A stretch of 64,000 bases of DNA from the NCBI GenBank assembly GCA_016839815.1, contig JAEOTM010000069.1, positions 1 through 64,000 on the forward strand, given 5' to 3'. Within the stretch, counting starts at the first letter, position 1. Each line of letters starts with the position of its first letter. The translations under genes and the position numbers were made by a program. Below the pieces are notes generated by a model. The model saw only the letters and a program-made list of their open reading frames with translations, ran no database searches and was not told the DNA's origin. The stretch is from Candidatus Hodarchaeota archaeon (GTDB taxonomy: Archaea > Asgardarchaeota > Heimdallarchaeia > Hodarchaeales > Hodarchaeaceae). This document shows positions 1-64,000 of this stretch, in pieces.

Positions 1-1
1 C

Positions 2-1813
2 TCACTATACGAAGAACTACTTCCTGGAAATTATGAGAAAAGTTATGCGAATCCACAATATTCTGTAAAAGTCTTTGGGGATAAATATGGACAATTAATC
101 TCGTGGTTTTATACACTTTACAGGCGTTATATCACTTATGCCTTTTATCATAAACAATTCAAAATGGAAGAGTATAATCAGTTCTTCATTGATGTTTATA
201 ATTATGTCAAGAATAATCAGATTGACTATGACACCCTTAAGGAAAAAATAACAAGTGTTGCGAAAAAAGATAGGACTAAAGAGGTATATTACCAGTATAA
301 AGAGCAGTATGATCCTGAATTTAAATATTATACATCAATAATAATGAATGACGATTTAAATGACCCTAGGTACCTATTCAAACTTGGAACTTACATTACT
401 GATAATGAAATACAAGCAAGTAGATTCATTGCCCAATATCCATCTGATAAATTAAATTCATTAGCTGAACAGATCGTTAAAGCCTACTATAATGGTTTTT
501 TACGAGATAACAAAGAAGAATTTCTTAAACAAAAATCAACAATCGGCTTCTTACCAACCGTTGGATTAGAAAAACTGTATAGAAAGATGATCACCTATTT
601 TGATCAGTCTGAAGATAGGTTAAAAACAAGTTTTCTAGGTTATAGGTCAACGAGGGCAAATGAACAATATGATTATGATCATAAATTTGATATTGCACTA
701 TTTCTAGATGAGGATTATAAGGATAAGAGATTAAAAGACTATCAAGAAGGAATTAGTAAAAATGAGGATGTTTTGAATGAATATTCTGGTATCATGTACA
801 TTGAAAAGTTCGGAGATCCTCAATTTAGTCCAGAATCCAAAGAAGAAAATTTAAAACTTACACCAGATCAACAAAAAATCTATCAAGGATTAAATGGGGA
901 AATTATTCAAATAATCAATGAATTTATGCCAAGATCTGAAACTTCGTTTTGTATAGTAGGATTTCCTACACCGAAAATCGGAAAAGACTATGAAGCAATT
1001 TTTGAGGAAACTATCAAAATAAATATGCTTGATTCCACAAAATATGAAAGGATCCAGAGTAAGATCATCGATGTTCTTGATCAGGCTTCCTATGTTCACG
1101 TTAAAGGGAAAGGTGATAATAAAACTAACCTCAAACTTACTATGCAACCTCTAAAAGATCCCTCTATTCAAACCAATTATATGAATTCAGGCGCTTCAGT
1201 CAACATTCCTTGTGGAGAAGTGTTTACAGCTCCACAGCTAGAAGGGACTACTGGAATTCTACATGTTTTTGAAACCTATCAATCAGGATTGCGATTTGAT
1301 AATTTAGTATTAAATTTTGTCGATGGCTACACAACTGATTATACTTGTACTAATTTTGATTCTGAAGAAGAAAATAAGAAGTATATTAAAGAAAATCTAC
1401 TCTTTCCTCACGAGAAATTGCCAATTGGAGAATTTGCTATTGGGACCAATACAATTGCATATATGATGGCAAGAAAGTATAATATAATGAAATTATTACC
1501 CATTCTCATTCTTGAGAAAACTGGACCACACTTTGCGATCGGGGATACTTGTTTTTCCCGAAGAGAAGATGGGGACGTTTTCAATCCCATCAGTAAGAAA
1601 AGTGTATGCTCTAAGGATAATGAAAAATCGATTTTCAGAACAACTGATCCCATGAAAGCATACACCAACAAGCATGAGGATGTTGTTCTTCCTTTTGATG
1701 ATATAGAATTTATCACTGCAATTACAAAAGATGGAGAAAAAATCGATGTAATTAGAAATGGTAGGTTTGCTATTTCAGGAACAGAAGAATTAAATGATCC
1801 ATTGGATAATTAA
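2..1813 (+). CDS. Leucyl aminopeptidase / thermophilic metalloprotease (M29-like), 5'-truncated by the window edge
   Basis: The frame is open from base 2 (SLYEELLPGNYEKSYANPQY...) into the 164..1813 ORF. M29-type C-terminal motifs: NIPCGEVFTAP, IGEFAIGTN, EKTGPHFAIGD, H-x-D. Confidence 0.85.
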   Translation, partial: SLYEELLPGNYEKSYANPQYSVKVFGDKYGQLISWFYTLYRRYITYAFYHKQFKMEEYNQFFIDVYNYVKNNQIDYDTLKEKITSVAKKDRTKEVYYQYKEQYDPEFKYYTSIIMNDDLNDPRYLFKLGTYITDNEIQASRFIAQYPSDKLNSLAEQIVKAYYNGFLRDNKEEFLKQKSTIGFLPTVGLEKLYRKMITYFDQSEDRLKTSFLGYRSTRANEQYDYDHKFDIALFLDEDYKDKRLKDYQEGISKNEDVLNEYSGIMYIEKFGDPQFSPESKEENLKLTPDQQKIYQGLNGEIIQIINEFMPRSETSFCIVGFPTPKIGKDYEAIFEETIKINMLDSTKYERIQSKIIDVLDQASYVHVKGKGDNKTNLKLTMQPLKDPSIQTNYMNSGASVNIPCGEVFTAPQLEGTTGILHVFETYQSGLRFDNLVLNFVDGYTTDYTCTNFDSEEENKKYIKENLLFPHEKLPIGEFAIGTNTIAYMMARKYNIMKLLPILILEKTGPHFAIGDTCFSRREDGDVFNPISKKSVCSKDNEKSIFRTTDPMKAYTNKHEDVVLPFDDIEFITAITKDGEKIDVIRNGRFAISGTEELNDPLDN

Positions 1814-1897
1814 TTCTATAACTCTATTTGTCTCCTAAGATCTAACTCCTTTTCCCTTTTTCTGTTTCTTAGTTCCTTCTAGTACAAATTCTTGAAA

Positions 1898-3604
1898 TTA
1901 AGTTATAGTCTCAAAGATTGGAATGGAAATTGAAATTGAATAATTCAGGTAATCCTCAGGAAAACTAGTAATTACCATTTCACCCGCGTTTTTCTGAATG
2001 ATCGCGGTAGCCACAATTAGATTGATTCGTGCAGGACTAGTAGATGTCGCAACAAGTTCTGATTTATCAATTCTAGCATAGTTTTCCATTAAATTCACTT
2101 TAATATCTTCACTTCTAAATTGAAATTTGTACTTCTGGAATTTTTTGATTTTATCAGTATCTAGACCGATTTCTATCATTTTAGAGTCAGGTGGACACAT
2201 TTCGATTATTGTTTCAAGGATCAGTTCAAATGCGGTACCAAGTGTCCCGTCAGATTTCACACTATGTATCGAGGATAAATCGGGAAATTTTATTTCAAAA
2301 TCGGGATGTAAGTCTTGTTTCTTTTGGAATAGATTTTTTATGAATGAAGCGAAGTCTTGATCTATCTCAGAAAACCGAGAGACACTATCAATAGAGAGAA
2401 GATTGTGAGCACCATAGATAAGATTCTTGAGCCGCACATTCTGGTCTTTGGCCATTTTAATAATCTCCCAATTTTTCGAATCAAGTAGATCTTCTTTCCT
2501 TATTGAATCCAAGGCAAAACTTAGAGTTTGTGACACATTAGCGATGTCGTGCGTTAAGATATCTAAAAGAAAATCTTTTCTTTGTTTTAAATACTGAATT
2601 TCGTCGGAATCAAGCATTAATATTCCAATTCGAAGTGGTTGATGAGTCTCCTCCCCTAATGGATAAAAAATGAATTGTGTATTCTGATATTTTCTAGTCC
2701 GATAATTAAAAATGCGCTCTTCTATTTGAGTAACTCTGACATCTGTTTTCACTCGTCCAAACGTTTGAAATACTCCAGTATCAGTATCCCAGACTTCGCC
2801 TAGTCTTAGATGTGATTTTCTCATTAGATCTTCTGGTAAATACTGACGAGCTGTCAAATTGAGGTATTCTACTCTTTCATCTTTCACATTTACAATTAAT
2901 ATTCCTGAATCAACAAGCGTAGCAAAGTGGAAGAACGGAAGAGCTCTAAATCCAATCAATGTTATCAAAATAACCAGTGAACCAATGATAGGAACCATAA
3001 GCTGAAGAGGAGGAGATTTAATTATCCAATAAAACAGACTATCTCCCATGGCAATTAGAAAAAAACCAGAAAATAGCCCTGCTTGATACCAACGGAACAC
3101 TGTTCGCTTCTGAACGATTACTGGAATCACACGGAATAATGCCAATACAACTAATAGAATGATGAATACTGCAATTAAAATTGCTACAGAATAATTAATA
3201 TCGTTCCTAACAGGAGTAGCACTCAGATCAGACGGTAAGAGCATACTTAAAGGAATTAGAATCCCTATCAAAAGGATCACAGTTGCACCGTGTAGTATTC
3301 TGTTAAAATTCCCCCATAAAGTATCCGTAGGAAGATGAAAAGCATTTTTTATCCAGATAGCGATACAAAGTAGTAGGAGAGCTAAATCTAACGCGACTAG
3401 GCGATTAAGTATATCATTCTGGATATCAAATGCCACCATAAGGATCCAAATATATCTAAGGGACCATAAGAGAAGTGCAGGTATTGAATAACGAATTTCA
3501 TCATAATTTCGATATTTTCTAGTATAGTAGAGATAGAAGGCTATGGCTAGTGGAAGGAGAATATTTAGAATCAGAAGAAGAAATTTATAGGGATCTACTT
3601 CCAT
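1898..3604 (-). CDS. Membrane sensor, histidine-kinase-like (multi-TM + PAS-like + HisKA + degenerate HATPase)
   Basis: About 7 hydrophobic segments at the N-terminus and an H-box LTHDIANVSQ. The ATP-binding N/G boxes are not canonical. Confidence 0.7.
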   Translation of the reverse strand: MEVDPYKFLLLILNILLPLAIAFYLYYTRKYRNYDEIRYSIPALLLWSLRYIWILMVAFDIQNDILNRLVALDLALLLLCIAIWIKNAFHLPTDTLWGNFNRILHGATVILLIGILIPLSMLLPSDLSATPVRNDINYSVAILIAVFIILLVVLALFRVIPVIVQKRTVFRWYQAGLFSGFFLIAMGDSLFYWIIKSPPLQLMVPIIGSLVILITLIGFRALPFFHFATLVDSGILIVNVKDERVEYLNLTARQYLPEDLMRKSHLRLGEVWDTDTGVFQTFGRVKTDVRVTQIEERIFNYRTRKYQNTQFIFYPLGEETHQPLRIGILMLDSDEIQYLKQRKDFLLDILTHDIANVSQTLSFALDSIRKEDLLDSKNWEIIKMAKDQNVRLKNLIYGAHNLLSIDSVSRFSEIDQDFASFIKNLFQKKQDLHPDFEIKFPDLSSIHSVKSDGTLGTAFELILETIIEMCPPDSKMIEIGLDTDKIKKFQKYKFQFRSEDIKVNLMENYARIDKSELVATSTSPARINLIVATAIIQKNAGEMVITSFPEDYLNYSISISIPIFETIT

Positions 3605-3715
3605 GTAACAATTCTCATGTCAATTGCTAAAAAAGGTTGTTAAATCAGTTGGATAATACTTGAACTAGTAAGGAGAAAAGGACATAATCCAAGTAAAACT
3701 TCGTGAAATCAAATT

Positions 3716-4471
3716 TTGCTAAATGAGTGGTTAAATAAATTGAAAATAATTAAATTCTTTGAACACCATTATAATTTAAAATCAGCTAAGGTTTTAGAAG
3801 CCTATCAAGGATACTTAGTGGCAGGTAAAGTAAAAAAAACTCCCAGATGCTTTTGGATAAATAAACAAAACATCGAAGGATTAACCGAAATTACTAAGAT
3901 TTTAGCGATTGAAACTGCCTTCCAGGGGATTTTATCTTTGATTCCAGGAGGGTCATTTGCTTATCGACTCATTAAGGATCAAATCGGTTATCCCCCGCGT
4001 TTTAACATTATTTTTGAGCCTGATTTATATGAGATCAAGTATAATTATATTTCTTTAGACAAAGAAGGACAGCCTCAGAATATTATTGATACCGTAACCC
4101 AACGTGTGGATGATGCGGCTAAACTCGCCGTAAAAGCGGGTGAAAAACTACAGGATACAGTCCTTGACATACTCAAGCGGAAAAAGAGTACAGATGAAGT
4201 TAGAGAAGAACCCTCAGATGATCCGATCCTTGGATTTACCTATATTCGCTTCTATGACAGAACGAGTCTAATTCGAAATAAGATCGTGAAAAAGAGGATT
4301 CGAGAAACTGAATCACGATCAGGGAAAATTACGAAACAGATGGTTTCTGAACTCGCTCCTTCGATTATTGTCAGTTTTAAAACCACTGCTAATGAAGAAG
4401 CAGTTGATTTTCTTAAACATCTACAATCCCTTGGATTTAAAGTGCATTTTTCAAAAGAAGTGCAAAATTAA
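3716..4471 (+). CDS. Hypothetical protein
   Basis: 251-aa ORF with coding-like composition; no recognised family; start uncertain (TTG). Confidence 0.6.
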   Translation: MLNEWLNKLKIIKFFEHHYNLKSAKVLEAYQGYLVAGKVKKTPRCFWINKQNIEGLTEITKILAIETAFQGILSLIPGGSFAYRLIKDQIGYPPRFNIIFEPDLYEIKYNYISLDKEGQPQNIIDTVTQRVDDAAKLAVKAGEKLQDTVLDILKRKKSTDEVREEPSDDPILGFTYIRFYDRTSLIRNKIVKKRIRETESRSGKITKQMVSELAPSIIVSFKTTANEEAVDFLKHLQSLGFKVHFSKEVQN

Positions 4472-4479
4472 TGAAAAAC

Positions 4480-6039
4480 TCAGTCGTTGATTTTGTATAT
4501 CACATCTAAATAGGTACCATCACGGTATTCGACAAGTGTTGTAATTTCAGATGAAAGATTAGGTGTTATTGGAGACGCTTGACTATGAGATTCTTCTTTT
4601 AGGTCTTCAATCGATCTTAGGGGAAGTTTGGCTTTGCATAATCGTTTTTCGATTTTTGATCGTTTTGGTGTGGAATGAGGATTTAATGCAATTCCTCCAT
4701 CGGTGATAATTAGGTCAATACTATCTCCAGGAGTACTGACAGTAGTTACAGAGTCGAGAATCGACGGAACTTTTCGTGCAAGAGGAACAACGATCATACT
4801 CACCTTAGCTCGAGCAGCATCTTGATGACCACCGATCCCGGAGTTTAAAAGACCATTACTAAAAGTATTAACATTTACATTAAAATTTACATCAACCTCA
4901 GTTGCACCAAGAACCGTAAAATCTGTATTTAAGGCAATACACCCTTTATTAAAAGGGTTGTACGCAGCATCAATAGAAACTTCAATATGATTCTCATTCC
5001 TCTGCAAAGATTCAATGGCTCCTAGATCGAAAGATTGAGCATCATATATTGCAGTGAATAAGCCCTCTTCAAGCATTTTCACAGAATTAGTTGCAATTCC
5101 TCCAAATATATACCCTCCTTGGATCTTTTTATCTGCCATCAATTCTTTCAAATACTGAGATGCTGCTAAGGACATCCCTCCTGCTCCTGCTTGCCAGTTT
5201 AATCCAGTCGTTAAATACCCTGAATGCTCCATTACTTGAACAACGGTCTCTGCGATCCCTAAACGTTGGGGTGATGGCTTTCTACCTAAGCTTCCAGAAG
5301 CAATTTTTTGAGGATCACCAATTTTGTCGACTTCTAGTACATAATCCACGCGGCTGGAAGGGATGCTTGGATGTACCAAGGGTTTATCCACAACTGTATC
5401 CGTTACACCAACCACGGTATTTGCATATAATGAATCTGTTTCTAAGGGATATCCTAAGCTACCAAACGCACTTTTACCTTGAGTTCCTGTTAAATTTCCA
5501 ATGTAATCACACATAGAAGCAGCAATGAACGCAACATCGACTGATAAGCTACCCTCCTGAACAGCACGAGTCCTTCCTCCATGTGAACGAAGAATAGTGG
5601 GAATATTGACTTCTCCGCGAGATATTGCGTTTCCTAAGGGGCCATTTATACTACCCTCAATTCTGCCAATAACTCCCGATTGGATATGTTCAATTAACGG
5701 AGTGTGTACAGGAAATAATGCGGTTGTAGCCAGTGTGATATTCTTAATTCCATAAGCAGCAAGACCATCAACGATAGGGAGGACGACATTATCGCCATCT
5801 CTCAAGGAATGATGAAAGGAAATTGACATCCCATTACGTAATGGTAAAACTTCTAACAGTCCGTCAAGAGTATCGAAAAATCGTTTTGTTTTCCGTGAAA
5901 CAAATGTTGACTGATAGGGAGGTCCTACTCGTTTACCCGTTATAGTACTACCATGAATTCCCTTATAGGGTCTTAATACTCTATTAAACACTTTTTCAGG
6001 AAATCTTCTTCCTAAAATATTTGTAACATGTGTAGTCAT
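4480..6039 (-). CDS. citF: Citrate lyase alpha subunit (citrate CoA/ACP-transferase)
   Basis: Motifs MSISFHHSLRDGD, LRSHGGR, QAGAGG, LGATEVDVNFNVNV, GIGGHQD, VEYRDGT. Confidence 0.92.
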   Translation of the reverse strand: MTTHVTNILGRRFPEKVFNRVLRPYKGIHGSTITGKRVGPPYQSTFVSRKTKRFFDTLDGLLEVLPLRNGMSISFHHSLRDGDNVVLPIVDGLAAYGIKNITLATTALFPVHTPLIEHIQSGVIGRIEGSINGPLGNAISRGEVNIPTILRSHGGRTRAVQEGSLSVDVAFIAASMCDYIGNLTGTQGKSAFGSLGYPLETDSLYANTVVGVTDTVVDKPLVHPSIPSSRVDYVLEVDKIGDPQKIASGSLGRKPSPQRLGIAETVVQVMEHSGYLTTGLNWQAGAGGMSLAASQYLKELMADKKIQGGYIFGGIATNSVKMLEEGLFTAIYDAQSFDLGAIESLQRNENHIEVSIDAAYNPFNKGCIALNTDFTVLGATEVDVNFNVNVNTFSNGLLNSGIGGHQDAARAKVSMIVVPLARKVPSILDSVTTVSTPGDSIDLIITDGGIALNPHSTPKRSKIEKRLCKAKLPLRSIEDLKEESHSQASPITPNLSSEITTLVEYRDGTYLDVIYKIND

Positions 6040-6277
6040 TATAGGAGCTCCGTTTAATGGATCACTACAATTAGGAAACGGTAGTAAAATCTATTGCAAA
6101 AAGGGTTTTCTTCGAGCCAGTATGGGCATCTTTCATGTGGTATCTTTTGAGAGCTCGCTAGAGGATGAAAAAATTAAACTAGTTCCTATTTGCATTCTAT
6201 TTACTTCTAAGTCTTTGATGTCAGTTAGGTCAGAAATATTAATAGAATCTGTAAACCCTACAAAGAAGTAGTGGGAA

Positions 6278-7045
6278 ATGATTATGTGGGAAACAAAAAT
6301 CACGAAAGTCTCTCCAAATGAACTGTTAATTCGAGGATATCCTCTTGATGAACTTATTGGCACCATATCTTACGCAGCAGGAATATTTCTAGCTCTTAAA
6401 GGGGATCTACCAACATCACAAGAAGAAAAAGTTATTAACTCCATCTTAGTTGCGACTATGGATCATGGGGTAACTGCACCTAGTGCTGTAACGGCTAGAA
6501 CTGTTGCTTCATGTGGAGTACCTATTACCACGGCTATGGGAGCTGGAATACTTGCTGTTGGGGATTATCATGGTGGAGCAGGGGAAGAATGCATCAAATT
6601 TCTGAAAAAATCATTTAAATTACAAGAAAAGGGTCAATCACTATCAGAATTAGCAACAAAAATAGTAACGGAAGCAAAAACGAGAAAACAACGAATACCA
6701 GGGTTTGGGCACAGGTTTCATAGCGATGATCCTCGTACTAAAAAACTACTTCTGGTTGCTGAAGAAGCAGAAATTAGCGGAAAATTCGTAGAATTAGCAA
6801 AACTGATTGCTATAGAGTTAACAACCCAGTTAAAAAGGCCTTTACCTCTCAATGTTGATGGTGCAATAGGGGCGTTATTAGCAGACATGGGATTCGATGC
6901 TCAGCTCGGGAAAGCCTTCTTCGCAATCTCGCGGATTACTGGGTTAACAGCTCATATTCTGGAAGAATATTCTCAACGTCCTGTTAGGACAATTATCCCA
7001 TCAGAAGCGAAATACACAGGTGAGGAAAAACGGCCAGTGCCATGA
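6278..7045 (+). CDS. Citryl-CoA lyase (short citrate-synthase family)
   Basis: W-x-T-x-I start, IRGYPLDELIG, DHGVTAPS, HGGAGE, RIPGFGHRFH..DPR, LNVDGAIG; 255 aa is typical of Ccl. Confidence 0.85.
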   Translation: MIMWETKITKVSPNELLIRGYPLDELIGTISYAAGIFLALKGDLPTSQEEKVINSILVATMDHGVTAPSAVTARTVASCGVPITTAMGAGILAVGDYHGGAGEECIKFLKKSFKLQEKGQSLSELATKIVTEAKTRKQRIPGFGHRFHSDDPRTKKLLLVAEEAEISGKFVELAKLIAIELTTQLKRPLPLNVDGAIGALLADMGFDAQLGKAFFAISRITGLTAHILEEYSQRPVRTIIPSEAKYTGEEKRPVP

Positions 7046-7050
7046 AATCC

Positions 7051-8034
7051 TCATAGAATCTGCCTTTTAACATCATCTTGTTCCTTCAAATGTTCTTGTT
7101 TCCAATAGGGATCCCTAATGAATAAGTATGCCCCATGAGCCGCTAATGCTCCCTGAGCCGCTGCTACAGCAGCTAGCTGATATGGGGTGACAATATCCCC
7201 AGCCGCAAAGATCCCCTCAACATTCGTACGCATGAGATCATCCACAGTAATGAATTTTCCAGAGAAATTCAAACCTAGATTTTCAAATATTTCCGTATTG
7301 GGTTTTAATCCAACTGCAAGTATGACACAGTCAACTTCCAAGTCGAATTTCTTATGAGTATCAACATTTTCAAGAATTACCCCTTCTACACGTTGCTTAC
7401 CAGTAATCTCCAAGATATTAGTCTTAAGTAAGACTTCAGCTAATTTCTCATCATTTACTTTCGCAAGATTCATCTCAGAGGCGCGGAATGCATCCCGTCT
7501 GTGTGCAAGATAGACTTTATCAGCGACACTCGCGAGATCTAAAACCGCATCAATCGCTGTATCGCCACCACCGACTACAAGAACACGTTTATCATAAAAA
7601 ACCGCGGGTTCAATGACATAGGGATAAACACCGCGATTCTTTTTTGAGAATTTAGCCTCACCAGGAATTCCTAATTCGTTAGGTTTCATTCCTGTTGCAA
7701 TAATAATGGCTTTCGCTTGAAATTTTGATCCTTCAGCAGATTCAAGTGTTAGATCTTTAAAAATTTTTGTGATCCGATCCTTTACTAAGTGTACACCATG
7801 ATCAGCTGCTTGTCGAACCCATTCTGATACTAAATGATCTGCTCGAATACTTGGGGTTCCTGGATAATTATAGATCTTCTTTTGAGGGTAAATTGTAGAT
7901 AGTAACCCACCCCAAGTTCCCCCTTCGAATACAGCTGCTCGTAATCCTTTTCCAGATGCAACAATTCCAGCTGATAACCCTGCAGGACCTCCTCCTACAA
8001 TAATTACATCAAAATGCATAGTTCGATCTGACAT
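7051..8034 (-). CDS. TrxR-fold FAD/NAD(P) oxidoreductase lacking CxxC (ferredoxin-NADP reductase-like)
   Basis: GGGPAG, GGGDTA, HRRDAFRA, GIFAAGD are present; the redox CxxC is replaced by VYPYV. Confidence 0.8.
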   Translation of the reverse strand: MSDRTMHFDVIIVGGGPAGLSAGIVASGKGLRAAVFEGGTWGGLLSTIYPQKKIYNYPGTPSIRADHLVSEWVRQAADHGVHLVKDRITKIFKDLTLESAEGSKFQAKAIIIATGMKPNELGIPGEAKFSKKNRGVYPYVIEPAVFYDKRVLVVGGGDTAIDAVLDLASVADKVYLAHRRDAFRASEMNLAKVNDEKLAEVLLKTNILEITGKQRVEGVILENVDTHKKFDLEVDCVILAVGLKPNTEIFENLGLNFSGKFITVDDLMRTNVEGIFAAGDIVTPYQLAAVAAAQGALAAHGAYLFIRDPYWKQEHLKEQDDVKRQIL

Positions 8035-8240
8035 TTCAAAATTCCCCGAACAATAATTCTCAATTTCGATTTTAGTTCTAATTTTTAAAACTACATTGTT
8101 GTGTTAGTAGTAAAGATACTCTTTTGCCTATGATAGACGAAAAAATCAATGTACATACACACTAATTAGGTTTGAGAACTAGGATCAAAATGAAGAAAAA
8201 GGAGGGAAAATAGTCCTTTTCAGTAGTAGTTTGAGATAAT

Positions 8241-10109
8241 CTATTTTTCAAGTAATTGCTTCATAAAATCGGTAGTCCGAGTAATCATAGTATTGGGATC
8301 TTTTAAATTTCCTTCAGCCAACTCTTGGTTTTCAAGTAATTGAAAACTACACTTTTTTAATAACAAAGATTCTGGATCAGTTTCAAATAGTTTTTTCAAT
8401 CCTATGATAATTGGATGTGAAGAATTTAACTCCATTATCTTAGCCATCGGAATATAATCTTCCGTCATATATTTCATCATCCGTGTATATGCAGCAGCAC
8501 CTTGTCCAAGCAAACGACACGGACTATCTGTTAATGCATCGGTAAAACGGACATCAATGACACGGTCACCTAAAATCTCTTTTACTCGGACAACGAAGGG
8601 ATCTTTATCTTTCTCCTCTTCTTTTTCTTCAGTCTCCTCTGTGTCATCATCGGACTCTTTGGGAGGTTCAGGTTCAGCTTGATCAATAGCTTTGAAAGCT
8701 TTTTCGCTGAAGGTAGTTACATGCATCATTAAGAACGTATCAATAGGTTCATCAAAAAGTATTATTTCTTGATCAAGTTTCTTGTAATGTTCTAGATGGG
8801 GACTTTGTTTCAGTGATTGAAGGTTTTCACCTAGAAGATAGAGTATCTCTTCTTGATCCTCTGGCATCCCATCAACATACTTTGCAAGGGTTATCGGTTT
8901 ATCTTCAGATTTTGATGTTTTTACTCTAATAAGCTCAAGTAGTTTTTGACGCCGTTTTTGATCATTTGCTATACCTTCTTTCAAGAATACAGAGAACTGC
9001 TTATACCATTCGAGAAATTTTTCTTCATATTCATCTGCGAAATTACTTAGCTCATCGATAATTTTCTTCGTTATCGACTTGGAAATACGACGTATTGTCC
9101 GATCTACCTGGATTACTTCCCTGCTGACATTTAAGGGAAGATCTTCAGAATCAACCACTCCAAACACAAAACGGAGATATTCAGGTAATAAATCCTTTGC
9201 TTTCTCTTGAATGAGGATTTTTTTACTGTATAATTTTAGCCCATAATCCTGAAATTGGACAGAGGTCATGGAACGATCTCGTCGGCTAGGTAAAAATAGT
9301 AACGCTTTAAATTGAATTGGGACATCAACGTTCATTCGAATGCGATGAAAGGGTTCTGTGAAATCCATGGATACTTGTCTGTAAAAATCATTGTATTCCT
9401 CATCCTTGACCTCATCCTCTGCTTGATGCCAGATAGGTGTCTGTCTATTAATTGGGTTTTCCTCCTCACCGATTCGGATGGGAAAGCCTACGAAATCACT
9501 GTATTTCTTGATAATAGTTTCTAACTTGTATTTATTCAAAAATTCCTTGGCATCTTCCTTTAGGGTCAGAATAATCTCAGTTCCGCGAGAAGATTTATCT
9601 GCGTAAGAAACTGAAAATTTACCCGTTCCCTCAGATTTCCATTCAATTCCTTTAGAATCAGCTGTAAAAGACCGTGATCGGACAGTTACGTTAGAGGCGA
9701 CAATAAAGGATGAATAGAATCCAACTCCAAATTGACCGATTAAATTTGCTACATCGGATGTATCATCAAGTTCTTTTAGAAATTCAAGTGTTCCACTCTG
9801 CGCAATGGTACCAAGATTCTGTACAGTCTCCTCATACGTCATACCGACCCCGGTGTCGGTTACCGTAATGGTATTTTCATCTTCATCAAAAGAAATATGA
9901 ATAGCTAATTCTACATCTGGATCCAGCATGTTTTCCTTTTGTTCAAGCTGCACTATCCGAAATCGATGTAAAGCATCAGCAGCATTTGAAATTAATTCAC
10001 GTAAAAAGATTTCACGATTTTTATAAAGCCTATTAATTAATATGTCAAGAACTTTTTGAATTTCAGCTTGGAAATCGAAAGTTTTGCTCTCTTCACTCAT
10101 ATAGTACAC
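8241..10109 (-). CDS. htpG: Molecular chaperone HtpG (Hsp90)
   Basis: FQAEI, NREIFLRELISNAADAL, DTGVGMT, NLGTIAQSGT, IGQFGVGFYS, DLPLNVSRE. Confidence 0.96.
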   Translation of the reverse strand: MYYMSEESKTFDFQAEIQKVLDILINRLYKNREIFLRELISNAADALHRFRIVQLEQKENMLDPDVELAIHISFDEDENTITVTDTGVGMTYEETVQNLGTIAQSGTLEFLKELDDTSDVANLIGQFGVGFYSSFIVASNVTVRSRSFTADSKGIEWKSEGTGKFSVSYADKSSRGTEIILTLKEDAKEFLNKYKLETIIKKYSDFVGFPIRIGEEENPINRQTPIWHQAEDEVKDEEYNDFYRQVSMDFTEPFHRIRMNVDVPIQFKALLFLPSRRDRSMTSVQFQDYGLKLYSKKILIQEKAKDLLPEYLRFVFGVVDSEDLPLNVSREVIQVDRTIRRISKSITKKIIDELSNFADEYEEKFLEWYKQFSVFLKEGIANDQKRRQKLLELIRVKTSKSEDKPITLAKYVDGMPEDQEEILYLLGENLQSLKQSPHLEHYKKLDQEIILFDEPIDTFLMMHVTTFSEKAFKAIDQAEPEPPKESDDDTEETEEKEEEKDKDPFVVRVKEILGDRVIDVRFTDALTDSPCRLLGQGAAAYTRMMKYMTEDYIPMAKIMELNSSHPIIIGLKKLFETDPESLLLKKCSFQLLENQELAEGNLKDPNTMITRTTDFMKQLLEK

Positions 10110-10326
10110 AATCCTCTGGAATATACCCCATAAAATGAAATTTGACCTTGGAAAACTATTATTGGAATAAAAATTAATCCTTTATGGATTCTTCTTAGAA
10201 TAAGACAATTTAAAAGGGGGCGATAGGCTTTGGACTTTGTACTTACTCGAGAAAAATACTACATAATTCTGCGAAAAAAAGGAATTTAGTAATAACTCGG
10301 GTGTAACACGTAAAGAGATGAAGATT

Positions 10327-10461
10327 ATGGCTAAGTTCGAGTGCATGATATGCGGTTATGTTTATGATGAAGACGCAGAGGGAGTGAAATTCGAAGATCT
10401 CCCTGATGACTGGGTATGCCCAGAATGTGGAGCACCTAAAGAAGATTTTGAAGAAATCTAA
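10327..10461 (+). CDS. Rubredoxin (not in ORF track)
   Basis: Translates [44 protein letters not shown], with two CxxCG knuckles. Alternative in-frame ATG at 10318. Confidence 0.95.
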
Positions 10462-10469
10462 GCTTCACC

Positions 10470-10498
10470 CATTCTCTTTTTTTCTTTTTTTCGTTTTC
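10470..10498 (+). terminator. Oligo-T archaeal terminator-like tract after rubredoxin
   Basis: ttctctttttttctttttttcgtttt directly follows the stop codon. Confidence 0.5.
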
Positions 10499-10512
10499 CA
10501 CCTGTTAACAAG

Positions 10513-11741
10513 GTGAATTTAATGGTCTGTATTGAAATAACTCCTAATATTTATTGGAATGGTTTGAATGATCGAACTAGTGACCTTTTTGAAGGGATCT
10601 GGCCGATCACGAAAGAAGGTGTTTCCTATAATTCCTATATCATTAATGATGAAAAAGTGGCATTGATTGATCTGGTAAAAGGGATCAAGACGGATGACTT
10701 TTTAAGTCAGATAGAAGAGGTTGTGGATCCAACAAAAGTAGATTATGTTATTATTAACCATATGGAACCTGATCATACAGGTATGATTAAAACCATGCGA
10801 AAAGTTGCTCCAAATGTTATATTTGTCGGTTCAGAAAGAACAAAACAAATGCTAGAAAAATTTTATCAGCTGGATACCAACTTCAAGATTGTAAAACTGG
10901 TGATAGTCTTGAACTTGGGACTCATGTTCTAGAATTTTATGATATCCCATTTGTCCACTGGCCGGAAACAATCGCCACCTATGAACGAACTAGCAAGATA
11001 TTATTTCCATGTGATGCATTTGGCAGTTATGGAGCGTTAGGAGGATCAATTTTTGACGATGAGTACGAAGATCTAGACTTTTACAAGGAAGAGGCGCTAC
11101 GTTATTATTCTAACATTATAGCAAAGTTTAGTCGTTTCACTTTGAAAGCAATTAACTTGTTAAAAGACTTAGATATTCAAATTATTGCACCCTCGCACGG
11201 TTTAATTTGGAGGAATCCAAAAGAAATAATAGACCTTTATGAAAAATGGGCCCGATATGGAACAGAAACGGCAGGAGAAGAAGGGGTCACCTTTCTCTAT
11301 GCCTCAATGTATGGAAATACTGAGAAACTCATGGGAGCAGTCGCTCAAGGCTTATCCCAGGAGGGAATCCCGATTAAAATATTTGATGTTGCCCGAACCC
11401 ACGTAAGTTATATTCTTCCTTACCTCTGGAAATATAGAGGAGTGGTTATTGGCACTCCTACTTACGAAGCAAAGCTCTTTCCCCCAATGGCTTATGTGTT
11501 AGATATTGCTACCTCAAAACGTGTTATTAACAAAGAAGTAATCCGATTTGGTTCATATGGATGGTCAGGTGGAGCCCAACGTGACCTAGAACCTCGGTTA
11601 GATAAACTCAAATGGAATCTCCTTGAATTTTATGAATGGCAGGGAGGTCCTACATTAGAAGATTTCCAAAAGGGGGAAGAACTAGGGAAAAGGTTTGCTC
11701 AGCATCTGAAAAATCTATATTTAACGCGAGAAAACGAGTGA
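10513..11741 (+). pseudogene. fprA: Flavodiiron protein FprA, split by a 1-nt frameshift near 10893-10896
   Basis: N-part has GVSYNSY and NHMEPDH. After the shift the frame reads TGDSLELGTHVLEFYDIPFVHWPET..LFPCDAFG, then APSHG and the flavodoxin domain (YASMYGNTE, FGSYGWSGG). Confidence 0.85.
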
Positions 11742-11835
11742 AATCAATCCTTCGGAATAATCAGAAAAAGATTCTTACTTAACGTTTAAAACCATAATCT
11801 CATCTAAAAAATCTCTGAAAGAAGAGTGACTGATT

Positions 11836-12807
11836 ATGAAATATCGTCGAATGGGACATACTGGAATAAAAGTTAGTGAAATAAGTTTAGGGGCTTGGTT
11901 GACTTATGGTGGAACTGTAGAGCAACAAAGTGCCGAAAAATGTTTAACTAAAGCTGTAGAATTAGGAATAAACTTCATTGATATTGCAGATGTGTATGCA
12001 CGCGGAAAAGCAGAAGAAGTTGTGGGTAAAGTAATTGCTAATTATGATAGAAAAGATTTAGTGATCTCTAGCAAAGTTTTTTGGCCAATGTCTGATGGAA
12101 TTAATGATAGAGGCCTTTCAAGAAAGCATATTATGGAAAGTATTGATCGTTCCTTAGAAAGAATTGGAACAGACTATTTAGATATTTATTTTGCACATAG
12201 GTTTGATTATTATACAGATCTGGAAGAAACTATTCGAGCGATGTCAGATTTGGTTGATCAGGGAGTTGTTCATTATTGGGGTTCATCAGTATGGCCTGCA
12301 GTCCAGTTAGAACGCGCGGTATGGTTAGCCAAAGATTTGGGACTACATCCGCCTCGTGTTGAGCAACCACGGTATAATATGCTAGATAGATTTATTGAAT
12401 TAGATATCATGGAGACCTGCAACCGAAACGGGATCGGAATTGTCTGTTGGTCACCCTTAGCTCAAGGAGTATTAACTGGGAAGTATAATGATGGAATTCC
12501 TGAAGGAAGTCGTGCTACCACAAGTGATTTTATTAAGCACGATTTAACTGAAGAGAATTTCGCTAGAGTTCGTCGATTACAAGAAATTGCTGCAAGTAAA
12601 GATATAGCAGTAAGTCAGCTAGCTCTTGCATGGATCCTCAGAAGAGAGGAGATGACGAGTACCATTACTGGAGCTACTTCTGAATCACATGTAATCTCCA
12701 ATGTCGCAGCGTCTGATATTCCTTTAGATAATGAAACATTGGAAGAAATTGAGACAATTTTGAAGAATAAACCTGAAACTCATCCTGTTTATCGACCACC
12801 CTGGTAA
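11836..12807 (+). CDS. Aldo/keto reductase (Kv-beta/AKR6-like)
   Basis: MKYRRMG..G.KVSEISLGAW, D..DVY..G.AE, SKVFWPM, GLSRKHI, WSPLAQGVLTGKY. Confidence 0.92.
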   Translation: MKYRRMGHTGIKVSEISLGAWLTYGGTVEQQSAEKCLTKAVELGINFIDIADVYARGKAEEVVGKVIANYDRKDLVISSKVFWPMSDGINDRGLSRKHIMESIDRSLERIGTDYLDIYFAHRFDYYTDLEETIRAMSDLVDQGVVHYWGSSVWPAVQLERAVWLAKDLGLHPPRVEQPRYNMLDRFIELDIMETCNRNGIGIVCWSPLAQGVLTGKYNDGIPEGSRATTSDFIKHDLTEENFARVRRLQEIAASKDIAVSQLALAWILRREEMTSTITGATSESHVISNVAASDIPLDNETLEEIETILKNKPETHPVYRPPW

Positions 12808-12821
12808 AAAAACAAGAAAAA

Positions 12822-12938
12822 AATAATTTACGTAGTCACCACGGACGCAACAACGTAGGTGTACAAACAATTTGGAGTGAATGAGATTTTAGGGGGATGA
12901 TTTATGGGAAAGCAAAGATTGGGACTACGTAAATTATT
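12822..12938. repeat. Perfect 16-bp inverted repeat enclosing 85 nt
   Basis: aataatttacgtagtc (12822-12837) is the exact reverse complement of gactacgtaaattatt (12923-12938). Confidence 0.85.
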
Positions 12939-12956
12939 AGACGAAAGTAGGAACTG

Positions 12957-13121
12957 TTAAGCGGCAGATCGGTCAATCTTCTCTGGGGATTTAACTTCAG
13001 GCACGAGATTTTGGGTGTAAAGAACACCATTGTAGTTAAGGTATTCTAAGGCGAGTCGAAGTCGTGTTTCTTGATGGATTAAAGCTAGCCGCTCGTCAGA
13101 GTTTAGCACTGGTTGAGTCAT
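12957..13121 (-). CDS. Small protein, LEYLNY-family paralog 1 (54 aa; not in ORF track)
   Basis: MTQPVLNSDERLALIHQETRLRLALEYLNYNGVLYTQNLVPEVKSPEKIDRSAA*; GAGG RBS-like sequence upstream; similar to 13319..13474. Confidence 0.7.
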   Translation of the reverse strand: MTQPVLNSDERLALIHQETRLRLALEYLNYNGVLYTQNLVPEVKSPEKIDRSAA

Positions 13122-13318
13122 TTAGTTCCTCTAATTTATGAACCTCAACCTTAATTTTTATAGTTCCGTAACATTTCCAGAATATACCTCTCTGTAGAAC
13201 TACCCATTGTGTAGTTTTATAGAAAAAAGAGAAAAGGAGAAAAGGGAGAAAAAGGCGGTTGAGAGTCTTCTTGACCCGACTTAAATAATCAATGGACGCT
13301 CTTTACGATTATCTTATG

Positions 13319-13474
13319 TTAGTACGCAGATGACCCAATAATTTTCAGTGAGCTTTTCTGGTCCTCCGTACTCGGTTCACTACGAACGCTCGTAAACACG
13401 GGGCCAGTATAATTGAGATATTCGAGAGTACTTTGTAATCGTTCTTGTGATGGTTGTAGTAATGGCCTTTTCAT
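13319..13474 (-). CDS. Small protein, LEYLNY-family paralog 2 (51 aa; not in ORF track)
   Basis: MKRPLLQPSQERLQSTLEYLNYTGPVFTSVRSEPSTEDQKSSLKIIGSSAY*; TATA-like aaatataaata ~25 nt upstream; pyrimidine tract downstream (13221-13254 on the minus strand). Confidence 0.7.
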   Translation of the reverse strand: MKRPLLQPSQERLQSTLEYLNYTGPVFTSVRSEPSTEDQKSSLKIIGSSAY

Positions 13475-13559
13475 ACAAAACCAGAAGACCAGAGGTATTT
13501 ATATTTCTGGGTGATACGTCAGTAGTACGAAGAGAAGATTATCCCATCTACTAGAAGAT

Positions 13560-13719
13560 GCTAGAAATGGAAAAAAATTAACTTATTAATCCTATACAAG
13601 ACTTGAAAGGGGAGACGATGAAAGCTGGGGAGATTCTTCAAGTCTACGGAGATAAAGGGGACCTTGATATTTTAAATAAGCAAGAACTTCATTTAGATTA
13701 CTTAAGTCAAGTGAATTAG
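13560..13719 (+). pseudogene. Possible TrkA-C/RCK-C domain remnant
   Basis: ARNGKKL, then after a frameshift LINPIQDLKGETMKAGEILQVYGDKGDLDIL; resembles the RCK-C pattern R-x-G...P...GD-L-V-G. Confidence 0.3.
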
Positions 13720-13917
13720 TATCGATCATTTTCCTCAACTATTATTCTTTTTTTTGTTTATATATTCATAATTGTCTACGTGAATTACGAGATATCGCTA
13801 TAAAAACCCGTAGAGGGGGAATATTAGATCTTATTATGCCTTTACTTACGCACTAAGTCTTGAAGGAACAACATTTTTACAGTTGCATCCGATAAAAAAA
13901 AGGAGAAGAAAAAAAGA

Positions 13918-15159
13918 TTAGTTTTTACTTAGATATTCACGAATCGCAATTGCAGCAGCACTTCCTTCTCCCGCTGCGGCGACTGCTTGCTTTACGGATC
14001 CTAATCGACAATCCCCAGCAGCAAATATTCCTTTCGCAGACGTTTGTTGGTTAGTAGTTACTACAAAGCCTTGAGAATCCAGAGTGATATGCTTCAAAAA
14101 CACTGTATTCGGTGATAAGCCGATAAAAACAAAGATTCCATCAGGATAATACTCTTCCACTTTACCTGTATCATGATGTTTAACTGTAACCTTCTCTAAC
14201 TTATCCTCACCAAATAATTCTACCACTTCGGAATTTACCCAAACATCCATTCCCTCTCTATCCTTTACTTTCTCTTGTAAAACTGGTGAAGCCCGTGGTT
14301 TGTCTTTACGAACAAGGATAGTCACTTCTTTCGCAAATTTCTCCTTCAAAAACAATGACTCTTCAAAAGCACTGTTTCCTCCTCCTACTACAAATATCTT
14401 TTTATTTTTATAGAAGAATCCATCACAAGTGGCACAATAATGGATAGTTACTCCTAAAAGTGCATCAGAACCAGGAACAACCAGCTGACGATAATTTGAT
14501 CCTGTTGCAATCAAAACTGTTGAGCAAGTAAACTCCTGAGACTCTGTTTTTACTACTCTGAACTGACATTCCTCAAAGGAGCCGTCTTGATGGCAAGTAC
14601 TCACCTCAAGTACCTTTTGCGGAGAAAGAATTTCCACTCCAAACCGTTCAGCCTGTGTCTTTACATTTTCAGCAAATTGAGCACCAGAGATCCCCTCTGG
14701 AAATCCTGGGAAGTTATCCAGTTTATTAGTAATAAAGGCTTGTCCTCCCACTGTTGACTGTTCTATGACTAGAACATCATACCCATCTCTTGCAAGGTAA
14801 ATAGCTGCAGTGAGACCTGCTGGTCCCGCGCCTATAATAATCGTATGGTAAAATGATTTCTTAGCTTTTGTTGCTAATCCTAAAAAATTTGCCAGCTCAA
14901 AATTACTGGGTTCCACAAAGATTTTTCGTTCTCCTTCCTTAATTACTTCCACTGCAGGGATTTTTCGTTTTTTTGTACTAAAAATCTCTTCATTCGTATC
15001 ATACACAAACTGTAACGCCTTTTCTCCTTCTGGACCTGGCCTTTCTATATCAAACCATCCATAATGAATTCGTTGTTCCCCTAAATATTTTTTGGTACGT
15101 CTACAGTCACTACACCAATTTGCACCGTAGACATTAACTATTACATCTTCTGTAGGCAT
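13918..15159 (-). CDS. Glutaredoxin/NrdH-thioredoxin reductase fusion
   Basis: N-terminal VYGANWCSDC redoxin domain, followed by TrxB with GAGPAG, YCATCDG, GGGNSAFEE, GIFAAGD. Confidence 0.9.
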   Translation of the reverse strand: MPTEDVIVNVYGANWCSDCRRTKKYLGEQRIHYGWFDIERPGPEGEKALQFVYDTNEEIFSTKKRKIPAVEVIKEGERKIFVEPSNFELANFLGLATKAKKSFYHTIIIGAGPAGLTAAIYLARDGYDVLVIEQSTVGGQAFITNKLDNFPGFPEGISGAQFAENVKTQAERFGVEILSPQKVLEVSTCHQDGSFEECQFRVVKTESQEFTCSTVLIATGSNYRQLVVPGSDALLGVTIHYCATCDGFFYKNKKIFVVGGGNSAFEESLFLKEKFAKEVTILVRKDKPRASPVLQEKVKDREGMDVWVNSEVVELFGEDKLEKVTVKHHDTGKVEEYYPDGIFVFIGLSPNTVFLKHITLDSQGFVVTTNQQTSAKGIFAAGDCRLGSVKQAVAAAGEGSAAAIAIREYLSKN

Positions 15160-15177
15160 TACTTTCCTCTCTCATTG

Positions 15178-16350
15178 TTAACTATACACTCTATCAAATA
15201 CAGGGGCATACTTGGATAGCATATACCGTCCTATGATCATTCGCTGTACTTGACTCGTTCCTTCATAAATTTGGTACAACTTTGCATCTCGGAAAAGCTT
15301 CTCAATTAGGTAATTGGTAGTATACCCGTACCCTCCAAAGATTTGTAGGGCATCTGAAGCGGTTTTCATGCCATAATCTGTTGCAAATGCCTTGGCACAA
15401 CTAGCCATTACGGTATTATCCTGTCCTTGGTCTGCCTGCCAAGCTGATTGCCAGGTTAAGAGTCGCGCGGCCTCATAGTGCATCTTCATTTCAGCAATCA
15501 TAAATTGAATGGCTTGAAAGTTGGCGATCTCTGTTTCGAAGGCTTTTCTCTTTTTAGCATAGGCAATTGCGTACTCCATGGCCCCTCGAGCCATCCCGCA
15601 GGCAAATGCACCAATTGTAGGACGAGTATGAGCAAAAGTTTGCATTGCTAGTGGAAAAGCTTTTCCTGGTTCTCCAAGAACATTTTCTATTGGTACTCGC
15701 ACATCCCCTAACCGCAACATAACTGTATTCGATGCTTTATGACCCATTTTCGGTATAGGTTTTCCAAGGGTTAACCCCTTACTTTTTGTAGGAACGACAA
15801 CAGCCGTGATACCTTTATGTCTTGTAGTTCCCTCCAAACGACAGAAAAGACTTATTATTAAGCTTACTCCACCGTTTGTTATCCACATCTTTCGGCCATT
15901 GATAATTAGTTCATCCTCTTCTACTCTAGCTGTTGTAGATATTCCTGCTACATCACTCCCCATTCCTGGTTCGCTTGTAGCAAAGGACGCAAACTGTAGT
16001 TTTTCTGTAAACGGTCTCAGAAATTTTTCTTTCTGTTCTTCATTTCCCCCTAAAATAATTGGTTCCTGTCCTAGACTATTGCAGAAAAGCGAAGTCGTTA
16101 TCCCTGGATCGGCTGCTGCTGTTTCCTCAACTAATAAACATGAATCAAGAATACCCATTCCCTGTCCTCCATACTCTGAGGGAATTGTGATATTAAGTAA
16201 CCCCTGTTTAAACGCCTTTTCATAGACATCGTATGGAAATTCTCCCGTTTGATCATATTTGCGGGAAACTGGAAGTATTTCGTTTATCGCAAACTCACGT
16301 GCTTTCTGTTGAAGTACCATTTGCTTTTTGGATAAGCTAAAATCAATCAT
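15178..16350 (-). CDS. Acyl-CoA dehydrogenase
   Basis: SEPGMGSD, INGRKMWITNG, QIFGGYGY, RDAKLYQIYEGTSQVQR. Confidence 0.95.
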   Translation of the reverse strand: MIDFSLSKKQMVLQQKAREFAINEILPVSRKYDQTGEFPYDVYEKAFKQGLLNITIPSEYGGQGMGILDSCLLVEETAAADPGITTSLFCNSLGQEPIILGGNEEQKEKFLRPFTEKLQFASFATSEPGMGSDVAGISTTARVEEDELIINGRKMWITNGGVSLIISLFCRLEGTTRHKGITAVVVPTKSKGLTLGKPIPKMGHKASNTVMLRLGDVRVPIENVLGEPGKAFPLAMQTFAHTRPTIGAFACGMARGAMEYAIAYAKKRKAFETEIANFQAIQFMIAEMKMHYEAARLLTWQSAWQADQGQDNTVMASCAKAFATDYGMKTASDALQIFGGYGYTTNYLIEKLFRDAKLYQIYEGTSQVQRMIIGRYMLSKYAPVFDRVYS

Positions 16351-16545
16351 CGTTAAGACACCTACAATGGTAACTTGAATAACAAATACCTTCCCTCAAT
16401 TCCTTCAAAAATATTCGCCCAATGATTGCGTAAGTGGGTTATAGTAATTCGAAATTACTTAAGATGTACTGAAAAATTGAATTTTACTTCTCTTGGTAGA
16501 GATAGTAATAAGAATTCAATTCCCGATATCAGTTATTCAAGTTCT

Positions 16546-18360
16546 TTACAGTTCACTCTCATCATATTCTATGGGGAGTATTTCTTGGTTCATAATACTT
16601 GAATTACCTTCCCTTCTCCTAGAAAGATCGAATGGAAGAAATGTAAAACAGAGAAGGAGAATCATTACTATCACAAAAGCGAATAGCGGAGCAGTTACGT
16701 TCCAATCAAACATAAAAAGGAATGGACGTGCGACGTTAAGCTCCATTCCAATGGTGATGTTATAGCGACGTGCTAGTATTCCAAGAAAGGAACCATATTC
16801 CATTAAACCGACACTAGTTATAAAACCTAGTCCAAATGATAACCGAAGTTTTCGTAAAAGAAGTTCCGATTTATTTTGTTGAAATTGACACCCGATAATC
16901 ATACCCATTGGTAGACTGATGAGCAAAATTATGAAGAGTGTACTCAGAGGTAACCAGAGATATTGGTCGTCAAATAGCCTTGCTGTCGTTGATATTGAAT
17001 TTCCAATGTATAAGAATAATCCTGTAATTATTACAGTCGGAAGAAGATTAGAAATATGCTTCTGACCCCGAGGAAGTAATTTGGTAAGTATAAAACCTAT
17101 CACAGCAGCTAGCCCACTTATTCCACCTACTAAACAGATCAGGCGAAGGGAAGCCAGTATGCGACTGAAAATATCCTGTCCAGCCCAATTTGTACCAAAG
17201 ATATGAGCACCTCCTGGAGCAGTTAAAGGTAGAAATCCCTCATTAAAATCATCGTGCACGGGATCAAAAGGAGTAAGGAAGGAAATTCCTACCAAAACTA
17301 CAAGAAAGGCTAAAAAACCAATTATTAGAATTCTTTCACTTCGATTATGCTTGAAATCCGCTCTGATTTGATTTACAATTTCATCAAGAGATCTGGAAGA
17401 TTGTTCATCTAAACTATCAGTTTTCAACGGAAGAGGAATGAGACTAATAATGATAAATCCAATAAGAATCATAAATCCATAATTATACACTGAAGCGAAT
17501 ATGACAGGTATGTTCCTTATCATTAAGCTAGCATGAAAGTACCGTCCAAGGCCGGGCCACATATAAAGTGTTTCAAATATAAAATCTCCAAGGAAAAACG
17601 AAAAATATGTCAGTTTAAGTGTAGTCCGAATCTCCAGCTTAGCAGCAATTGTGATTAATCCAACCATTATCGCGAAGAAACTTATGCTTAATACAGGAAG
17701 GAAATTTCGTGCCATAGACGGTACATCATCCCGCCATCCTGGTACAATTCGCACTCCTTCCCAAATTAACCCTGGATCGAAGACTGATTGAAAGATAAGA
17801 ATGATTAAGAAGAGTAAGAATGGACTGGTTATCGCGATAATTTTCACTACTGTGTCCAATAATCTTGATTTATAGAGATTAATATCTTCCAATACTCTAA
17901 TTATTATAAAAGGAGAAAGTATGATTATAGTGAGAGTTAAAGCTCCACTCATAATTACTTCAGTAGCACCTGAGAGTGATGCAAGCTCTCCTGCGATAGC
18001 TCCACCAGTAACCCAGTTTGTACCAAAATCTCCACTGAAATATTTCGAAAAAAGGTCTACTACTGAAAACGGGAATGCTGGAAGATTCAAACTAGTTCGA
18101 AGGGCATTGTATTGATCCATTAAGGGTGCTAATTCCTCAGTAGATAACTTTGGTAGTATTGTTCTCGGATCAACTGCTCCTCCGAATATTAATACTAGTA
18201 AGTCTCCAATTAATAAGTTATAAATAGTAAAGAGAACTGTAAAGGCAATTAAAAACGCAAGAACTGATGTCAGTATTGAAAATCCTGCATTTATAGCATA
18301 TGGTTTTGAGTAAATTCTCAATTTCTCAATGATCTCATCTTGTATAGGTTGTTCTTCCAT
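16546..18360 (-). CDS. Fused OppB/OppC-like ABC permease (divergent)
   Basis: GDFGTNW and ETLYMWPGLG (OppB-like); APGGAHIFGTNWAGQDIFSRIL (OppC-like). Confidence 0.75.
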   Translation of the reverse strand: MEEQPIQDEIIEKLRIYSKPYAINAGFSILTSVLAFLIAFTVLFTIYNLLIGDLLVLIFGGAVDPRTILPKLSTEELAPLMDQYNALRTSLNLPAFPFSVVDLFSKYFSGDFGTNWVTGGAIAGELASLSGATEVIMSGALTLTIIILSPFIIIRVLEDINLYKSRLLDTVVKIIAITSPFLLFLIILIFQSVFDPGLIWEGVRIVPGWRDDVPSMARNFLPVLSISFFAIMVGLITIAAKLEIRTTLKLTYFSFFLGDFIFETLYMWPGLGRYFHASLMIRNIPVIFASVYNYGFMILIGFIIISLIPLPLKTDSLDEQSSRSLDEIVNQIRADFKHNRSERILIIGFLAFLVVLVGISFLTPFDPVHDDFNEGFLPLTAPGGAHIFGTNWAGQDIFSRILASLRLICLVGGISGLAAVIGFILTKLLPRGQKHISNLLPTVIITGLFLYIGNSISTTARLFDDQYLWLPLSTLFIILLISLPMGMIIGCQFQQNKSELLLRKLRLSFGLGFITSVGLMEYGSFLGILARRYNITIGMELNVARPFLFMFDWNVTAPLFAFVIVMILLLCFTFLPFDLSRRREGNSSIMNQEILPIEYDESEL

Positions 18361-18667
18361 AATATACCCCTCAACTAAAAAGGAGATTGTTAAATCTGAT
18401 TCACTATTGATGTCAATAACGAATTTAAAAGATTTATCTCCCCAAAAGTTTGAAATGATTCAATGTAAAGATTCTTCCCTTGTTAGTTCAGAGGGTAATT
18501 TTTTACAACAATTTGCCAGAGTCTTCATCAATCTGGAATAAATATAACTGATTCCCCCCTTTACCTCTTAAATGTGTGCGACGAACAGCAGAAATTATAT
18601 AATTTGGGACTATTTGGCAATAAACTGATCTATTTTTCTAAACACATATTTCTAAGGGTATTTTTCG

Positions 18668-19309
18668 ATGAAATCTCTTTCACGGGGCATTCTAATCGCT
18701 TTTGAAGGTATCGATGGCTCTGGAAAGACTACCCAAATTCATAAAGTAGCAGAGTACTTACGAGGTTTGAATTTCTCACTAACCTTAACGCATGAACCAA
18801 ATCCCAACAGCCCATTTTGTCAATTAATTCAACAGAAAGTGAAAAAGCAACGGGAACAGGTTTCTCCTGAACAGGAATTAGAGTGGTATACAGAGGATCG
18901 ACGATGGGATATCGAGAATAATATTCTTCCTGCACTAAAGAGAAATGAACTAGTGTTAGTTGATCGGTATTATTTATCGAGTGCGGCATATCAAGGTGCC
19001 TTAGAAGTTTTCACCATGGACTATGTCTTAGAAAGAAATGCTTTCGCCAAACGTCCAGATCTATGGATTATCCTAGATGTTCCAGTCAAACTCGGCCAAG
19101 CACGACTACAAATGCGTAATAAGCGAAATGATGACCAGTTGGAAAAAGCCGAATATCAGAAAAAGGTTCTAGTTAATTATCACAAACTCTCCGATATGGA
19201 TATCGGTGGTAAAGTAATATGGATTGATGCGAGTATTGAGGAAACTGAATTAACCCAGGTTATTACGAAGACAATACTTGAATTTCTCGAAGAGTATATT
19301 GTACAGTAA
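18668..19309 (+). CDS. tmk: Thymidylate kinase
   Basis: IAFEGIDGSGKTTQ, THEP, DRYYLSSAAYQG, PDLWIILDV. Confidence 0.95.
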   Translation: MKSLSRGILIAFEGIDGSGKTTQIHKVAEYLRGLNFSLTLTHEPNPNSPFCQLIQQKVKKQREQVSPEQELEWYTEDRRWDIENNILPALKRNELVLVDRYYLSSAAYQGALEVFTMDYVLERNAFAKRPDLWIILDVPVKLGQARLQMRNKRNDDQLEKAEYQKKVLVNYHKLSDMDIGGKVIWIDASIEETELTQVITKTILEFLEEYIVQ

Positions 19310-19783
19310 TCACTTTTTCAAAAGAGCTCGTGCAGATGTAATATAGCCTTCCAGATTCCGTAAAGTTTCTTGTTGAAAGGTTTGTACAGTCTCAGCTGTT
19401 TTGGTATTATCATAAATTGCACTGGCCTGCTGAAGAATTTTAATATCATTAATGAGTTTGGATATGTCTTTGATCAATTTCTCGTCTTTTTCGAAGTTCA
19501 TGCCTCGTATTCTGACTAGTAAGGCTAACGCGTCAGTAAACTGAAGATCATAGACCAGAATAAGCGCACGAATAAAGAGACTTTGTGAAATCACTAATTG
19601 GGCATTATAATCAGCATTTCTATCTATTCGATTCAAAAATTGAATTGCTGTCTGGACCTGACCTTCCTCTATGTATGCCTTTGCCAACATGAAATTCCTG
19701 AAATCACGAAGTTCCATAAAATTCTGGAGAGCATTCTCTATCCGTTGTAGTGATAGCCGAATTTCTCCATCAAGTAATGCCAT
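19310..19783 (-). CDS. Helical/TPR-like hypothetical protein
   Basis: Helical repeat pattern (LAKAYIEEGQVQTAIQFL); may be a truncated TPR protein. Confidence 0.5.
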   Translation of the reverse strand: MALLDGEIRLSLQRIENALQNFMELRDFRNFMLAKAYIEEGQVQTAIQFLNRIDRNADYNAQLVISQSLFIRALILVYDLQFTDALALLVRIRGMNFEKDEKLIKDISKLINDIKILQQASAIYDNTKTAETVQTFQQETLRNLEGYITSARALLKK

Positions 19784-19983
19784 CGGTTAGGTCAACCCAA
19801 ATTGAATTTTATCTCAGATTATCCTGTCTTTATATGATCTAATAGAAGTCACCTTTCTTACTGACTTCTCATGTTCCTCGAAGAAGGTGTCTGATTATAA
19901 AGATTTGGATAATTACTGTGTAGTTATTTTGCTCAAAAACGGTAAGTAACTCCCTCTGATAATCATCATTGAAATAGAAATAT

Positions 19984-20271
19984 TTATCTTGTTCGCTTAA
20001 TGATATGATAGCCAAACTTCGTTTTTACTGGAATTTGTGTCATCTGGTTCTTTTGTAATGCGAATGCAGCTTTTTCAAATTCTTTAACCATTTGTCCGCG
20101 TCCGAATTCTCCTAGATTTCCTCCTTTTTTCTTTGACGGACAAGTACTGTGTTTTCGTGCCATTTCTTCAAACTTTGCACCACCATTGATTTCCTCAATG
20201 ATTTCCTCTGCTAAAGTCTTCTTCTCTACAAGTATATGGCGTGCTGTTACTTTATTTGTCATAATCATCAA
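19984..20271 (-). CDS. ppiC: Parvulin-type peptidyl-prolyl isomerase
   Basis: ARHILV, FEEMARKHSTCPS, GGNLGEFGRGQMVKEFE, TKFGYHII. Confidence 0.93.
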   Translation of the reverse strand: MMIMTNKVTARHILVEKKTLAEEIIEEINGGAKFEEMARKHSTCPSKKKGGNLGEFGRGQMVKEFEKAAFALQKNQMTQIPVKTKFGYHIIKRTR

Positions 20272-20476
20272 CTTTTAGCGTTCTGGTAATTCTGGTAATG
20301 TGTGTGTTTCTGCATAATCCTTGATCATTTTCAAAATTTCGGTATCGGTTAAGACTTCATTCTGTTGTTTCTAGAAATTGTAGTTCCTTTGGACCCTTGA
20401 AAGAAGCAGATAAATCAAAATTCCAATCATAAACTAATTGCGATATATTTCGATACATCGGAATACCCTCTTTTGA

Positions 20477-23400
20477 CTATTTCCCAGATAAAGTCTTCCA
20501 GTTATAACCTTGCTCTGTTATCCGTGTTTTATTCACAAAAAGATGCATTTTAAACCATGTAGTTAAACCTACAATCTCATCTACACATACCAAGTTCGGA
20601 TTCTCTCTAAACCATTTATATGCTCCTGGATACATTTCTGCATACGGAGGAACTCCAGTACCTTTTTCAGCATCCCACCAATGGCCCGTATGGTTAACTA
20701 TGACCCAAAAAGTAATATTAGGACGTGAATTAGTGAAGTATGTATGGACGGTGCTTGAGGAATTTGATGAAAAGGGATAATTCCCTGTATTTAGCACTTC
20801 ATATTCTAAATAATATCTTAACGCAAATTGGGTACCAGTCTCGTGAATTGCCCAAGTACTATAATTATAATCTCCACCATGATTATTGATGTAGATAGCC
20901 ATCTCCTGATACCGGAGATCGAATATTTGACTATAATGAGCATTAACAGAAACATTTAATAACATTCCTGACAATATGAGAGCAAGGATTATAGTTAATT
21001 GAGGTTTAATTTTAGGTTGTAACCAGTAGAGAGCCACAATTAAGATAATCAATCCCACAAAGGTAGCTAGAGGTGCTCCAAGCTCCATTACATCTGTAAT
21101 CCATGAAGAATCAAAATTCAAGAGTGTATCAAATAAGTCATGAAATATTAGGTCATAAAGCTTGTACAAGCCACTTCCCCCTCTAAACCATTGGTCAATG
21201 AAGTATTTATACGCAAATCCAGCCGTTATAATTCCAGGAAACGTTTTTAAGACATAAAAACAGAGAAATGCAAATGGAAGAAGATAAATTGAGGCTACAA
21301 ACAGATGTTCGGATAATCTACCAATAGATACACTCTCATAGAAAATCGGATAGAGGATGAATGTCCAACCAATCTCGAAGAAGAAATATCCCCCAGCCAG
21401 ACCTTTTTCTACGTTATCCACAGCTAATAATCGCATTTGTTTAGAGGAATAAATATACCCTGCGCCTTTTGCCGCAATGGCGAAATATGGGATTACAAGG
21501 GGGATATAATAGTAATTAAGTTGGAACATCGCAGGGAAAAAGACTAAAGGAACAACAAGTAACCATGCAATCAGAGCTGATCCCAATGCGGGATTACGTC
21601 GTTCTGAAAAGAAGAAAGCCCACAATCCGATAATAAAGAACGGTAACATAACCAGTAATGCATAATCATTTATCGCCCCTCCCACACTACGAGCTAGACT
21701 ATATTTGGTTCCGTATGCATATCGCCAGCCGATATAATATTCGAAAAATAGGAAGGCATATGTCAAAATTGTATCAGGATTATTTGGACCACCAGGTCTA
21801 TTGGGATCTCCTGCGAGTTCTCCTGGTGTCCGTAATGGCCAAGGAAAATCTCCATTTATAAGATTGATATCCATGTATTGGATCCAAGCAATAAAAGGAT
21901 AAAAACTCAGAATAATAATAATGACTGTGATTCCAATGAATAGGATGTGTGACGAGAATATTGATAGTTCTAATCGTGAACGTAATCTAGCTTTTAGATT
22001 ATAAGTTTCAATGAGATAATTCTTAAACTGGGGGTAATAAGATAATAGAGGAATTAGTAGTAGGGAGATAGCTATACCAAAGAGGGTTATCTGGGCTGCA
22101 TCTCTGTCAAAAATATGTCCCATAAGAAGAATCCCTACAAACCAGAACAGTAACCATACACCCATTATGATTAAGGGAATACTGTCTATAAGTTCATAGA
22201 GAAAACGAACAAATACTCGATCAGTTGAAATATAGTCTAATAAGACTCCAAAGGCTATTAGCCCAACAAGTATGGCAAAAACCGCACCTAAAGATGCAGC
22301 AATGATTTCTAATAATGCTAATGTAAAAAATTCATTTTCTAATGATTCTATTTGACCAAGTACCTCACTAGGTAAAAAGAAAAGAAATACTTTTATGATA
22401 GGATAGATACCATCAATAATTGACATATTGTTAGTACTCAATTCTGTCCCAAATTCAATAAATGCTCCCTCAAGGCGTTTGTAAAAGACAGAAACAAATA
22501 TAATCCCAGTAAATGAGGCAAATATACTACCCAGTATTGAAAGCAATAGCTCAATATACGTCTCTTTAACTAGTTTGTCTTTCCAAAAGTGTAGAAACAC
22601 AGAATATATTGTACCCGCACTAGCACTAGCAATAATCAAGCTAGCGAACAGAAGTTGAGTAAAAATGAAATTAAATAGAAAACTAATGATTAATGTAACT
22701 AAGAACACGATATACGGGAAGGCTATTATATTATTCTTCTGTGAGGATTCCTTTTCCTCGTTTGATTCTGAAAAAGTCAGGGAAAACGAGTTTTGGATTG
22801 CATGTAAAGTTGGTTTCAGTTTGGTGAAATCGACATGTCGTTCCATATATCGAAATATTAAATAAAGGGCTAAGGAGGGGCCAATCAGAATTCCTTGCCA
22901 AGCTTTTGTCATAATATTTAGGACATTTAGAATGCCTGTTAAGATAATTAATAAATAACCCTTTCTCAAATCATTATCAACAAATATTGCATCAATCGCA
23001 CGAACTCCTGCTAAAAGTACAATACTCCCCATAAAAATTACAAAAGGATCAATGTATGCAGTACGTGAGTAAAAGGTGAGGAAGGAAGCTAAGGCAATTA
23101 ATAACCCAGCAATGACATGAGCACTCTGATTTTCTTTTTGATGACTGAATAAAAGGTATACAACTACTGCAAGGCCAGCACCACCTATTGCGTTCATTCC
23201 GTTTGCCGCAAAACTGCTTTTTCCAAAGATATTCATAAGTAGTGCACCAAAGATAAAAGAAAACGGGGGTTTGTCAAACAATTGCAGTTGTGTATCGTTC
23301 CCACGATAATATAATGGTGTAAAAGGATCGGATAACCCATCAGCAATCCGTGATGCAATAGAAACAAACCAACCTTCATCCCACATATCAATTGAGGCAG

Positions 23401-23554
23401 TATAAACGATCTTAACCCAAAAAGCCAATGCTCCAACTAGGAATAGCAGTCTGTACTTTACAAAATACTCCCAGAGTTTATAGGCGATCTTTTCTAACGT
23501 TTGATTGTCTACTAGCTTTGTCTTTGGTTTTTGATCCTCTTCTGGGCTACTCAT
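20477..23554 (-). CDS. GT-C (ArnT/PMT-like) membrane glycosyltransferase, enlarged
   Basis: DMWDEGWF, FDKPPF, SRTAYIDP, MTKAWQG, YYYIPL; very many TM segments. Confidence 0.75.
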   Translation of the reverse strand: MSSPEEDQKPKTKLVDNQTLEKIAYKLWEYFVKYRLLFLVGALAFWVKIVYTASIDMWDEGWFVSIASRIADGLSDPFTPLYYRGNDTQLQLFDKPPFSFIFGALLMNIFGKSSFAANGMNAIGGAGLAVVVYLLFSHQKENQSAHVIAGLLIALASFLTFYSRTAYIDPFVIFMGSIVLLAGVRAIDAIFVDNDLRKGYLLIILTGILNVLNIMTKAWQGILIGPSLALYLIFRYMERHVDFTKLKPTLHAIQNSFSLTFSESNEEKESSQKNNIIAFPYIVFLVTLIISFLFNFIFTQLLFASLIIASASAGTIYSVFLHFWKDKLVKETYIELLLSILGSIFASFTGIIFVSVFYKRLEGAFIEFGTELSTNNMSIIDGIYPIIKVFLFFLPSEVLGQIESLENEFFTLALLEIIAASLGAVFAILVGLIAFGVLLDYISTDRVFVRFLYELIDSIPLIIMGVWLLFWFVGILLMGHIFDRDAAQITLFGIAISLLLIPLLSYYPQFKNYLIETYNLKARLRSRLELSIFSSHILFIGITVIIIILSFYPFIAWIQYMDINLINGDFPWPLRTPGELAGDPNRPGGPNNPDTILTYAFLFFEYYIGWRYAYGTKYSLARSVGGAINDYALLVMLPFFIIGLWAFFFSERRNPALGSALIAWLLVVPLVFFPAMFQLNYYYIPLVIPYFAIAAKGAGYIYSSKQMRLLAVDNVEKGLAGGYFFFEIGWTFILYPIFYESVSIGRLSEHLFVASIYLLPFAFLCFYVLKTFPGIITAGFAYKYFIDQWFRGGSGLYKLYDLIFHDLFDTLLNFDSSWITDVMELGAPLATFVGLIILIVALYWLQPKIKPQLTIILALILSGMLLNVSVNAHYSQIFDLRYQEMAIYINNHGGDYNYSTWAIHETGTQFALRYYLEYEVLNTGNYPFSSNSSSTVHTYFTNSRPNITFWVIVNHTGHWWDAEKGTGVPPYAEMYPGAYKWFRENPNLVCVDEIVGLTTWFKMHLFVNKTRITEQGYNWKTLSGK

Positions 23555-23719
23555 CTCTATCCTTCCATCTTTTTACTCATTAGGTTTAAGTCAGTTTTGC
23601 CTTCAACCTATTATAGTTATTAAAGGTAAGAGATAGATATAAGAAAATTATAAGGGAAAATGTTTTCTAGGTGAATATCCTATACAAATAGGTAGAGAAC
23701 TTAGTCGGGAAAGTAATCT

Positions 23720-25537
23720 ATGAGTGACCTTCAGTTAGAGCCAATAGAAATTTTAATATACCAAGCAAACTATGGAAAAGCTCTAAGTACCCTAAAAGAA
23801 TATGAGGATACAAACAAACTTTCAAATAACGATCATTTGAAATTAAAATACTTGAAAAGTCTCTATTTTCTTAGAAAAGGGCTGAATAAGGAAGGAAAGA
23901 AAGCTGCTGAAGAATTCCTTAAGATTAGTGAAGAACTATTAGATCCAATGCGAGAAATTGATGCACTTTTTCATCTAGGCTCATTCTTGTCGAACTTGGG
24001 AGAACCCGAAGCAGCAATTGAACGAATTAGTAGAGCAAAAAAGCTACTCCCCTTACTCTCTACAGAACATCCAATCGAAATACAGACAAGGAAGGCAGAT
24101 CTTCTCTGTCTTGAGGGGATTATTCTTCGAACTAGAGGTGAGAGTACTAAGGCTTTGGAAGTTTTTCAAAAAAGTCTTTTCTTCCGTGAAAAGATTGGAA
24201 ATGAAATTAAAATTATCGATTCTCATGTTCAACTAGCCTTAACATTTTATCATGGATTAAATGCTCATAAAGTTCATAAAACAGCGGAAAAATGTATGAA
24301 ACTTAGCAAAGCTTTAAAATACAAAAGAGGGGTCGCACTAGCCAATTTAGGGTTCGGGGCAGTCCATAGACTTAGAGGAGAACTTCAAGAGGCCATAGTT
24401 TTTTTTGAACAAGGCTTGAAAATTGCTCAAGAACTGGAAGATCTATTTGTCACCAGTTTTGCTGTTGATGCGCTTAGTGGTGTTTATTTTGACCTGGGAG
24501 AACTGAACAAAGGATTAGATCTTTTAGACAAACTAGAGGTTTTGAACAAAAAAACTGGTAATTTTTGGTATGAAACGACTGTTTTTAACAATCGTGGAGC
24601 AATCCAGATGTATATGGGAGAAGTTGACAACGCTTTAAACAACTTATCAAAAAGCTTGGCATATGGAGAGAAGATTGGAAACGTTAAGGGGTTAATCATC
24701 AATCTTCTTAATATAGGTGAGGTTTTTTCCATGATGGGTGATGATACATCATCCATAGAATATCTTGAACGTTCTATAAACATGGCGAAGGAACATAACT
24801 TTGGATATGGACATTCAACAGGCTTATTCACATTAATTCGATACCATCATAGATCCCTATCCAAAGATAGAATGGATGATATCTTAACCAAATTTAAACA
24901 GTTATCAGAGATTCATAGTGATCTTCCGTATGTAAGTCAACAGTACCGCCTTTCTAAGGCAATTGTACTTACTTATAAAGGTAGACTCTCGGATAAAATA
25001 GCTGCACAGGCTATCTTTAAAGAAATAAGTGAGGAAGATTGCATTCATCTCGAAAATACTGTTGTTGCGCTTTTATACTTAAGTGAATTATTATTATTCG
25101 AATTAGAAACAACAGGGAACAACACAGCTTTAGAAGAATTAAATAGGATTACGCAAAGATTACTAAAGGTTGCAAAGATTCAACATGCATATCCTTACAT
25201 GTCTGAGGCTTTCTTGATTCAATCAAAATTAAAACTCATTGCCTTCGATATTGAGGAATCCCAGCGATTACTTTCCCAGGCACATCTTATTACTGAAGAG
25301 AAAGGATTACATAGATTAAGTCGGATCATTAGTATTGAAGAAGAAGCAATGCTTAAGCTTTTTCATATCTGGGAAAAAATCCTTGATCAAAAGCCTTCTA
25401 TTAGTGATATAATCAAGATTTCGCGGGTAGAAGATTTGTTGAGAGGAGTTAGTCAAAATAAATTATATCAAAATGAAGAGGAAGTCATCGCGTATGCTGA
25501 TAAAGCTCTTCAAATTGCAAAGGCATGGAAAACGTAA
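23720..25537 (+). CDS. Tetratricopeptide-repeat protein
   Basis: Multiple TPR units (GELQEAIVFFEQGL, NNRGAIQMYMGE, NIGEVF). Confidence 0.85.
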   Translation: MSDLQLEPIEILIYQANYGKALSTLKEYEDTNKLSNNDHLKLKYLKSLYFLRKGLNKEGKKAAEEFLKISEELLDPMREIDALFHLGSFLSNLGEPEAAIERISRAKKLLPLLSTEHPIEIQTRKADLLCLEGIILRTRGESTKALEVFQKSLFFREKIGNEIKIIDSHVQLALTFYHGLNAHKVHKTAEKCMKLSKALKYKRGVALANLGFGAVHRLRGELQEAIVFFEQGLKIAQELEDLFVTSFAVDALSGVYFDLGELNKGLDLLDKLEVLNKKTGNFWYETTVFNNRGAIQMYMGEVDNALNNLSKSLAYGEKIGNVKGLIINLLNIGEVFSMMGDDTSSIEYLERSINMAKEHNFGYGHSTGLFTLIRYHHRSLSKDRMDDILTKFKQLSEIHSDLPYVSQQYRLSKAIVLTYKGRLSDKIAAQAIFKEISEEDCIHLENTVVALLYLSELLLFELETTGNNTALEELNRITQRLLKVAKIQHAYPYMSEAFLIQSKLKLIAFDIEESQRLLSQAHLITEEKGLHRLSRIISIEEEAMLKLFHIWEKILDQKPSISDIIKISRVEDLLRGVSQNKLYQNEEEVIAYADKALQIAKAWKT

Positions 25538-25571
25538 CTGATGCATTATTCTTTTTTAGTAAGGGATTAGA

Positions 25572-25982
25572 ATGCCATTTTGGGTCTATATGTTACTTGT
25601 AGGAGATAAATCACGAGGTTATAACCGTAAAATTTATACTGGCTATACTAATCATCTTATCAATCGTCTTACTCAGCATACTGGGTTAAACAGCACTAAA
25701 GGTGCACGAATCACTCGGAAACAACCAATTGAATTAGTGTATTTAGAGAGATTTGCCTCACGGAAACTCGCTCTAAAGCGTGAATGGGATTTTAAACATA
25801 CAAGTCCTTTAAACCAAAAGGTGACGAAAATCTCTCTAATAAAACAATTTCAAGAATCGAATGCCGATATCTTAAGTGATTTGAATGATACTTTTGAGCA
25901 ACATAATCAGTTTCTTGAGTCTATGATATCTTCTCTGAAAAATATTGAAAAAGAGATGAGCTCCAGAGTTCAACCTAAGTGA
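25572..25982 (+). CDS. GIY-YIG nuclease (YhbQ/Slx1-like)
   Basis: VYML...IYTGYT...RLTQH...KGARIT...LVYLE...ALKRE. Confidence 0.9.
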   Translation: MPFWVYMLLVGDKSRGYNRKIYTGYTNHLINRLTQHTGLNSTKGARITRKQPIELVYLERFASRKLALKREWDFKHTSPLNQKVTKISLIKQFQESNADILSDLNDTFEQHNQFLESMISSLKNIEKEMSSRVQPK

Positions 25983-26046
25983 TTTGGTAATTTATTTTGG
26001 AATATATTTTAAGATAGAGATTAAACAGACCCTTTATTGGAAGTGA

Positions 26047-27393
26047 TTGATAACAATGGTTGACCCACTTTTGATTGGAGTATCCTTCTTCTTGTTAATT
26101 GTACTATTTATCGTTATTCGTAGAACAGAACTCATTCCGTATCTTTATATCTATTTTATTGGGAAGAAAGATCTTCCTGTTAACCTTCCAAGTGATTTTG
26201 GTCTAGAGCCAATCTCAATTTCCTTTCCAGTGGGAGAAAATATGCAGAACGCTTGGTTTTTCCCTAGTAAACAGGATAATGACGCAACCATTCTGATGAT
26301 TCCCGATTGGATTACTGAACAATCGTTGGAGAATAGTTTGAAGACATCTGGAGTATTACAATTAATGGGGTTTAACGTTTTACTCCCAATTATACATCAT
26401 ATTGATGAATCAACCCGCCTTCTTCTTAAAAAGAATTTATCCCCACGATATTACACTTCAACCATTGAAAGCGCGTATGAGTACCTTATATCACGGAAAG
26501 ATCTCGATAAACGCAAAATTGCTGTGTACAGTGATTCATTTAGCACATTACTAGTAAGTAGCTTAGTAGGAGATCAGGCCATCCAGGCTGTTGTCCTTGA
26601 AAATGGACCCAGTTCACTCGGAACTTTAATTTCTCATCAATTTCCCTACACAGGATTCGGAGTTAGAGTCATTAGAAGTATACTCCGTCATCTACTAGGC
26701 GTATTTCTGTGGAAAACACGTTGGGATAGAGGTCGTTCTTTATCTATGCTCCATTCCTGCCCCACATTTCTTGTATCAGTCTTCAATCATAGAGATCAAC
26801 CAAATCGGAATATCTTCAAAAATTTCACCTCTTTATATAAACCAAAACAACTCTGGCTCGAAAATGCACTTCTTCCATCAGGGGGGATTCGTGATACATG
26901 GCCAGAGGAATATTTTTCACAGGTAAAGCATTTCTATGACCGATGGATAAACAAAGATCCCGCACCTGAATGGCATTGTGAGATGAAGGTATCAAAGAGT
27001 GGGAAAAAGGAATATACAACTTCACTTACAATTTCAGTTCTTCCTCCTCAGATGGAACAGCTTCCATTAAATATTACTTTGTCTAACCGAAAGAATCAGT
27101 TACATCAAGAACGAGTATGGTTTTTAGGAGCAGAACAGACTTATCAAATTCAAACCCCTTTTCGATCAAACTTTCACTCTCTGTTACCTTATTTTAACAT
27201 AGAAAGAACTGGAAATGAGCAGATTCCCTGGATTAAACTAGAGGCAGAGGAAGCTCTCATACATACGGTTCAAACCATTGTTTCTCTTAATCTATCAGAT
27301 TTGATTGACTATGAAGAAAGATATTTTATGACCAAAGATCAATTAGTAAAGGACATCAAGTCAGAAGAATCCGTTTCTGCTACCCTACCTTAG
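26047..27393 (+). CDS. Membrane-anchored alpha/beta-hydrolase-fold protein, degenerate active site
   Basis: N-terminal TM; PSDFGL, NAWFFP, KIAVYSDSFS (canonical GxSxG eroded), PKQLW; extra C-terminal beta domain. Confidence 0.65.
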   Translation: MITMVDPLLIGVSFFLLIVLFIVIRRTELIPYLYIYFIGKKDLPVNLPSDFGLEPISISFPVGENMQNAWFFPSKQDNDATILMIPDWITEQSLENSLKTSGVLQLMGFNVLLPIIHHIDESTRLLLKKNLSPRYYTSTIESAYEYLISRKDLDKRKIAVYSDSFSTLLVSSLVGDQAIQAVVLENGPSSLGTLISHQFPYTGFGVRVIRSILRHLLGVFLWKTRWDRGRSLSMLHSCPTFLVSVFNHRDQPNRNIFKNFTSLYKPKQLWLENALLPSGGIRDTWPEEYFSQVKHFYDRWINKDPAPEWHCEMKVSKSGKKEYTTSLTISVLPPQMEQLPLNITLSNRKNQLHQERVWFLGAEQTYQIQTPFRSNFHSLLPYFNIERTGNEQIPWIKLEAEEALIHTVQTIVSLNLSDLIDYEERYFMTKDQLVKDIKSEESVSATLP

Positions 27394-27676
27394 CAAATTG
27401 ACAGGATTCACAAAAAGGAGAATTATGAGCAAACAATGAGCAATGAAATCTGATCTTTCTTGAATTTTTTACAGAAAAATAAAGGCATTCAATATTAAAT
27501 TTTTCCTGTTTTACTTTTTCTAGATTGCCAATCTTCCCTTCTTCAAAAAAACCGCACTGATTTGGGCACTTACTAATCCACTCATGATATTTAATACAAA
27601 AAGAAAGGGAATTTCCTGAAGTAGTCAGTAAAGCGATGCACGGCTTGAATATTGAGTTATCTATCTCTTGTCCCAC
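27380..27676 (-). CDS. Cys-rich small protein (paralog of 53106..53420)
   Basis: 8 Cys in the pattern C..C.xY..CPxxC..F.IECxYF..FxCxL..PxCxxC. Confidence 0.7.
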   Translation of the reverse strand: MGQEIDNSIFKPCIALLTTSGNSLSFCIKYHEWISKCPNQCGFFEEGKIGNLEKVKQEKFNIECLYFSVKNSRKIRFHCSLFAHNSPFCESCQFAKVG

Positions 27677-27808
27677 TCATGTCACCGTTCAAAATATAGT
27701 GTAGTCTATTCCATTATAAGCATCTCGATTTTCGTTCAAATTTTGAGTATATATGCTTCATACAGAATCAGTACCAGATGACTCATTTTTCTCTGAGGCT
27801 AAATTCAA

Positions 27809-28264
27809 ATGACAACTATGCTACAGGATCCCCACATACTCATCTATGATAACTTATTTTTCAGATTATCGCTTGGAAAATGCGATATACGCATTTTCAA
27901 GGAATCAGAATGGTTTACCGAGGAATATGTTCTTGTAAGACCTGTTTATCAGAATCGGTTGGTTCTGCTCAAAGATATTCTATCATCTTCTAGTGACAGA
28001 TTAAAGAGATCTATCTCTAAGGAAAACGGAAATTTTATTGAAAAAAGTGGTCAATTTATTCAATTCATTAACTACTCAGACATAACAAATCGAGAATTAA
28101 TTGGATTGGGTTTGCGAATTACTTCGAATTCTAAAATATCTCCACAAATACTTGAAACTTTAATGGAGGATAGAATTCAGAAGATCATGTTTCTTCTCTC
28201 AAGAGGTATGTTAAAATCTCAATATCATCGGATAGATTACTTGGATATTGAAATAATGATATAA
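27809..28264 (+). CDS. Hypothetical protein
   Basis: 151-aa ORF; first gene of an apparent 3-gene operon. Confidence 0.55.
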   Translation: MTTMLQDPHILIYDNLFFRLSLGKCDIRIFKESEWFTEEYVLVRPVYQNRLVLLKDILSSSSDRLKRSISKENGNFIEKSGQFIQFINYSDITNRELIGLGLRITSNSKISPQILETLMEDRIQKIMFLLSRGMLKSQYHRIDYLDIEIMI

Positions 28265-28277
28265 ACAATGATTCACT

Positions 28278-29063
28278 ATGGCTACCATTACTTCAGAACT
28301 ATTAGAACAATACTTGGATTGTCCACGCCATTTTTATTTTAGTAAAATACGTGGGATTAAGCTAGCCGAGAATTCTAGATGGGAAGTTATTGAATGGAAT
28401 CGGAATCGAATAAAGAAAATTACATTTGAGTATTGTTCTTATCTTTCTAAAATTTTAGGACAGGAAATTGGTAAGAAAATTGAAAATCTCGAAAAACTTA
28501 GTAACGTACTTCCTTTAAGTTCCTACTGCGTATTTGCTACTTCATCTCGTACGGAAGCCAATTTCGATCTAATTCCCAAGATTTGTGCATATTTAAATTT
28601 CGTTTTATTCTCTATATGGCAAGAAAGCAAATTAAAGCACAAAAAAAAACGAATCCCAGTTTCTCTCACATTTCTTCCCAAAGCAGACATTCCCCATGAC
28701 CTGATATGTGAAAATCCAACGGCTTTAATTGAATATTCGGATAATAAAACAGCATTAGTACATCAGAATTATACATCTCCGCAGGAAAAAGGGAATGAAC
28801 ATTCTACAGACGTAGTTACTTTATTCTTAGTCAATTTGTTTCACTCTAACTTGACTAGAATCATTTCAATTGATTATCGAACAATGAAAATATCTTTTGA
28901 TAGCATAAGTAAATACAAGTCTCAATTCTTAAGATCTAAGTTGCATAAAAAGGTAAAATATTTCACTTTGCAAGAATTTGAACCTCAAATATCTAATGTG
29001 TGTGATATTTGCGAGTTTAAAATGATATGTGATCATTCGAAGGAAGGAATAAGAGATGGTTGA
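28278..29063 (+). CDS. Cas4/AddB-like PD-(D/E)XK-fold protein with Fe-S staple cysteines
   Basis: N-terminal YLDCPRHFYF and C-terminal CDICEFKMIC; no clear D..(D/E)xK catalytic motif. Confidence 0.7.
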   Translation: MATITSELLEQYLDCPRHFYFSKIRGIKLAENSRWEVIEWNRNRIKKITFEYCSYLSKILGQEIGKKIENLEKLSNVLPLSSYCVFATSSRTEANFDLIPKICAYLNFVLFSIWQESKLKHKKKRIPVSLTFLPKADIPHDLICENPTALIEYSDNKTALVHQNYTSPQEKGNEHSTDVVTLFLVNLFHSNLTRIISIDYRTMKISFDSISKYKSQFLRSKLHKKVKYFTLQEFEPQISNVCDICEFKMICDHSKEGIRDG

Positions 29064-29925
29064 ACTATTGGATCTTTTGGTAGATGCGTTTGGTGATTTC
29101 ATAAATTGGTATGCACTGGAAGCTGTGCAGGGGGAAAATCTAGTAGATTTTTTTGTAAAGCAGATTTCATATTATATCGTACTTCAAATAGTTCTATATT
29201 TTATTCCCTTTTTACGCAGAATATTAATGATTTTTTTTCTTCCCTTCCGCTGGATACATGTCTATTTACATGTCTATACAGCCAAACAGATAATGAAAGA
29301 AATTGAGTCTCGTAAAGAGTCAGGAGAAAAAGAACCAGTTATTGATACAGGTAATCTTCGTGCATCTTTAATCTCAGGAATTGATGTCCCAGATGAGAAT
29401 CCAGGATTATTAATGGGATTCAATCGATTTCATTATGCTCGTAGAGTTGCGTTGGCACCAAATAAACTGGCATTTATAATGTTAATCGGGTATTTGATTG
29501 TGACTCCTCTGATTTTTGCGGATACAGGGGTTCTTTCTTCTCAAGTAGGAGGATTAGTACATTTGTACCTATTTATCGGAATATTTGGAGTTCTTATGCC
29601 AAGTCTAAATGACTGGTATTTTCTGATTCATGCTTTAATGATAAATTTAGAAATTAGACCATTCTGGTTTTACAATGCCATTCTGGTGTATGTTATTTTC
29701 ACATTTGACACTCTCTGGAGAACACAAAATTTCTTCCTTTCTATACTAATTGGAACAGTATGGTTTGTACTCTATATAATTGGTTTATTTGTTGTAGGAT
29801 ATATTGCCCAAGGTGGAACTATCAAAAAACCAGTTTTATATTGGATACCAACCGAAAAACCTATGACACCATTCTCAAAGAAACCAGAAATCGATTTTCT
29901 TTCATTGGAAGACCTTGACCTCTAA
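29056..29925 (+). CDS. Polytopic membrane protein, M50/zincin-like with eroded HExxH
   Basis: Several TM helices; HVYLH, VALAP and PSLND occur in the order seen in M50-like membrane metalloproteases; overlaps the upstream gene by 8 nt. Confidence 0.55.
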   Translation: MVELLDLLVDAFGDFINWYALEAVQGENLVDFFVKQISYYIVLQIVLYFIPFLRRILMIFFLPFRWIHVYLHVYTAKQIMKEIESRKESGEKEPVIDTGNLRASLISGIDVPDENPGLLMGFNRFHYARRVALAPNKLAFIMLIGYLIVTPLIFADTGVLSSQVGGLVHLYLFIGIFGVLMPSLNDWYFLIHALMINLEIRPFWFYNAILVYVIFTFDTLWRTQNFFLSILIGTVWFVLYIIGLFVVGYIAQGGTIKKPVLYWIPTEKPMTPFSKKPEIDFLSLEDLDL

Positions 29926-29939
29926 TAATTAACAATCAT

Positions 29940-30641
29940 TCAAATCGAGAACAGATTAAAGTCTGTTGATCCAATATAATTATTGAACATATAGAAATCT
30001 AATGAAGATTTGGAATTAGATTTATATAAAACAGATTTTGTGATACAAAAAGGATCTAAAAAAGTATTTTTATGATTTTTTTCCTTTGAACTGGTAGAAA
30101 GGGGATGATGAGTTATAATGATAGGTATTTTTCTTATAGAAGCAATTTTTCGAAGATCTAACATATAAACAAATATATTGCGATTCCATTTCTTTTTAGA
30201 TTCCTTGAAAAGCTCAATAAATTGTAAGGGCGATCCAAATATTGTATCTAAAACTATAAGAGAGAGGTTTGGAGAATCTCCCTCCAGAATTTTCTTACTT
30301 AGAATAATTGCGTCAATAAATGAGGTTGGATTGAAAAATTGGATATTATCCAAAAATTCAGATGTTTTGAGGACTTTTTTAAGAGTCTGGAATCGAATAT
30401 TTCCTGAAAAATTTGAATAAAGAATTTCTGCATCCTGATTGTATGTAAGCAATGAATTTATAATTCGTTGACAGAACCACGACTTTCCAACTCCGGGTTC
30501 ACCAATTGTTAAATGGAGATGTCCTTCATAAACTCCTCCAGTAATGCTATCTATAAAATTAATCCCTGTTGGAATTTTTTGTAAGATTTCAAGCTCTTCA
30601 CTCATAAAAGAGAGGCTTTTAACTAAAAATCTCGTTTTCAT
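29940..30641 (-). CDS. RecA-superfamily ATPase (RadB/Rad51-paralog-like)
   Basis: KIPTGINFIDSITGG, Walker A GEPGVGKS, Walker B LIVLDT, IPIIIT. Confidence 0.8.
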   Translation of the reverse strand: MKTRFLVKSLSFMSEELEILQKIPTGINFIDSITGGVYEGHLHLTIGEPGVGKSWFCQRIINSLLTYNQDAEILYSNFSGNIRFQTLKKVLKTSEFLDNIQFFNPTSFIDAIILSKKILEGDSPNLSLIVLDTIFGSPLQFIELFKESKKKWNRNIFVYMLDLRKIASIRKIPIIITHHPLSTSSKEKNHKNTFLDPFCITKSVLYKSNSKSSLDFYMFNNYIGSTDFNLFSI

Positions 30642-31090
30642 CCTGATTCGACCACAAAATGTGTGGATTCTTCTACTGGAAACAGTTCTCTAGATGTCAA
30701 AACAGTAATTATACATAATTTTGCTAATTTTTTAATATACATCCAGATTTCATTATTATTAGCACAATTAGGAGGATGATGAATAATTACTGACGAAAAA
30801 CCCTTTTTTATTACTTCTGAAAGAATAGTGGGCTTAATTAAATAATTATAATCATCAATTGAGAGGAACTCCATAAAGTAAATATTCTCTAGTGCAGGTC
30901 GTTGATGGGAAAAATTATGTAATAATATTAAGGGGATTACTCTAAAATCGATCCAGAGTACCTTGGGTATAACCCATTCATTGTATTTCTCCTTTAAAAT
31001 GAAGTGAACACATGTTTCATATTCTCCTATTACCACATTAGGCTGAGAGAAAGTTATTGAACATTGAGAACTATTCATTCGATTCTTCAC
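30638..31090 (-). CDS. Hypothetical protein, possibly a minimal inactive RecA-fold paralog
   Basis: KVLWIDF and ALENIYF echo RecA-core strands; no Walker A; 4-nt overlaps with both neighbours. Confidence 0.45.
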   Translation of the reverse strand: MKNRMNSSQCSITFSQPNVVIGEYETCVHFILKEKYNEWVIPKVLWIDFRVIPLILLHNFSHQRPALENIYFMEFLSIDDYNYLIKPTILSEVIKKGFSSVIIHHPPNCANNNEIWMYIKKLAKLCIITVLTSRELFPVEESTHFVVESG

Positions 31091-32151
31091 AATCTCCCTA
31101 GTTCAGACTCTAAAATCTGATCATCTTTTTCAGTAAGTTCCTCCTGGTAGACATAATAATATGGAATCCCAAAGAGTACAAAAATTAAGAGAGGAGTCAT
31201 TATAATTCCTGGGATAGGATGATCTATCAAATCTAGATTATTATTTGAAATTAATTTTTCTTTTAATACTCCATGAACTTGGAGTGTAAATGTTATGTCG
31301 GAATAACCATCATGAGAGTCAATGATTGGAATAATATGAATATCAATATACCAGACGTGATCTTTCAGGTCATCTTGATTTATAGTGGTGTTGATAACAG
31401 CGATATTGTCCTCAATCAGATACTTACTACTCTGCCCTGTTGTAAGGGAGAGGTAATCAAATTTACCTCCTATAATTTCTAACTCAAGATTAGTGGTTAA
31501 TAATTGATTATCTGGAATTTGGACGGGAAGATAGCTTCTCAAGAGTAAACGCTCACCAAAATATGAAATTTGTGAGGATTGAAGAATAAAGTGAAAGTTT
31601 TTTGACGTAATCAATAAGGGTTGCTCAGTAAGGGGTTGTACAAGATTTATAGCATAAAGAGAGGCTGAAAATATTTTAAAATTGTATTCAACTTCACGCC
31701 ACGAAATCAGAGCATCCAAATAAATGGAAATGGAAATTGAGAGGGTTTCTTGATAAGTATAATTTAACGGGATAATCAATGTTTGAGGTCGATCAAATTG
31801 GTAAACCAAACAATTCTTGAGTCCATCTCGTTCCTTACTAGAAAACGAGTGATCAGTACTTAAATCGTTAATCTTGGAAGAAGTCTGAATGAAGTCAATT
31901 GCTTCTCCATAATTTTGTACTGATAAGTTCAGAAATAGTTTGTCCCATTGTTTCGATAACACAACTAATCTCGTAAAGGTGATTTCGGGATTATTCATCA
32001 TGTAAGCAATATTCAAATTATAAGATCTGTCAACTTCTTCTCTTTGCTGGGAAAAAACCAGTGAAGATCCCTCACAAATACTTAGTACACTGTGAATACT
32101 CAAAAAAATACTAAAAATAATACAAATTTGTCTTCTATCACCTAGAAACAT
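31087..32151 (-). CDS. Exported beta-rich protein with C-terminal TM anchor
   Basis: Hydrophobic N-terminal signal; C-terminal IPGIIMTPLLIFVLFGIPYYY followed by an acidic tail. Confidence 0.65.
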   Translation of the reverse strand: MFLGDRRQICIIFSIFLSIHSVLSICEGSSLVFSQQREEVDRSYNLNIAYMMNNPEITFTRLVVLSKQWDKLFLNLSVQNYGEAIDFIQTSSKINDLSTDHSFSSKERDGLKNCLVYQFDRPQTLIIPLNYTYQETLSISISIYLDALISWREVEYNFKIFSASLYAINLVQPLTEQPLLITSKNFHFILQSSQISYFGERLLLRSYLPVQIPDNQLLTTNLELEIIGGKFDYLSLTTGQSSKYLIEDNIAVINTTINQDDLKDHVWYIDIHIIPIIDSHDGYSDITFTLQVHGVLKEKLISNNNLDLIDHPIPGIIMTPLLIFVLFGIPYYYVYQEELTEKDDQILESELGRL

Positions 32152-32153
32152 GC

Positions 32154-32720
32154 TTACTGGCCCCTAAATAATGATAAAAGTACACGGGAGAAGTTTAAGG
32201 AGAAGAAAAATAATCCCATATTTCCCAAGTTTTTATTTGCTCTTGGATCATTAAATGGAATACGTGCTATACGGAATTGTTTTGAATTTTGGGGGAAGGT
32301 CCAATGAAACTTATAATGTTTTACAGGATGGTTACTAAAAACGGATTGTCTTCCTAAAGGTAATCCACCTGGATTCAATGAATCCAGTAGCAAATGTGAT
32401 CCCCAACTTATTGCTATTAGGGAGATTAGGATTTCTAACATCATAATATGTAATATTTGCGCAAGATATACAAAGGGAAGAAAATAAATCATTGTCCAAG
32501 GAGAATGGGATAGTGGATGCCTATAACGTGAAATTAAAACACCTTCATTTTCAAATTCCACCCCGATATTCCTATCAATGATGTTAGGAACCCAACTAAA
32601 TAAGCTGGTAAAAAGAGACACAATCAGCACAACCCCTGAATAAATACTGTCATCAATTACGAACATTCCATATAAATTCGTCAAACCTAAAGAAAATAGG
32701 TAATGTGTCATATCTTTCAT
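32154..32720 (-). CDS. Membrane-bound metal-dependent hydrolase (YdjM/DUF457-like)
   Basis: THYLF, PNIID, RHPLSHS, GSHLLLDSLNPGG. Confidence 0.8.
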   Translation of the reverse strand: MKDMTHYLFSLGLTNLYGMFVIDDSIYSGVVLIVSLFTSLFSWVPNIIDRNIGVEFENEGVLISRYRHPLSHSPWTMIYFLPFVYLAQILHIMMLEILISLIAISWGSHLLLDSLNPGGLPLGRQSVFSNHPVKHYKFHWTFPQNSKQFRIARIPFNDPRANKNLGNMGLFFFSLNFSRVLLSLFRGQ

Positions 32721-32725
32721 TCTAG

Positions 32726-35700
32726 TCAGTTTTCCTTTCTTCGAAAATATACATTAGCAAGAGTGGCAAAAGCAGCGAATAGACTTATTCCAATTCCAGA
32801 TTCAATTAAGTCATTTAGTCCTATCTGGGAGTGAATTTTTTGTTGAGTTTCTGTTTGAGAACTTTGTGGTGATTGAGTAGTTCCAGTAGTTTGTTCGGTA
32901 GTAAAAGATTGCTCTTCCGAACCATTCACCTGGATATTAGGAAAATATTTCACTGTTTGTTGACCAATATCATCTATTACTGATATCTGGAGTACATATA
33001 CCCCTGATGTCAAAAAGAACTCAAGGATAACGTGAGAATCATTTATTTGTGTGAACGGATATTCTACACCATTAATATACAGAACTGCTTTATCAACAAG
33101 ATAATCATCAGAAACTTCGATTACCAATCGATAAAGTACACCCGAGGTTATATTTTCCAAAAGAAAAAGAGTGGAATCACCGATAAGGGGAGGTGAATCA
33201 GAAGAATTAAAAATTGCGGTATACCGACTAGAATGTCCATAGATATCAAAAACAGACAAATTAAATTCCCAAACATCTGGAATTAACCATGGGGAAGTAA
33301 ATCTCCAAATTTGATAACTCCCCATTGTCGATTCGTAAATTAAGGTTCCATTTACCGAATATTCTTCAGTAGCACCTTGAATGATGAAGGTCGGTATTTC
33401 TTCTGCAATCGATGCATTTGCCTTTTCGATCCGAATCTCTAAACTAAATCCGTTTCGTTCGAAAGATGAATCCATTATGATAATTTGAGGGGCATACCAT
33501 GAGATATTGTATCTTTTATTTAGTGAAGGGTTATTATCCCATGGATACCACATATTCAAACTTACTGTATAATTTTCTGGATCACAAAACACTTGTGTAT
33601 ACCATTGATTTCCATAGATGTTGCTTAGACTATAATCTGCTCCCGCTAAGGTAACTTGGACAAGATCAAGATCAATAGACTGAGAATCTATAGTTGCTCT
33701 TACTTCATACCTATTTGACTCCCAGGATGTAGATAGTGATGTAATCGTAGGTAGTGGTGCAACCCAGAGTTCAAAAAAGATTCGAGTATCATACAGTCCT
33801 TCAGTAGTATTTGCATACAAATAAACTTCCCAAGTACCAGGAGAAGGAAATTGAAAACTAAGACGATAATCCTGAAAGAATGCATCCCATTCTAATATGC
33901 CTACATTACTTCCATTAATATATAACCCGACTGTGTTGAAATTAGGATTTGAGAGAATTTCTGTGTTTACATAGTAATTACCTGCAGCATCTATCTTGGT
34001 GATCTGTGAATTGATTATTAGATTCACGTGTTCAACAACAGAAAAGCAAATTTTCTTTGTATTTACATTCCCTGCTGCATCATACGAATAGATATTCAGT
34101 GAGTAAGTCCCAAATAGCAAATTCAAATTTGATATACTATGTGGAGTATAGGTTTGATTTGTACTATGTATCTCTGAGATACAATAAAGTATTGTTTCAC
34201 CATCTGAATCTATACTCAACGGCACAGCATCGGTATAGCTGTAATTATAGGGAGAAACAATATTTAAATACGGAATAATTGTATCAACGTTGAAAAAACA
34301 CGATTTAATGATAGCATTACCCGCAATGTCATTAACCTGAATGGTAAGGTTATGACTTCCCTCTGATAAGTTAGACAGACTTGTACCTGAACCTCCAACA
34401 GTATGGACACCATCTAGGAACACAAATACCTCTTCTTCGTTAGTTAAGAATGAAAGTAGAACAGAATTCATGTTATAAGACTCATTCCTAGGACTAACTA
34501 TGATTAATGACGGTTCAGTTAGATCAATACTGAAAAATGAAGAAACGAAAGATATTTCACCATAGGAATTTTCCCCATAGGCATTACAGGTATAGAAACC
34601 TTCTGGTAATTCACGAAAAACGGTTTCACTCCATGAAACATTTGTTTGGTCCAAAGGTTCAATATTATACCAATAACTATCAGCATTTCCTTGGAAGGAT
34701 ATCTCTAGGATCGACCCGTATACAGAATTATTCGATGGGGAAAGAATTTCTAGTGCAGAGGGTAGAGATCTAATCATGATGGAATATTGACCACTAATGG
34801 ACGCATTATAATAATCTTCACTGTTTAATGGCACTTTTACTGCAATTGTATAGGTTCCAGGTTGATCAAATAAGATGAGGAAATGAAAAATTCCAGCTCC
34901 ATTTGTGGAATCTATCGCCGTTTCAATACCATTTACAAGTAGGATGGAATCTACTCCTGAAATTGGACCAGATACTTCTCCAAGGACAGTTCCATCAATA
35001 TTGATGGATAAATTGACAAGAGCTTCCGCAGGAATACTGATAGAAATCTGAAGATCTTCAATAACTGTTATTTCATGCGAATATACATGATAGTAAACAT
35101 AAGTCTCATTACTAACAATTAATATTTCCTTAACTCCTGTACTAGTAAATATATACGCATACGAATGTTGTCCAGCCTGAATCCCACCTTTCCAAAGCAA
35201 ATCATTGATCCAAATTTGATAAGATTCTGAACAGTTGACCATGAATTGATAGTAATCATTTGTATTCCCAAATTCAGCCCCAGTAACTTCCATATTCGCA
35301 ACACTGTACATAGTTGCATGATCATATTTCAAATTCGTTTGATTTGAATTTGATGCACGTAAAGTTAACCCTCCTTTATAATAAGGAGTGGACCAATTGT
35401 AATTTCCTATTCCAGAGCCATTTAACGTGAATACTGTTATAAACTCCCAATTCGTGGATCCATCTCGTTGCCAATGCAACCTTATGTCCTCATTTAAACC
35501 GCCTTCAATGGATATTACTGACCAATGATTAGCAAGAATGGCACTCTCAATGAGAAGTGAGAGAGGAGGACGAATTGTGATGGTAAAGATTCCTGGATTT
35601 GGAGTTGCGAGATAATATCTTCCCAAATTCCCTTGATAACTGCACTGCAGAATATGAATTCCTATCTGAGCTGATTCAGCTACAATGAAATCAAAATAAA

Positions 35701-37540
35701 ATAATCCTTCTGCATTGGACTGTACAGCACCCAAGTATTCTCCAGTAGTCGTATCTGTAAAATGGATTGCTTCATTCATTACAGCCTCTCCATCCTCATC
35801 TAATAAAAATCCCCAAAAACGGCCTATTTGTCCATAAACAAGCTCCGTTGCATTCTGATTGAGCGATTCTAAATGAGGAACGGAGAAAATTGTAAGTTTA
35901 AACCTCGTAACTCCAGTATCAAAGTTCATAGATCCGTGGAAGTACATAAGCAAGTCGATATCCCCAACGGGATGATTTTTTGAAACAGAGTAATCGAAGA
36001 CTAGACCTGCAATGCAATTTTGGGTACTAATAATGGTAGAATTAGTAAACATTAACGAAACTAATCCTTCATTAATCACGATACCCCCAGATAGTACTGT
36101 TACTTGGATCTGTGTATTTGTATTACGATGTACTCCTCCACTATCGTAAGTTAAGTCAAATTCGATTATTCCTTTAATTGGGATAGTAACAACACTCGTA
36201 ACCGCAAGAAGATTCGGATCTAGCTCAAAGAGGGAGAGAAGGAACTCATGATTTCCAATTGTAATATTCTCTGTTAGTGAATATGTAAAGGAAACATATC
36301 CATTAGTATTCGTAGACTTATTCATCAATGAAATATTTCCCTCCGTTAAATCTTTCAGTTCAACTTGACATAGAACAGGAACCGTGTGTATATCCTCTAA
36401 AGTAACATACGCCTCTAGATGGATTGTTTCATTTTGTTTGTATTCTGAAGAATTCAAATAGTATTGAATCCTTGCACGGTCTTGGACTGTTATTGATGAA
36501 GAGATATTAGCATATATCTCGTGTACGTCATTCTTAAGCTCTGTATAAATGACCAAATTTCCCAAAGGTATAGAACTGTTGGGAGAAAAAAAGAATTGAA
36601 AATTACGGATACTGAGAATTTTTTCAACTAGGACGATTGGTTGTAAATTAATCTCATAAAATATTGAAATAGTAAGTCCACTTGGATTGTCCCCAAGCAC
36701 TGTAGTATTAATTAATACTGATTCTTCTACTCGGTTTAGTGTTGTTGCATTAATTGTTTGATGAAGTGAGTACCCAGAGCTTAGAATGGTCACATTAACC
36801 TGATTTGACGAACAAGGTGTTGTTTGACTCTGAGAACTTCCTGTATAGTTAGCAAAAAATTGAACCAAACCAACGGATGAGAATAGTGGAATACGATAAT
36901 CAAACTCAATGGTTAAGATGGCGGGATCAGTGCCTGGATAATAGTTTTCTAATGGACCCATAGTCCAAATAACCGGAGAACCGATCAAACTAGAACTTGT
37001 AACTGTAATAAAGCCACCCTGAAACCACCATCTATAATGTATGAATAAATCAAGGGTAAAATGGATGGAAGCGTCCTTATATACGGTTGTAGAATTCACA
37101 GATAATTGTAAAGAAGTACTACGAGTACTCCCTGCAGTAATCTCCTCAAAGGTGATAGAACATGAGTCATTGGAGGGAAGATATTCCGCAAATCCTGAAT
37201 ATTCTGCTAGAAAAATATGGTCCCCTATCTGAAGAGGAGACGGAACAATCCACTCAATTTGTCCAGTACCATTGGAAATTATTGTGTCGATATATTCTCC
37301 AGTGAACAGATCAGTTAATCGAACTTGACCAAACGCAACTGGATCATAACCTGTATACGTCCAAATAGTGAACTGAATTATATCACCTAATCCTACAGTT
37401 CCTTTATCAGCTAAAATTGTTGTTGAGGTCTCTAGATTTGATGCACGAGCCTCATTGGATCCCAGATTAACTGTCAGAACTAATCCAAATATGAGAAAGA
37501 CAAAGGAGTACTGCTTAACATTTCGTTTTTTTATCCACAA
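32726..37540 (-). CDS. Large cell-surface protein with tandem Ig-like beta domains
   Basis: Signal peptide; repeated (A/C)xYxG and D-x-x-x-P/DxAGN Big-like repeats; T/Q/S-rich linker; C-terminal TM plus RRK. Confidence 0.8.
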   Translation of the reverse strand: MWIKKRNVKQYSFVFLIFGLVLTVNLGSNEARASNLETSTTILADKGTVGLGDIIQFTIWTYTGYDPVAFGQVRLTDLFTGEYIDTIISNGTGQIEWIVPSPLQIGDHIFLAEYSGFAEYLPSNDSCSITFEEITAGSTRSTSLQLSVNSTTVYKDASIHFTLDLFIHYRWWFQGGFITVTSSSLIGSPVIWTMGPLENYYPGTDPAILTIEFDYRIPLFSSVGLVQFFANYTGSSQSQTTPCSSNQVNVTILSSGYSLHQTINATTLNRVEESVLINTTVLGDNPSGLTISIFYEINLQPIVLVEKILSIRNFQFFFSPNSSIPLGNLVIYTELKNDVHEIYANISSSITVQDRARIQYYLNSSEYKQNETIHLEAYVTLEDIHTVPVLCQVELKDLTEGNISLMNKSTNTNGYVSFTYSLTENITIGNHEFLLSLFELDPNLLAVTSVVTIPIKGIIEFDLTYDSGGVHRNTNTQIQVTVLSGGIVINEGLVSLMFTNSTIISTQNCIAGLVFDYSVSKNHPVGDIDLLMYFHGSMNFDTGVTRFKLTIFSVPHLESLNQNATELVYGQIGRFWGFLLDEDGEAVMNEAIHFTDTTTGEYLGAVQSNAEGLFYFDFIVAESAQIGIHILQCSYQGNLGRYYLATPNPGIFTITIRPPLSLLIESAILANHWSVISIEGGLNEDIRLHWQRDGSTNWEFITVFTLNGSGIGNYNWSTPYYKGGLTLRASNSNQTNLKYDHATMYSVANMEVTGAEFGNTNDYYQFMVNCSESYQIWINDLLWKGGIQAGQHSYAYIFTSTGVKEILIVSNETYVYYHVYSHEITVIEDLQISISIPAEALVNLSINIDGTVLGEVSGPISGVDSILLVNGIETAIDSTNGAGIFHFLILFDQPGTYTIAVKVPLNSEDYYNASISGQYSIMIRSLPSALEILSPSNNSVYGSILEISFQGNADSYWYNIEPLDQTNVSWSETVFRELPEGFYTCNAYGENSYGEISFVSSFFSIDLTEPSLIIVSPRNESYNMNSVLLSFLTNEEEVFVFLDGVHTVGGSGTSLSNLSEGSHNLTIQVNDIAGNAIIKSCFFNVDTIIPYLNIVSPYNYSYTDAVPLSIDSDGETILYCISEIHSTNQTYTPHSISNLNLLFGTYSLNIYSYDAAGNVNTKKICFSVVEHVNLIINSQITKIDAAGNYYVNTEILSNPNFNTVGLYINGSNVGILEWDAFFQDYRLSFQFPSPGTWEVYLYANTTEGLYDTRIFFELWVAPLPTITSLSTSWESNRYEVRATIDSQSIDLDLVQVTLAGADYSLSNIYGNQWYTQVFCDPENYTVSLNMWYPWDNNPSLNKRYNISWYAPQIIIMDSSFERNGFSLEIRIEKANASIAEEIPTFIIQGATEEYSVNGTLIYESTMGSYQIWRFTSPWLIPDVWEFNLSVFDIYGHSSRYTAIFNSSDSPPLIGDSTLFLLENITSGVLYRLVIEVSDDYLVDKAVLYINGVEYPFTQINDSHVILEFFLTSGVYVLQISVIDDIGQQTVKYFPNIQVNGSEEQSFTTEQTTGTTQSPQSSQTETQQKIHSQIGLNDLIESGIGISLFAAFATLANVYFRRKEN

Positions 37541-37603
37541 TCTAGTAACTCTCGATGATTATCCCTTCCTGTGTTTTTATATTCAAAATGAATATTTATA
37601 AGT

Positions 37604-37647
37604 AGTATATAAAAAAACAATTTTTTCACGATTTCAGATATTTAAGG
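37604..37647. promoter_or_regulatory. Bidirectional promoter carrying shared island motifs
   Basis: AGTATATAAAAAAA (37604-37617), TTCACGATT (37625-37633) and ATTTCAGATATTTAAGG (37631-37647), about 40 nt before radA. Confidence 0.7.
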
Positions 37648-37686
37648 TTCAGCTGGATTCCAAGTTGAATACAACAAAATCGGTGT

Positions 37687-38709
37687 ATGTTTATGGCAAA
37701 AGCTGAATCAAAAAAAGAAAAAGCTGTTGTAGAGGACTTAGTTTCTGAAAAAAGTAAGAAAACTAAGGGAAAAAATCAAAAAGAAGCCAATTTTTTGGAT
37801 ACTATCTCTGGAATAGGCCCTACTACGCGAAAAAGACTAGAAGAGGCTGGATTTGGCAGTAAAGAGACCATCGCTCTAGCTACACGATCCCAGCTCTCAG
37901 ATATTTCTGGAATTGCAGAAAAAACCGCTACTGTCCTTATCCGAGAAGCACGGTCACAATTTGATCTCGGTTTAAAACCTGGATCGCATTACGCAAAACT
38001 CGGAGAAACTCGTCAGTATCTCACTACCTCATCTCAAGCATTTGATGACCTTCTTGGAGGAGGTTTCGAAACAGGATCGATAACAGAGATCGCAGGCGAA
38101 AATGGATGTGGAAAAACACAAATTTCTCATCAGTTAGCAGTTAACTGTGTAAAAAATGGCAAAGATGTTGTCTGGATTGATACTGAGGGAACATTTCGAT
38201 TTACTAGAATTTCTCAAATGGCTGAAGCCCTAAATCTTGACCCTGATGCAATATTGTCTCAAATTACGGTTGGTCGAGCATTCAATAGCGAACATCAGAT
38301 GGCACTCACAGAAGAAGCATTAACCATGGTTCAAAATGTAGGACTAATTATTGTGGATTCCCTAATGGCACACTTTCGTTCAGAGTTTGCAGGAAGAGCT
38401 ACCTTGGCCGAACGTCAACAGCTAATAGGAAAATATCTTGCATTTATAGCTAAGCAATCAGAAATATTGAATTGTGTTGCAGTAGTTACTAATCAAGTAT
38501 CAGCGAAACCTGATGCAATGTTCTTTGGAGATCCTAACAAACCAATTGGTGGTAATGTAGTAGGCCATACCGTGACAACTAGATTGATGATTCGCAAAGG
38601 AAAAGATATAAAACGAACAGCTACACTAACAAAAAATCCAGAGTTACCTGATGGAAAAATTGAATTTTCAATCGATACAGATGGGATCCGCGACTATTCA
38701 AGTAAATAG
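37687..38709 (+). CDS. radA: DNA repair and recombination protein RadA (possibly a paralog)
   Basis: N-terminal HhH (ISGIGP), GGGFETGSITE, Walker A GENGCGKT, WIDTEGTF, DSLMAHFRSEF.GR..LAERQQ, PIGGNVVGH. Confidence 0.9.
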   Translation: MFMAKAESKKEKAVVEDLVSEKSKKTKGKNQKEANFLDTISGIGPTTRKRLEEAGFGSKETIALATRSQLSDISGIAEKTATVLIREARSQFDLGLKPGSHYAKLGETRQYLTTSSQAFDDLLGGGFETGSITEIAGENGCGKTQISHQLAVNCVKNGKDVVWIDTEGTFRFTRISQMAEALNLDPDAILSQITVGRAFNSEHQMALTEEALTMVQNVGLIIVDSLMAHFRSEFAGRATLAERQQLIGKYLAFIAKQSEILNCVAVVTNQVSAKPDAMFFGDPNKPIGGNVVGHTVTTRLMIRKGKDIKRTATLTKNPELPDGKIEFSIDTDGIRDYSSK

Positions 38710-38748
38710 TCCTCCCTTTTTTCTGTATGGAGCTGAACTGGGACGCTT

Positions 38749-41337
38749 TTGACTCAAATATCTACGAAAATTCTTGAAGATAATACGACTCTTCTCCAGA
38801 TTGAACATCCATTGACTAGTAGGGAAGTTCTATATGCTTCCAAAGGAGTTTTGGTATCATATTTTGCTATCCAACCAGTTCATGATCTTGACAATGCTGC
38901 ACGGAATTTATTTCGTGTAACAAGTCAACCTGGAGTGCAGATCCTCCGACAAACATTCACAGCTCTCCCACGAAAATCGAAAGCTTATTCAAAACGAGAT
39001 GTCTCCTATACAGGCCTTTCTCTTATTGTACGTGTGTTCCATCATTTTCATATTCGTTCTGAATCCACATTACCCATAATATTACGACATATAAGAAAAG
39101 AGTTTCTCAAACAGCGTACCCTAACCTATACTATTCTCAAGGTAGCTGGATTCGAGGTTTCACTCGCTAAAGGAAAAAGAATTTTCGATTTGCATTTTCG
39201 GGGAAAAAAGATGAAAGAAGGAATCTCCATCTTCCCTTCTCAAACAGGATCAAAATCTAAATTACTTGATAGATTCTTTAATCTTGAACGAGTACCCTCA
39301 CGATTTATCCAGGACTTTGCAGTCCCTGATTTACCTGTAATTCATAGAATAGGTTATCGAGTTGATAATACAGCGATCCCTGTTGGCTTTGCAGACTTAT
39401 CTGCTGGATCAATCCTTGTATGCGGGTCAGATAATTCGGAACTCATCACGCTCTTTCAGAATCTGACACTCTCATTTAGTATTTCGAAAAATAACAGAGG
39501 TTTATTCATTATCGATACCCACAACGAGTTTAATGGGTTAATTCAACATTTTAGATCTTCAGAATCAAATAAACAGGGAATAAATCTTCAAGTGTTCCAA
39601 TTGGGTACAAATATGTTTATTAATCTCTGTGATGTCATTATTCCTCCCTCTCCTAGTGGTAAAAAGCAGAAATCCGAAGCTATTGAAGCATGGAAAGCTC
39701 ATCTTGTTAGTAATATTCTTTTATGCTCCTTATCAACTTCTGATTATCTTACATCGCGATTTGCAATACCTCTCGAAGCACAAATTCGAAATGCAGCCAC
39801 TGGAAGATCTATCTTCACCTTGGAAGATGTTACAACAACTATTGGTTCATCAACTTCTGGTGAGCTAGAGTCAGAGATCGGAGCAACCGATGGAATTTTT
39901 GCTGATATTATGGCCATCGAACATTTAAACGGAATTTTAGATCAATTTAAGGCATTTAAAGAGGTAAATTACCCTGCATTTACTGGTCATCTCAGTAATT
40001 CTCTTTTTCGTGATGATTCTATTACAATTTTTCAATTTGGTGCACAACCTCCAATGATAAAGCGAGCTACAGTTGCTTTCTTACTTCAATTCCTATCAAT
40101 GGTTGCTAGAAACGGTGTGGTAGTCTTTCCCCATGCAGATGAGATTCTGAGTAGAAAAACTCCTTATGGAAGGAATGAAACAGGTATTCCCACAGTATTG
40201 ATTGACTCGGTAAATAACCTCTCTCGAGAGAATGTTTTGGTTTTAGGTGGTCAAAGTGTTCAAGCCTTAGCTTCCAAAGTAAACTCCTTTGAGCAAATTA
40301 AAAATCAAATTTACTTACGTTTAGTGAATACACTGGATAGAGAAATCGTAATAACTCAACACCAATTAAAAGTAGGGAATGGTGTTCAATCCGCTACAAT
40401 TGAAAGACAAATATTGGGAATAATGGAAGGAGAAGGATTATTATTTCGAAGTGATACGTCTCAGAGTACCGCATATCATTTTAAGATGGATCGAGCTAAA
40501 GTACCAATAAATCTTAATCCAGTCAAAGTCACAGAGACAAAACTAAGGGGATCAAAGACTTTTGGTCTCATTCCACAGAAATTTGCACTTTTAATGAACC
40601 TACTAAAAACTCTCAAAGCACAGCCTCTTAATCGAGATATGTTACATGATGAACTTGAAATTGAGAGTAGAGACGAGACACTACTTGAACAGATGAAACA
40701 ACAGGATTTATACTCAGAAAGAGAAATTGATGCAGCGAGACAATGGGAAATAACTGTTAAAGGTTCAGAATTTTACGATAATCAAGTGGCATTAATGGAA
40801 AATTTACCAGCAGCTCCCACTACTGAGGAAGCAGAATCAATTGAACAGAAAATTGCCATTTCAGAAAGATTTTTTGATAGAACTGCTTCCAAGCAGAAAT
40901 TACAGGAAGAAAATGTCAAGATCAAAAATATGGTTGGAGAATTACTAAATTTTCTATATCAAATGCAAGGTTCTATCCCTTGGGTACGTTACGCTCAATA
41001 TACAGATTTAAAGGAAATAAATGGTATTGAAGGTCAGGATTTTCGTCAATTGTACAATCTCGCCTTAGAAATATGTTCAGATATTTGGCTAGATATAAAG
41101 AATGTTAGAAAGATCCATAAGAACGATAATGTACCATCTATTCCAATCATACCATCGATTCCTGGCAATAATTCCGGGAATCTTGATAAATTTTTACCTG
41201 ATGATAGATATGTCTCACTGCAGACTTTTAGTAAGGCACTAGGACTTAAGAAGTACCCTGATCATGGGATTCTCGATGTACATTTTAAATTTCTTAAACA
41301 GGGAAAACGCCTTGTTGAAGAATTAAACTTGGAGTGA
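38749..41337 (+). CDS. HerA/VirB4(CedB)-like P-loop protein with degenerate Walker motifs
   Basis: Family-like order: IPVGF, ILVCG (Walker A eroded), FIIDTHNEF, helical insert, VVVFPHADEIL (Walker B position), LVLGGQS, NQIYLRL, MEGEGLL; wHTH-like C-terminal region. Confidence 0.6.
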   Translation: MTQISTKILEDNTTLLQIEHPLTSREVLYASKGVLVSYFAIQPVHDLDNAARNLFRVTSQPGVQILRQTFTALPRKSKAYSKRDVSYTGLSLIVRVFHHFHIRSESTLPIILRHIRKEFLKQRTLTYTILKVAGFEVSLAKGKRIFDLHFRGKKMKEGISIFPSQTGSKSKLLDRFFNLERVPSRFIQDFAVPDLPVIHRIGYRVDNTAIPVGFADLSAGSILVCGSDNSELITLFQNLTLSFSISKNNRGLFIIDTHNEFNGLIQHFRSSESNKQGINLQVFQLGTNMFINLCDVIIPPSPSGKKQKSEAIEAWKAHLVSNILLCSLSTSDYLTSRFAIPLEAQIRNAATGRSIFTLEDVTTTIGSSTSGELESEIGATDGIFADIMAIEHLNGILDQFKAFKEVNYPAFTGHLSNSLFRDDSITIFQFGAQPPMIKRATVAFLLQFLSMVARNGVVVFPHADEILSRKTPYGRNETGIPTVLIDSVNNLSRENVLVLGGQSVQALASKVNSFEQIKNQIYLRLVNTLDREIVITQHQLKVGNGVQSATIERQILGIMEGEGLLFRSDTSQSTAYHFKMDRAKVPINLNPVKVTETKLRGSKTFGLIPQKFALLMNLLKTLKAQPLNRDMLHDELEIESRDETLLEQMKQQDLYSEREIDAARQWEITVKGSEFYDNQVALMENLPAAPTTEEAESIEQKIAISERFFDRTASKQKLQEENVKIKNMVGELLNFLYQMQGSIPWVRYAQYTDLKEINGIEGQDFRQLYNLALEICSDIWLDIKNVRKIHKNDNVPSIPIIPSIPGNNSGNLDKFLPDDRYVSLQTFSKALGLKKYPDHGILDVHFKFLKQGKRLVEELNLE

Positions 41338-41348
41338 GATGAAGCTCA

Positions 41349-43091
41349 ATGGAAATAAATCTCCCCTTAAAATTGGAATTATTTCCCCATGAAGAATTAC
41401 GAGCATATCAGGCGAGATTCCTACGCTTTGTAGAAAAACACACTAGATCTATTATTCATGCTCCAGTCGGATTCGGTAAAACGGTGATGGCCTTAACCAG
41501 TACATTACCATTAGTGAAGACTCAGCAGTATCAACTTTACATCTTTGTTAGAACAAAAGCGCAAATTTTCCGTGTTTTCTTTGAACAATTACGTAAAATT
41601 GCCAATACTGACAAATACGGTTATTTAACTGCTCTTCCATTAATCTTGAAGTCGGATTTATGCATTAGAGGTGATGTTCCATTTTTCTATCAGGGAATTT
41701 GTGGAAAAATTCGATGTCCACATTTTGAAAAGGCACGTTCCATCCCTGAAGAAGACTTTCCAACCATTGTTGAGCAGGTTCCCATCACAACTCATGAAGA
41801 GGAGATAACGATTGAGACTTTCAAGGACACACTACAGGAATTTGGTTGTCCCTATTATATCATCAAGCGTTGTATCCCTTATGCAAATATTATCGTTACC
41901 ACCCATACATATCTAAGAAGTAAAATTTTGCAAGGTATTCTCTCCACATTCCTACAAAAAAGCCTTTTTCCTAATAAAATCTGTGTTATTGATGAAGGAC
42001 ATAATTTTTCTGCAGAAATTGAGGCTGAAATCTCTTTAAATGACATCTATAAAGCCAGAGATATTATTCCTCTAAAAGTATTTGATTTACTACAGAATAT
42101 GATTCAAAATCGAACCGGAAGAATCGATCGTCCACCTAATTTAACCTCTGATGCAATAGATGCATTTCTTGATCATCAAATCAAATTATCTCCTTGGGAA
42201 CAGACGCACCTCCTTCTAGTTAAAGATTTTTTAAACAGTCGCGGAGAAATCTGGATTTCTGATTCAGAAAAATTGTTACAGCTTAATCCCTTCCCTCAAA
42301 CAACATTTAGATTTATCAACAATGAGTTCCAAAGTATCCTATTAATGTCTGGAACATTCCAACCTGTAGCATCTTATAAAACTCTTTATGGTATAAATTA
42401 TCCAGGTCTGTTCATTCCATCAGATTTCCAGTATAGTTTGAATGGCATTCTTTATCACAGGCAATTCAGCACAAAATATCGAGAAAGAACGTCCCAGACC
42501 TTTCAAGCAATGGCTTATGTAATAGAACGATTACATCAAAGAAACCCTTTTCATACGATCGTTTTTACTCCCTCACATGAATTAAAGCAGAAGATTCTGG
42601 CCCATATGGCTTTGTCAAATATTTATATTGAACAACCTGATGAAAGACCTTTTTTTATTGAAGACCTTAATAAGAAGTCGCATGAGGTTATTTTTGGGGT
42701 GCTAGGGGGAAAATTATCAGAAGGAATTGAAATCCTCGATCCGCGAACTAATCGTAGCCTATTAACTTTAATTATTATTGCTGGAGTGCCATATACACGT
42801 CCAGATATAACAAATCGATTAATAAAAAGTCTTTATACACGAAAATGGGGTAAGAGAATGGCTGATCACCTTTCTCTATTACCTGTCACTCGATCAATTA
42901 CGCAAGCAATAGGAAGAGGAATTCGATCAGAATCAGACTTCGCAGCCAGTTTAATCTTGGATTACCGAGCTGCTACCTTACGCACAATGTTACCTGGAGC
43001 AATCATTTTTCGTGATCTTAATGCTTGTTATCGAACATTTGACTCTTTTTTTACAAAAATGAGAAGGGAATTTCTAACGAAATATCCGTAA
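41349..43091 (+). CDS. XPD/Rad3/DinG-family Fe-S helicase
   Basis: Q-motif LRAYQ, APVGFGKT, Fe-S cysteines (DLC, GIC, RCPHF, GCPYY), IDEGHN, MSGT, GKLSEGI, QAIGRGIRSESD. Confidence 0.92.
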   Translation: MEINLPLKLELFPHEELRAYQARFLRFVEKHTRSIIHAPVGFGKTVMALTSTLPLVKTQQYQLYIFVRTKAQIFRVFFEQLRKIANTDKYGYLTALPLILKSDLCIRGDVPFFYQGICGKIRCPHFEKARSIPEEDFPTIVEQVPITTHEEEITIETFKDTLQEFGCPYYIIKRCIPYANIIVTTHTYLRSKILQGILSTFLQKSLFPNKICVIDEGHNFSAEIEAEISLNDIYKARDIIPLKVFDLLQNMIQNRTGRIDRPPNLTSDAIDAFLDHQIKLSPWEQTHLLLVKDFLNSRGEIWISDSEKLLQLNPFPQTTFRFINNEFQSILLMSGTFQPVASYKTLYGINYPGLFIPSDFQYSLNGILYHRQFSTKYRERTSQTFQAMAYVIERLHQRNPFHTIVFTPSHELKQKILAHMALSNIYIEQPDERPFFIEDLNKKSHEVIFGVLGGKLSEGIEILDPRTNRSLLTLIIIAGVPYTRPDITNRLIKSLYTRKWGKRMADHLSLLPVTRSITQAIGRGIRSESDFAASLILDYRAATLRTMLPGAIIFRDLNACYRTFDSFFTKMRREFLTKYP

Positions 43092-43104
43092 GAATTGAAT
43101 TCAG

Positions 43105-44523
43105 TTACTTATTTCCCTCACCTAAATTCTTAAGATGGAAAAACCGTGCTTCTTCACTGGTTTGTTTTGTAAGCAAGAAGATTCTTGGAATTGGCACCAA
43201 TAAATGATTTAACCTCTCGAAAATATCTGCATTTACATCATATGCAACAATGATGTTTGCTAGATTCGCAATTTGATCATTAACTGAATTTGAGATACAT
43301 ACTTGAATCTTTTTACTACTAAAGCCAAAGAGATTCTTTTCTAGTTGTAAACCGCAGAGGGAGGAAATCAGTTGAGTTATATGAGTTACCGATATTCCTT
43401 TTTCCTTCAATCTTCTTTCAAGAAACTTTGCGTTGTACCTATTATTCGTGACAAGAGAAACGTTTGTCTTATGTGTATCAATAAGTTTAAGAATCTGGTT
43501 AAATTTAGGATGCTCCAATTTGGGGAATAGTAAAACATACTCACGAAGTTTCTTAATGAGAGGATTCCCTAAAAACTCAACTAATGCTTTTTTACCGATA
43601 ATATTATCTGAATCGTTTAAACGACTCTGTAATTTATTAAGATAGGATGTGAAAGCTGGAAATCCCTGAGAAATTACTATTCGCTGCATGTTCATGATTC
43701 GCTGTAAATTTGCTGTTTTTACGAGATGTTTTCCAGGCTTATCATTTAATAAACTCTCATGGATAGCTGCTATTTGCTGAGGTGTGCTTTTTACTGAGAC
43801 ACTAAAACCTAGGTGTTCAAGTTCCATCAATCGATTCTTCTTCATTTGATCAAGAATGTCTAGTACAAAAAAATATTCCTTGGGTAGAGGAAGGGAATAG
43901 TGTTGAATATTTGATCTTTCACTCCGAATATCTCCATCAATCTTGACAATTTCCATAAGCTCTAAGTTTAAACACGCTTGTTCAAGTTTGATATTATTTT
44001 TCTCTCTTGAAAGACCTACTAGCTTTTTTGGAGTCAAGTTGCTAATAATGTATCTCAAGGATGATGAGGAAACCCCCATTTCGGCATAATCGATAATAAC
44101 CAATGAAAAATGATCTTTTTCAAAGAAAGATTGTTTATAATCATTCTTTACCGTTTTAGGAGTAGATATTATAATACTATATCGATTGTAATCCATTTTT
44201 CGTGCTTGGGGAAGGATTTGTCCATTGTGAATTGTCACAACCTGATTTATATATTCTTGAATTCCTGTCTTGAATATTTCTTGGATCTGTCGTTTTGTAA
44301 GAATTAAAACTCTTGGAATTGCTTCCAGTCCTTTCTCTAACGAAATATTCAAACTTATAAGCAAAGATAATATCCGAAATAGTTTTTCTTCTATCCGATA
44401 TTGTAATAAACTATTCTGTTTCTGAATTTGTGCTAAGAGGACTTGTTCTTCGAGTGTGGGAGAGAACTTCAACTTATGAGAAGGATTTCCATTGGTTTCT
44501 GTCAAACTCACACTGAGGTCCAT
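43105..44523 (-). CDS. Hef/FANCM(Mph1)-like helicase-fold protein, catalytically degenerate
   Basis: IIISTPKTVKND, FSLVIIDYAE (DEAH eroded), VGLS, EHPKF, IIVAYD, TSEEARF; no GKT Walker A and no ERCC4 domain. Confidence 0.7.
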   Translation of the reverse strand: MDLSVSLTETNGNPSHKLKFSPTLEEQVLLAQIQKQNSLLQYRIEEKLFRILSLLISLNISLEKGLEAIPRVLILTKRQIQEIFKTGIQEYINQVVTIHNGQILPQARKMDYNRYSIIISTPKTVKNDYKQSFFEKDHFSLVIIDYAEMGVSSSSLRYIISNLTPKKLVGLSREKNNIKLEQACLNLELMEIVKIDGDIRSERSNIQHYSLPLPKEYFFVLDILDQMKKNRLMELEHLGFSVSVKSTPQQIAAIHESLLNDKPGKHLVKTANLQRIMNMQRIVISQGFPAFTSYLNKLQSRLNDSDNIIGKKALVEFLGNPLIKKLREYVLLFPKLEHPKFNQILKLIDTHKTNVSLVTNNRYNAKFLERRLKEKGISVTHITQLISSLCGLQLEKNLFGFSSKKIQVCISNSVNDQIANLANIIVAYDVNADIFERLNHLLVPIPRIFLLTKQTSEEARFFHLKNLGEGNK

Positions 44524-44556
44524 CCTAACTCCAAAGGAACATGATTTCTCCTTTAA

Positions 44557-44784
44557 TTACTTCAATCCTTCTATTGGTTCCACCCAGTTTCGGTGTGCGC
44601 TACAAGAAATTACTTTTGAATTTTTTACCACTAATACTGAGGGCATGCGTCTATTCAACAGTAAAGAACATATACCTCCGATCCCCCAATTTGCAAATTC
44701 ACATATTTGACATAATGGACTATTTACAAAAATTTCATCAAGAAAAGGTAGACTAGTTGGTCGGAATATTGGTTGACTTGTCAC
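44557..44784 (-). CDS. Small Cys/His metal-binding protein
   Basis: CQIC...C...CSAH; AGGTGA RBS upstream of the GTG; co-oriented 33 nt upstream of the Hef-like gene. Confidence 0.55.
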   Translation of the reverse strand: MTSQPIFRPTSLPFLDEIFVNSPLCQICEFANWGIGGICSLLLNRRMPSVLVVKNSKVISCSAHRNWVEPIEGLK

Positions 44785-44841
44785 TTGCGATTCACCTAGA
44801 TATCTACTCTGTTACTATCCATCTAGTATAGGTGAATGAGA

Positions 44842-44886
44842 CTTAAATATCTAAAAACCCCTCCTCCGAATTTTTCAAGTATAAAA
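44842..44886. promoter_or_regulatory. Divergent promoters with island motif variants
   Basis: Minus strand TTTTTAGATATTTAAG (44842-44857); plus strand TTTTCAAGTATAAAA (44872-44886). Confidence 0.55.
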
Positions 44887-44905
44887 ACTAAAAAACTAAT
44901 CCATA

Positions 44906-45418
44906 GTGAAGAAGATGTTATCAGAAAAACAACTAACTGAACGTTTAGAAATCTATCTGAGAGATCATTTACAATTCCAAACATATCTTGAACTACAGAT
45001 TAATAGTAATGAAAATTTTAAGATCTCCGAAATAATAAACCAAGAGTCCTTTCGAATTGACTTAGCAGGCATCAGTCAAATAGATGGGTCGATACACTTT
45101 GTAGAAGCGGAAACCCAGATACATATCAACCATCCCACAATATTCCGTCATTTTTGTGACTATTGCTATTTATTATGTCCTGACGAACAATTTACCCTGC
45201 TTAATTCTACGACTGTAGATGAACAACTCTCTTGGGCTCGAGAAGAGGGAATTGGAATTATATCCATCTCGAAAGAAGGACGAGTTAGAAATCGTATCCA
45301 TGCAGTCCAACAGCCGTTAGACTCTGAAATTCGGAAAGTAGTTATACAGACGATGAATAATCGGTATAATATTCCATTTTCTACCATCCCATTATGGGAC
45401 CGTTCCAGGGAGTCATAA
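44906..45418 (+). CDS. PD-(D/E)XK endonuclease-like protein (MmcB-like)
   Basis: RIDLAGI..IHFVEAET..FCDYCYLLCP..GIGII matches the MmcB-type layout. Confidence 0.6.
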   Translation: MKKMLSEKQLTERLEIYLRDHLQFQTYLELQINSNENFKISEIINQESFRIDLAGISQIDGSIHFVEAETQIHINHPTIFRHFCDYCYLLCPDEQFTLLNSTTVDEQLSWAREEGIGIISISKEGRVRNRIHAVQQPLDSEIRKVVIQTMNNRYNIPFSTIPLWDRSRES

Positions 45419-45461
45419 TTTTAAACTGAAGTGATTAATTATTACTCGAAAGAAAAAAAAA

Positions 45462-45968
45462 TTGTTAGTGTGTTCACCAACAGAGAGAAAAAAAGCAGAA
45501 CTTTTCAACCAAATAGATACACTTTTCCAAGAGAACCGATTCGAGCAAGCAATAACCAATTTGCATTATTTATTACGAACTGATCCATCTCGAGAGCAAG
45601 ATATCCGTTTCAAGTTAGCACAAATCTTTTTCAAAAGAAATGAAATAGATCAGACCTTAAATATACTATCTCCTCTGCTACCAAGTTCGAAACGTAATAT
45701 CACAGAGCTAGCAATCCAATCCTTTATTTCTCTAGATGAAAAGGAAAATTCCCTCCGAATACTTGTAAATTCACCATTACATGACTACGAAAAAAGAAAG
45801 CTGTATCAAAGGTACTTTTCAGACTCCCCAGAGGGACAAGACAATTTTTCGATTTGGCCCCAGTTGGACATTTATTGTCCTGAGTGTGGAGATTATCTGT
45901 TCTTTCACCAAGAGAAAATAGTTTGTTTAAAATGTCATCAAAAAGAAATTTCTAAGTTTCTTGCTTAG
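45462..45968 (+). CDS. TPR + C-terminal zinc-ribbon protein
   Basis: TPR-like helices, then CPECG...CLKC. Confidence 0.65.
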   Translation: MLVCSPTERKKAELFNQIDTLFQENRFEQAITNLHYLLRTDPSREQDIRFKLAQIFFKRNEIDQTLNILSPLLPSSKRNITELAIQSFISLDEKENSLRILVNSPLHDYEKRKLYQRYFSDSPEGQDNFSIWPQLDIYCPECGDYLFFHQEKIVCLKCHQKEISKFLA

Positions 45969-45993
45969 TTCTTCAAAGTTTGAACTCTTTAGC

Positions 45994-47121
45994 CTAGTCG
46001 GATCCTATAGACTCTTTTATTTTCCCTTTTGCTAGCTTGATTTGCTCTGTCACCTTCGTGAGAATTGGCTTTTCTTCTTCGCTAAGCGTTCCCTCAATAA
46101 TTTCAAATTCACCTTCATCACTTTCAAGTAGTATATCACTTTCCTGTGTTACACCTTTTTCGGATTCAACTTGATCTCCTCTCTCTTCAATCAAGGATTC
46201 TGATAGTTTTCTTTCACTTATCTTGTCTAACCCAATTATTTCCTCACCTTTTTCCTTGATCTTATCAGCAGTTAATAATTTAGGGGATTTATTTTCGTTA
46301 GAATCTGTGGTTTTAATCTGGATTTTCCTTTTTGAATCTAAAGATGTATGAGACCTTGTGAAACTTCCCATTAAATCAGACATAATTTCCTCTTCGGTTT
46401 CAGATGCGAAATCTTCATCTGTTTGATTCCCTGATTCATCAGGAATGGTTGGAGATTCTCCTCCAAGGTTTTTAGAAAGGACAATAGGGTTATGTACTCC
46501 GTTATCAGGATCAATTGGGTTCTTTAAATTATGTGAATTAACAGAGTTTGAAACCAGATGGTTCTGATCACCAAAGATATTGGGATTTTTTATAATACTG
46601 ATTACTAATCCAGGAATAATTTTCTGAATAGCCACTTGGAAATCAACACTTCGTTCTTTAATGTCATGAATGAACCTTTCCATCTCTTTCTCAGAACTTA
46701 GCAATAAAGGATAATTAAACTCAGGAAATTCAATACTCAATGAGAAGATCGTCTTGGAAGAATCCTCAATAACACGAAAATCAAACTCCTGTAAGTTTTT
46801 GAGAACTGAGAGACGATAATCTTCAGGTTTTGCTTCAATCCTATAATCAAGGAAAACTGTTGTTATATTGTCATATGCAGAGAAAATTATCATAGCTTCT
46901 GGAAGGAGATCTGAATAGAAGATTTCATGACTTGATTTAATGTTTGTAAAGTGAAACATGTCTATTTGAAGCTTCCTATCAGCATTATCCAGCATTAAAC
47001 CAACGAAGTACCCCACTCCTCCAAAAAGGAATATAATTATTGAATTAGAATTAATTACTAAGAACAGAATGTTACCAAATAGGAATCCAATAATTGTTGT
47101 TAAAATGCTCTTACTTATCAT
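45994..47121 (-). CDS. Two-TM membrane protein with alpha/beta domain and acidic disordered tail
   Basis: Two N-terminal TM helices; E/D/S/K-rich C-terminal third. Confidence 0.65.
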   Translation of the reverse strand: MISKSILTTIIGFLFGNILFLVINSNSIIIFLFGGVGYFVGLMLDNADRKLQIDMFHFTNIKSSHEIFYSDLLPEAMIIFSAYDNITTVFLDYRIEAKPEDYRLSVLKNLQEFDFRVIEDSSKTIFSLSIEFPEFNYPLLLSSEKEMERFIHDIKERSVDFQVAIQKIIPGLVISIIKNPNIFGDQNHLVSNSVNSHNLKNPIDPDNGVHNPIVLSKNLGGESPTIPDESGNQTDEDFASETEEEIMSDLMGSFTRSHTSLDSKRKIQIKTTDSNENKSPKLLTADKIKEKGEEIIGLDKISERKLSESLIEERGDQVESEKGVTQESDILLESDEGEFEIIEGTLSEEEKPILTKVTEQIKLAKGKIKESIGSD

Positions 47122-47193
47122 TATTCCTCATTTCCATTCTCCTGCCGAAAATCTGAGATAATCTAGACTAATCAATAATGGATTCGTAACCTG

Positions 47194-47210
47194 CCTTAAA
47201 TATCTGAAAT
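47194..47210 (-). promoter_or_regulatory. Island promoter motif, exact copy of the radA 17-mer
   Basis: ccttaaatatctgaaat is the reverse complement of ATTTCAGATATTTAAGG, and points at the 47121 start. Confidence 0.75.
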
Positions 47211-47234
47211 TCAATAATTCTCTAAATAATTAAT

Positions 47235-49991
47235 TCAAGCAATAAATATCCTACAGTCATTATAATCCGTACCGAGGGGGATTTCCTTATTTTGTAAGAT
47301 AAAAGCAAGAATTTGCTGCGCTCCCGCTTTATCCAACAATGTGTTATTCTTACTGCAGCGGGGTAAAAAGCAACATTTTGGACAGCCATCTTGGCAGTCA
47401 CATTCTAGAATTTCACTGGCTCGTAAAAATAGATCAGATAAGTGACTCATTAGCATCTCACAAATTCCATAACCCGTGGATTGATCAAATAAAAGGATGT
47501 ATCCCTGAGGTAGTAATGTTAATCCACCAATTTCGTGAATCTGTCCTCCAATAAACGGTAAACTTGCATGTATAAGGACATGAACGAGAGTATGTAAAGA
47601 ATTATTAAACCGATTTTGATCTAATTGGACATTCAAGGAAGATCTGGGGATTTGAAACAATAAACCTCTGGATTGAGACGAATAATATTGTGGTTCCCGT
47701 AATTTCTTGGTTTCTGTTCCAGATGGTGTTTGAAGTGTATAACCAACAACTGATTGTAGAATTTTCGCTGTAACGAGACCAAATTCCAAACCATAAACTG
47801 AAACTGTGGACTTATGAATTTCCAGAATTTGGGGTTTCATTCTAGTAAGGGGGAATGTCTGACCCCAAACACTTTTGGGTTTTATCAGTTCCGCCCACCC
47901 CCGGAATCCATTAAACCGATAACTAATTACCCGGTATTTTGCACCTCCAGCTAAATAATAAGCCCCTGGATATAACTCATACATTGCAAGTGGCATACTT
48001 CGTTTGCCTATTTGTTTTCCACCACGAATCCTGATTATAATCTCATGATTCGTTCCTCTAATTGAATACTTTCGAACTTTTTCAATCCCTTGTTCTGTAG
48101 GAACGAAAATATCATTCTCAAATCTCTGAAGATAGTTCTTTTTGTCTAATTCCTTGATTGCTGATACATACTCTGGAAATTCATTTATCCCTAATGGATG
48201 GTCGAGAGCTGCGGTAAGAAGTTGATGATCGACAACATTTGGATTGGTTGGGTCGAAAAATATATCCTCTACTTCTTGGTAATAACGTTCGGGGTTATTA
48301 TAATAATAATGACAAATCGGATCATCTGCATTAAGATGAATGATTGCTACAGCATCTTGTCCTTTTCTTCCAGCTCTTCCAATCCTTTGGATAGCACGAT
48401 TCGCAGAAATTGGAGGGGTAACTACGATTTCTAAAGCTCCAATATCGATTCCCAATTCCAAGGTTGGAGTAGCTATTAAAAGATCGATATCTCCTTCTCT
48501 GAATTGTGTCTCCACTTCTTCACGAACTTTTTTATCTAATCCCGCTCTATGTATCCCAATCTTCTCCGAAGTCCCCCGTAAACGTTGAAAAAGATATTCA
48601 GCACTACGATGAGAGTCTTGAAACGCCAAGATTTTTCCATATGGTTTAATTGAATTAAGTAAACTTGTAATACCATCAAAGGTTGACATGCCATCAAAAG
48701 GAGCGATCATTAAAAAATGCAATCGTCCTCTTCGGCCATGTTGACATTCAACTACTGTAATTGAGCGATTCAACAGGCGACTGGTGAAATTCTGTGGATT
48801 AGCAACTGTTGCAGAAGAAGCGATAAATTGGATCCTATTATCAACAATACGCTCAAGGCGTCGAAGAATAAAATACATATTACTCCCAAATGTTCCAGAA
48901 AAGGTATGAACTTCATCCAATATGACGATTTTCAAATTAGATACTAAATTTTGAAAAAATCCTGAGTTTTTCCCAATTCCAAGATGATAATGAAGAATAT
49001 CTGGGTTTGTAATCAGAATTTCTGGAGGATTAGCAAAGATCTTTTTTCGTCGATATTGAGAGGTATCTCCATCAAAGACTTCTACTGATAATTTTAAGAG
49101 CGAAGCAAGTTCGGTTATTTTTCTTAACTGATCCTTAGCTAAAGCCTTCTGGGGATAAATAATTAATAATTGTACTCCATATCCCACGAAATCTTTAATC
49201 TTTATCAGCGCAGGAAGAAGAAATCCTTCTGTTTTCCCATTACCTGTCGGGGCAACAATGCATACATCTTGATTCGCTAGAATTTTTTTGTAGGCTTCTT
49301 CCTGAAACTTATAAAGCCGTTTAATCCCCTTTGAATTCAGATACTTTATAATCTCATAGTTATTAATGAATTGTATTTTCTTTCCATATTCACCACTTTG
49401 TTTATCAAAAAAACGATAGTCTACTATCTGATGCTGACCGAAATGAACTAGCTGTTTAATGACCACTGGAAGAGCTTCTTCCTCAATCTTAAAATGTGCA
49501 TAAAATTCATTTAAGGAGAAAATACTCTTTGGTGCATTGCTTTGTATCTGCTTCGCTTTCTGTAAACCCAACGGATGATCACTTGGTAGAGTTTTAAGTT
49601 TTCCTGTGCTTGCTAAGCGTGTTTTTACCTTAGGATTAAGTGAAACACCTCCTCCTTTCAATGAATAGAATTTCTGTAAACAGAATTCCGCTTTTTCATT
49701 TTCTTTTAATTTGAAGTAAAGAGAAGATAATGCCTTCCAGGTATCACGATGCTGACTATCTTGTTGTAAAATCCTTCCAAATACAAGTTTAGCCTCATTA
49801 TAACATTTAATCTTGATAAAACGACTAGCAATTGTAGACAACAATGAAATTGAAGGTTTGGGAGAAGAAGAGTCAATGATATTCTTAAATGAAACTACCA
49901 TAGCATCAAGATCTCTTGTCAAAGCATAATCTTCAAGAGCAGACTCATACTGTTTCCAGAGGAGCTTTTCCTTTTCGTGAGCTAGTGTCAT
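47235..49991 (-). CDS. MrfA/Hrq1-like DEAH helicase with DUF1998-type Zn domain and N-terminal TPR
   Basis: LYKFQ, APTGNGKT, TNPDILH, LDEVH, SATVAN, HRAGL, TPTLELGIDIG, QRIGRAGR, CDCQDGCPKC. Confidence 0.92.
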   Translation of the reverse strand: MTLAHEKEKLLWKQYESALEDYALTRDLDAMVVSFKNIIDSSSPKPSISLLSTIASRFIKIKCYNEAKLVFGRILQQDSQHRDTWKALSSLYFKLKENEKAEFCLQKFYSLKGGGVSLNPKVKTRLASTGKLKTLPSDHPLGLQKAKQIQSNAPKSIFSLNEFYAHFKIEEEALPVVIKQLVHFGQHQIVDYRFFDKQSGEYGKKIQFINNYEIIKYLNSKGIKRLYKFQEEAYKKILANQDVCIVAPTGNGKTEGFLLPALIKIKDFVGYGVQLLIIYPQKALAKDQLRKITELASLLKLSVEVFDGDTSQYRRKKIFANPPEILITNPDILHYHLGIGKNSGFFQNLVSNLKIVILDEVHTFSGTFGSNMYFILRRLERIVDNRIQFIASSATVANPQNFTSRLLNRSITVVECQHGRRGRLHFLMIAPFDGMSTFDGITSLLNSIKPYGKILAFQDSHRSAEYLFQRLRGTSEKIGIHRAGLDKKVREEVETQFREGDIDLLIATPTLELGIDIGALEIVVTPPISANRAIQRIGRAGRKGQDAVAIIHLNADDPICHYYYNNPERYYQEVEDIFFDPTNPNVVDHQLLTAALDHPLGINEFPEYVSAIKELDKKNYLQRFENDIFVPTEQGIEKVRKYSIRGTNHEIIIRIRGGKQIGKRSMPLAMYELYPGAYYLAGGAKYRVISYRFNGFRGWAELIKPKSVWGQTFPLTRMKPQILEIHKSTVSVYGLEFGLVTAKILQSVVGYTLQTPSGTETKKLREPQYYSSQSRGLLFQIPRSSLNVQLDQNRFNNSLHTLVHVLIHASLPFIGGQIHEIGGLTLLPQGYILLFDQSTGYGICEMLMSHLSDLFLRASEILECDCQDGCPKCCFLPRCSKNNTLLDKAGAQQILAFILQNKEIPLGTDYNDCRIFIA

Positions 49992-50081
49992 AACTACTCA
50001 TTAATTGATAATGAATTTTCCTTAAGAATGCAAAATCCTTTTTTGTGTTAATTACTTTAAATTCCTAGATTCCTTAAAAAG

Positions 50082-50137
50082 AGTATATAAAAAAATTCAC
50101 GATTAGGCAATATTAGACCCATTTTCGAATATTTAAG
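50082..50137. promoter_or_regulatory. Bidirectional promoter carrying shared island motifs
   Basis: AGTATATAAAAAAA (50082-50095), TTCACGATT (50096-50104), TTTTCGAATATTTAAG (50122-50137). Confidence 0.65.
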
Positions 50138-50170
50138 CCATTCTCGGTATCAGTAGTAGAGGTTTGGAAA

Positions 50171-51607
50171 ATGGTTACTGAGAATATAACGACCCACCTA
50201 CTTTCGGGGGAAAGACAATCAGAGATGTTTCAAAATCCGCAATCATTAGTTAATGCTACTAATGAGGAATTATTCAGTCTCGAAGCGGATTTTGTACATC
50301 GAGTACAATTAGCAGGAGCTCGAAAACGGTTCGAGTACTTTATTCCAAGAATTAAAGCTTTAAAAAAGCTGGCAGACGAACAGAATATCTCAGAGATTAC
50401 GAGTCTTAATGATCTAGCTCCTATTCTCTTTCAACACACCGTCTACAAAAGCTATCCATTAGCCTTCATTGAGAAGAAGAAGTTTGATAAGCTTACAGCT
50501 TGGTTAGATAAGCTTACTACACACGATTTGTCGACAATTGTGACGAATGAGTGTAATTCTATCGACTCTTGGTTAGAAGCAATCGAAAAGCAGTCCAATA
50601 TTCGAATTGTCCACAGTACGGGTACGAGCGGGAAGTTAAGTTTTCTTCCAAGAAGCGAGAGTGAAATGGACAATTTTAAGCAAGCGTTCTATTTGTTTAT
50701 TGAGGTCCTCACAGGTGTGAATCCCCATACTACACATATGCCTGTTTTCTTCCCAAGTTTTGCTGATGGGAGACAATTAGCCCAAAGGGTACTAAGTCGA
50801 TTTGGCCCAATGTTAGCAGGATCTGAAGGGGAATATCATACTGCAATTCCTGGTTATCTTTCCGCGGACTTCATGTCTCTTGCAGGTAGATTACAAGCAG
50901 CAAAAGCTAAAGGAGAATTAGGAAAACTCCAAATGCTTAAAGCATTGAGCTATAACAAAGGTGAGCTCATCCGATTAAAACGGAATCGTCCGAAATATAT
51001 GGCAGCTTTCTTTGATAATATGATTAGTAATTATCGTGGTCGTCAAGTTTTCATGCTTGGAACGCTCACATCAATGATTGAAGCCGCATTAGAAGGAGAA
51101 AAACAAGGATTGAGTCATGTTTTCGCCCCTAATTCCGCAATAGTAACTGGAGGGGGACTTAAAGGACAAACTGTTCCTGATGACTGGTATGAAAGAATCT
51201 GTACTTTCTATGGTGTCAAAAGTATCAGAGATGGCTATGGAATGACGGAAACAACTGGTTACATGCCTTCTTGTGAACAGAATCACTACCATATCTATCC
51301 ACATTTCATTCCGTTTGTTTTCGACTTGGTTGATGGTCAAGTATTGCCCCGAAAAGGGATTCAAACTGGACGGTTTGGTTTCTATGACCTGCTCACTGAA
51401 AGTTATTGGGGTGGGTTCCTAACAGGTGATGAAGTAACAATTCACTGGGATGAGCAATGCACATGTGGACGCACTGGTCCTTGGCTTGAAAAGAGTATCC
51501 ATCGTATTAGTGAGAAAAATGATGGGGACGACAAAATTAGCTGTGCAGGGAGTCAAGAAGCATATGACTCGTTTATCGACTATTTATTGGATATAGAGGA
51601 AGAGTAA
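50171..51607 (+). CDS. LuxE-like acyl-protein synthetase (ANL adenylating family)
   Basis: STGTSGKLSF, TGGGLKG, YGMTE, GRFGFYD, GGFLTGD, CTCGR, C-terminal KISCAG. Confidence 0.75.
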   Translation: MVTENITTHLLSGERQSEMFQNPQSLVNATNEELFSLEADFVHRVQLAGARKRFEYFIPRIKALKKLADEQNISEITSLNDLAPILFQHTVYKSYPLAFIEKKKFDKLTAWLDKLTTHDLSTIVTNECNSIDSWLEAIEKQSNIRIVHSTGTSGKLSFLPRSESEMDNFKQAFYLFIEVLTGVNPHTTHMPVFFPSFADGRQLAQRVLSRFGPMLAGSEGEYHTAIPGYLSADFMSLAGRLQAAKAKGELGKLQMLKALSYNKGELIRLKRNRPKYMAAFFDNMISNYRGRQVFMLGTLTSMIEAALEGEKQGLSHVFAPNSAIVTGGGLKGQTVPDDWYERICTFYGVKSIRDGYGMTETTGYMPSCEQNHYHIYPHFIPFVFDLVDGQVLPRKGIQTGRFGFYDLLTESYWGGFLTGDEVTIHWDEQCTCGRTGPWLEKSIHRISEKNDGDDKISCAGSQEAYDSFIDYLLDIEEE

Positions 51608-51637
51608 CTTCTTCCATTTCTTTTTGAGGACACTAAC

Positions 51638-53086
51638 ATGCAAACAATTCTTACAAAACCGCTTGAATCTGACATCTTTGAAATTCCAATTATCCTACGA
51701 GGAAAACTAATTCACGATTATTCTGACACTTTTGGTGGAAGGAACGGAGCAAAATTCATTACTCCAAGTGCACGGAAGTATGTAAATCAAATTGCCCTGT
51801 CTGACCCATCAAAAATGAAGGATCTATATGATCTATCCATAGAAGAGATTATCTTGTTTCTTCGCGATTTAGGGCAACGGTTAGTCTTACATGAAAATGA
51901 ACACCTTCAAGCTGCCTACAAACTCGCGTGTGAAGCCTCAGGTTTAACGCCAGAAGTTTTAAATACAACATATCGAACTTTACCGATGTTATTTCTTCCA
52001 TCCAATGTCCGAGAGATGCTTGAAAAGAGGAAAATTCGCAAATATCTGGAATCCTGGGTACCCACCACGATGGAAGATGGACGAACAATATCAATTAGAG
52101 CTTTTGGCTCTCGTACAGTTCATATTATTGCAGGTAACGTACCAACCGTTTCTGCCGCTTCACTGATTAGAGGTTGTAGTACACGTTGTGATACTATTTT
52201 CAAATTACCATCCAACGACCCACTCACAGCAACAGCATTAGTTCAAACAATGATCGATATGGAACCAAATCATCCTCTTACTAAGCATACAAGTGTCCTT
52301 TATTGGAGAGGAGGCGATACAGAATTTGAGGAGCGATTTTACCATCCCGATAATATCGATAAAATTATCGCTTGGGGAGGTTTCAACTCAATCAAACACA
52401 TTAGTCAGTATTTACAGGCTGGACTCGATCTTATCACCTTCGATCCTAAAATCAGTATCTCTATTATTGGAAACGAAGCGTTTCAGAATTTCCAAACTCT
52501 TCAGTTAGCAGCTCAGCGAGCAGCTATTGATGTTGGATCGTTTAATCAAGAGGCCTGTTTAAATTCTCGCATAATGTATGTACAATCTGGAACATCTGAT
52601 GAGGGAATTCAACGTCTGAATTCATTTGGAAAAATGTTGTACTCAGCTCTTGTTAATCTTCCTTCACATGTGTCAACCTCACCTAAAATCTTTGATAAAA
52701 CGCTCAAAGACGATATTGATGGAATACGTCTAGAAGAGGATTTTTATCGAGTATACGGGGGTAAAAATAACGAAGGTGCAGTTATTGTTTCTCAATTTGA
52801 TGAACCAGTAGACTTTTCTCACAGGTTATGCAGTAGAGTCGTTAATCTTGTTCCTATAGATAACGTTGATACTGCAATTCAGTCAGTAAACTCCTATACC
52901 CAAACGGTTGGTATTTTCCCTGAATCATTAAAACTCCAACTACGAAATACCCTACCCCTCTATGGAGTTCAACGAGTAGTTTCCTTAGGATTTGCGGCCA
53001 CAGCTAGTCTAGCAACACCTCAAGATGCGATTGAACCTGTTAGAAGGATGTGCAAATGGATCACTGATGAAAAATCCGTAACGTAA
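51638..53086 (+). CDS. LuxC-like acyl-CoA reductase
   Basis: HIIAGNVP, KLPSNDP, YWRGGD, IAWGG, DPKISIS, NQEACLNSR (catalytic Cys), TQTVG, GVQRVV. Confidence 0.88.
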   Translation: MQTILTKPLESDIFEIPIILRGKLIHDYSDTFGGRNGAKFITPSARKYVNQIALSDPSKMKDLYDLSIEEIILFLRDLGQRLVLHENEHLQAAYKLACEASGLTPEVLNTTYRTLPMLFLPSNVREMLEKRKIRKYLESWVPTTMEDGRTISIRAFGSRTVHIIAGNVPTVSAASLIRGCSTRCDTIFKLPSNDPLTATALVQTMIDMEPNHPLTKHTSVLYWRGGDTEFEERFYHPDNIDKIIAWGGFNSIKHISQYLQAGLDLITFDPKISISIIGNEAFQNFQTLQLAAQRAAIDVGSFNQEACLNSRIMYVQSGTSDEGIQRLNSFGKMLYSALVNLPSHVSTSPKIFDKTLKDDIDGIRLEEDFYRVYGGKNNEGAVIVSQFDEPVDFSHRLCSRVVNLVPIDNVDTAIQSVNSYTQTVGIFPESLKLQLRNTLPLYGVQRVVSLGFAATASLATPQDAIEPVRRMCKWITDEKSVT

Positions 53087-53105
53087 TAAAGTTGGAGGGA
53101 TTCAT

Positions 53106-53420
53106 GTGGATGCCTGTCAACATCAAGTTATAGATCAATCTATAGAAACAACTCTATTCCTATGTGTAGTTTATAAAGACTATTTTCAATCTTGCCCGTC
53201 TAAATGTCCTTATTACAGATCAGGTTCTCCTCTAACGTTTGCTTATCTTTATAGTAAAAATTTTGATTTTGAGTGTACATACTTTCAGAGTTTAGTGCAG
53301 TGTACAGCACACGATAGCCAGTCATTCATTTGTGAACTAACGAAGAAGCCACCTGATTGCCCTAATTGCCCATTAAAACTAGTTTCTAATTCAGGTGTCA
53401 ATTCGGGAGTTAGGTCCTAA
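53106..53420 (+). CDS. Cys-rich small protein (paralog of 27380..27676)
   Basis: GGAGG RBS upstream; same Cys spacing as 27380..27676. Confidence 0.7.
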   Translation: MDACQHQVIDQSIETTLFLCVVYKDYFQSCPSKCPYYRSGSPLTFAYLYSKNFDFECTYFQSLVQCTAHDSQSFICELTKKPPDCPNCPLKLVSNSGVNSGVRS

Positions 53421-53473
53421 TTATTGATGATGCGAATTTTTGTCACTAAAGTATAATTTTTAGGAAGGTTATG

Positions 53474-53497
53474 TTATCAGACCTTTATTTCTGATAA
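53474..53497. promoter_or_regulatory. Palindromic operator-like site TTATCAGA-N8-TCTGATAA
   Basis: Perfect 8-bp arms abutting a TATA-like element about 25 nt before the 53524 start. Confidence 0.5.
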
Positions 53498-53523
53498 ATA
53501 TACGATATCGTTGGGATCAGTTA

Positions 53524-54159
53524 ATGGAACACAATGACGACCTTACAAAGCTTTTAGAAGATTTGGAGGCATCTAGCTCATATATACGAGCCGAAACTAT
53601 TAGAAAAATTGGGAAAATGAAAATCCCAATAACTGATATTCCAATGGAACTGCATTCGAGACTTGTCAAAGCACTTTCTGACCCAGCACCGGAAGTACGG
53701 GCGGAAGTAGTAATGACACTAGCATTTCTTGAAGGAGATATCATAAATCCCCTCCTAGAACCATTATTATCCGATCCTATTGATATCGTTCGTAGTAACA
53801 CAATTTCTGCATTGAGTTATACTCAAGCACCATTGACGGAATTAATATCAGAAAAACTCCTTAATTGCATGAATGAAAAAAGCATTCAAATCAGAGATAG
53901 ATGTGCTAGAGCATTAGGACGATTACGAGTTAGAGGAGCAGAGAAGATTTTATTAGATACTCTAGAGAATGATTCATCACCTGTAGTTAGAACTGGAGCG
54001 GCAGTAGGCCTAGGACAACTAGAATTTTTAGACTCGGAAATACTTGACAAATTGAATAGTCGGTTGGATAATGAAGACTCTGAATTAGTAAAACAGACAA
54101 TAAAAGAAGTTATTTCCATTCATTCCACGAGAAATCCTAAACCTTTAGCTGATTTTTGA
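53524..54159 (+). CDS. HEAT-repeat protein
   Basis: Repeated D-x-x-x-x-VR-x-x-A-x-x-ALG units. Confidence 0.85.
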   Translation: MEHNDDLTKLLEDLEASSSYIRAETIRKIGKMKIPITDIPMELHSRLVKALSDPAPEVRAEVVMTLAFLEGDIINPLLEPLLSDPIDIVRSNTISALSYTQAPLTELISEKLLNCMNEKSIQIRDRCARALGRLRVRGAEKILLDTLENDSSPVVRTGAAVGLGQLEFLDSEILDKLNSRLDNEDSELVKQTIKEVISIHSTRNPKPLADF

Positions 54160-54287
54160 TTCTTGGGTGTTTAAATAGTAGAGACAGGTTAAATAAACGG
54201 ATACCACTCTTCCAGGTTTTTGGGGGAATTTTCCCTCAAAAACCAGCTCTCCCCCTGTTAACTTCAAATAGTTCTAAGAAATACTAG

Positions 54288-55322
54288 TCATTCTCTTGGT
54301 GCGTCGGTTACCCATTTCTCTGGGGAGAACCAGCCATGACTACGTTTTTCTTCAATAAGTTCATCCCGAATATCGGTAAAATAGTAAGTGGTTCCTCCAA
54401 TTGTTTTGATTATGCTTTTGACACCAGGTAATTCCGTTAATTGGGCTTGAATTTTTCCTACTTCAGTATAGGAGGAACAATAGAAGGATAAAAAGAGAAC
54501 AGGCCTATCAGCGGATCGCCATGAACTAAGTGGCCAGAAATTAGGTATGGTATTAATTTCTTGCATGATTTCCTGTTGAATTAAGTAATTTAAAATAGTG
54601 AATTCGCACTGAAACATTGTCAAAGTTTCTTTAGGTGATTTCACAGGATTTATCTGAATGGTTTCCTGAATCAGATGATGATGACGGAGATAATCTAGTC
54701 TCTCGTTGATAACCTCAACCTCAATTTCTATACGTTTGGTAAGCTCTTGTAGGGAAAGTCGGCCTTGTTCTCTTAGATGAGCTAATATAAGCCAATCTTC
54801 CCTCTCAAGTGATACTAGATCTTGAGTCGGATTAGCACTACCTGTATTAACAAGTGGAGTAACAGGATAAAGATGTAGTTCCTCAAAAGCACCATGAAAT
54901 TGCTGAAAATGTTCTGCTAGTTCGATAAAATCTTTCTTATTACTGTATCTTGCATAAGCAAATCCTTCATGAGCAGTTCCTATTGAAATTGATTCAATTG
55001 TAGAATGTATCCCTAGTAATGTTAAGCGATTAAGCTCTAAGGGAGATAGAGATCGGAAAATGATTATTGCATTATGTAGATTGAGGAGTAAAGGATTTAG
55101 AACTACAGTAAACTTTAGAATGGTGTGATTATTAACCAACCGTTGAATTCGTATACCTACGTCTTCAGGAGATAAATTCAAGTTAGAGGCAAGCTGGGAA
55201 AATGAAATACGACAGGATTGTGCTAAACCAAAGAGAATACTTTTATCAAAGACATCCATAATATAAACTTGCCCTGTCCTCTTTTTAACGTCGTTTCTGT
55301 CGTTTTCTGTTCGATATTTCAA
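54288..55322 (-). CDS. Tandem Lrp/AsnC-type wHTH transcription regulator
   Basis: Two HTH units (DKSIL..LAQSCRISFSQLA; DWLILAHLREQGRLSLQEL), each followed by a RAM-like domain. Confidence 0.8.
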   Translation of the reverse strand: MKYRTENDRNDVKKRTGQVYIMDVFDKSILFGLAQSCRISFSQLASNLNLSPEDVGIRIQRLVNNHTILKFTVVLNPLLLNLHNAIIIFRSLSPLELNRLTLLGIHSTIESISIGTAHEGFAYARYSNKKDFIELAEHFQQFHGAFEELHLYPVTPLVNTGSANPTQDLVSLEREDWLILAHLREQGRLSLQELTKRIEIEVEVINERLDYLRHHHLIQETIQINPVKSPKETLTMFQCEFTILNYLIQQEIMQEINTIPNFWPLSSWRSADRPVLFLSFYCSSYTEVGKIQAQLTELPGVKSIIKTIGGTTYYFTDIRDELIEEKRSHGWFSPEKWVTDAPRE

Positions 55323-55335
55323 TTTTACCTTTGGA

Positions 55336-56640
55336 TTAAAAATCTAAATTCTCAATAATTGTAGCTAAACCCTGTCCTCCTCCCACACATGCGTTCGCAA
55401 CCCCATATTTTCCATTCTTATCCTTCAATATACGAGCTAAAGTTCCTGTGAGACGAATCATTGTTGCTCCTAATGGATGACCGATCGCTGTTGATCCTCC
55501 CTTAATATTAACTTTGTCTTCAGGAATATTAAACTTATCCATACAATTCAAGGCTACAATGCAAAACGCTTCATTAATTTCCCAGAAATCAATATCTTCA
55601 GCTGTTAGGTTAGCATGTTCTAGTGCTTTTTGTGTAGCGGGAACAGGTCCCCTTCCCATAACCCTTGGATCAACTCCTGCCCATCCAATTGAGATTATAC
55701 GTGCCATAGCCTCTAAATTTCTTAATTTTGCTTCTTCAGCTTCCATAAGGAGAGCTGTTGTGGCACCTGCATTCAATGGAGATGAATTCCCTGCAGTAAT
55801 AACTCCTTCTCCTGTTCCTTCACGTTCAATATATCCTTCTTTTCCTCCATTTTTATCAAGATAAAATGGAACAGATATTCTACGTAATCCAGCCACTCCT
55901 TCTAATGTAGATTTTCTTGCGGTCATATCTTTTTCTACTAGCATTGGTATATCAGGATTTCCTGCAACGTGCCCTTCTATTGGTATAATTTCTCCTCCGT
56001 TCACTCCATTGGTGAACCATTTCTCCTCTTGACTCTTAATAGTTAAGTTGTGGGACCTTACCCCAAATTTATCTAAATCCTCTTTAGTGAATTTTGGTAT
56101 CTCTTCTTCATATAACCGTTGCGCAGTCTGCAACATATTCATTGAAGTTTCCATATCATATTCAGGGTGATAAAATAAGCTGTTTTCATCCTTATATCTT
56201 TCTATCGCAGGATCTATACCCACTCTTCTTACTCTTGTCATATGTTCGAAGCCTGTAGCTAATGCACACTTAGTATACCCAGTCATTATTTCCATCGCCA
56301 ACATATGAATTCCTGCTCCTGCAGAGGAACATTGTTTATCGATAAAAAACGAGGAAACTTTTTCTGGAAAACCTGCTAAGAAAAGGGGTATCTTCCCACC
56401 ATAAGTCCAATTCTCAAGCACTCCAGAAGCAACACCTACGGAAACCTCTTCAATGTCATGCCTAGAGATCTCCTTATCCGCCAATTTACCATCAAAAAAT
56501 TTTATCAGTAAACGGGCTAGTAACTCATCTCCACGAATTCCCCCAAAGACATCTCGCTCGGGTTGATTTGGTCTCGAACGTGAAAAAGCCGTACGAGCAT
56601 AATCAACCAGCCATACTTCCTTAATTCCCAAATTCATCAT
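55336..56640 (-). CDS. Acetyl-CoA C-acyltransferase (thiolase)
   Basis: KQCSSA, TAGNSSPLNAGA, EINEAF, GHPLGAT, CVGGGQG. Confidence 0.95.
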   Translation of the reverse strand: MMNLGIKEVWLVDYARTAFSRSRPNQPERDVFGGIRGDELLARLLIKFFDGKLADKEISRHDIEEVSVGVASGVLENWTYGGKIPLFLAGFPEKVSSFFIDKQCSSAGAGIHMLAMEIMTGYTKCALATGFEHMTRVRRVGIDPAIERYKDENSLFYHPEYDMETSMNMLQTAQRLYEEEIPKFTKEDLDKFGVRSHNLTIKSQEEKWFTNGVNGGEIIPIEGHVAGNPDIPMLVEKDMTARKSTLEGVAGLRRISVPFYLDKNGGKEGYIEREGTGEGVITAGNSSPLNAGATTALLMEAEEAKLRNLEAMARIISIGWAGVDPRVMGRGPVPATQKALEHANLTAEDIDFWEINEAFCIVALNCMDKFNIPEDKVNIKGGSTAIGHPLGATMIRLTGTLARILKDKNGKYGVANACVGGGQGLATIIENLDF

Positions 56641-57464
56641 TTCCCTTGAAACTCGGGTTTTCTTTTCTCGAGGAATGCCGAAATACCTTCTGCTACATCC
56701 TTACTTTGTGAATTAATTGCGTATCCCATTTGCTCAAATTGTAATCCTATATTAAGTGGTGCTTGAGTTCCGTAGTCAATACTTTTCTTAATAAGGAATA
56801 AGCTGTTGGTAGCAGCATTTCCTAACCATGAAGCCTTTTCGTGAATAAACTCTTCAAATTTCTCATCATCTACTATGTATGAAAGAACGCCCCACTCAAA
56901 CATTGTCTCTGCAGATAAAAGCTCTCCAAAAAACATCATTCTCTTAGCCCTCATCTTGCCAAGGTTTTTTATTAACCGTTGAGTCCCTCCATTTGCGGGA
57001 AAAATTCCTCGTTGGACTTCAGGAAGCCCAAAGATTGAGCGTTTTGAAGCAATTGAAATATCACAAGCTAAGACTAGTTCAAAGCCCCCACCTAATGCAT
57101 AACCATCAATTGCCGCAATAAGTGGTTTATGAAACTCCTCAATCAAATCATAATATTTATGTCTTCTATACATCGCATGACTTTGATGTCTCAGATTATT
57201 TGGATCAAGATCAGCACTCCCTCTATCCGAGAGATCGGCACCAGCAGAAAAAGCAGGTTTCTTTGAATACTCTTTCGTCCCTCTTAAGACAACGCAACGA
57301 ATGCTTGGATCAACTTCAATAGATTCTAACGCTTCAGATATCTCTTTTAATGTTTGGACCTGAAGCGCATTCAACTTATCAGGACGATTGATTGATATGA
57401 CTGCATAGTGACCTTCTTCATTATGCTCAATTCTCACATGTTCATATTTACTCTCTTCAGTCAT
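56637..57464 (-). CDS. Enoyl-CoA hydratase/isomerase
   Basis: NRPDKLNAL, FSAGADL, GYALGGGFEL, GLPEV, GGTQRL, AFLEKRKPEF. Confidence 0.95.
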   Translation of the reverse strand: MTEESKYEHVRIEHNEEGHYAVISINRPDKLNALQVQTLKEISEALESIEVDPSIRCVVLRGTKEYSKKPAFSAGADLSDRGSADLDPNNLRHQSHAMYRRHKYYDLIEEFHKPLIAAIDGYALGGGFELVLACDISIASKRSIFGLPEVQRGIFPANGGTQRLIKNLGKMRAKRMMFFGELLSAETMFEWGVLSYIVDDEKFEEFIHEKASWLGNAATNSLFLIKKSIDYGTQAPLNIGLQFEQMGYAINSQSKDVAEGISAFLEKRKPEFQGK

Positions 57465-57552
57465 TATTCAAACCTCTTCCACGTTGAATTTCTATAAAGG
57501 TTCAAATATTTTATTAGAGAAAGAAGACTTGGAAGAGAGAATCAAACTAAAT

Positions 57553-58737
57553 CTATTCGTTTCCTATCCTTTTCAAAAGAGAATTATCTCGAATCCATTC
57601 ATGGGCACGAAATATCTCTTTGTCGTATTTAACAGATAGATTATCAAGGAATGAGGTTAAATCAGATAGGTTCATTTGTTTTACCAATTCAAAAGGTCCT
57701 GATGGATTATGATAAAACTTTGTCATGCCAATGTCAATATCCTGAATTGTCGCCACCTCTTCTTCGAAAACTTTGACCGCTTCATTGATCTGAACACGCA
57801 TCAGATTCATTATATCATAATTCGCAGGATATGACAAATCGATTATTGGTCTCTTACCTCCTGAACGCCATTTATAGATACCCTCTCCAGTTTTCCTACC
57901 CAACTTATTCTCTTGTACCAACCTTGACACAGTCTTTGTGGGGGAATAATCAGGAGAAAGATTATCTGCTAAAGATTTAGAACTATCATATACAACATCA
58001 AGCCCAATATAATCAAGAAGTTCATAAGGACCCATAACCATCTTTTTGTTTAATGCTACAGCATCGATACTTTCCGGAGTATATTCATTGTTGTCAAGCA
58101 TTAATTGAACCAAAAGCATTGAAGGTGCCATAATTCGATTACAAATAAATCCAGGACTATCTTTGGAAATTATTGGTATTCTATTTCCTGCTTTCACAAA
58201 ATCAAGAGCACGCAGAACCGTCCTTTCAGATGTTTTTTCCCCTCGAATTATTTCAACAACTTCAGCAAGTACGGGTGGTGTAGAGAAATGTACTCCAACA
58301 ACTAATTCTGGTCGATTGGTAAAATTAGCAATATGTGTAATACTCAATGTTGAAGTATTTGATGCTAAGAGAGCATTTCTTGGAGAAAGAATATCTAACT
58401 TCTTAAAAACCTTCTTTTTCAGTTTTATTTGCTCAGGAATGGCTTCAATGCAAAAATCTGCATCTTTAACAGATTCTTCTAGACTTGTAGAAGTTTTAAG
58501 ATTATTGAGAAGTTGTTTATACATTCCTTCAGTTATTACTGCCTTTTCTACAAATTTCCTTAAAGAAGAGTCAATTAACGTCCGTCCCTTACAAACTGCA
58601 GACTCCTCAATATCAACAAGAGAAACCTCGTAACCAGATAAAAGAGCTACCTCTGCAATTCCATGTCCCATCAAACCTGCCCCTATAACCGACACTCGTT
58701 TAATATTATTAGCATCGAAATTAGAATCTTCTTCCAT
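57553..58737 (-). CDS. 3-hydroxyacyl-CoA dehydrogenase
   Basis: GAGLMGHGIA, EAIPE, ASNTSTL, GVHF, PGFICNR, LGRKTGEG. Confidence 0.93.
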   Translation of the reverse strand: MEEDSNFDANNIKRVSVIGAGLMGHGIAEVALLSGYEVSLVDIEESAVCKGRTLIDSSLRKFVEKAVITEGMYKQLLNNLKTSTSLEESVKDADFCIEAIPEQIKLKKKVFKKLDILSPRNALLASNTSTLSITHIANFTNRPELVVGVHFSTPPVLAEVVEIIRGEKTSERTVLRALDFVKAGNRIPIISKDSPGFICNRIMAPSMLLVQLMLDNNEYTPESIDAVALNKKMVMGPYELLDYIGLDVVYDSSKSLADNLSPDYSPTKTVSRLVQENKLGRKTGEGIYKWRSGGKRPIIDLSYPANYDIMNLMRVQINEAVKVFEEEVATIQDIDIGMTKFYHNPSGPFELVKQMNLSDLTSFLDNLSVKYDKEIFRAHEWIRDNSLLKRIGNE

Positions 58738-58972
58738 TATGAATTATCAGCCCTTTTCTTGATGTATTCTTCTCCTAACTCATATTACTATTTATCATAG
58801 GAGGATATTTGAGAAGGATTTACACGATACCGAAGCAATTTCCATACTTTACATAGAAAGATATGCAAAATAAGTACTTGAAGCAAGTAGTAGTAAACGG
58901 AAATATTAAGATACCGCAAAAATAGTGCAAGGAAAAGTAAGAAATCGGATTTGTTAATGAGTTGAAAAAAGA

Positions 58973-60172
58973 ATGATCGATTTAAAGCTATCTGAAGAGC
59001 AGATTATGTTACGTGACAGTGTTAGAGATTATGTTGAGCGAGATGTAGCTCCAAAGATTGATGAGTATGACAAAGCCCAAAAAAGCCTCTATCCCGAAGT
59101 CCTACCCAAGATGGGAGAGTTGGGTATACTTGGGGTTTGCATACCAGAAAAGTACGGTGGTGCGGGTTTTGATTATATTTCACTTGCCCTCGTGTGTGAA
59201 GAGTTAGAGCGAGTCGATACTTCCTTGAGAGTCATTATGTCAGTCCATACGGCTTTAAGTAGTTGTACATTATGGAGGTGGGCATCAAGAGATCAGAAAG
59301 AGAAATATTTAGCTCCACAGGCTCAAGGAAAGAAAATTGGAGCATTTGGATTAACAGAACCGGGGTGTGGATCCGATGTTGCTAATATTCAAACACGAGC
59401 TGTTCGTGAAGGAGATGAATACGTCTTAAATGGAACAAAACAGTGGATCAGTCTTGCAGATGTGGCAGATAGTTTTCTTATTTTCGCACGAGTGGGAAAA
59501 GAAAAGGGGGTTAAAGGAATTGCTAGTTTTATAGTAGATAAAGAATGTCCAGGACTTACGACTACTTCTTTCCATAATAAATTAGGAGTAAGAGCAGGTG
59601 ATACAGGAGAAGTCAGTTTACAGAATGTTAGAATTCCAGCGGAGAAGTTACTTGGGAAAGAAACAGAGGGATTTAAGATTGCAATGACTGCGTTAGATAA
59701 CGGTCGTTATACAGTCGCAGCAGGTGCTCTGGGGTCTATTAGAGCTAGCCTCGAAGCATCAATAAAATATTCTCATGAAAGGAAAGCTTTTGGTCAAGAA
59801 ATCGGAAAATTCCAATTGATCCAAGAGCATCTTGCATATATGCAAGCGGGTTACGATCAATCACAACTTCTTGTATATAAAGCAGGATGGTTAAAAAATC
59901 AAGGAATCGATAATACACGAGAAACAGGTATGGCAAAGTGGCAAGCTACAAATTACGCCTCTGATGCTGCCAATAGAGCAATCCAAATCCATGGAGCAAT
60001 GGGATTCAGTGGTGATTTTCCTTTAGAACGTTATTGGAGAAACGCACGAGCAAATACTATCCTAGAGGGAACCAATGAAATTCAGAAACTCATACAGGGG
60101 TCTTTTATTCTAGGATATCGGAGAAAACCAGACCTTAGGTGCAGTCTACCTTCTTACAAACCTGGAGAATAA
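58973..60172 (+). CDS. Acyl-CoA dehydrogenase
   Basis: GLTEPGCGSD, LNGTKQWI, QIHGAMG, ILEGTNEIQ. Confidence 0.95.
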   Translation: MIDLKLSEEQIMLRDSVRDYVERDVAPKIDEYDKAQKSLYPEVLPKMGELGILGVCIPEKYGGAGFDYISLALVCEELERVDTSLRVIMSVHTALSSCTLWRWASRDQKEKYLAPQAQGKKIGAFGLTEPGCGSDVANIQTRAVREGDEYVLNGTKQWISLADVADSFLIFARVGKEKGVKGIASFIVDKECPGLTTTSFHNKLGVRAGDTGEVSLQNVRIPAEKLLGKETEGFKIAMTALDNGRYTVAAGALGSIRASLEASIKYSHERKAFGQEIGKFQLIQEHLAYMQAGYDQSQLLVYKAGWLKNQGIDNTRETGMAKWQATNYASDAANRAIQIHGAMGFSGDFPLERYWRNARANTILEGTNEIQKLIQGSFILGYRRKPDLRCSLPSYKPGE

Positions 60173-60200
60173 GCAACCCAAGAGACTTAATCTTCAAGAT

Positions 60201-61388
60201 TCACTCCATTGAAATAAATTTCCCTGATTGGAGTAATTTGATAGGTTTAAGGTACGGTTTATTGAGCTTTTCCGAATATTCCTCAAGGAGTTCCGCTAAT
60301 TGACGATAATTATTCACAGCGTATTCCATCGGACCAGGAAAATTCATCCCTGCAAGTATTGCTTCATCAATCACTTTCCAGCTATTACAAACACCTTCTT
60401 CTAGTACTCGGCAGGCTTCATTGACCCGAATCGCTGTATAGACCATAGAATTTACAATTCCTGCTTTTTTAGATAAATCTGGTCTAGGCCGGCCTTCAGA
60501 CCAGTCATAAAAACCTCGTCCTGTTTTCTTACCTAAGTTACCTTCAGCAATTTGCTTTCTAACAAATTCACCAGGTGAAAAATCAGGTGATAGAGTTTCC
60601 GCATAATATTCTGCAGTATGAAATGATACATCGCGACCAACAAAATCAGCAAGTACTAATCTACTCATCTGCTCATTTGGTCCTGTAATATCTGCATCAA
60701 TTTCTTGCCATGGAATACCTTGTTTGTAGGCGAGATCGAATATATAATCAGAATAAATTCGTTCAGGAGCTAATACACGATTAACAATAAATCCAGGGTG
60801 ATCCTTTAACACTTTTGGAACATATCGTTCTCCTCTCAAACATGGCAAGCTTTCTCCGACTTCAACTCCAATATTCATTGTTTCTTCGGAGCTTTGTTCC
60901 CCTGCAATGATCTCAATCAAACGCATTAAAGGTGCAGGATTGAAGAAGTGCATCCCTATGACATTAGTGGAATTGTTACATGTTTTAGCTATATCCGTGA
61001 TTCGAATACTCGAAGTATTAGAGGCAAAAACACAATGCCTCGGAGAGTTATCAAGTGCTGTTTTGCATACTTTCTGTTTTATGTCCAAATTCTCTACTAT
61101 TGCCTCAATAATGAAATCTGCCTCTTTAACAGCTTCAATCAAGTCGGTAGTGGTTTCCATTCTTGCCAAAATATCAGTGACCATTAATTTTCCCCGTAAT
61201 TGTCCCTTTTTCTCTAGTCTTTTAAGTCCATTCTCAATATAGGTAACTGCATTTTTGATGATATCGTTCTTAACGTCATTCAAGATCACATGATATCCAG
61301 CCATTAAACAAAGCTGGGCAATACCCTTACCCATTTGCCCTACACCTACCACGATAATATTTTCTACCGTTTTCATTTGAATCACCAT
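60201..61388 (-). CDS. 3-hydroxyacyl-CoA dehydrogenase
   Basis: GVGQMGKGIA, EAIVE, ASNTSS, GMHFFNP, PGFIVNR, LGKKTGRGFY. Confidence 0.93.
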   Translation of the reverse strand: MVIQMKTVENIIVVGVGQMGKGIAQLCLMAGYHVILNDVKNDIIKNAVTYIENGLKRLEKKGQLRGKLMVTDILARMETTTDLIEAVKEADFIIEAIVENLDIKQKVCKTALDNSPRHCVFASNTSSIRITDIAKTCNNSTNVIGMHFFNPAPLMRLIEIIAGEQSSEETMNIGVEVGESLPCLRGERYVPKVLKDHPGFIVNRVLAPERIYSDYIFDLAYKQGIPWQEIDADITGPNEQMSRLVLADFVGRDVSFHTAEYYAETLSPDFSPGEFVRKQIAEGNLGKKTGRGFYDWSEGRPRPDLSKKAGIVNSMVYTAIRVNEACRVLEEGVCNSWKVIDEAILAGMNFPGPMEYAVNNYRQLAELLEEYSEKLNKPYLKPIKLLQSGKFISME

Positions 61389-61453
61389 TTATAATTTCAT
61401 GATAGTTCTATTAACTTTGCAGGAGTAACTCAAAATCCATAATACTTCGCTAC

Positions 61454-62443
61454 TTATAGTTTTTTTACAAATTTTCCTTCAATTTGAATTTGATTAAGAT
61501 CTCTCAGTTCTTTAATATGCTGTTCAATATGTATCGCTTCAAAATAATCCCAAACAAATGCGGGATTGCTTCGTTTTCCTTTATAGATGAACGACTGATC
61601 AGCAATTTGCTGAACTGTAACTCCCTGTTCATGTGATTCAATAAATTCCAAGATTTCACGTTTCCGGAAGTCGAAACTTTTGGAAAAAGAACCAAGGAGT
61701 TTTAATCCCTCTTCTTTAGTAACCTCATGAAAGTGGCTAGAGATAATTCGGGAAATTTTATGTTTGTTTACGAATTCTAATACACGATCTACAGATTTCC
61801 TAAACGCTTGAAGATCGGAATTTGGCCAACCATACCATGGTCCAAAACTACTAGAGATCTCCATATCTCCGATAAATAAAATCCGGCTTAATGGATCATA
61901 TAGACCAATATGCCCTGGAGAATGACCTGGAAGGTGAATTAACTGAATTTCAGTCACTCCTATGTCAAATAATGCATTGCTATCTACCGATTGTACATCC
62001 ATTAAATTTAAATCCTCCCACGAAGAAAAACCCTCTCGATTCAGAAATGATAACAATCTCTGAGACCACTCTCCCTTTAACTCTAAGGTATCATTTCGAT
62101 TTTGGGAACAGTAATGAAAATAGGCATTTAAGGATAGTAATGCGTCTTTTTCCTGCTCGTGAATCAGTTTTTCCGTATTTGGAAAGATATGAGATCCAAT
62201 GATATGATCTATATGATAATGGGAAAAAAGAATATGATTAATCTCTACGATATTTTTTATCTCTCTTAACTTGCCATTCTGTACTTGGGAGCCAGTATCC
62301 ACGAGTAATGTGGTTTCATTGAAAAAAAGCACTGAATTTGACTGAAGTATTTGTTTTCTGTTTTCGGGATGGATTAATAGGATATGTGGCGCTAAAAGCT
62401 TTCCATGACGAGAAAGTCTTCTATGAATAATAAAGAACACCAC
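61454..62443 (-). CDS. MBL-fold metallo-hydrolase
   Basis: VDTG, SHYHIDHI, PGHSPGH, FIGD, SSH. Confidence 0.88.
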   Translation of the reverse strand: MVFFIIHRRLSRHGKLLAPHILLIHPENRKQILQSNSVLFFNETTLLVDTGSQVQNGKLREIKNIVEINHILFSHYHIDHIIGSHIFPNTEKLIHEQEKDALLSLNAYFHYCSQNRNDTLELKGEWSQRLLSFLNREGFSSWEDLNLMDVQSVDSNALFDIGVTEIQLIHLPGHSPGHIGLYDPLSRILFIGDMEISSSFGPWYGWPNSDLQAFRKSVDRVLEFVNKHKISRIISSHFHEVTKEEGLKLLGSFSKSFDFRKREILEFIESHEQGVTVQQIADQSFIYKGKRSNPAFVWDYFEAIHIEQHIKELRDLNQIQIEGKFVKKL

Positions 62444-62460
62444 AAATCAAAGTGAAAAGA

Positions 62461-63234
62461 TCAGATAATTCCTAGATATGCTTCTTTAACATGGGGATTG
62501 TTAAGTAATTCATCTCTATTCCCCTCTAATTCAATTCTACCTTCTTCTAAAAGGTAACCACGATCACATATTTCCAAGGCAATACTTGCATCCTGTTCTA
62601 CAAGAAGGATGGTAGTTCCAGCAGATTGTATTTTCCGAATTGCATCTATGATATTTTTCTTCACCATGGGAGCTAGGCCCAATGATGGTTCATCTAACAG
62701 GAGGATTTTTGGATCTCCCATTAATGATCGCGCTATTGCAACCATTTGTTGTTCTCCACCGGAGAAATTTCCTGCTTTCTCATCTAATCGTGCTTTCAAA
62801 ACGGGGAATAAATTAAGGACCTGTTCAAAGAGCTCGTCAACTCTACGTTTATCTTCGATTGTATATGCTCCTAAAATCAAATTTTCCTCTACACTTGAAT
62901 CAGTAAATAATCGTCTCCGTTCTGGGCAATGGACAATACCTAACTCAACAATTTTATGCGGTTTGAGAGAACGATTTTTCCCCAACACACGAAAATCAGA
63001 TTTTGTTGATTCACAAATCATCTGACCATCAAAGAAAATTTTTCCTCGTTCGAGTTCAACCAAACCAGAAATTGCCCGTAGTAAGGTGGTTTTTCCTGTT
63101 CCATTGGGACCAATCACGGCAACGAGTTCCCCTGGTTTGACTTTCAGAAAAATAGATGCTAGCGCTATAGCTCTCCCATAATGTACACTTGCACCCTGTA
63201 GTTCAAGTAAATAAGAACTATCTGCTTCAGGCAT
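62461..63234 (-). CDS. livF: Branched-chain amino acid ABC ATPase (LivF-like)
   Basis: GPNGTGKTT, FSGGEQQM, LLLDEPSLGLAP, LLVEQ, EAYLG. Confidence 0.9.
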   Translation of the reverse strand: MPEADSSYLLELQGASVHYGRAIALASIFLKVKPGELVAVIGPNGTGKTTLLRAISGLVELERGKIFFDGQMICESTKSDFRVLGKNRSLKPHKIVELGIVHCPERRRLFTDSSVEENLILGAYTIEDKRRVDELFEQVLNLFPVLKARLDEKAGNFSGGEQQMVAIARSLMGDPKILLLDEPSLGLAPMVKKNIIDAIRKIQSAGTTILLVEQDASIALEICDRGYLLEEGRIELEGNRDELLNNPHVKEAYLGII

Positions 63235-64000
63235 ATTGTACCGCCTCCTTACCTAAATATGCTGCGATTACATCTTCATTATTAGCAATTTCTTTGGGCG
63301 TTCCTTGCCCAATAAGTCGTCCCTGATCAAGAACAATTACTCGATCAACTAAACGCATCAAAATGCCAAGTTTGTGTTCCACAATAGCAATTGTCATCCC
63401 TTTTTCCCGACTCTCTTTAATTAAATGTTCAATGCGGAAAGATTCTTCGTGACTCAAACCTGCAAAAGGTTCGTCTAATAAGAGCAACTCTGGTTGTACA
63501 GCCATTGCTCTAGATATATCTAACCGCTTTAAATCACCGTGAGGAAGAATAAATGCAGGATAATTCTTTTTTTCTGCAAGGTCTACCGTAATTAATGACC
63601 AAGTTGCCCTATTCTTGAGGGTGGAAGGTCTTGAGGTAAGATAATTTGGCACATGTGGTACCATGGCATTTTCAAGAGCATTGAGAAATTTAAATGGCCT
63701 GACTAGTTGAAATGTTCGAGCAATTCCCATACTAGCTATCCTGTAGGGAGATTTTCCGATGATATTTTTTCCATTCAATAGAATTTTCGATCCTTTTTCT
63801 GGTTTAAGAAAACCCGATAAGAGATTAAAGAGTGTGGTCTTACCAGCACCATTAGGACCGATTATCCCAACTAATTCTCCAGCTTTAATAGTAAAATTTA
63901 CTTTATCTACCGCTTTAAGCCCTTTAAAATGCTTGCTTAGATTTTTTACTTCAATCAGTACCGTGCCATCAATTTTAGGAGAGAATGTATCTTCTGTATT
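63227..64000 (-). CDS. livG: Branched-chain amino acid ABC ATPase (LivG-like), 5' end beyond the window
   Basis: The frame is open to base 64000 and includes GIIGPNGAGKTTLFN upstream of the listed ORF; GIARTFQ, LLLDEP, VEH, AAYLG. Confidence 0.9.
   Translation of the reverse strand, partial: NTEDTFSPKIDGTVLIEVKNLSKHFKGLKAVDKVNFTIKAGELVGIIGPNGAGKTTLFNLLSGFLKPEKGSKILLNGKNIIGKSPYRIASMGIARTFQLVRPFKFLNALENAMVPHVPNYLTSRPSTLKNRATWSLITVDLAEKKNYPAFILPHGDLKRLDISRAMAVQPELLLLDEPFAGLSHEESFRIEHLIKESREKGMTIAIVEHKLGILMRLVDRVIVLDQGRLIGQGTPKEIANNEDVIAAYLGKEAVQYA

Follow-up and report, generated by a model that had tools for sequence, protein, structure and literature searches.

Gene content of the locus

We analyzed a window of 64,000 nt (contig JAEOTM010000069.1, assembly GCA_016839815.1, positions 1-64,000 of the forward strand), in which an earlier note had proposed a DNA exchange and recombination system at positions 25572-53420 of a probable Asgard archaeon. 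The host is indeed an Asgard archaeon, of the order Hodarchaeales, and its genome is estimated to be 89.5% complete. The genes of the locus, including a luxE/luxC pair that the earlier note had omitted, are as follows.

25572..27676, strand unspecified: flank with an intact GIY-YIG nuclease, an alpha/beta-hydrolase-fold protein and a 98-aa Cys-rich protein; syntenic, candidate members
27809..28264, +: unknown protein, 151 aa, first gene behind a motif promoter
28278..29063, +: Cas4/AddB-fold pseudo-nuclease
29056..29925, +: multi-pass membrane protein, 289 aa, M50B/DUF3267-like (a weak lead); pore candidate
29940..30641, -: RadB-like RecA-fold paralog with Walker A
30638..31090, -: protein of 150 aa that may be a degenerate RecA-fold paralog
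31087..32151, -: protein of 354 aa, predicted to sit at the outer face, with a signal-like segment at the N-terminus and a C-terminal TM anchor
32154..32720, -: YdjM/DUF1286-like membrane protein with conserved His/Asp motifs
32726..37540, -: Ig-like surface protein, 1604 aa
37687..38709, +: RadA paralog
38749..41337, +: pseudo-VirB4, 862 aa, VirB4/HerA fold; proposed core scaffold
41349..43091, +: XPD-family Fe-S helicase; candidate ssDNA motor
43105..44523, -: pseudo-Hef helicase-fold protein
44557..44784, -: Cys-rich protein, 75 aa, co-transcribed with pseudo-Hef
44906..45418, +: putative PD-(D/E)XK nuclease, single copy
45462..45968, +: TPR and Zn-ribbon protein, 168 aa
45994..47121, -: TM-hairpin protein of 375 aa that bears the first half of the divided N-terminal domain of VirB4
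47235..49991, -: MrfA/Hrq1-family helicase with an MZB zinc domain
50171..53086, +: luxE and luxC (acyl-protein synthetase, acyl-CoA reductase)

The flanking GIY-YIG gene (25572-25982) matched PF01541 (E = 2e-11), as the earlier note had read it, and the alpha/beta-hydrolase-fold protein beside it is TM-anchored with a degenerate nucleophile elbow. GC content was host-like (0.32-0.40 in the cluster, 0.32-0.41 in the remaining window). Among the cluster ORFs scanned, we found no match to an integrase, relaxase or transposase, in agreement with the earlier note, and no Pfam match to a relaxase, coupling protein or integrase.

Both the 1604-aa surface protein (Big_13, E = 2e-10; one C-terminal TM) and the several membrane proteins of the earlier note were confirmed. 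The Ig-like gene is divergent from radA, and adjoins it in most genomes of the genus; its product is a candidate contact adhesin. Family f2 has a linked Ig-like gene too. No family was found for the 354-aa protein, which, like the YdjM-like protein, is co-duplicated in the second module described below. The 289-aa protein leans toward M50B by an atlas lead of 0.82 only, and its gene is co-duplicated and co-relocated with that of pseudo-VirB4. Searching the genome (89.5% complete) returned no match to VirB6/TrbL (PF04610) or ComEC, though CedA homology would need a profile-profile search. The cluster holds no small two-TM ORF (VirB2-like pilin) of at least 70 aa, and a two-helix pilin was not identified.

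A VirB4-derived core split over two proteins

The HerA/VirB4-like protein of the earlier note retains the fold (Foldseek match to HerA/VirB4, E about 1e-10); the structural match (VIA) reached Z = 27.2 to VirB4 (4AG5), with DndH-C tied at 26.5. It comprises the second half of the VirB4 N-terminal domain, a HerA/VirB4 ATPase-fold core, a winged helix and a helical tail. In the structure model the N-terminal domain is alpha/beta, with no HAS barrel, and matches to HerA start near residue 190. The Walker A Lys and Walker B are absent from the homologs examined, in which these motifs are degenerate: GK[ST] was missing from 24 Hodarchaeales rows, 10/10 Thorarchaeota and 99/100 Lokiarchaeia-type proteins, and remote homologs also lack a P-loop GK[ST], the one stray match lying outside the P-loop. 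The protein is therefore no motor of the CedB type, and that part of the earlier reading falls. Its dN/dS is 0.10-0.13.

The N-terminal part missing from pseudo-VirB4 is, as judged from sequence and predicted structure, the TM-hairpin protein (45994-47121). This protein gave a weak match to residues 16-205 of TrwK (Z = 5.7), and pseudo-VirB4 aligns to TrwK from residue 217 onward; in one relative (G003) the hairpin gene is fused to a pseudo-VirB4 paralog. A predicted complex of the two scored 0.78 (best control, 0.02), with a contact agreement of at least 84% and a partner pLDDT of at least 78. The mark used for this score was reached by 58/80 solved pairs and 2/110 mismatched pairs, and split-gene halves may pass it through likeness to solved VirB4. 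The TM-hairpin protein is thus the likely membrane anchor of pseudo-VirB4, and the evidence supports a core protein derived from VirB4, with its N-terminal domain split over two proteins.

Dedicated recombination genes and inactivated enzymes

The genome has four RadA-like genes, and the one identified by the earlier note (Rad51, E = 6e-71) is not the housekeeping copy. It keeps the HhH domain, Walker A and B, the catalytic Glu and the L1/L2 loops; the FxxA polymerisation motif has another residue instead of Phe in all 17 linked RadA copies aligned and retains Phe in the two top-scoring housekeeping copies. One of its two proposed RecA-fold companions held up (29940-30641; HHalign 96% to the RadA family), and the 150-aa protein reached only p = 0.045 over 97 columns, with no PDB match. 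XPD and MrfA/Hrq1 have intact motor motifs, as reported. A second XPD gene lies on contig C18, and the MrfA/Hrq1 gene mostly adjoins the TM-hairpin gene within the genus. The RadA, XPD and MrfA of the cluster are extra paralogs, the housekeeping copies lying at other loci.

The MmcB likeness of the putative nuclease (44906-45418) rests on its motif, in which the acidic residues are invariant and Glu replaces Lys, since Pfam and PDB gave no match. It lies within 7 kb of pseudo-VirB4 in 25/27 other Heimdallarchaeia genomes having both. The Cas4/AddB-like protein (PF12705 in 12/13 members; match to Cas4 4R5Q, E = 0.006) has the four Cys residues of the Fe-S cluster but, against its reading as a nuclease in the earlier note, has lost the catalytic D and ExK, with Ser and Gln-Thr at these positions in most orthologs. 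Pseudo-Hef has neither Walker A nor DEAH in any ortholog shown (dN/dS 0.07-0.14, two informative pairs), consistent with its earlier label, and the 289-aa protein has HxxxH without the catalytic Glu (dN/dS 0.04-0.12). The Cas4-like, Hef-like and M50-like genes encode dead enzymes on which purifying selection acts.

A private promoter motif

The shared promoter motif of the earlier note was recovered, and cluster genes in Hodarchaeales share this one rare, private motif at the following positions.

27741..27754, +: one mismatch, upstream of the 151-aa/pseudo-Cas4/289-aa operon
37575..37588, -: upstream of the Ig-like operon
37632..37645, +: TTTYNRRTATWWAA, upstream of radA
44843..44856, -: upstream of the Cys-rich gene and pseudo-Hef
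44873..44886, +: upstream of the putative nuclease
47196..47209, -: upstream of the TM-hairpin gene
50123..50136, +: upstream of luxE

When trained on distant relatives alone, the motif picked 16/2538 upstream regions in the host genome, 9 of them in the cluster or its paralog. It marks the cluster, luxE included, and the paralogous membrane module, and it accompanies relocated genes. It does not occur upstream of the GIY-YIG or 98-aa genes, though the flank is syntenic. Neither orc1 nor tfb was among the top-scoring motif promoters. Nor did the motif turn up at the housekeeping repair genes, which leaves a general damage regulon without support. The luxE promoter had the top motif score in the host genome, and the motif is kept there in G009 and G010. 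The presence of luxE/luxC in the regulon counts against a DNA-import reading, which does not account for it.

Conservation across Asgard archaea and a second module

The pseudo-VirB4 family is present in 22/23 other Hodarchaeales genomes with conserved flanks. Within the genus, synteny is weak evidence because background linkage is 9-85%: gene pairs 8-20 kb apart remain linked in 40% (G009) and 85% (G011) of cases, and conservation extends to the tmk and MMPL flanks. Roughly half of the genomes in the genus have the pseudo-VirB4 gene relocated away from radA and XPD. Linkage extends further, however, than this background. At remote loci, whose homologs share 20-24% identity, radA lies directly upstream of pseudo-VirB4 in 7/10 and XPD downstream in 6, and family f2 has pseudo-VirB4, XPD and the TM-hairpin gene in one run. 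A codirectional Thorarchaeota locus carries a radA paralog, XPD, a TM hairpin, a TM-fused pseudo-VirB4, a Ski2/Hel308-type helicase and a RadB-like gene. A RadA paralog lies 4-21 kb from pseudo-VirB4 in G158, G153, G024, G384 and G113; linkage is looser in other Heimdallarchaeia and in Lokiarchaeia, and further TM proteins occur in the locus of each lineage examined. These sequence comparisons support a conserved linkage far above background and a vertically inherited host system, as the earlier note had favored over a mobile element. Profile searches with the 289-aa and YdjM-like proteins gave no match in five genomes outside the order, and these pore candidates may therefore not be universal.

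A second module, found on the genome's own contig C128 and in six other genus genomes, has the same five membrane/scaffold genes together with an intact AAA+ unfoldase-type gene, often followed by variable proteins of 741-1443 aa with acidic N-termini. It contains no repair genes, and its patchy occurrence (7/22 genus genomes) makes it look derived.

A proposed machine for DNA import

The private promoter motif and the conserved linkage that join the extra recombination genes to membrane proteins and to a split, ATP-dead ring protein of the secretion type point to an undescribed machine that would act on DNA at the membrane and most likely serve its uptake from other cells; the literature searched contained no description of this system. 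We give about an even chance to a host-encoded, domesticated derivative of the type IV secretion inner-membrane complex that imports DNA, from other cells or the medium, for recombination and is driven by helicases. In such a machine pseudo-VirB4 would be a ring scaffold tethered to the membrane, the pore would be formed or gated by the 289-aa and YdjM-like proteins, and the Ig-like and 354-aa surface proteins would establish cell contact. The intact SF2 helicases would pull DNA in place of the dead ATPase, much as ComFA, an SF2 protein, supplies the pulling force in Gram-positive competence. The RadA paralog, with the RadB-like and dead-enzyme partners, would load on the incoming strand and recombine it, and a single condition would switch on the whole gene set together.

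DNA transfer by the cluster is what we infer, and its direction is not readable from sequence. We counted against import the lost ATPase motifs, the lack of a pore or pilin match to which the DNA path could be assigned, the repair-free second module with its AAA+ gene and variable large acidic proteins, the pore candidates' lack of matches in the five genomes outside the order, and the relocation of pseudo-VirB4 within the genus.

A broader version is possible, if somewhat doubtful: an ancient, Asgard-wide, host-controlled gene exchange with contact through the adhesin, an ATP-dead scaffold, force from XPD and MrfA/Hel308-type helicases, a dedicated RadA with RadB-like and dead-enzyme mediators, and one induced programme. 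If true, it would amount to a regulated parasexual process in the lineage giving rise to eukaryotes, of which Hodarchaeales are close relatives.

Alternative explanations

The cluster may instead be a membrane-tethered platform for recombination or repair, with no DNA crossing the membrane, in which the ATP-dead VirB4 ring, through its winged helix, would hold chromosomes and a specialised RadA filament at the membrane, for pairing of genome copies or after cell fusion. A VirB4 motor that is dead everywhere examined, the winged helix following its core, a RadA paralog with an altered polymerisation motif and an Asgard-shared part limited to scaffold and recombination enzymes, the pore candidates having no match in five genomes outside the order, all fit this reading; yet VirB4 ancestry implies a translocation complex, additional TM proteins are kept in every lineage examined, and the regulon also includes the large surface protein and the one anchored at the outer face, so that we regard it as rather unlikely. 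Contact-dependent protein export or envelope remodelling, with repair genes in the same stress or differentiation regulon and no physical link between membrane module and DNA enzymes, is distinctly unlikely: the adjacency of radA, pseudo-VirB4 and XPD persists at about 20% identity and across classes, and the repair genes are dedicated paralogs. Its best evidence, beside the motif at luxE/luxC, is the coupling of the membrane/scaffold genes to an AAA+ ATPase and the variable proteins in the second module, itself patchy and seemingly derived.

We consider very improbable either an anti-virus defence built from a HerA-fold scaffold, helicases and a nuclease, or the remnant of an integrated conjugative element. 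Defence systems are known to include DUF1998 helicases as well as HerA-fold proteins, whether dead or active, and VirB4 and DndH-C are equally good fold matches here; but throughout the order the family is nearly universal, vertically syntenic and for the most part single-copy, no integrase or relaxase matched among the ORFs scanned, and GC is host-like. Of ten proteins run through PADLOC, MrfA and XPD matched generic helicase models, whereas the eight others gave no match and no system-specific component appeared. An ordinary conserved neighbourhood of unrelated genes, for which the high background synteny of the genus and its conserved flanks would speak, has almost no chance of being right, largely refuted as it is by linkage in other families and classes in new gene orders, by gene fusion and co-duplication, and by a motif confined to these genes.

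Comparison with known systems

Gram-positive competence uses ComEA/ComEC/ComFA with RecA loading. The proposed import machine would share its logic of an SF2 motor and recombinase loading at a pore under a single regulon, but the cluster has no ComEC match or pseudopilus genes and builds on a VirB4-derived scaffold. HerA-NurA-Mre11-Rad50 likewise sets a HerA-superfamily fold beside repair enzymes; identity with this end-resection system was rejected, since the cluster has no HAS barrel, NurA, Mre11 or Rad50, its ATPase is dead and it has a membrane anchor. Ordinary HerA-family genes lie at other loci in the genome.

Conjugative VirB3-VirB4 (R388 TrwK, 7O42; T. pseudethanolicus VirB4, 4AG5) shares the fold and domain order, namely a TM hairpin, two N-terminal alpha/beta subdomains and a RecA-like core with a helical insert. 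The cluster differs in its dead P-loop, its added C-terminal winged helix, its vertical inheritance and its lack of a match to a relaxase, coupling protein, VirB6 or VirB8. A mobile or conjugative element is disfavored, as the family is near-universal in the order with conserved flanks and no relaxase or integrase matched among the ORFs scanned in the locus.

In its 5' half (ATTTY, then RR), the promoter motif is similar to the published consensus, around TTTCRGWD, of the Sulfolobus damage response element ANTTTC bound by Orc1-2 (PMC6061795), and it lies at a similar distance to start codons, but this likeness spans only 6-8 bases and may be chance, and no such motif turned up at the housekeeping repair genes.

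Ced (Sulfolobales, Desulfurococcales) and Ted (Thermoproteales) are domesticated type IV secretion systems that import DNA for repair (PMC9905601, PMC11823120), and in Ced the VirB4 N-terminal domain is reported to be split over CedB and CedD (bioRxiv 10.1101/2024.09.27.615246). The cluster is not a member of Ced: its VirB4-like ATPase is dead, and neither a CedA/VirB6 pore nor a pilin could be identified. Unlike Ced/Ted, the cluster has a VirB4 core without ATPase motifs, a partner without an ATPase domain, no identified CedA/VirB6 or CedA1/VirB2 homolog and no type IV pilus genes, and it holds a dedicated RadA paralog, XPD and MrfA/Hel308. The analogy drawn by the earlier note accordingly fails for the live ATPase, has no identified pore or pilin to draw on, and stands for the VirB4-derived split core: both are chromosomal and derived from type IV secretion, with a VirB4-fold protein whose VirB4-type N-terminal domain is split across two membrane-linked proteins, helicases and nucleases nearby, co-regulation by a short promoter element and a surface contact component.

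A pseudo-VirB4 and its predicted membrane half

At 38749-41337 of the window, within the cluster of recombination, membrane and surface genes (25572-53420), lies an 862-aa protein that has no Pfam match and whose structural model (pLDDT 78.5) matches HerA, VirB4 and TrwB structures, with VirB4 4AG5 as the top fold match (Z 27.2), tied with DndH-C (26.5). Its N-terminal domain is alpha/beta, unlike the HAS barrel of HerA, and its C-terminus is a winged helix. The P-loop is shortened and lacks the Lys, and Walker B is gone too, in all Hodarchaeales rows and in remote homologs; the same losses recur in 10/10 Thorarchaeota homologs and 99/100 Lokiarchaeia-type proteins. We refer to this protein as pseudo-VirB4.

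A second cluster protein, of 375 aa with a TM hairpin (45994-47121), has a soluble domain for which a weak alignment covers TrwK residues 16-205 (Z 5.7), and the alignment of pseudo-VirB4 to TrwK starts at residue 217. In a paralog from the related genome G003 the two proteins are fused. The predicted complex of the two scored 0.78 (best control 0.02; the mark was reached by 58/80 solved pairs and 2/110 mismatched pairs), with contact agreement between runs of at least 84%, partner pLDDT of at least 78, and the strands of both N-terminal domains pairing with each other. Since the two parts of one divided gene may score well because they resemble solved VirB4, this score speaks for architecture more than for binding. 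Searched by itself, the TM-hairpin protein had no fold match above Z 6.5, and HHalign linked it neither to the N-terminus of pseudo-VirB4 nor to Thorarchaeota TM proteins. Taking together the fold match, lost motifs, TrwK alignments, G003 fusion and predicted complex, we identify the pair, on sequence and modelled structure, as a putative split, membrane-anchored, ATP-dead VirB4. The VirB4 N-terminal domain is reportedly divided in a similar manner in CedB/CedD of Sulfolobales (bioRxiv 10.1101/2024.09.27.615246).

Extra recombination paralogs and conserved dead enzymes

The GIY-YIG, RadA, XPD, MrfA/Hrq1 and Ig-like genes of the earlier note are each backed by Pfam, as are the YdjM/DUF1286-like, luxE and luxC assignments. 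Because three further RadA-like genes (two of which outscore the cluster copy) and separate XPD, Hrq1 and Hef genes exist elsewhere in the genome, the cluster RadA, XPD and MrfA are extra paralogs. In the RadA paralog Walker A/B, the two DNA-binding loops and the catalytic Glu are retained, and all linked copies that were aligned carry another residue in place of the Phe of the FxxA polymerisation motif; the motor motifs of XPD and MrfA are intact. Pseudo-Hef is a conserved dead enzyme, as is a 289-aa membrane protein with an M50-like HExxH that lacks the Glu. What had been read as a Cas4/AddB-like nuclease keeps the Cas4 fold and Fe-S cysteines and has no catalytic residues. With dN/dS of 0.04-0.3 in informative genome pairs, the dead enzymes are maintained proteins rather than decaying genes. 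A putative 170-aa nuclease (44906-45418) shows invariant acidic residues spaced as in a PD-(D/E)XK motif; searches of Pfam and the PDB returned no match, and it is MmcB-like by motif only. For the 150-aa protein at 30638-31090, HHalign to the RadA family gave p 0.045 and the PDB search no match, so that it is at most a possible RecA-fold paralog.

Several further genes were observed in and near the cluster. A TM-anchored alpha/beta-hydrolase-fold protein (26047-27393), with a nucleophile elbow unconserved across orthologs, is probably another dead enzyme. Paralogous small Cys-rich proteins of 98 and 104 aa stand at the two cluster ends (27380-27676 and 53106-53420), with more copies in relatives, one adjoining the relocated pseudo-VirB4 of G011. 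A 605-aa TPR protein (23720-25537) is shared with G002 and absent at the same position in most relatives, and in G011, G014 and G017 the cluster is broken up by comparable insertions, of surface-protein or TPR genes. Two consecutive ORFs of 139 and 199 aa (10513-11741) look like one flavoprotein gene broken by a frameshift or stop.

Linkage within and beyond the genus

Within the genus the cluster block is mostly retained but rearranged, with the pseudo-VirB4 gene relocated in about half of the genomes. As a control, we took random segments: of gene pairs 8-20 kb apart, 40% (G009), 85% (G011) and 9% (G010) proved linked in the window's genome as well. Because this background is high and the tmk and MMPL flanks are retained as well, within-genus linkage proves little and was dropped as proof of a system. 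The synteny search proposed earlier is therefore weak at genus level, but gene order in another family, at remote loci and in other classes does point to real linkage.

The order's second family has pseudo-VirB4, XPD and a TM-hairpin gene in a single run, behind which, in G023, stand the genes for the putative nuclease and an Ig-like protein. At ten remote loci (20-24% identity), radA lies directly upstream in seven and XPD downstream in six of those seven; one further locus holds nuclease, pseudo-VirB4 and helicase. A first profile had suggested a pseudo-VirB4 family restricted to Hodarchaeales, a result overturned by a profile that included remote homologs and placed the family in other Heimdallarchaeia (~1050 aa), Thorarchaeota (~780 aa, TM hairpin fused) and Lokiarchaeia (~1270 aa, four TM), with HHalign values of 98% and 97%. 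The putative nuclease is single-copy and lies at most 7 kb from pseudo-VirB4 in 25/27 other Heimdallarchaeia genomes with both, these genomes being kin and not independent. A RadA paralog is 4-21 kb from pseudo-VirB4 in five of the genomes checked among these groups, but in G170 and G116 the distance is 50 kb or the two genes are on different contigs.

Thorarchaeota carry the radA paralog, XPD, TM-hairpin gene, pseudo-VirB4, a Ski2/Hel308-type helicase and a RadB-like gene codirectionally. In a complete Lokiarchaeia genome, the pseudo-VirB4 gene belongs to an operon of membrane-protein genes that starts with a gene for a TM-anchored HhH protein and diverges from a helicase gene of Ski2/Hel308 type. 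The 666-aa protein at L287:6404-8404 (Lokiarchaeia, CP070831), which leads the pseudo-VirB4 operon, combines an HhH DNA-binding motif with a TM hairpin at its C-terminus and is a candidate membrane-anchored DNA-binding protein. A metagenome scan with the Thorarchaeota pseudo-VirB4 protein gave no matches.

A second membrane module

Paralogs of five cluster genes (289-aa, YdjM-like, 354-aa, TM hairpin and pseudo-VirB4) recur on another contig of the same genome and in six other genomes of the genus, and their copy numbers rise together, which defines the membrane module as a unit.

Loci of the second membrane module
Contig C128, same genome as the window
L063:7468-16389, locus in a relative
L059:8160-18451, locus in a relative
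L060, locus in a relative
L061, locus in a relative
L064, locus in a relative
L058 and L129, loci in relatives

The second module is patchy within the genus and occupies differing sites. It includes an intact AAA+ ATPase with a helical N-terminus, MIT-like by eye, and holds no repair genes and no Ig-like gene. Behind it often stand large variable proteins (741-1443 aa) with acidic N-termini and no Pfam match; the module may serve protein export, its cargo being polymorphic. In G020, a 457-aa tubulin/FtsZ-family gene (L063:16744-18117) lies directly behind it.

A promoter motif shared by cluster genes

The motif TTTYNRRTATWWAA is common to upstream regions, in line with the shared promoter motif noticed earlier. 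We applied a matrix trained on distant relatives alone to 2538 upstream regions of the window's genome; 16 reached at least 13 bits, nine of them in the cluster (luxE, radA, Ig-like, TM hairpin, 151-aa, nuclease) or the second module, and 11 reached at least 14 bits compared with one in shuffled sequence. Among the sites fetched for G009 and G010, every motif-led gene that genomes have in common is a cluster gene, and relocated cluster genes in relatives retain the motif. That so few regions score this high led us to reject a general TATA promoter, and a general repair regulon was dropped because the promoters of housekeeping radA, xpd and hef have low scores and lack the motif. Across the genome the plain 14-mer shows no enrichment over its reversed control, so the signal lies in its position at cluster promoters. 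Its 5' half resembles, over 6-8 bases only, the Orc1-2-bound damage element of Sulfolobus (PMC6061795), a likeness we offer as a lead.

The best-scoring copy, kept in G009 and G010, precedes the luxE-luxC pair (50171-53086), which stands without luciferase genes. The pair hints that a fatty aldehyde or another acyl product is connected with the programme. The second-best score in the genome belongs to a 993-aa SF2 helicase with a C-terminal metallophosphoesterase-like domain (contig C40:1042-4023). A copy of 13.5 bits, 94 bases 5' of the called start of an actin gene (contig C20:36137-37288), may be chance.

Proposed mechanism and alternatives

We propose that a domesticated type IV secretion derivative would import DNA and pass it to the system's own recombinase, with the SF2 helicases as motor, a reading to which we give about an even chance. 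The second module, in which the membrane genes are paired with another motor, supports helicases in this role in the main cluster. It also keeps alive a programme of protein export or envelope change in which repair genes are co-regulated, since there the membrane genes accompany an AAA+ ATPase and no repair genes; we consider this unlikely. Profiles for VirB6/TrbL and ComEC found no match in the genome (4.24 Mb, 89.5% complete, the window being contig C9), and in five genomes from beyond the order the profiles of the pore candidates (289-aa and YdjM-like) had none. A recombination platform tethered to the membrane, with no DNA transfer, is possible though doubtful. Fusexin-type cell fusion (PMC9259645) was set aside, a Pfam search having returned no fusexin-like match for the surface proteins.

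The GC of the region is host-like, no tRNA lies in it, and the absence of integrase, relaxase and transposase remarked on earlier holds among the ORFs scanned with Pfam. Database labels of the 289-aa protein's homologs read Hodarchaeota/Hodarchaeales. A defence system or mobile relic is a very improbable account, and to a chance neighbourhood, set against the linkage beyond the genus, we give hardly any credence.

Relation to known systems

To our knowledge, the mechanism of DNA exchange in Asgard archaea is not known, and we found no description of such a system in the literature searched, most subscription papers lying outside its reach. Where recent work has addressed how meiosis arose, it followed RadA phylogeny alone (PMC12722695); the cluster supplies a function hypothesis for one extra Asgard RadA paralog, together with a defined gene set and promoter motif. 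The homolog family extends to Lokiarchaeia, some of which have been cultured, so that induction, localisation and marker exchange are testable.

The earlier note had likened the VirB4/HerA-like protein to CedB, an intact ATPase; pseudo-VirB4 has lost its Walker motifs, and neither a pore nor a pilin could be assigned, so we do not file the cluster as Ced. Its likeness to Ced is one of action, by hypothesis, and if this is true, archaea would have domesticated type IV secretion independently once more, here with another source of power. In its layout, the combination of recombinase, mediator paralogs, helicases and dead-enzyme partners recalls eukaryotic recombination complexes.

Follow-up and report, generated by a model that had tools for sequence, protein, structure and literature searches.

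A conserved gene neighbourhood in a Hodarchaeales-type Asgard archaeon (assembly GCA_016839815.1) carries at least three catalytically disabled homologs of nucleic-acid enzymes, related to Hef, HerA and Cas4, which purifying selection has preserved through the depth of the genus or longer and which are likely to be non-catalytic scaffolds or regulators. The window analysed comprises 64,000 nucleotides of contig JAEOTM010000069.1, and the neighbourhood within it, conserved across the genus, is centred on a single-copy xpd gene and a strongly conserved radA paralog. The first-pass annotation had described at least six long uninterrupted ORFs as pseudoenzymes and interpreted them as the outcome of subfunctionalisation. 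All six ORFs are intact, and the observation as a whole is partly confirmed: the three homologs named above were verified, while two further ORFs, encoding an alpha/beta-hydrolase-like protein and a 150-aa protein, are plausible pseudoenzymes. The count of six does not hold, since the M50 identity proposed for a membrane protein is unsupported, the argument from the SDSFS motif of the hydrolase-like protein is wrong as it stands, and the RecA fold attributed to the 150-aa ORF is putative. The subfunctionalisation interpretation is partly supported.

The neighbourhood is syntenic in 14 loci (genomes) of the genus, and orthologs of all six ORFs were found in syntenic loci. Values of dN/dS near 1 had been named in advance as evidence against functional retention; across the genes of the neighbourhood they range from 0.03 to 0.42, all well below 1. 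The lowest value belongs to radA (0.03), followed by the membrane protein (0.05–0.07), the Hef-like protein (0.07–0.14), the HerA-like protein (0.08–0.16), a conserved 151-aa protein (0.13), the hydrolase-like protein (0.17), the Cas4-like protein (0.26–0.28 among relatives) and the 150-aa ORF (0.34–0.42). In the unsaturated genome pair G001/G016 (dS 0.2–0.5), dN/dS was 0.14 for the Hef-like, 0.28 for the Cas4-like, 0.07 for the membrane protein and 0.42 for the 150-aa ORF; values against G013 and G018 were 0.08–0.16 (HerA-like) and 0.07–0.08 (Hef-like), and omega from comparisons with the closest genomes is rough, their dS being saturated (1.3–3.1).

The Hef-like gene (43105–44523, minus strand) encodes a 472-aa homolog of the Hef helicase domain without the nuclease domain. 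A profile of its orthologs searched against PDB with hmmsearch matched the helicase domain of Pyrococcus furiosus Hef (1wp9) with an E-value of 7.3e-18, colinearly over the whole domain (residues 9–484 of 494, 441 profile columns), and the NCBIfam model NF010337 was matched with an E-value of 1.3e-22, although the score of 79.8 bits is below the model's cut-off of 610. The landmarks STPKTVKND (ATPQTIEND in the P. furiosus protein) and HPK are retained. As the first-pass annotation had noted from the missing GKT and the DYAE sequence, the ATPase motifs are lost: in all ten orthologs examined, PTGxGKT of motif I is replaced by a YRIEEKL-type sequence, DEAH of motif II by DYAE or xxAE, and QRRGRTGR of motif VI is gone. 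The Hef-like protein differs from P. furiosus Hef also in having no ERCC4 nuclease domain. Some orthologs are longer by roughly 150 aa at the C-terminus, and no ERCC4 signal was obtained from this extension. A canonical Hef helicase is encoded elsewhere in the genome at C147 (482 bits), with a second intact paralog at C162, and relatives carry full-length Hef of 754–761 aa. These alignments confirm the protein as a catalytically disabled homolog of the Hef helicase domain. Eukaryotic XPF has an ATPase-dead helicase-like domain, and the Hef-like protein likewise retains the fold and not the ATPase motifs; the resemblance is an analogy, since the profile retrieved neither XPF nor FANCM from the PDB and showed no specific affinity to these eukaryotic proteins. 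Immediately upstream of the gene lies a 75-aa Cys-rich ORF (44557–44784, minus strand), and unlabelled ORFs of 88–106 aa adjoin the Hef-like gene, by position, in seven loci (L005, L006, L007, L011, L012, L013 and L014).

The HerA-like gene (38749–41337, plus strand) lies between two genes with intact motifs. Upstream is the gene of a 340-aa RadA paralog (37687–38709, plus strand; Pfam Rad51, E-value 5.6e-71) with an invariant Walker A sequence GENGCGKT, one of several in this genome, which contains three further RadA-family genes. Downstream is the gene of a 580-aa XPD helicase (41349–43091, plus strand) matching Pfam DEAD_2 and Helicase_C_2 and carrying GFGKT and DEGH; no second xpd copy was found in the genome. 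The 862-aa HerA-like protein itself had no DUF87 match in Pfam. HerA, VirB4 and DndH ATPases (e.g., PDB 4d2i, 4ag6 and 7es4) belong to the FtsK-HerA superfamily, and the top Foldseek matches of the AlphaFold2 model (pLDDT 78.5, with a beta-rich N-terminal domain) were all of HerA, VirB4 or DndH (E-values 1e-10 to 1e-7, probability 1.0), with TMt of 0.63–0.64 to the ATPase domains of VirB4 and DndH. Atlas features pointed to DUF87/TrwB clusters (0.92–0.93), and an hhalign comparison with the genome's own HerA was colinear (P 0.056), pairing IIDTHNEF with LIDPHGEY, THAxE with EEAH, and GEGLLF with GEALLV. The predicted fold, order of motifs, size and multi-domain build are thus shared with HerA, VirB4 and DndH, but the Walker A position is occupied by GSDNSE, GSTNTE or GSDRSL in all 29 aligned orthologs and paralogs, none of which has GK[ST], whereas the genome's real HerA has SGAGKS. 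The Walker B acidic pair is likewise absent, its position being variable (ADE, AAE, SEE, TPE, AAK, AHK), and the C-terminus carries about 250 aa of additional helical sequence. The earlier description of a HerA-like protein without GKS is therefore upheld, and on the strength of the model and alignments it is confirmed as a HerA/VirB4-fold protein that has lost its catalytic residues, a pseudo-ATPase.

The HerA-like family was found in 20 of the 21 genus genomes. At least nine genomes have its gene either flanked by radA and xpd or directly next to xpd, the radA–HerA-like–xpd operon being present in at least nine, and in the sister family, too, a 26%-identical paralog is immediately adjacent to an XPD homolog; in about half of the genus the gene is located away from radA–xpd, with no conserved neighbour at those sites. 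In contrast to HerA systems with NurA, Mre11 and Rad50, the conserved partner gene is xpd, and no NurA, Mre11 or Rad50 family was among the Pfam and NCBIfam matches of the neighbouring genes. A disrupted HerA-like paralog is present elsewhere in the genome.

The Cas4-like gene (28278–29063, plus strand) encodes a 261-aa protein of the Cas4/PD-(D/E)xK family. An exhaustive profile search gave 103 matches, and all ten distant ones that were scanned are PDDEXK_1/Cas4 proteins. Profile-level homology, a length of about 250 aa, and an N-terminal C-P-R with a C-terminal C-x2-C-x5-C are shared with Cas4/PDDEXK_1 (PF01930, PF12705; PDB 4r5q), the four Fe-S cysteines C15, C242, C245 and C251 being invariant. 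The suspicion that it has no clear D..ExK proved correct: in all family members the motif II Asp is replaced by Ser or Thr and [DE]xK by IQT or HQN, so that none of the catalytic residues D, E/D and K remains, and QxxxY is lost in the window's copy and its subclade. We regard it as a confirmed relative of Cas4 nucleases which, judged by these alignments, has lost the metal-binding and catalytic residues and retained the 4Fe-4S cysteines. Unlike Cas4, it has no CRISPR array nearby, and its gene is, by arrangement, co-transcribed with that of a polytopic membrane protein. The operon opens with the gene of the conserved 151-aa protein (27809–28264, plus strand; orthologs in six loci), for which Pfam and NCBIfam searches gave no match. 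In G001 and G016 the Hef-like, Cas4-like and membrane-protein genes form a single same-strand gene string.

The membrane protein (29056–29925, plus strand; 289 aa), whose gene shares its first 8 nt with the end of the Cas4-like gene, belongs to a family found only in Hodarchaeales and had been proposed as an M50-like pseudo-protease with HVYLH in place of HExxH. Like M50/site-2 proteases (PF02163, PF13398; PDB 3b4r), it is polytopic with H-x3-H in a helix, but H-V-[YF]-[LF]-H is conserved with Val at the position of the HExxH Glu in all 27 members. Residues H68, H72, H169 and N185-D186 are invariant and DEN 113–115 near-invariant. No M50/S2P similarity was revealed by Pfam, Foldseek, VIA-align or Atlas: none of the 27 members matched a peptidase family in Pfam, 3b4r appeared only at Foldseek rank 28 (E-value 8.4, TM 0.30), and language-model similarity to clusters of Peptidase_M50B and DUF3267 was faint (0.81–0.82). 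The pseudo-protease identity is thus unsupported, no S2P fold being detectable.

On the opposite strand lies an operon headed by the gene of a giant 1604-aa surface protein with Ig-like domains (32726–37540; Pfam Big_13, E-value 1.6e-10; orthologs in 13 loci), followed by those of a 188-aa membrane protein weakly assigned to YdjM/DUF1286 (32154–32720; E-values 6.7e-4 and 1.3e-3, both below the cut-off; orthologs in 12 loci) and of a 354-aa protein with a C-terminal transmembrane segment (31087–32151; orthologs in 12 loci), with no family match in Pfam or NCBIfam. About half of the neighbourhood (the giant Ig-like protein, the YdjM-like protein and the transmembrane proteins) resembles a surface or membrane module and not DNA repair. 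The last two genes of the operon encode the 150-aa protein (30638–31090) and, with a 4-nt overlap indicating translational coupling, a 233-aa RadA-core ATPase (29940–30641) of RadB/aRadC/KaiC-like type. The latter is not a pseudoenzyme: Walker A (GEPGVGKS) and Walker B are intact, and G47, G50, G52, K53 and D132 are invariant. It aligns with RadA (hhalign probability 96%, E-value 4.8e-9) and matches NCBIfam RadB (E-value 4.2e-8), while KaiC ATPases of the ArlH/FlaH type (E-value 5.6e-5) are an equally close model. The 150-aa protein had been called RecA-like without a P-loop; the absence of the P-loop stands, but the sole support for a RecA fold is an hhalign P of 0.008 against the neighbouring ATPase.

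Complex prediction for this pair gave a score of 0.78 (best of three controls, 0.33), passing a mark that 58 of 80 solved complexes attained, as did 2 of 110 mismatched pairs; these counts apply only roughly, since our own alignments were used, and the pass could also come from RecA-family interfaces memorised by the model. The runs agreed in at least 88% of contacts, with a partner pLDDT of at least 80. The 150-aa protein and the intact RadA-core ATPase are therefore probable heterodimer partners, and this predicted complex is the only direct in silico support for any partnership. Non-catalytic partners of Rad51/RadA paralogs exist, such as Psy3-Csm2 of the yeast Shu complex. As in such partners and archaeal RadB/aRadC, a small P-loop-less protein is coupled to, and predicted to bind, a RadA-core ATPase; the differences are that its RecA fold is only putative and that the pair ends a surface-protein operon.

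The 448-aa alpha/beta-hydrolase-like protein (26047–27393, plus strand) has an N-terminal membrane anchor and belongs to a family found only in Hodarchaeales. BAAT_C was matched weakly by 12 of the 16 family members (best E-value 2.4e-4), consistently at the nucleophile elbow, and the hhalign comparison with DLH was colinear across the strands (P 0.035). SDSFS had been read as a dead elbow in place of GxSxG, which we reject, since the nucleophile Ser is present and aligned with the nucleophile Cys of DLH. However, in the 16-member alignment the inferred catalytic His (EHA in eight relatives) is Asn, Asp or Thr in all eight members of the window's subclade, Asn in the window's copy, and the nucleophile is not universal, its position being Glu, Gly or Tyr in four relatives. 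Further differences from BAAT_C/DLH (PF08840, PF01738) are scores that are all below the cut-off, P-[ND]-W in place of the HG oxyanion motif, the membrane anchor, and some 150 further residues at the C-terminus. The alignment suggests that the protein is probably non-canonical or inactive. Its conserved upstream neighbour, a 136-aa GIY-YIG domain protein (25572–25982, plus strand; Pfam E-value 2.2e-11), has orthologs adjoining the hydrolase-like gene in L005, L007, L008 and L009.

The radA and Hef-like genes also share an upstream 15-mer, TTTYAGATATTTAAG, which occurs three times in the 4.24-Mb genome, always at this locus, against about 0.2 occurrences expected by our own estimate from base composition. 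One copy, TTTCAGATATTTAAG (37632–37646, plus strand), is located 41 nt upstream of radA and is conserved in G018 and G013; another, TTTTAGATATTTAAG (44842–44856, minus strand), precedes the operon of the small ORF and the Hef-like gene and has a counterpart at the corresponding position in G018; the third (47195–47209, minus strand) precedes a 375-aa gene at 45994–47121 on the minus strand. The 15-mer probably marks a promoter element shared by radA and the Hef-like operon and unique in the genome.

For the Hef-like, HerA-like and Cas4-like proteins, the expected conservation of catalytic loss across orthologs holds, and since it is common to all orthologs, the loss is ancient and has been maintained. 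The intact Hef, HerA and RadA paralogs elsewhere in the genome make the copies at this locus extra and specialised, and fit duplication followed by loss of catalysis. The disabled homologs would most likely serve as non-catalytic DNA- or protein-binding scaffolds or regulators for active neighbours, namely XPD, RadA and the RadA-core ATPase, as suggested by the position of the HerA-like gene inside the radA–xpd operon, the co-operonic Hef-like and Cas4-like genes of some relatives, and the shared 15-mer. By analogy, one could propose a role as non-catalytic repair subunits similar to Rad51 paralogs, ERCC1 and FAAP24. Loss of canonical motifs is compatible with non-canonical activity. Parts of the set are dispensable, since in G013, a close relative, deletion has left only 30 codons of the Cas4-like gene, and the KaiC-like, 150-aa and membrane-protein genes are absent from some syntenic loci.

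Another explanation, which we consider unlikely, is that the genes form, in place of soluble repair complexes, a membrane-associated DNA-transfer or cell-surface apparatus. It would comprise the giant surface protein, the polytopic membrane proteins, a component with the VirB4/HerA fold, the pair of KaiC/ArlH-like ATPases and accessory proteins for DNA processing, and the dead enzymes would be structural parts of it. Such an apparatus could be damage-induced, somewhat as in the DNA exchange of crenarchaeal Ced/Ups systems. The best structural matches of the HerA-like model include VirB4/TrwK chains, the RadA-core ATPase scores against FlaH/ArlH and ends an operon with Ig-like, YdjM-like and transmembrane proteins, the Cas4-like gene is translationally coupled to that of a polytopic membrane protein, and the third 15-mer precedes the 375-aa gene. 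However, a HerA/VirB4-fold protein without a P-loop cannot power translocation, Pfam and NCBIfam searches yielded no pilin, secretin or CedA-like family, the most conserved neighbour of the HerA-like gene encodes a repair helicase, and the surface operon and repair genes may be mere neighbours. It is rather improbable that the proteins are still enzymes, acting through non-canonical residues or a partner-completed active site, so that "pseudoenzyme" would be a misnomer. The hydrolase-like protein does retain Ser in a small-x-Ser-x-small elbow, the conserved His, Asn-Asp and DEN residues of the membrane protein could form a metal site, the HerA-like protein has an invariant Asp in IIDTHNE together with Arg and Asp residues conserved within the LRL.N..DRE region, and all are under strong purifying selection. 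On the other hand, three separate ATPase motifs are gone from the Hef-like protein, the HerA-like protein has neither the Lys/Ser of Walker A nor the acidic pair of Walker B, all three metal-binding/catalytic positions of the Cas4-like family are now non-acidic and non-basic, and the alignments show no alternative invariant acidic or basic cluster.

Genes of HerA-family, Cas4-family and SF2-helicase proteins are typical of defence and mobile islands. The possibility that the region is such a rapidly evolving island draws on top structural matches to HerA of anti-phage systems (SIR2-HerA, DUF4297-HerA), gene content that differs among relatives, the flanking GIY-YIG gene, and the disrupted HerA-like paralog, but is made very improbable by the synteny in 14 genus genomes beside single-copy xpd and the slowly evolving radA, by a flat GC content with no integrase, tRNA or repeat borders seen around the region, and by the fact that the activities lost are exactly the ATPase and nuclease that a defence system needs. 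Retention as non-catalytic scaffolds or regulators also accounts better for the data than decay, with the ORFs as young pseudogenes still free of stop codons, an explanation that is hardly credible. The Cas4-like and 150-aa ORFs are the fastest-evolving (omega 0.28–0.42), and the window's Cas4-like copy lacks QxxxY in a gene deleted in G013; nevertheless, intact orthologs sharing 20–70% of their amino acids persist throughout the genus, their omega being far below 1, and the catalytic losses are common to all orthologs, even to 26%-identical paralogs. For all of the six ORFs but one, the window's Cas4-like copy, decay is in essence already refuted.

Three protein families encoded in the window have retained the Hef, HerA and Cas4 folds and lost catalysis, are under purifying selection, and are linked to xpd and radA. 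They are uncharacterised, and literature searches found no prior description of the Hef-like, HerA-like or Cas4-like families; the searches placed members of all three in the genus, in its sister family or among proteins with Hodarchaeales names, and nowhere else. The first-pass annotation had claimed a concentration of at least six intact-ORF pseudoenzymes between 26047 and 44523, serving as structural or regulatory subunits; for the Hef-like, HerA-like and Cas4-like proteins this proved to be a real, ancient and selectively maintained condition, for the hydrolase-like protein and a 150-aa ORF it is plausible, and for an 'M50-like' protein it is unsupported.

The window belongs to contig C9 of a 4.24-Mb assembly (206 contigs, 89.5% complete), and its genes are tightly packed between 25.5 and 45 kb. 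The hydrolase-like gene (26047–27393, plus strand) is followed on the same strand by the u151/Cas4-like/membrane protein cluster (27809–29925), in which the gene of the 151-aa protein u151 (27809–28264) precedes the Cas4-like (28278–29063) and membrane-protein (29056–29925) genes, the last two overlapping by 8 nt. A minus-strand operon running from 37540 to 29940 encodes a 1604-aa Ig-like protein, a YdjM-like protein, a 354-aa TM protein, the 150-aa ORF (30638–31090) and a 233-aa ATPase (29940–30641), with intergenic gaps of at most 5 nt or 4-nt overlaps. The radA/HerA-like/xpd operon (37687–43091, plus strand) is convergent with a 75-aa Cys ORF and the Hef-like gene (44784–43105, minus strand).

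A PDB search with the ortholog profile of the Hef-like protein (472 aa; 43105–44523, minus strand) retrieved the helicase domain of P. furiosus Hef (1wp9) with an E-value of 7.3e-18 (query 17–457, chain 9–484), the match running colinearly through the two RecA-like domains and the helical insert; the NF010337 model matched with an E-value of 1.3e-22 and 79.8 bits, below its cut-off of 610. The colinear helicase domain is common to Hef and the Hef-like protein, whereas motifs I, II and VI are gone from the latter. The absence of GKT and the DYAE motif, pointed out in the first reading, thus hold in a wider form, all three motifs being lost in 10 of 10 orthologs: the position of motif I (Walker A, PTGxGKT; PTGLGKT) is occupied by YRIEEKL- or YSSEEAL-type sequences, motif II (DEAH) reads DYAE in the window and NHAE, DQAE, LSAE and similar in orthologs, with Glu never there and Asp not conserved, and motif VI (QRxGRxGR; QRRGRTGR in 1wp9) faces an arginine-free LNxLxVxIP region. 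The Helicase_C Pfam match found in the paralogs L015 and L017 is absent from the Hef-like protein. At the level of sequence motifs, the Hef-like protein is confirmed as a pseudo-helicase.

The genome encodes an intact Hef helicase elsewhere, on contig C147 (482 bits), as well as a further intact Hef-like helicase on contig C162 and a separate XPF-type nuclease. The canonical Hef of the assembly is a helicase-only frame of 522 aa (G000:C147:28415–29923), and the separate XPF-type nuclease frame (G000:C45:54671–55288) contains an in-frame TGA; relatives encode a full-length, fused Hef of 754–761 aa and a short XPF of about 240 aa. The two frames could be an artefact of assembly, a genuine division of the gene or a case of recoding.

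The Hef-like protein of the window stops after the helicase domain, without a C-terminal ERCC4 nuclease domain. The Hef-like proteins of five related loci (L005:15135–17024, L006:1051–2955, L007:1769–3688, L011:2913–4835 and L012:17582–19423) extend by about 150 aa at the C terminus, and so apparently does a sixth, L008, whose copy runs off the retrieved sequence; the extension is missing from the window, G018, G013, G001 and G016. No Pfam model matched this extension, and an ERCC4 (PF02732) search at E-values up to 1 in five genomes gave no match to it. Might the extension be a degenerate nuclease? The PDB search with the Hef-like profile retrieved no eukaryotic XPF or FANCM chains, and the likeness to the helicase-like domain of XPF is therefore one of functional analogy, which need not mean shared ancestry. 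Directly upstream of the Hef-like gene lies the 75-aa Cys-rich ORF (44557–44784, minus strand; C-x2-C ... C ... C-x2-H), and ORFs of 88–106 aa, grouped with it by position alone, occupy the equivalent place beside the Hef-like gene at seven related loci.

For the HerA-like protein (862 aa; 38749–41337, plus strand), sequence searches yielded no Pfam family at E-values up to 10 and no NCBIfam or PDB-sequence match, and a PDB profile search with the family gave nothing useful; the Pfam DUF87 and HerA_C models do not match it, and five other loci of the genome pass the DUF87 cut-off. An AF2 model built from 26 family members (pLDDT 78.5) was used for a Foldseek search, in which the top 50 matches were all HerA, VirB4/TrwK or DndH (E-values of 1.3e-10 to 1e-7, probability 1.0), with TMt of 0.63–0.64 and rmsd of about 6.2 against the ATPase domains 4ag6_B and 7es4. 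By language-model features the protein falls near DUF87/TrwB clusters (0.92–0.93), and hhalign aligned the protein with the genome's own HerA colinearly through the family motifs (P 0.056). The fold is common to HerA, VirB4, DndH and the HerA-like protein, whereas Walker A and the Walker B acidic pair are missing from the latter. The lack of GKS reported for the window protein extends to the whole alignment, GK[ST] being found in none of the 29 aligned orthologs and paralogs, 26%-identical paralogs included. The Walker A (GxxGxGK[ST]) position reads GSDNSE in the window and GSTNTE or GSDRSL in the family, while the true HerA of the genome has SGAGKS at the equivalent spacing ahead of LIDPHGEY; at Walker B (hhhhEEAH/DE), FPHADE of the window stands opposite IEEAHQ in HerA, with P and H in place of the two E residues, and the acidic pair is missing from the family, in which this position is variable. 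Motifs and model together confirm the HerA-like protein as a predicted pseudo-ATPase.

Of the 21 genus genomes, 20 contain the HerA-like family, which is also present in the sister family; with this query no member turned up in the remaining four families of the class. The gene sits between radA and xpd, or next to xpd at the edge of a contig, in at least nine genomes, and in those where it is located away from radA there is no conserved neighbour within 1.5 kb. In the sister family, a 26%-identical P-loop-less HerA-like paralog (L037, on G020:C420) adjoins an XPD homolog (36% identity), which suggests that the HerA-like/XPD association is old. Of the new leads, this linkage, including the sister-family paralog, is the most concrete, since it points to a possible XPD accessory factor not known before. 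In the genome of the window, xpd (41349–43091, plus strand) is the sole copy found, and radA (37687–38709, plus strand) is one of four RadA-family genes; two RadA clades have been reported in Heimdallarchaeia (PMC12722695). A distant HerA-like paralog of the same genome (G000:C128:2008–3690, L044; 27% identity) is broken by six stop codons and is a real pseudogene, unlike the intact copy in the window.

The Cas4-like protein (261 aa; 28278–29063, plus strand) taken alone matches PDDEXK_1 with 18.9 bits, under the 22-bit cut-off. An exhaustive search with its ortholog profile among 1.84 billion proteins retrieved 103 at E-values up to 1e-3, and all ten distant matches scanned contained PDDEXK_1 (E-values of 1e-16 to 1e-30), eight of the ten also matching Cas_Cas4. 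No variation is seen at the 4Fe-4S cysteines (C...CxxCx5C; C15, C242, C245 and C251) across 18 aligned sequences; active homologs are among these and have G-x-x-D, [DE]-x-K and Q-x3-Y. The Fe-S cysteines are common to Cas4/PDDEXK_1 proteins and the Cas4-like protein, whereas the catalytic D ... [DE]xK is missing from the latter. The absence of a clear D..ExK, claimed earlier for the window protein alone, is borne out across the family: in every Hodarchaeales member D is replaced by S or T (PSAVF, PTALI) and [DE]xK by IQT, HQN or IHT. QxxxY is gone from the window protein (TDVVT) and from two others of its subclade (P0055, P0058), and is kept as QAxIY in most other orthologs. These replacements confirm the Cas4-like protein as a putatively inactivated PD-(D/E)xK protein.

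The case of the hydrolase-like protein (448 aa; 26047–27393, plus strand) is less clear-cut. The family search returned Hodarchaeales proteins only, all without Pfam annotation. Sub-cut-off matches to BAAT_C were obtained for 12 of 16 family members (best E-value 2.4e-4), the remaining weak matches being scattered singletons; MHETase matched weakly (E-value 0.8), as did a dienelactone-hydrolase (DLH) alignment in hhalign (P 0.035, 97 colinear columns). In the latter, the central Ser of S-D-S-F-S is aligned to the nucleophile Cys of G-F-C-M-G. The first-pass annotation had taken SDSFS for a dead motif, an argument that does not hold, since SDSFS is a proper small-x-Ser-x-small elbow; the annotation is thus corrected in that the 'dead' motif is a plausible nucleophile elbow. 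What stands is the loss of the inferred His in the subclade of the window. The nucleophile position is Ser in 12 of the 16 members and E, G or Y in four. The sole conserved His candidate, W-x-E-H-A, is held by eight relatives of about 480 aa; this position, inferred from the alignment, is N in the window and N, D or T in all eight members of the subclade of about 445 aa. Retention is complementary, with Ser mostly kept and His lost in the 445-aa subclade, and His kept in the 480-aa subclade, where the nucleophile is E or G in three of eight members. The fold and the His assignment, both derived from alignments, are plausible, and the hydrolase-like protein probably lacks activity or is non-canonical.

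The membrane protein (289 aa; 29056–29925, plus strand) had been called M50-like with HVYLH in place of HExxH. The replacement is real, since the Glu position is Val in 27 of 27 members and both His and Val of H-V-[YF]-[LF]-H are invariant; the same is true of H169 and N185-D186, and DEN at 113–115 comes close. The family assignment is another matter: with no HExxH Glu and no peptidase-family or S2P-like match, an M50 identity is unsupported, which leaves it an unassigned membrane protein. Peptidase families were matched by none of the 27 members, no S2P-like match to the protein model was obtained by Foldseek (PDB), VIA-align wide or the Atlas shape search, a PDB profile search with the family gave nothing useful, and Peptidase_M50B (PF13398) had no usable members among the 21 related genomes; faint feature-space leads to M50B/DUF3267 scored 0.81–0.82. 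The family search returned only Hodarchaeales proteins without Pfam annotation, and homologs of both this and the hydrolase-like protein come from sources named, for example, Candidatus Hodarchaeales archaeon or Candidatus Hodarchaeum mangrovi. As the Atlas neighbours are Promethearchaeota too, the window most likely derives from a Hodarchaeales (Heimdallarchaeia, Asgard) MAG. The conserved residues suggest that the membrane protein may bind metal.

The 233-aa product of the gene at 29940–30641 (minus strand) aligns with RadA in hhalign (probability 96%, E-value 4.8e-9) and matches the RadB model with an E-value of 4.2e-8 and 33 bits, below the cut-off of 172. Walker A (GxxGxGK) and the Asp of Walker B (hhhhD) are intact and invariant, identifying it as a predicted RadA-core ATPase with both motifs intact. 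The adjacent 150-aa ORF (30638–31090, minus strand) has G-x-Y-x4 at the would-be P-loop, and GK[ST] is present in none of its eight orthologs; the claimed lack of a P-loop therefore holds, and the RecA fold ascribed to it is unproven. Its hhalign alignment with the ATPase covers 110 colinear columns at P 0.008 with a probability of just 5%, and that with RadA a single strand of 14 columns at P 0.061; the family had no PDB profile match, and its members no consistent Pfam matches. Complex prediction gave the pair a score of 0.78 versus 0.33 for the best of three controls, a mark that 58 of 80 solved complexes attain, as do 2 of 110 mismatched pairs, in a benchmark that is approximate here, custom alignments having been used. 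At least 88% of contacts agree between runs, and the partner pLDDT is at least 80. This pass may partly be the model's memory of RecA-family interfaces; in silico, the 150-aa ORF is supported as a partner of the 233-aa ATPase.

Gene order is recognisably kept, with rearrangements, in syntenic loci of 14 same-genus genomes, and in G001 and G016 the Hef-like, Cas4-like and membrane-protein genes form a single same-strand string. Against the closest genomes, G018 and G013, NG86 dN/dS values were 0.03–0.35 with dS saturated at 1.3–3.1; for the unsaturated pair G001/G016 (dS 0.2–0.5) they were 0.07 for the membrane protein, 0.08 for RadA, 0.14 for the Hef-like protein, 0.18 for the 233-aa ATPase, 0.28 for the Cas4-like protein and 0.42 for the 150-aa ORF. 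The dN/dS check had been set beforehand as a refutation test of the pseudoenzyme claim, which came through it: with conservation and omega well below 1 (0.07–0.42 for G001/G016), simple gene decay is rejected, and none of the ORFs is a decaying pseudogene. A recent mobile island is likewise rejected on the strength of the flat GC content (32–38% across the region), the genus-wide synteny and the absence of integrase, tRNA or repeat borders; no tRNA or Rfam elements were found within the window. Some members of the neighbourhood are dispensable, the ATPase, 150-aa and membrane-protein genes being absent from the syntenic loci of G003 and G012, and the Cas4-like gene being cut down in G013 to a 30-codon N-terminal remnant (L002 16169–16258) between intact u151 and membrane-protein genes.

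Scaffold pseudoenzymes are a hallmark of eukaryotic DNA-repair machines, and Hodarchaeales are usually placed as the archaea closest to eukaryotes; to our knowledge, such proteins have rarely been documented in archaea. The most likely role of the Hef-like, HerA-like and Cas4-like proteins would be that of non-catalytic binders or scaffolds working next to XPD, RadA and the RadA-core ATPase. A serious alternative is that the same genes make up a membrane or surface DNA-handling apparatus. If the three proteins are partners of XPD or RadA, they would offer a tractable archaeal model, from the lineage nearest the eukaryotic stem, of how repair complexes gain non-catalytic subunits after gene duplication. 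Extending the binding or scaffolding role further, one could speculate, as a rather improbable scenario, that a DNA-processing module under shared regulation, and possibly responsive to damage, arose independently in Hodarchaeales from active motors and dedicated non-catalytic paralog subunits. XPD, RadA and the RadA-core ATPase would be its motors, and its subunits would comprise a helicase-like domain derived from Hef, a ring or scaffold of HerA/VirB4 fold that lacks the P-loop and binds XPD, a Cas4-like Fe-S protein that binds DNA ends and is attached to the membrane protein, and a partner without a P-loop for the RadA paralog. If true, the module would be a prokaryotic precedent for the way eukaryotic repair complexes rich in pseudoenzymes are built, examples being the XPF helicase-like domain, FANCM–FAAP24 and Rad51-paralog complexes.

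The 15-mer TTTYAGATATTTAAG is present in exactly three copies in the 4.24-Mb genome, all of them in the window, while about 0.2 copies per genome are expected from base composition by our estimate. The copies are located upstream of radA (37632–37646, plus strand), of the Cys-ORF/Hef-like operon (44842–44856, minus strand) and of a gene for a 375-aa protein at 45994–47121 (47195–47209, minus strand). Both G018 and G013 retain the element ahead of radA, and G018 retains it ahead of the Hef-like operon as well, which makes it a candidate for a shared regulatory element.

The 188-aa membrane protein at 32154–32720 (minus strand) has weak YdjM/DUF1286 matches, and its gene is transcribed together with those of the giant Ig-like protein and of the RadA-core ATPase pair; YdjM of E. 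coli is a LexA-regulated inner-membrane protein.

Follow-up and report, generated by a model that had tools for sequence, protein, structure and literature searches.

A T-rich element abutting the TATA box heads recombination, surface and membrane genes that are very probably co-regulated in one Hodarchaeales genus

Hodarchaeales are Asgard archaea, among the closest known relatives of eukaryotes. In a Candidatus Hodarchaeum-like genome of this order, genes for a RadA paralogue, helicases and membrane proteins lie close together behind similar promoters, which raises the question of whether they are regulated as a set and, if so, by what and for what. A preliminary description of the 64,000-nt stretch analysed here (the window) had proposed that a shared promoter motif marks a DNA-damage regulon. 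Judging from sequence comparison, the motif in all likelihood marks a real regulon, which is wider than had been proposed. We found no cis-regulatory element or regulon described for Hodarchaeales in the literature searched.

The four main motif copies were found where they had been placed, at 37631 (+), 44842 (-), 47195 (-) and 50122 (+), and they are indeed intergenic and aimed at a start codon 40-80 nt away. By chance 0.01 such copies would be expected, and none of 100 shuffles reached four. One further exact copy occurs in the entire 4.2-Mb assembly, on contig C160. The motif string first given describes real sites but is too narrow, fitting 14 of 100 orthologous sites, and its ATATTTAAG end is one among several TATA variants. 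The three weaker copies fared differently: 44872 (+) is genuine, 53487 is doubtful (53486..53503, +, before a HEAT-repeat gene; 7.1 bits, with 10 bits reached in 0/10 orthologues), and 25995 is without support (-1.6 bits; 0/9 orthologues). Four copies had been overlooked, at 37573 (-), 27739 (+), 50020 (-) and 13756 (-).

The site at 37630..37647 (+; 16.8 bits; 17/17 orthologues), with its TATA box at 37639 and an inferred start site at ~37668, heads an operon of three genes. These encode a RadA paralogue (37693..38709, +) with an intact Walker A motif and ~43% identity to the two core RadAs, which is Hodarchaeales-specific in a tree built by a quick method; an 862-aa HerA/VirB4-fold protein with a C-terminal winged helix (38749..41337, +), whose Walker A is degenerate in every aligned row; and an XPD/DinG-type helicase (41349..43091, +). 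The overlooked site at 37573..37590 (-; 18.5 bits; 14/14 orthologues) heads an operon (29940..37540, -) for a giant 1604-aa Ig-like surface protein, a YdjM-like membrane hydrolase, a 354-aa membrane-anchored protein, a 150-aa ORF and a 233-aa RecA/KaiC-fold ATPase; two of its ORFs are counted as RecA-fold. A third operon (27809..29925, +), behind the site at 27739..27756 (+; 18.3 bits; 9/10 orthologues), encodes a 151-aa ORF, a 261-aa protein with a Cas4-like PD-(D/E)XK nuclease fold and a 289-aa four-helix membrane protein with HxxxH.

On the other side of the radA operon, the site at 44841..44858 (-; 13.1 bits; 13/16 orthologues) heads a conserved 75-aa Cys-rich ORF and a Hef-like helicase-fold protein without a Walker A match (43105..44784, -). 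The site at 44871..44888 (+; 15.4 bits; kept in 10/13 orthologues) heads a conserved ORF of ~167-170 aa with a PD-(D/E)XK-like pattern and no family match, together with a TPR/zinc-ribbon ORF (44915..45968, +). A 375-aa protein with two N-terminal membrane helices (45994..47121, -) follows the site at 47194..47211 (-; 15.5 bits; 11/12 orthologues). An MrfA/Hrq1-type DEAH helicase with an MZB domain (47235..49991, -) has a weaker variant at 50020..50037 (-; 11.8 bits; 5/11 orthologues at 10 bits), with an identical 37-nt spacing in eight orthologues. The site at 50121..50138 (+; 20.6 bits; 10/10 orthologues) heads genes for a luxE-like acyl-protein synthetase, a luxC-like acyl-CoA reductase and a 104-aa Cys-rich ORF (50171..53420, +). 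Outside the cluster, the site at 13756..13773 (-; 15.9 bits) precedes a 48-aa ORF (13592-13738), and both are also present in genome G020. Membrane proteins without family matches are present in the cluster. Alignment patterns had suggested an MmcB-like label for the 167-aa ORF and an M50-like label for the 289-aa protein, but Pfam and PDB gave no match and both labels were dropped.

The true element is TTTYKAR directly abutting a TATA box (TATWWAAR) and occupying the slot of the TFB recognition element (BRE). A logo of 69 sites contained 15 bits across -9..+8, and further signals were AW at +19/+20 and a purine at +29/+30. The latter two are spaced like the melted region and the start site of archaeal promoters (PMC5817253, PMC7289017), and with the signal at 0..+7 they agree with the archaeal core-promoter pattern of a TATA box ~30 nt before a purine start and AW near -10. 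This places the element at ~-37 to -33 relative to the inferred start site. Since the register of TTTYKAR to TATA is fixed (offset 0 in 63/70) and no palindromic covariation was found in the element, it fits binding by an oriented monomer in the BRE slot. A canonical BRE (A at -3, purine at -6) was found at 0/100 orthologous sites, which upholds the earlier observation that a T-rich element replaces the purine-rich BRE. The contrast drawn with the usual BRE of this organism stands less firmly, because k-mer counts and EM over 2067 upstream regions recovered no clear generic BRE-TATA and the generic BRE was weakly visible (36 sense, 12 antisense, 27.5 shuffled).

We then scored promoters with a matrix trained solely on the radA promoters of 13 distant congeners, and this matrix recovered the heads of every other cluster unit. 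With one family left out at a time, the motif was present in 89 of 103 promoters orthologous to the heads of the eight transcription units that make up a conserved 27-kb cluster, as against 2/127 operon-internal genes and 0/45 neighbouring independent promoters; the genomes compared are kin, so orthologue counts are not independent. Across the genome, at least 13 bits were reached in 18 of 2777 promoters (<1%), compared with 3.6 in shuffles. The motif also followed genes that had moved. The HerA-like gene had it in 10/10 genomes where the gene lies outside the radA operon and in 0/7 where it lies inside, and XPD acquired its own motif in the single genome where an insertion separates it from radA. 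The 289-aa gene, the Cys-rich ORF, luxE and luxC were likewise motif-bearing upon relocation. A paralogous cluster on contig C128 has an identical divergent pair of sites in five genomes, and an RPA gene elsewhere in the genome is preceded by a motif variant. Matches before ligA, birA, a PAS protein and an EamA transporter were each seen in a single genome and may be chance. In the genus there were 163 motif matches against 61 in controls. Other Heimdallarchaeia had 119 matches against 78 in controls, and of the 20 inspected, most lay in coding sequence or preceded genes that did not recur; no clear site was seen in two sister-family genomes. These sequence patterns suggest that the recombination, surface and membrane genes headed by the motif are very probably switched on together in this one genus.

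Could the motif simply be the optimal generic promoter of the lineage? Its TATA half is ordinary, occurring in 546/2777 promoters, RPA has a variant, and the organism's generic BRE is weakly visible. Both halves in register, however, occur in 12/2777 promoters, and the motif is absent before EF-2, S15, the ribosomal-protein operon, TBP, the TFBs, Orc1 and core radA. As it also tracks specific relocated genes, a generic promoter is a most improbable explanation. Neither of the two outcomes named beforehand as refuting the proposal, equal frequency before housekeeping genes or lack of conservation before orthologues, was borne out. A domesticated mobile element or defence island, with its promoter signature and an element-encoded factor, is very unlikely, if less so. 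The cluster is compact and consists of divergent, degenerate enzymes, and its paralogous second copy is patchy; a helicase-phosphoesterase member (contig C40) is itself patchy and adjoins transposase-like genes, yet retains the motif. Against this, the cluster has the GC of the genome and a fixed chromosomal neighbourhood across the genus, and RPA, a core gene, is preceded by a variant of the motif. A viral or defence origin gained no support from PHROG, in which ten cluster proteins had no match, or from PADLOC, which gave generic helicase matches only.

The DNA-damage reading leads to the Sulfolobales, where an ANTTTC element read by Orc1-2, with TFB3, controls ups and ced (PMC5817253, PMC6061795, PMC6101591). 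The two systems have much in common: in both, a short T-rich element that lacks symmetry lies close to a TATA box whose BRE is poor, and the regulon combines surface, DNA-translocase-fold and recombination genes while leaving out most core repair genes. The Sulfolobus regulon is, in addition, rich in genes for DNA exchange (PMC6061795, PMC6101591). The TTTC core occurs in 49/100 of our sites, the members include RadA, XPD, MrfA, Hef-like and RPA genes, and the genome has four Orc1 paralogues. However, the equivalence to ANTTTC that had been proposed is not supported. ANTTTC occurs in 23/100 sites, A is not preferred at its position, T is as frequent as C, and the longer S. islandicus consensus fits 0/100. 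The Hodarchaeum TTTYKAR lies in the BRE slot, whereas the Sulfolobales element lies upstream of the BRE at -44 to -39. Orc1-2 binds its own promoter (PMC9738581), and the orc1-2 and tfb3 promoters carry the Sulfolobales element, while in this genome the motif was found at 0/4 Orc1 and 0/4 TFB promoters, and no truncated TFB3 was found. The promoters of nurA-herA, uvrB, XPF, Y-polymerase and core radA have no motif either, and half of the regulon encodes envelope proteins, lipid-acyl proteins or small proteins. Footprints of a second motif common to core radA and Orc1 were present but define no regulon. The Hodarchaeum regulon further differs in its peptide precursor and luxE/luxC members, no ups or ced homologue was identified, and the HerA/VirB4-type ATPase CedB of Ced is active while the Hodarchaeum protein of matching fold has a degenerate Walker A. 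A Sulfolobus-type damage element bound by an Orc1-2-like activator is thus improbable, and the damage label is conjectural. Damage induction through some other factor is conceivable, though on balance unlikely; most repair genes are likewise untouched by the UV response of Sulfolobus, which leaves room for such a trigger (PMC6101591).

We lean towards a regulon-specific core promoter that would be read by a dedicated factor and would drive a cell-contact and DNA-recombination programme. TBP would bind the TATA box, and the seven bases just upstream (TTTYKAR) would substitute for the normal BRE. Once the factor is active, ~15-20 transcription units across the genome would fire together, yielding an extra RadA with RecA-fold partners, helicases, nuclease folds, RPA and the HerA/VirB4-fold protein, along with the giant adhesin-like protein, membrane proteins and LuxE/LuxC. 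These products could be read as serving cell contact, DNA uptake or exchange and recombination, with a logic like that of Sulfolobus Ups/Ced or bacterial competence. DNA transfer is a conjecture, because the Walker A of the HerA/VirB4-fold protein is not intact and neither a DNA channel nor a pilin was identified.

The earlier suggestion of a dedicated activator or alternative TFB is very likely correct, because the element is not generic, replaces the BRE and is conserved before orthologues. The simplest candidate would be an alternative TFB from a Heimdallarchaeia clade with a differing recognition helix, to which we give a little short of an even chance; another activator seated in the BRE slot, such as a tandem-Lrp protein, is a possibility somewhat behind it, and an Orc1 paralogue is a doubtful candidate. 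The genome encodes four full-length TFBs, three with a recognition helix that differs from the canonical one, and the TBP-linked paralogue is the sole one found in all genomes checked. The clade with the changed helix is wider than the motif: it extends to other Heimdallarchaeia, whose motif matches look like chance. A canonical TFB was not found in several congeners, G009 and G011 among them, so the changed-helix TFB may be their housekeeping TFB. Autoregulation gives no pointer to the factor, because no TFB or Orc1 gene bears the motif; it is also absent before TBP and the AsnC gene at the cluster end. Known alternative-TFB systems, the haloarchaeal TFB/TBP combinations (PMC7289017) and S. 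acidocaldarius TFB2 (10.64898/2026.09.06.749720), likewise have several TFB paralogues and a promoter class set beside the TATA box. The TFB2 BRE resembles a normal BRE with altered spacing, whereas the Hodarchaeum element is pyrimidine-rich.

What might trigger the regulon is suggested by the best-scoring motif copy in the genome (C196:63149; 21.6 bits), which heads a 45-aa ORF consisting of a signal peptide and a 12-aa tail. The same tail occurs in G018, where the changes are 6 synonymous and 0 replacement. Its divergent neighbour encodes a 485-aa protein predicted by modelling to fold as tandem wHTH/Lrp modules (against NirDL, Z 13.6, rmsd 4.9 and 268 aligned residues, the N-terminal 140 residues being barely covered). 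One may picture a cell-to-cell signal in which the exported proline-rich peptide is sensed by the adjacent regulator, which, directly or via a TFB, would activate the motif promoters including the peptide's own, a positive feedback as in streptococcal ComRS. Like the motif, the regulator family is confined to the genus among the genomes compared, having been found in all 22 of its members and in 0/39 from elsewhere. The motif before this peptide type is kept in G018, G020 and G016 and weakly in G001, the contig of the cluster also holds the peptide gene in G016 and G001, and in G009 a regulator-peptide pair adjoins the relocated HerA-like gene. On the other hand, the motif-bearing peptide type was found in only 5/22 genomes, and G009, which is near-complete and has the regulon, is not one of them; ~15 related peptide genes lie beside other regulator paralogues without the motif. 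A dimeric Lrp would be expected on a dyad upstream of the BRE, not on an asymmetric site at the TATA box, and the peptide may be mere regulon output, for example an antimicrobial or surface peptide. We regard such a trigger as rather unlikely.

In the genus, ~18 regulator-peptide pairs or peptide genes have export predicted from their sequences. No peptide was found in metagenome contigs, a protein search returned the two known homologues and nothing further, and a complex prediction of the regulator with the precursor end scored 0.02, uninformative either way. The Firmicutes competence regulon contains a recombinase, a ssDNA-binding protein and a translocase-fold protein, as does the Hodarchaeum regulon with its peptide gene. 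Peptide-receptor systems of Firmicutes, such as ComRS (PMC4686606) and the Paenibacillus pairs (PMC7425212), also place a short exported pro-peptide gene beside a regulator, with several pairs per genome and variable tails. Their regulators are TPR-fold RRNPP proteins, whereas a TPR-fold peptide-binding domain was not seen in the model of the Hodarchaeum regulator, which in this candidate system would act through tandem wHTH/Lrp modules on an archaeal TBP/TFB promoter.

Because the element is sharply defined (15 bits), genes that otherwise defy annotation can be tested for membership by it, and it connects a lineage-specific RadA with envelope genes and with a peptide that is a candidate signal. 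Purified proteins would thereby allow two questions to be put directly: do Asgard TFB paralogues behave as alternative sigma factors do, and do cell contact and recombination form a regulated programme in the closest archaeal relatives of eukaryotes? The fullest version, in which a peptide pheromone and tandem-Lrp sensor would act through the TATA-fused element and an alternative TFB on an adhesin, a DNA-translocase-fold protein and a dedicated RadA set in a competence- or mating-like manner, is also rather unlikely; if true, the archaeal order nearest to eukaryotes would have a social circuit for exchanging DNA.

All four copies of WTTTYRRATATTTAAG claimed in the preliminary description were confirmed in the window at the coordinates given there, where a pattern count gives 0.01 expected, and the whole 4.2-Mb assembly contains five. 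The fifth exact copy (source genome G000, contig C160; L058:1986-2194) precedes a 53-aa ORF whose divergent neighbour is a small HTH gene of the ArsR/MarR type. The RadA adjoining the motif in the window (contig C9 of G000) has its nearest relatives in genomes named Ca. Hodarchaeota or Hodarchaeum, which places the source among the Hodarchaeales of the Asgard archaea. In 17 genomes of the genus, radA orthologues with 70-93% protein identity are preceded by a T-rich heptamer joined to a variable TATA box. A first matrix, trained on 13 distant radA promoters only, picked the head of every transcription unit in the syntenic cluster (window 27809-53420) across genomes. The refined logo (69 sites, distant genomes) reads TTTYKAR then TATWWAAR, at 15 bits; the string first described is real but too narrow, fitting 14 of 100 orthologous sites. 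AW at +19/+20 and a purine at +29/+30, counted from the first T of TATA, stand out less strongly; their spacing agrees with that of the melted region and start site in archaeal promoters (PMC5817253, PMC7289017), which suggests that the element is a core promoter. This geometry would place the heptamer in the slot of the TFB recognition element (BRE). The heptamer-TATA register is fixed (offset 0 in 63/70), no palindromic covariation was seen within the heptamer, and a canonical BRE was found at 0/100 orthologous sites. In genome G007 (C27; L092/L160), the radA paralogue is broken into two frames and has two tandem motif copies upstream.

The distribution of the motif among promoters was scored with each gene family excluded from training in turn and a cut-off of 10 bits. 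This cut-off was reached by 89 of 103 unit heads, so that the motif is conserved before orthologues, compared with 2/127 operon-internal genes and 0/45 neighbouring independent promoters. Genome-wide, 18 of 2777 candidate promoters scored at least 13 bits (3.6 in shuffles), and the top-scoring ones mostly belonged to cluster or paralogue genes. A generic promoter, equally common before housekeeping genes, is very improbable: the motif was not found before EF-2, S15 or the ribosomal-protein operon, nor before TBP, the four TFBs, the four Orc1s or the core RadAs. In other Heimdallarchaeia its occurrence looks like chance. The strongest evidence for a regulon is a natural experiment in gene relocation. 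The HerA-like gene has its own motif copy in 10/10 genomes where it lies outside the radA operon and in 0/7 where it is still within it, these counts not being independent, since the genomes are related to one another and part of the moves were inherited from a common ancestor. XPD has its own copy in the one genome where an insertion parts it from radA, and the 289-aa membrane gene, the Cys-rich ORF, luxE and luxC follow the same pattern on relocation. Selection clearly keeps relocated genes under the motif promoter, and we are highly confident that the motif marks a real regulon.

The members in the window are the eight cluster units and an unannotated 48-aa ORF (13592-13738, minus strand) that has a motif copy and is conserved in G020. 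The cluster encodes a RadA of a Hodarchaeales-specific clade, helicase folds (XPD, MrfA-type, Hef-like), a Cas4-like fold, LuxE/LuxC, a HerA/VirB4-fold protein of 862 aa whose Walker A is degenerate, an Ig-like surface protein of 1604 aa, and YdjM-like and other membrane proteins. Outside the window, a paralogous cluster on C128 (HerA-like, YdjM-like, AAA ATPase) has the same divergent motif sites in five genomes. This cluster (L057; L185-L189, L417, L425) is patchy, also holds a 289-aa-like gene and an unknown of 740+ aa, and is duplicated in G012. The C40 helicase-phosphoesterase has a site in 6/7 homologues with upstream DNA, a conserved variant lies 125-190 nt before RPA, reaching >=8 bits in 14/20 genomes, and further members are a conserved 43-aa ORF on C162 and a peptide precursor. 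A second luxE/luxC set in G012 (C9; L415) is split by insertions, with the motif before each piece. A 297-aa longin-like gene (L375:13904-14797, L376, L195, L202) has a motif copy in both G016 and G001, and in other genomes it is found close to HerA-like genes that have moved.

The genome's best motif copy (C196:63149) heads the precursor. This ORF of 45 codons is preceded by a ribosome-binding site and encodes a basic N-region, a hydrophobic core, a putative G-x-A cleavage site and, as its tail, DPLEGPYPPIGY. Compared with G018, 6 synonymous and 0 replacement changes fall in the tail, against 14 replacements in the signal part. There is a second copy of the tail with two residues different (C87:3770-3940; L366); stop codons break up its signal part, which suggests a decayed precursor. 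In G020, G016 and, weakly, G001, the motif also precedes related precursors whose tails differ; those of G016 and G001 share a contig with the cluster. Divergent from the C196 peptide is a predicted 485-aa tandem wHTH/Lrp protein, whose family occurs in 22/22 genomes of the genus and 0/39 others. In G001 (C14; L393), G004 and G020, as many as four or five paralogues of the regulator stand in tandem. Since precursors adjoin regulator paralogues across the genus, the peptide-regulator pairs form a genus-wide system, of which one peptide type is wired into the motif regulon, in 5/22 genomes; about 15 more precursors, next to different paralogues of the regulator, were without the motif. The C196-type peptide could be either trigger or output. 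A second, genus-wide type of pair (L392:6790-6960, on C162; L377-L389, L354, L442, L451) has no motif; here the tandem-Lrp gene forms a divergent pair with a signal-peptide ORF, whose proline-rich tail of 9-15 aa varies between genomes. Small ORFs come next, one of which gives a weak longin-domain match.

The simplest candidate for the regulating factor is an alternative TFB, because three of the four TFBs in the source genome, all full-length, share a helix unlike the canonical one. This changed-helix clade is also present in families without the motif. Nearly as likely would be an activator such as the tandem-Lrp protein, whose range equals that of the motif. A tandem AsnC/Lrp-type gene (window 54288-55322, minus strand) closes the cluster in eight genomes and is absent from it in others; no motif was found before it, and its protein is a candidate regulator. 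The TBP-linked paralogue, which has the changed helix, was the sole TFB found in every genome checked. Several congeners (L107-L114; G009, G011, G003, G015), two of them 96% complete, yielded no canonical-looking TFB, whose true loss would be surprising. The C127-type TFB (L239-L257) is preceded by a different, strongly conserved element with the core TCTAGA, which bears no relation to the motif. In many congeners a core radA and an Orc1/Cdc6 paralogue form a divergent pair (G000:C185:26040-29203; L214-L229), each with its own conserved footprint, for which no wider regulon was found.

The preliminary description had proposed a damage regulon on the basis of a likeness to ANTTTC of Sulfolobus. 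The regulon part very probably holds, and the ANTTTC link was rejected, as it fits 23/100 sites; the longer S. islandicus consensus fits 0/100. In Sulfolobus, ANTTTC occupies -44 to -39, on the upstream side of BRE (PMC5817253), whereas the element of the source genus would lie in the BRE slot. The Sulfolobus element is bound by Orc1-2, including at Orc1-2's own promoter (PMC6061795, PMC9738581), but no Orc1 or TFB promoter in the source genome bears the motif. Nor was the motif found before either nurA-herA pair, uvrB, XPF, the Y-family polymerase, the intact Hef homologue or three core RadA-family genes. Together, these disagreements indicate that the motif does not belong to the Sulfolobus ANTTTC/Orc1-2 family. 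The damage label is unproven; since few repair genes are induced in the Sulfolobus UV response (PMC6101591), the regulon may by analogy work like the Sulfolobus one, and damage would be a possible, though rather unlikely, trigger.

We found no description in the literature of the motif regulon or of the peptide-regulator pair in Asgard archaea. A peptide-signalled version of a cell-contact and recombination programme appears improbable as a whole. The best reading, which we favour by a little, is that in this genus a dedicated promoter class governs a cell-contact and recombination programme.
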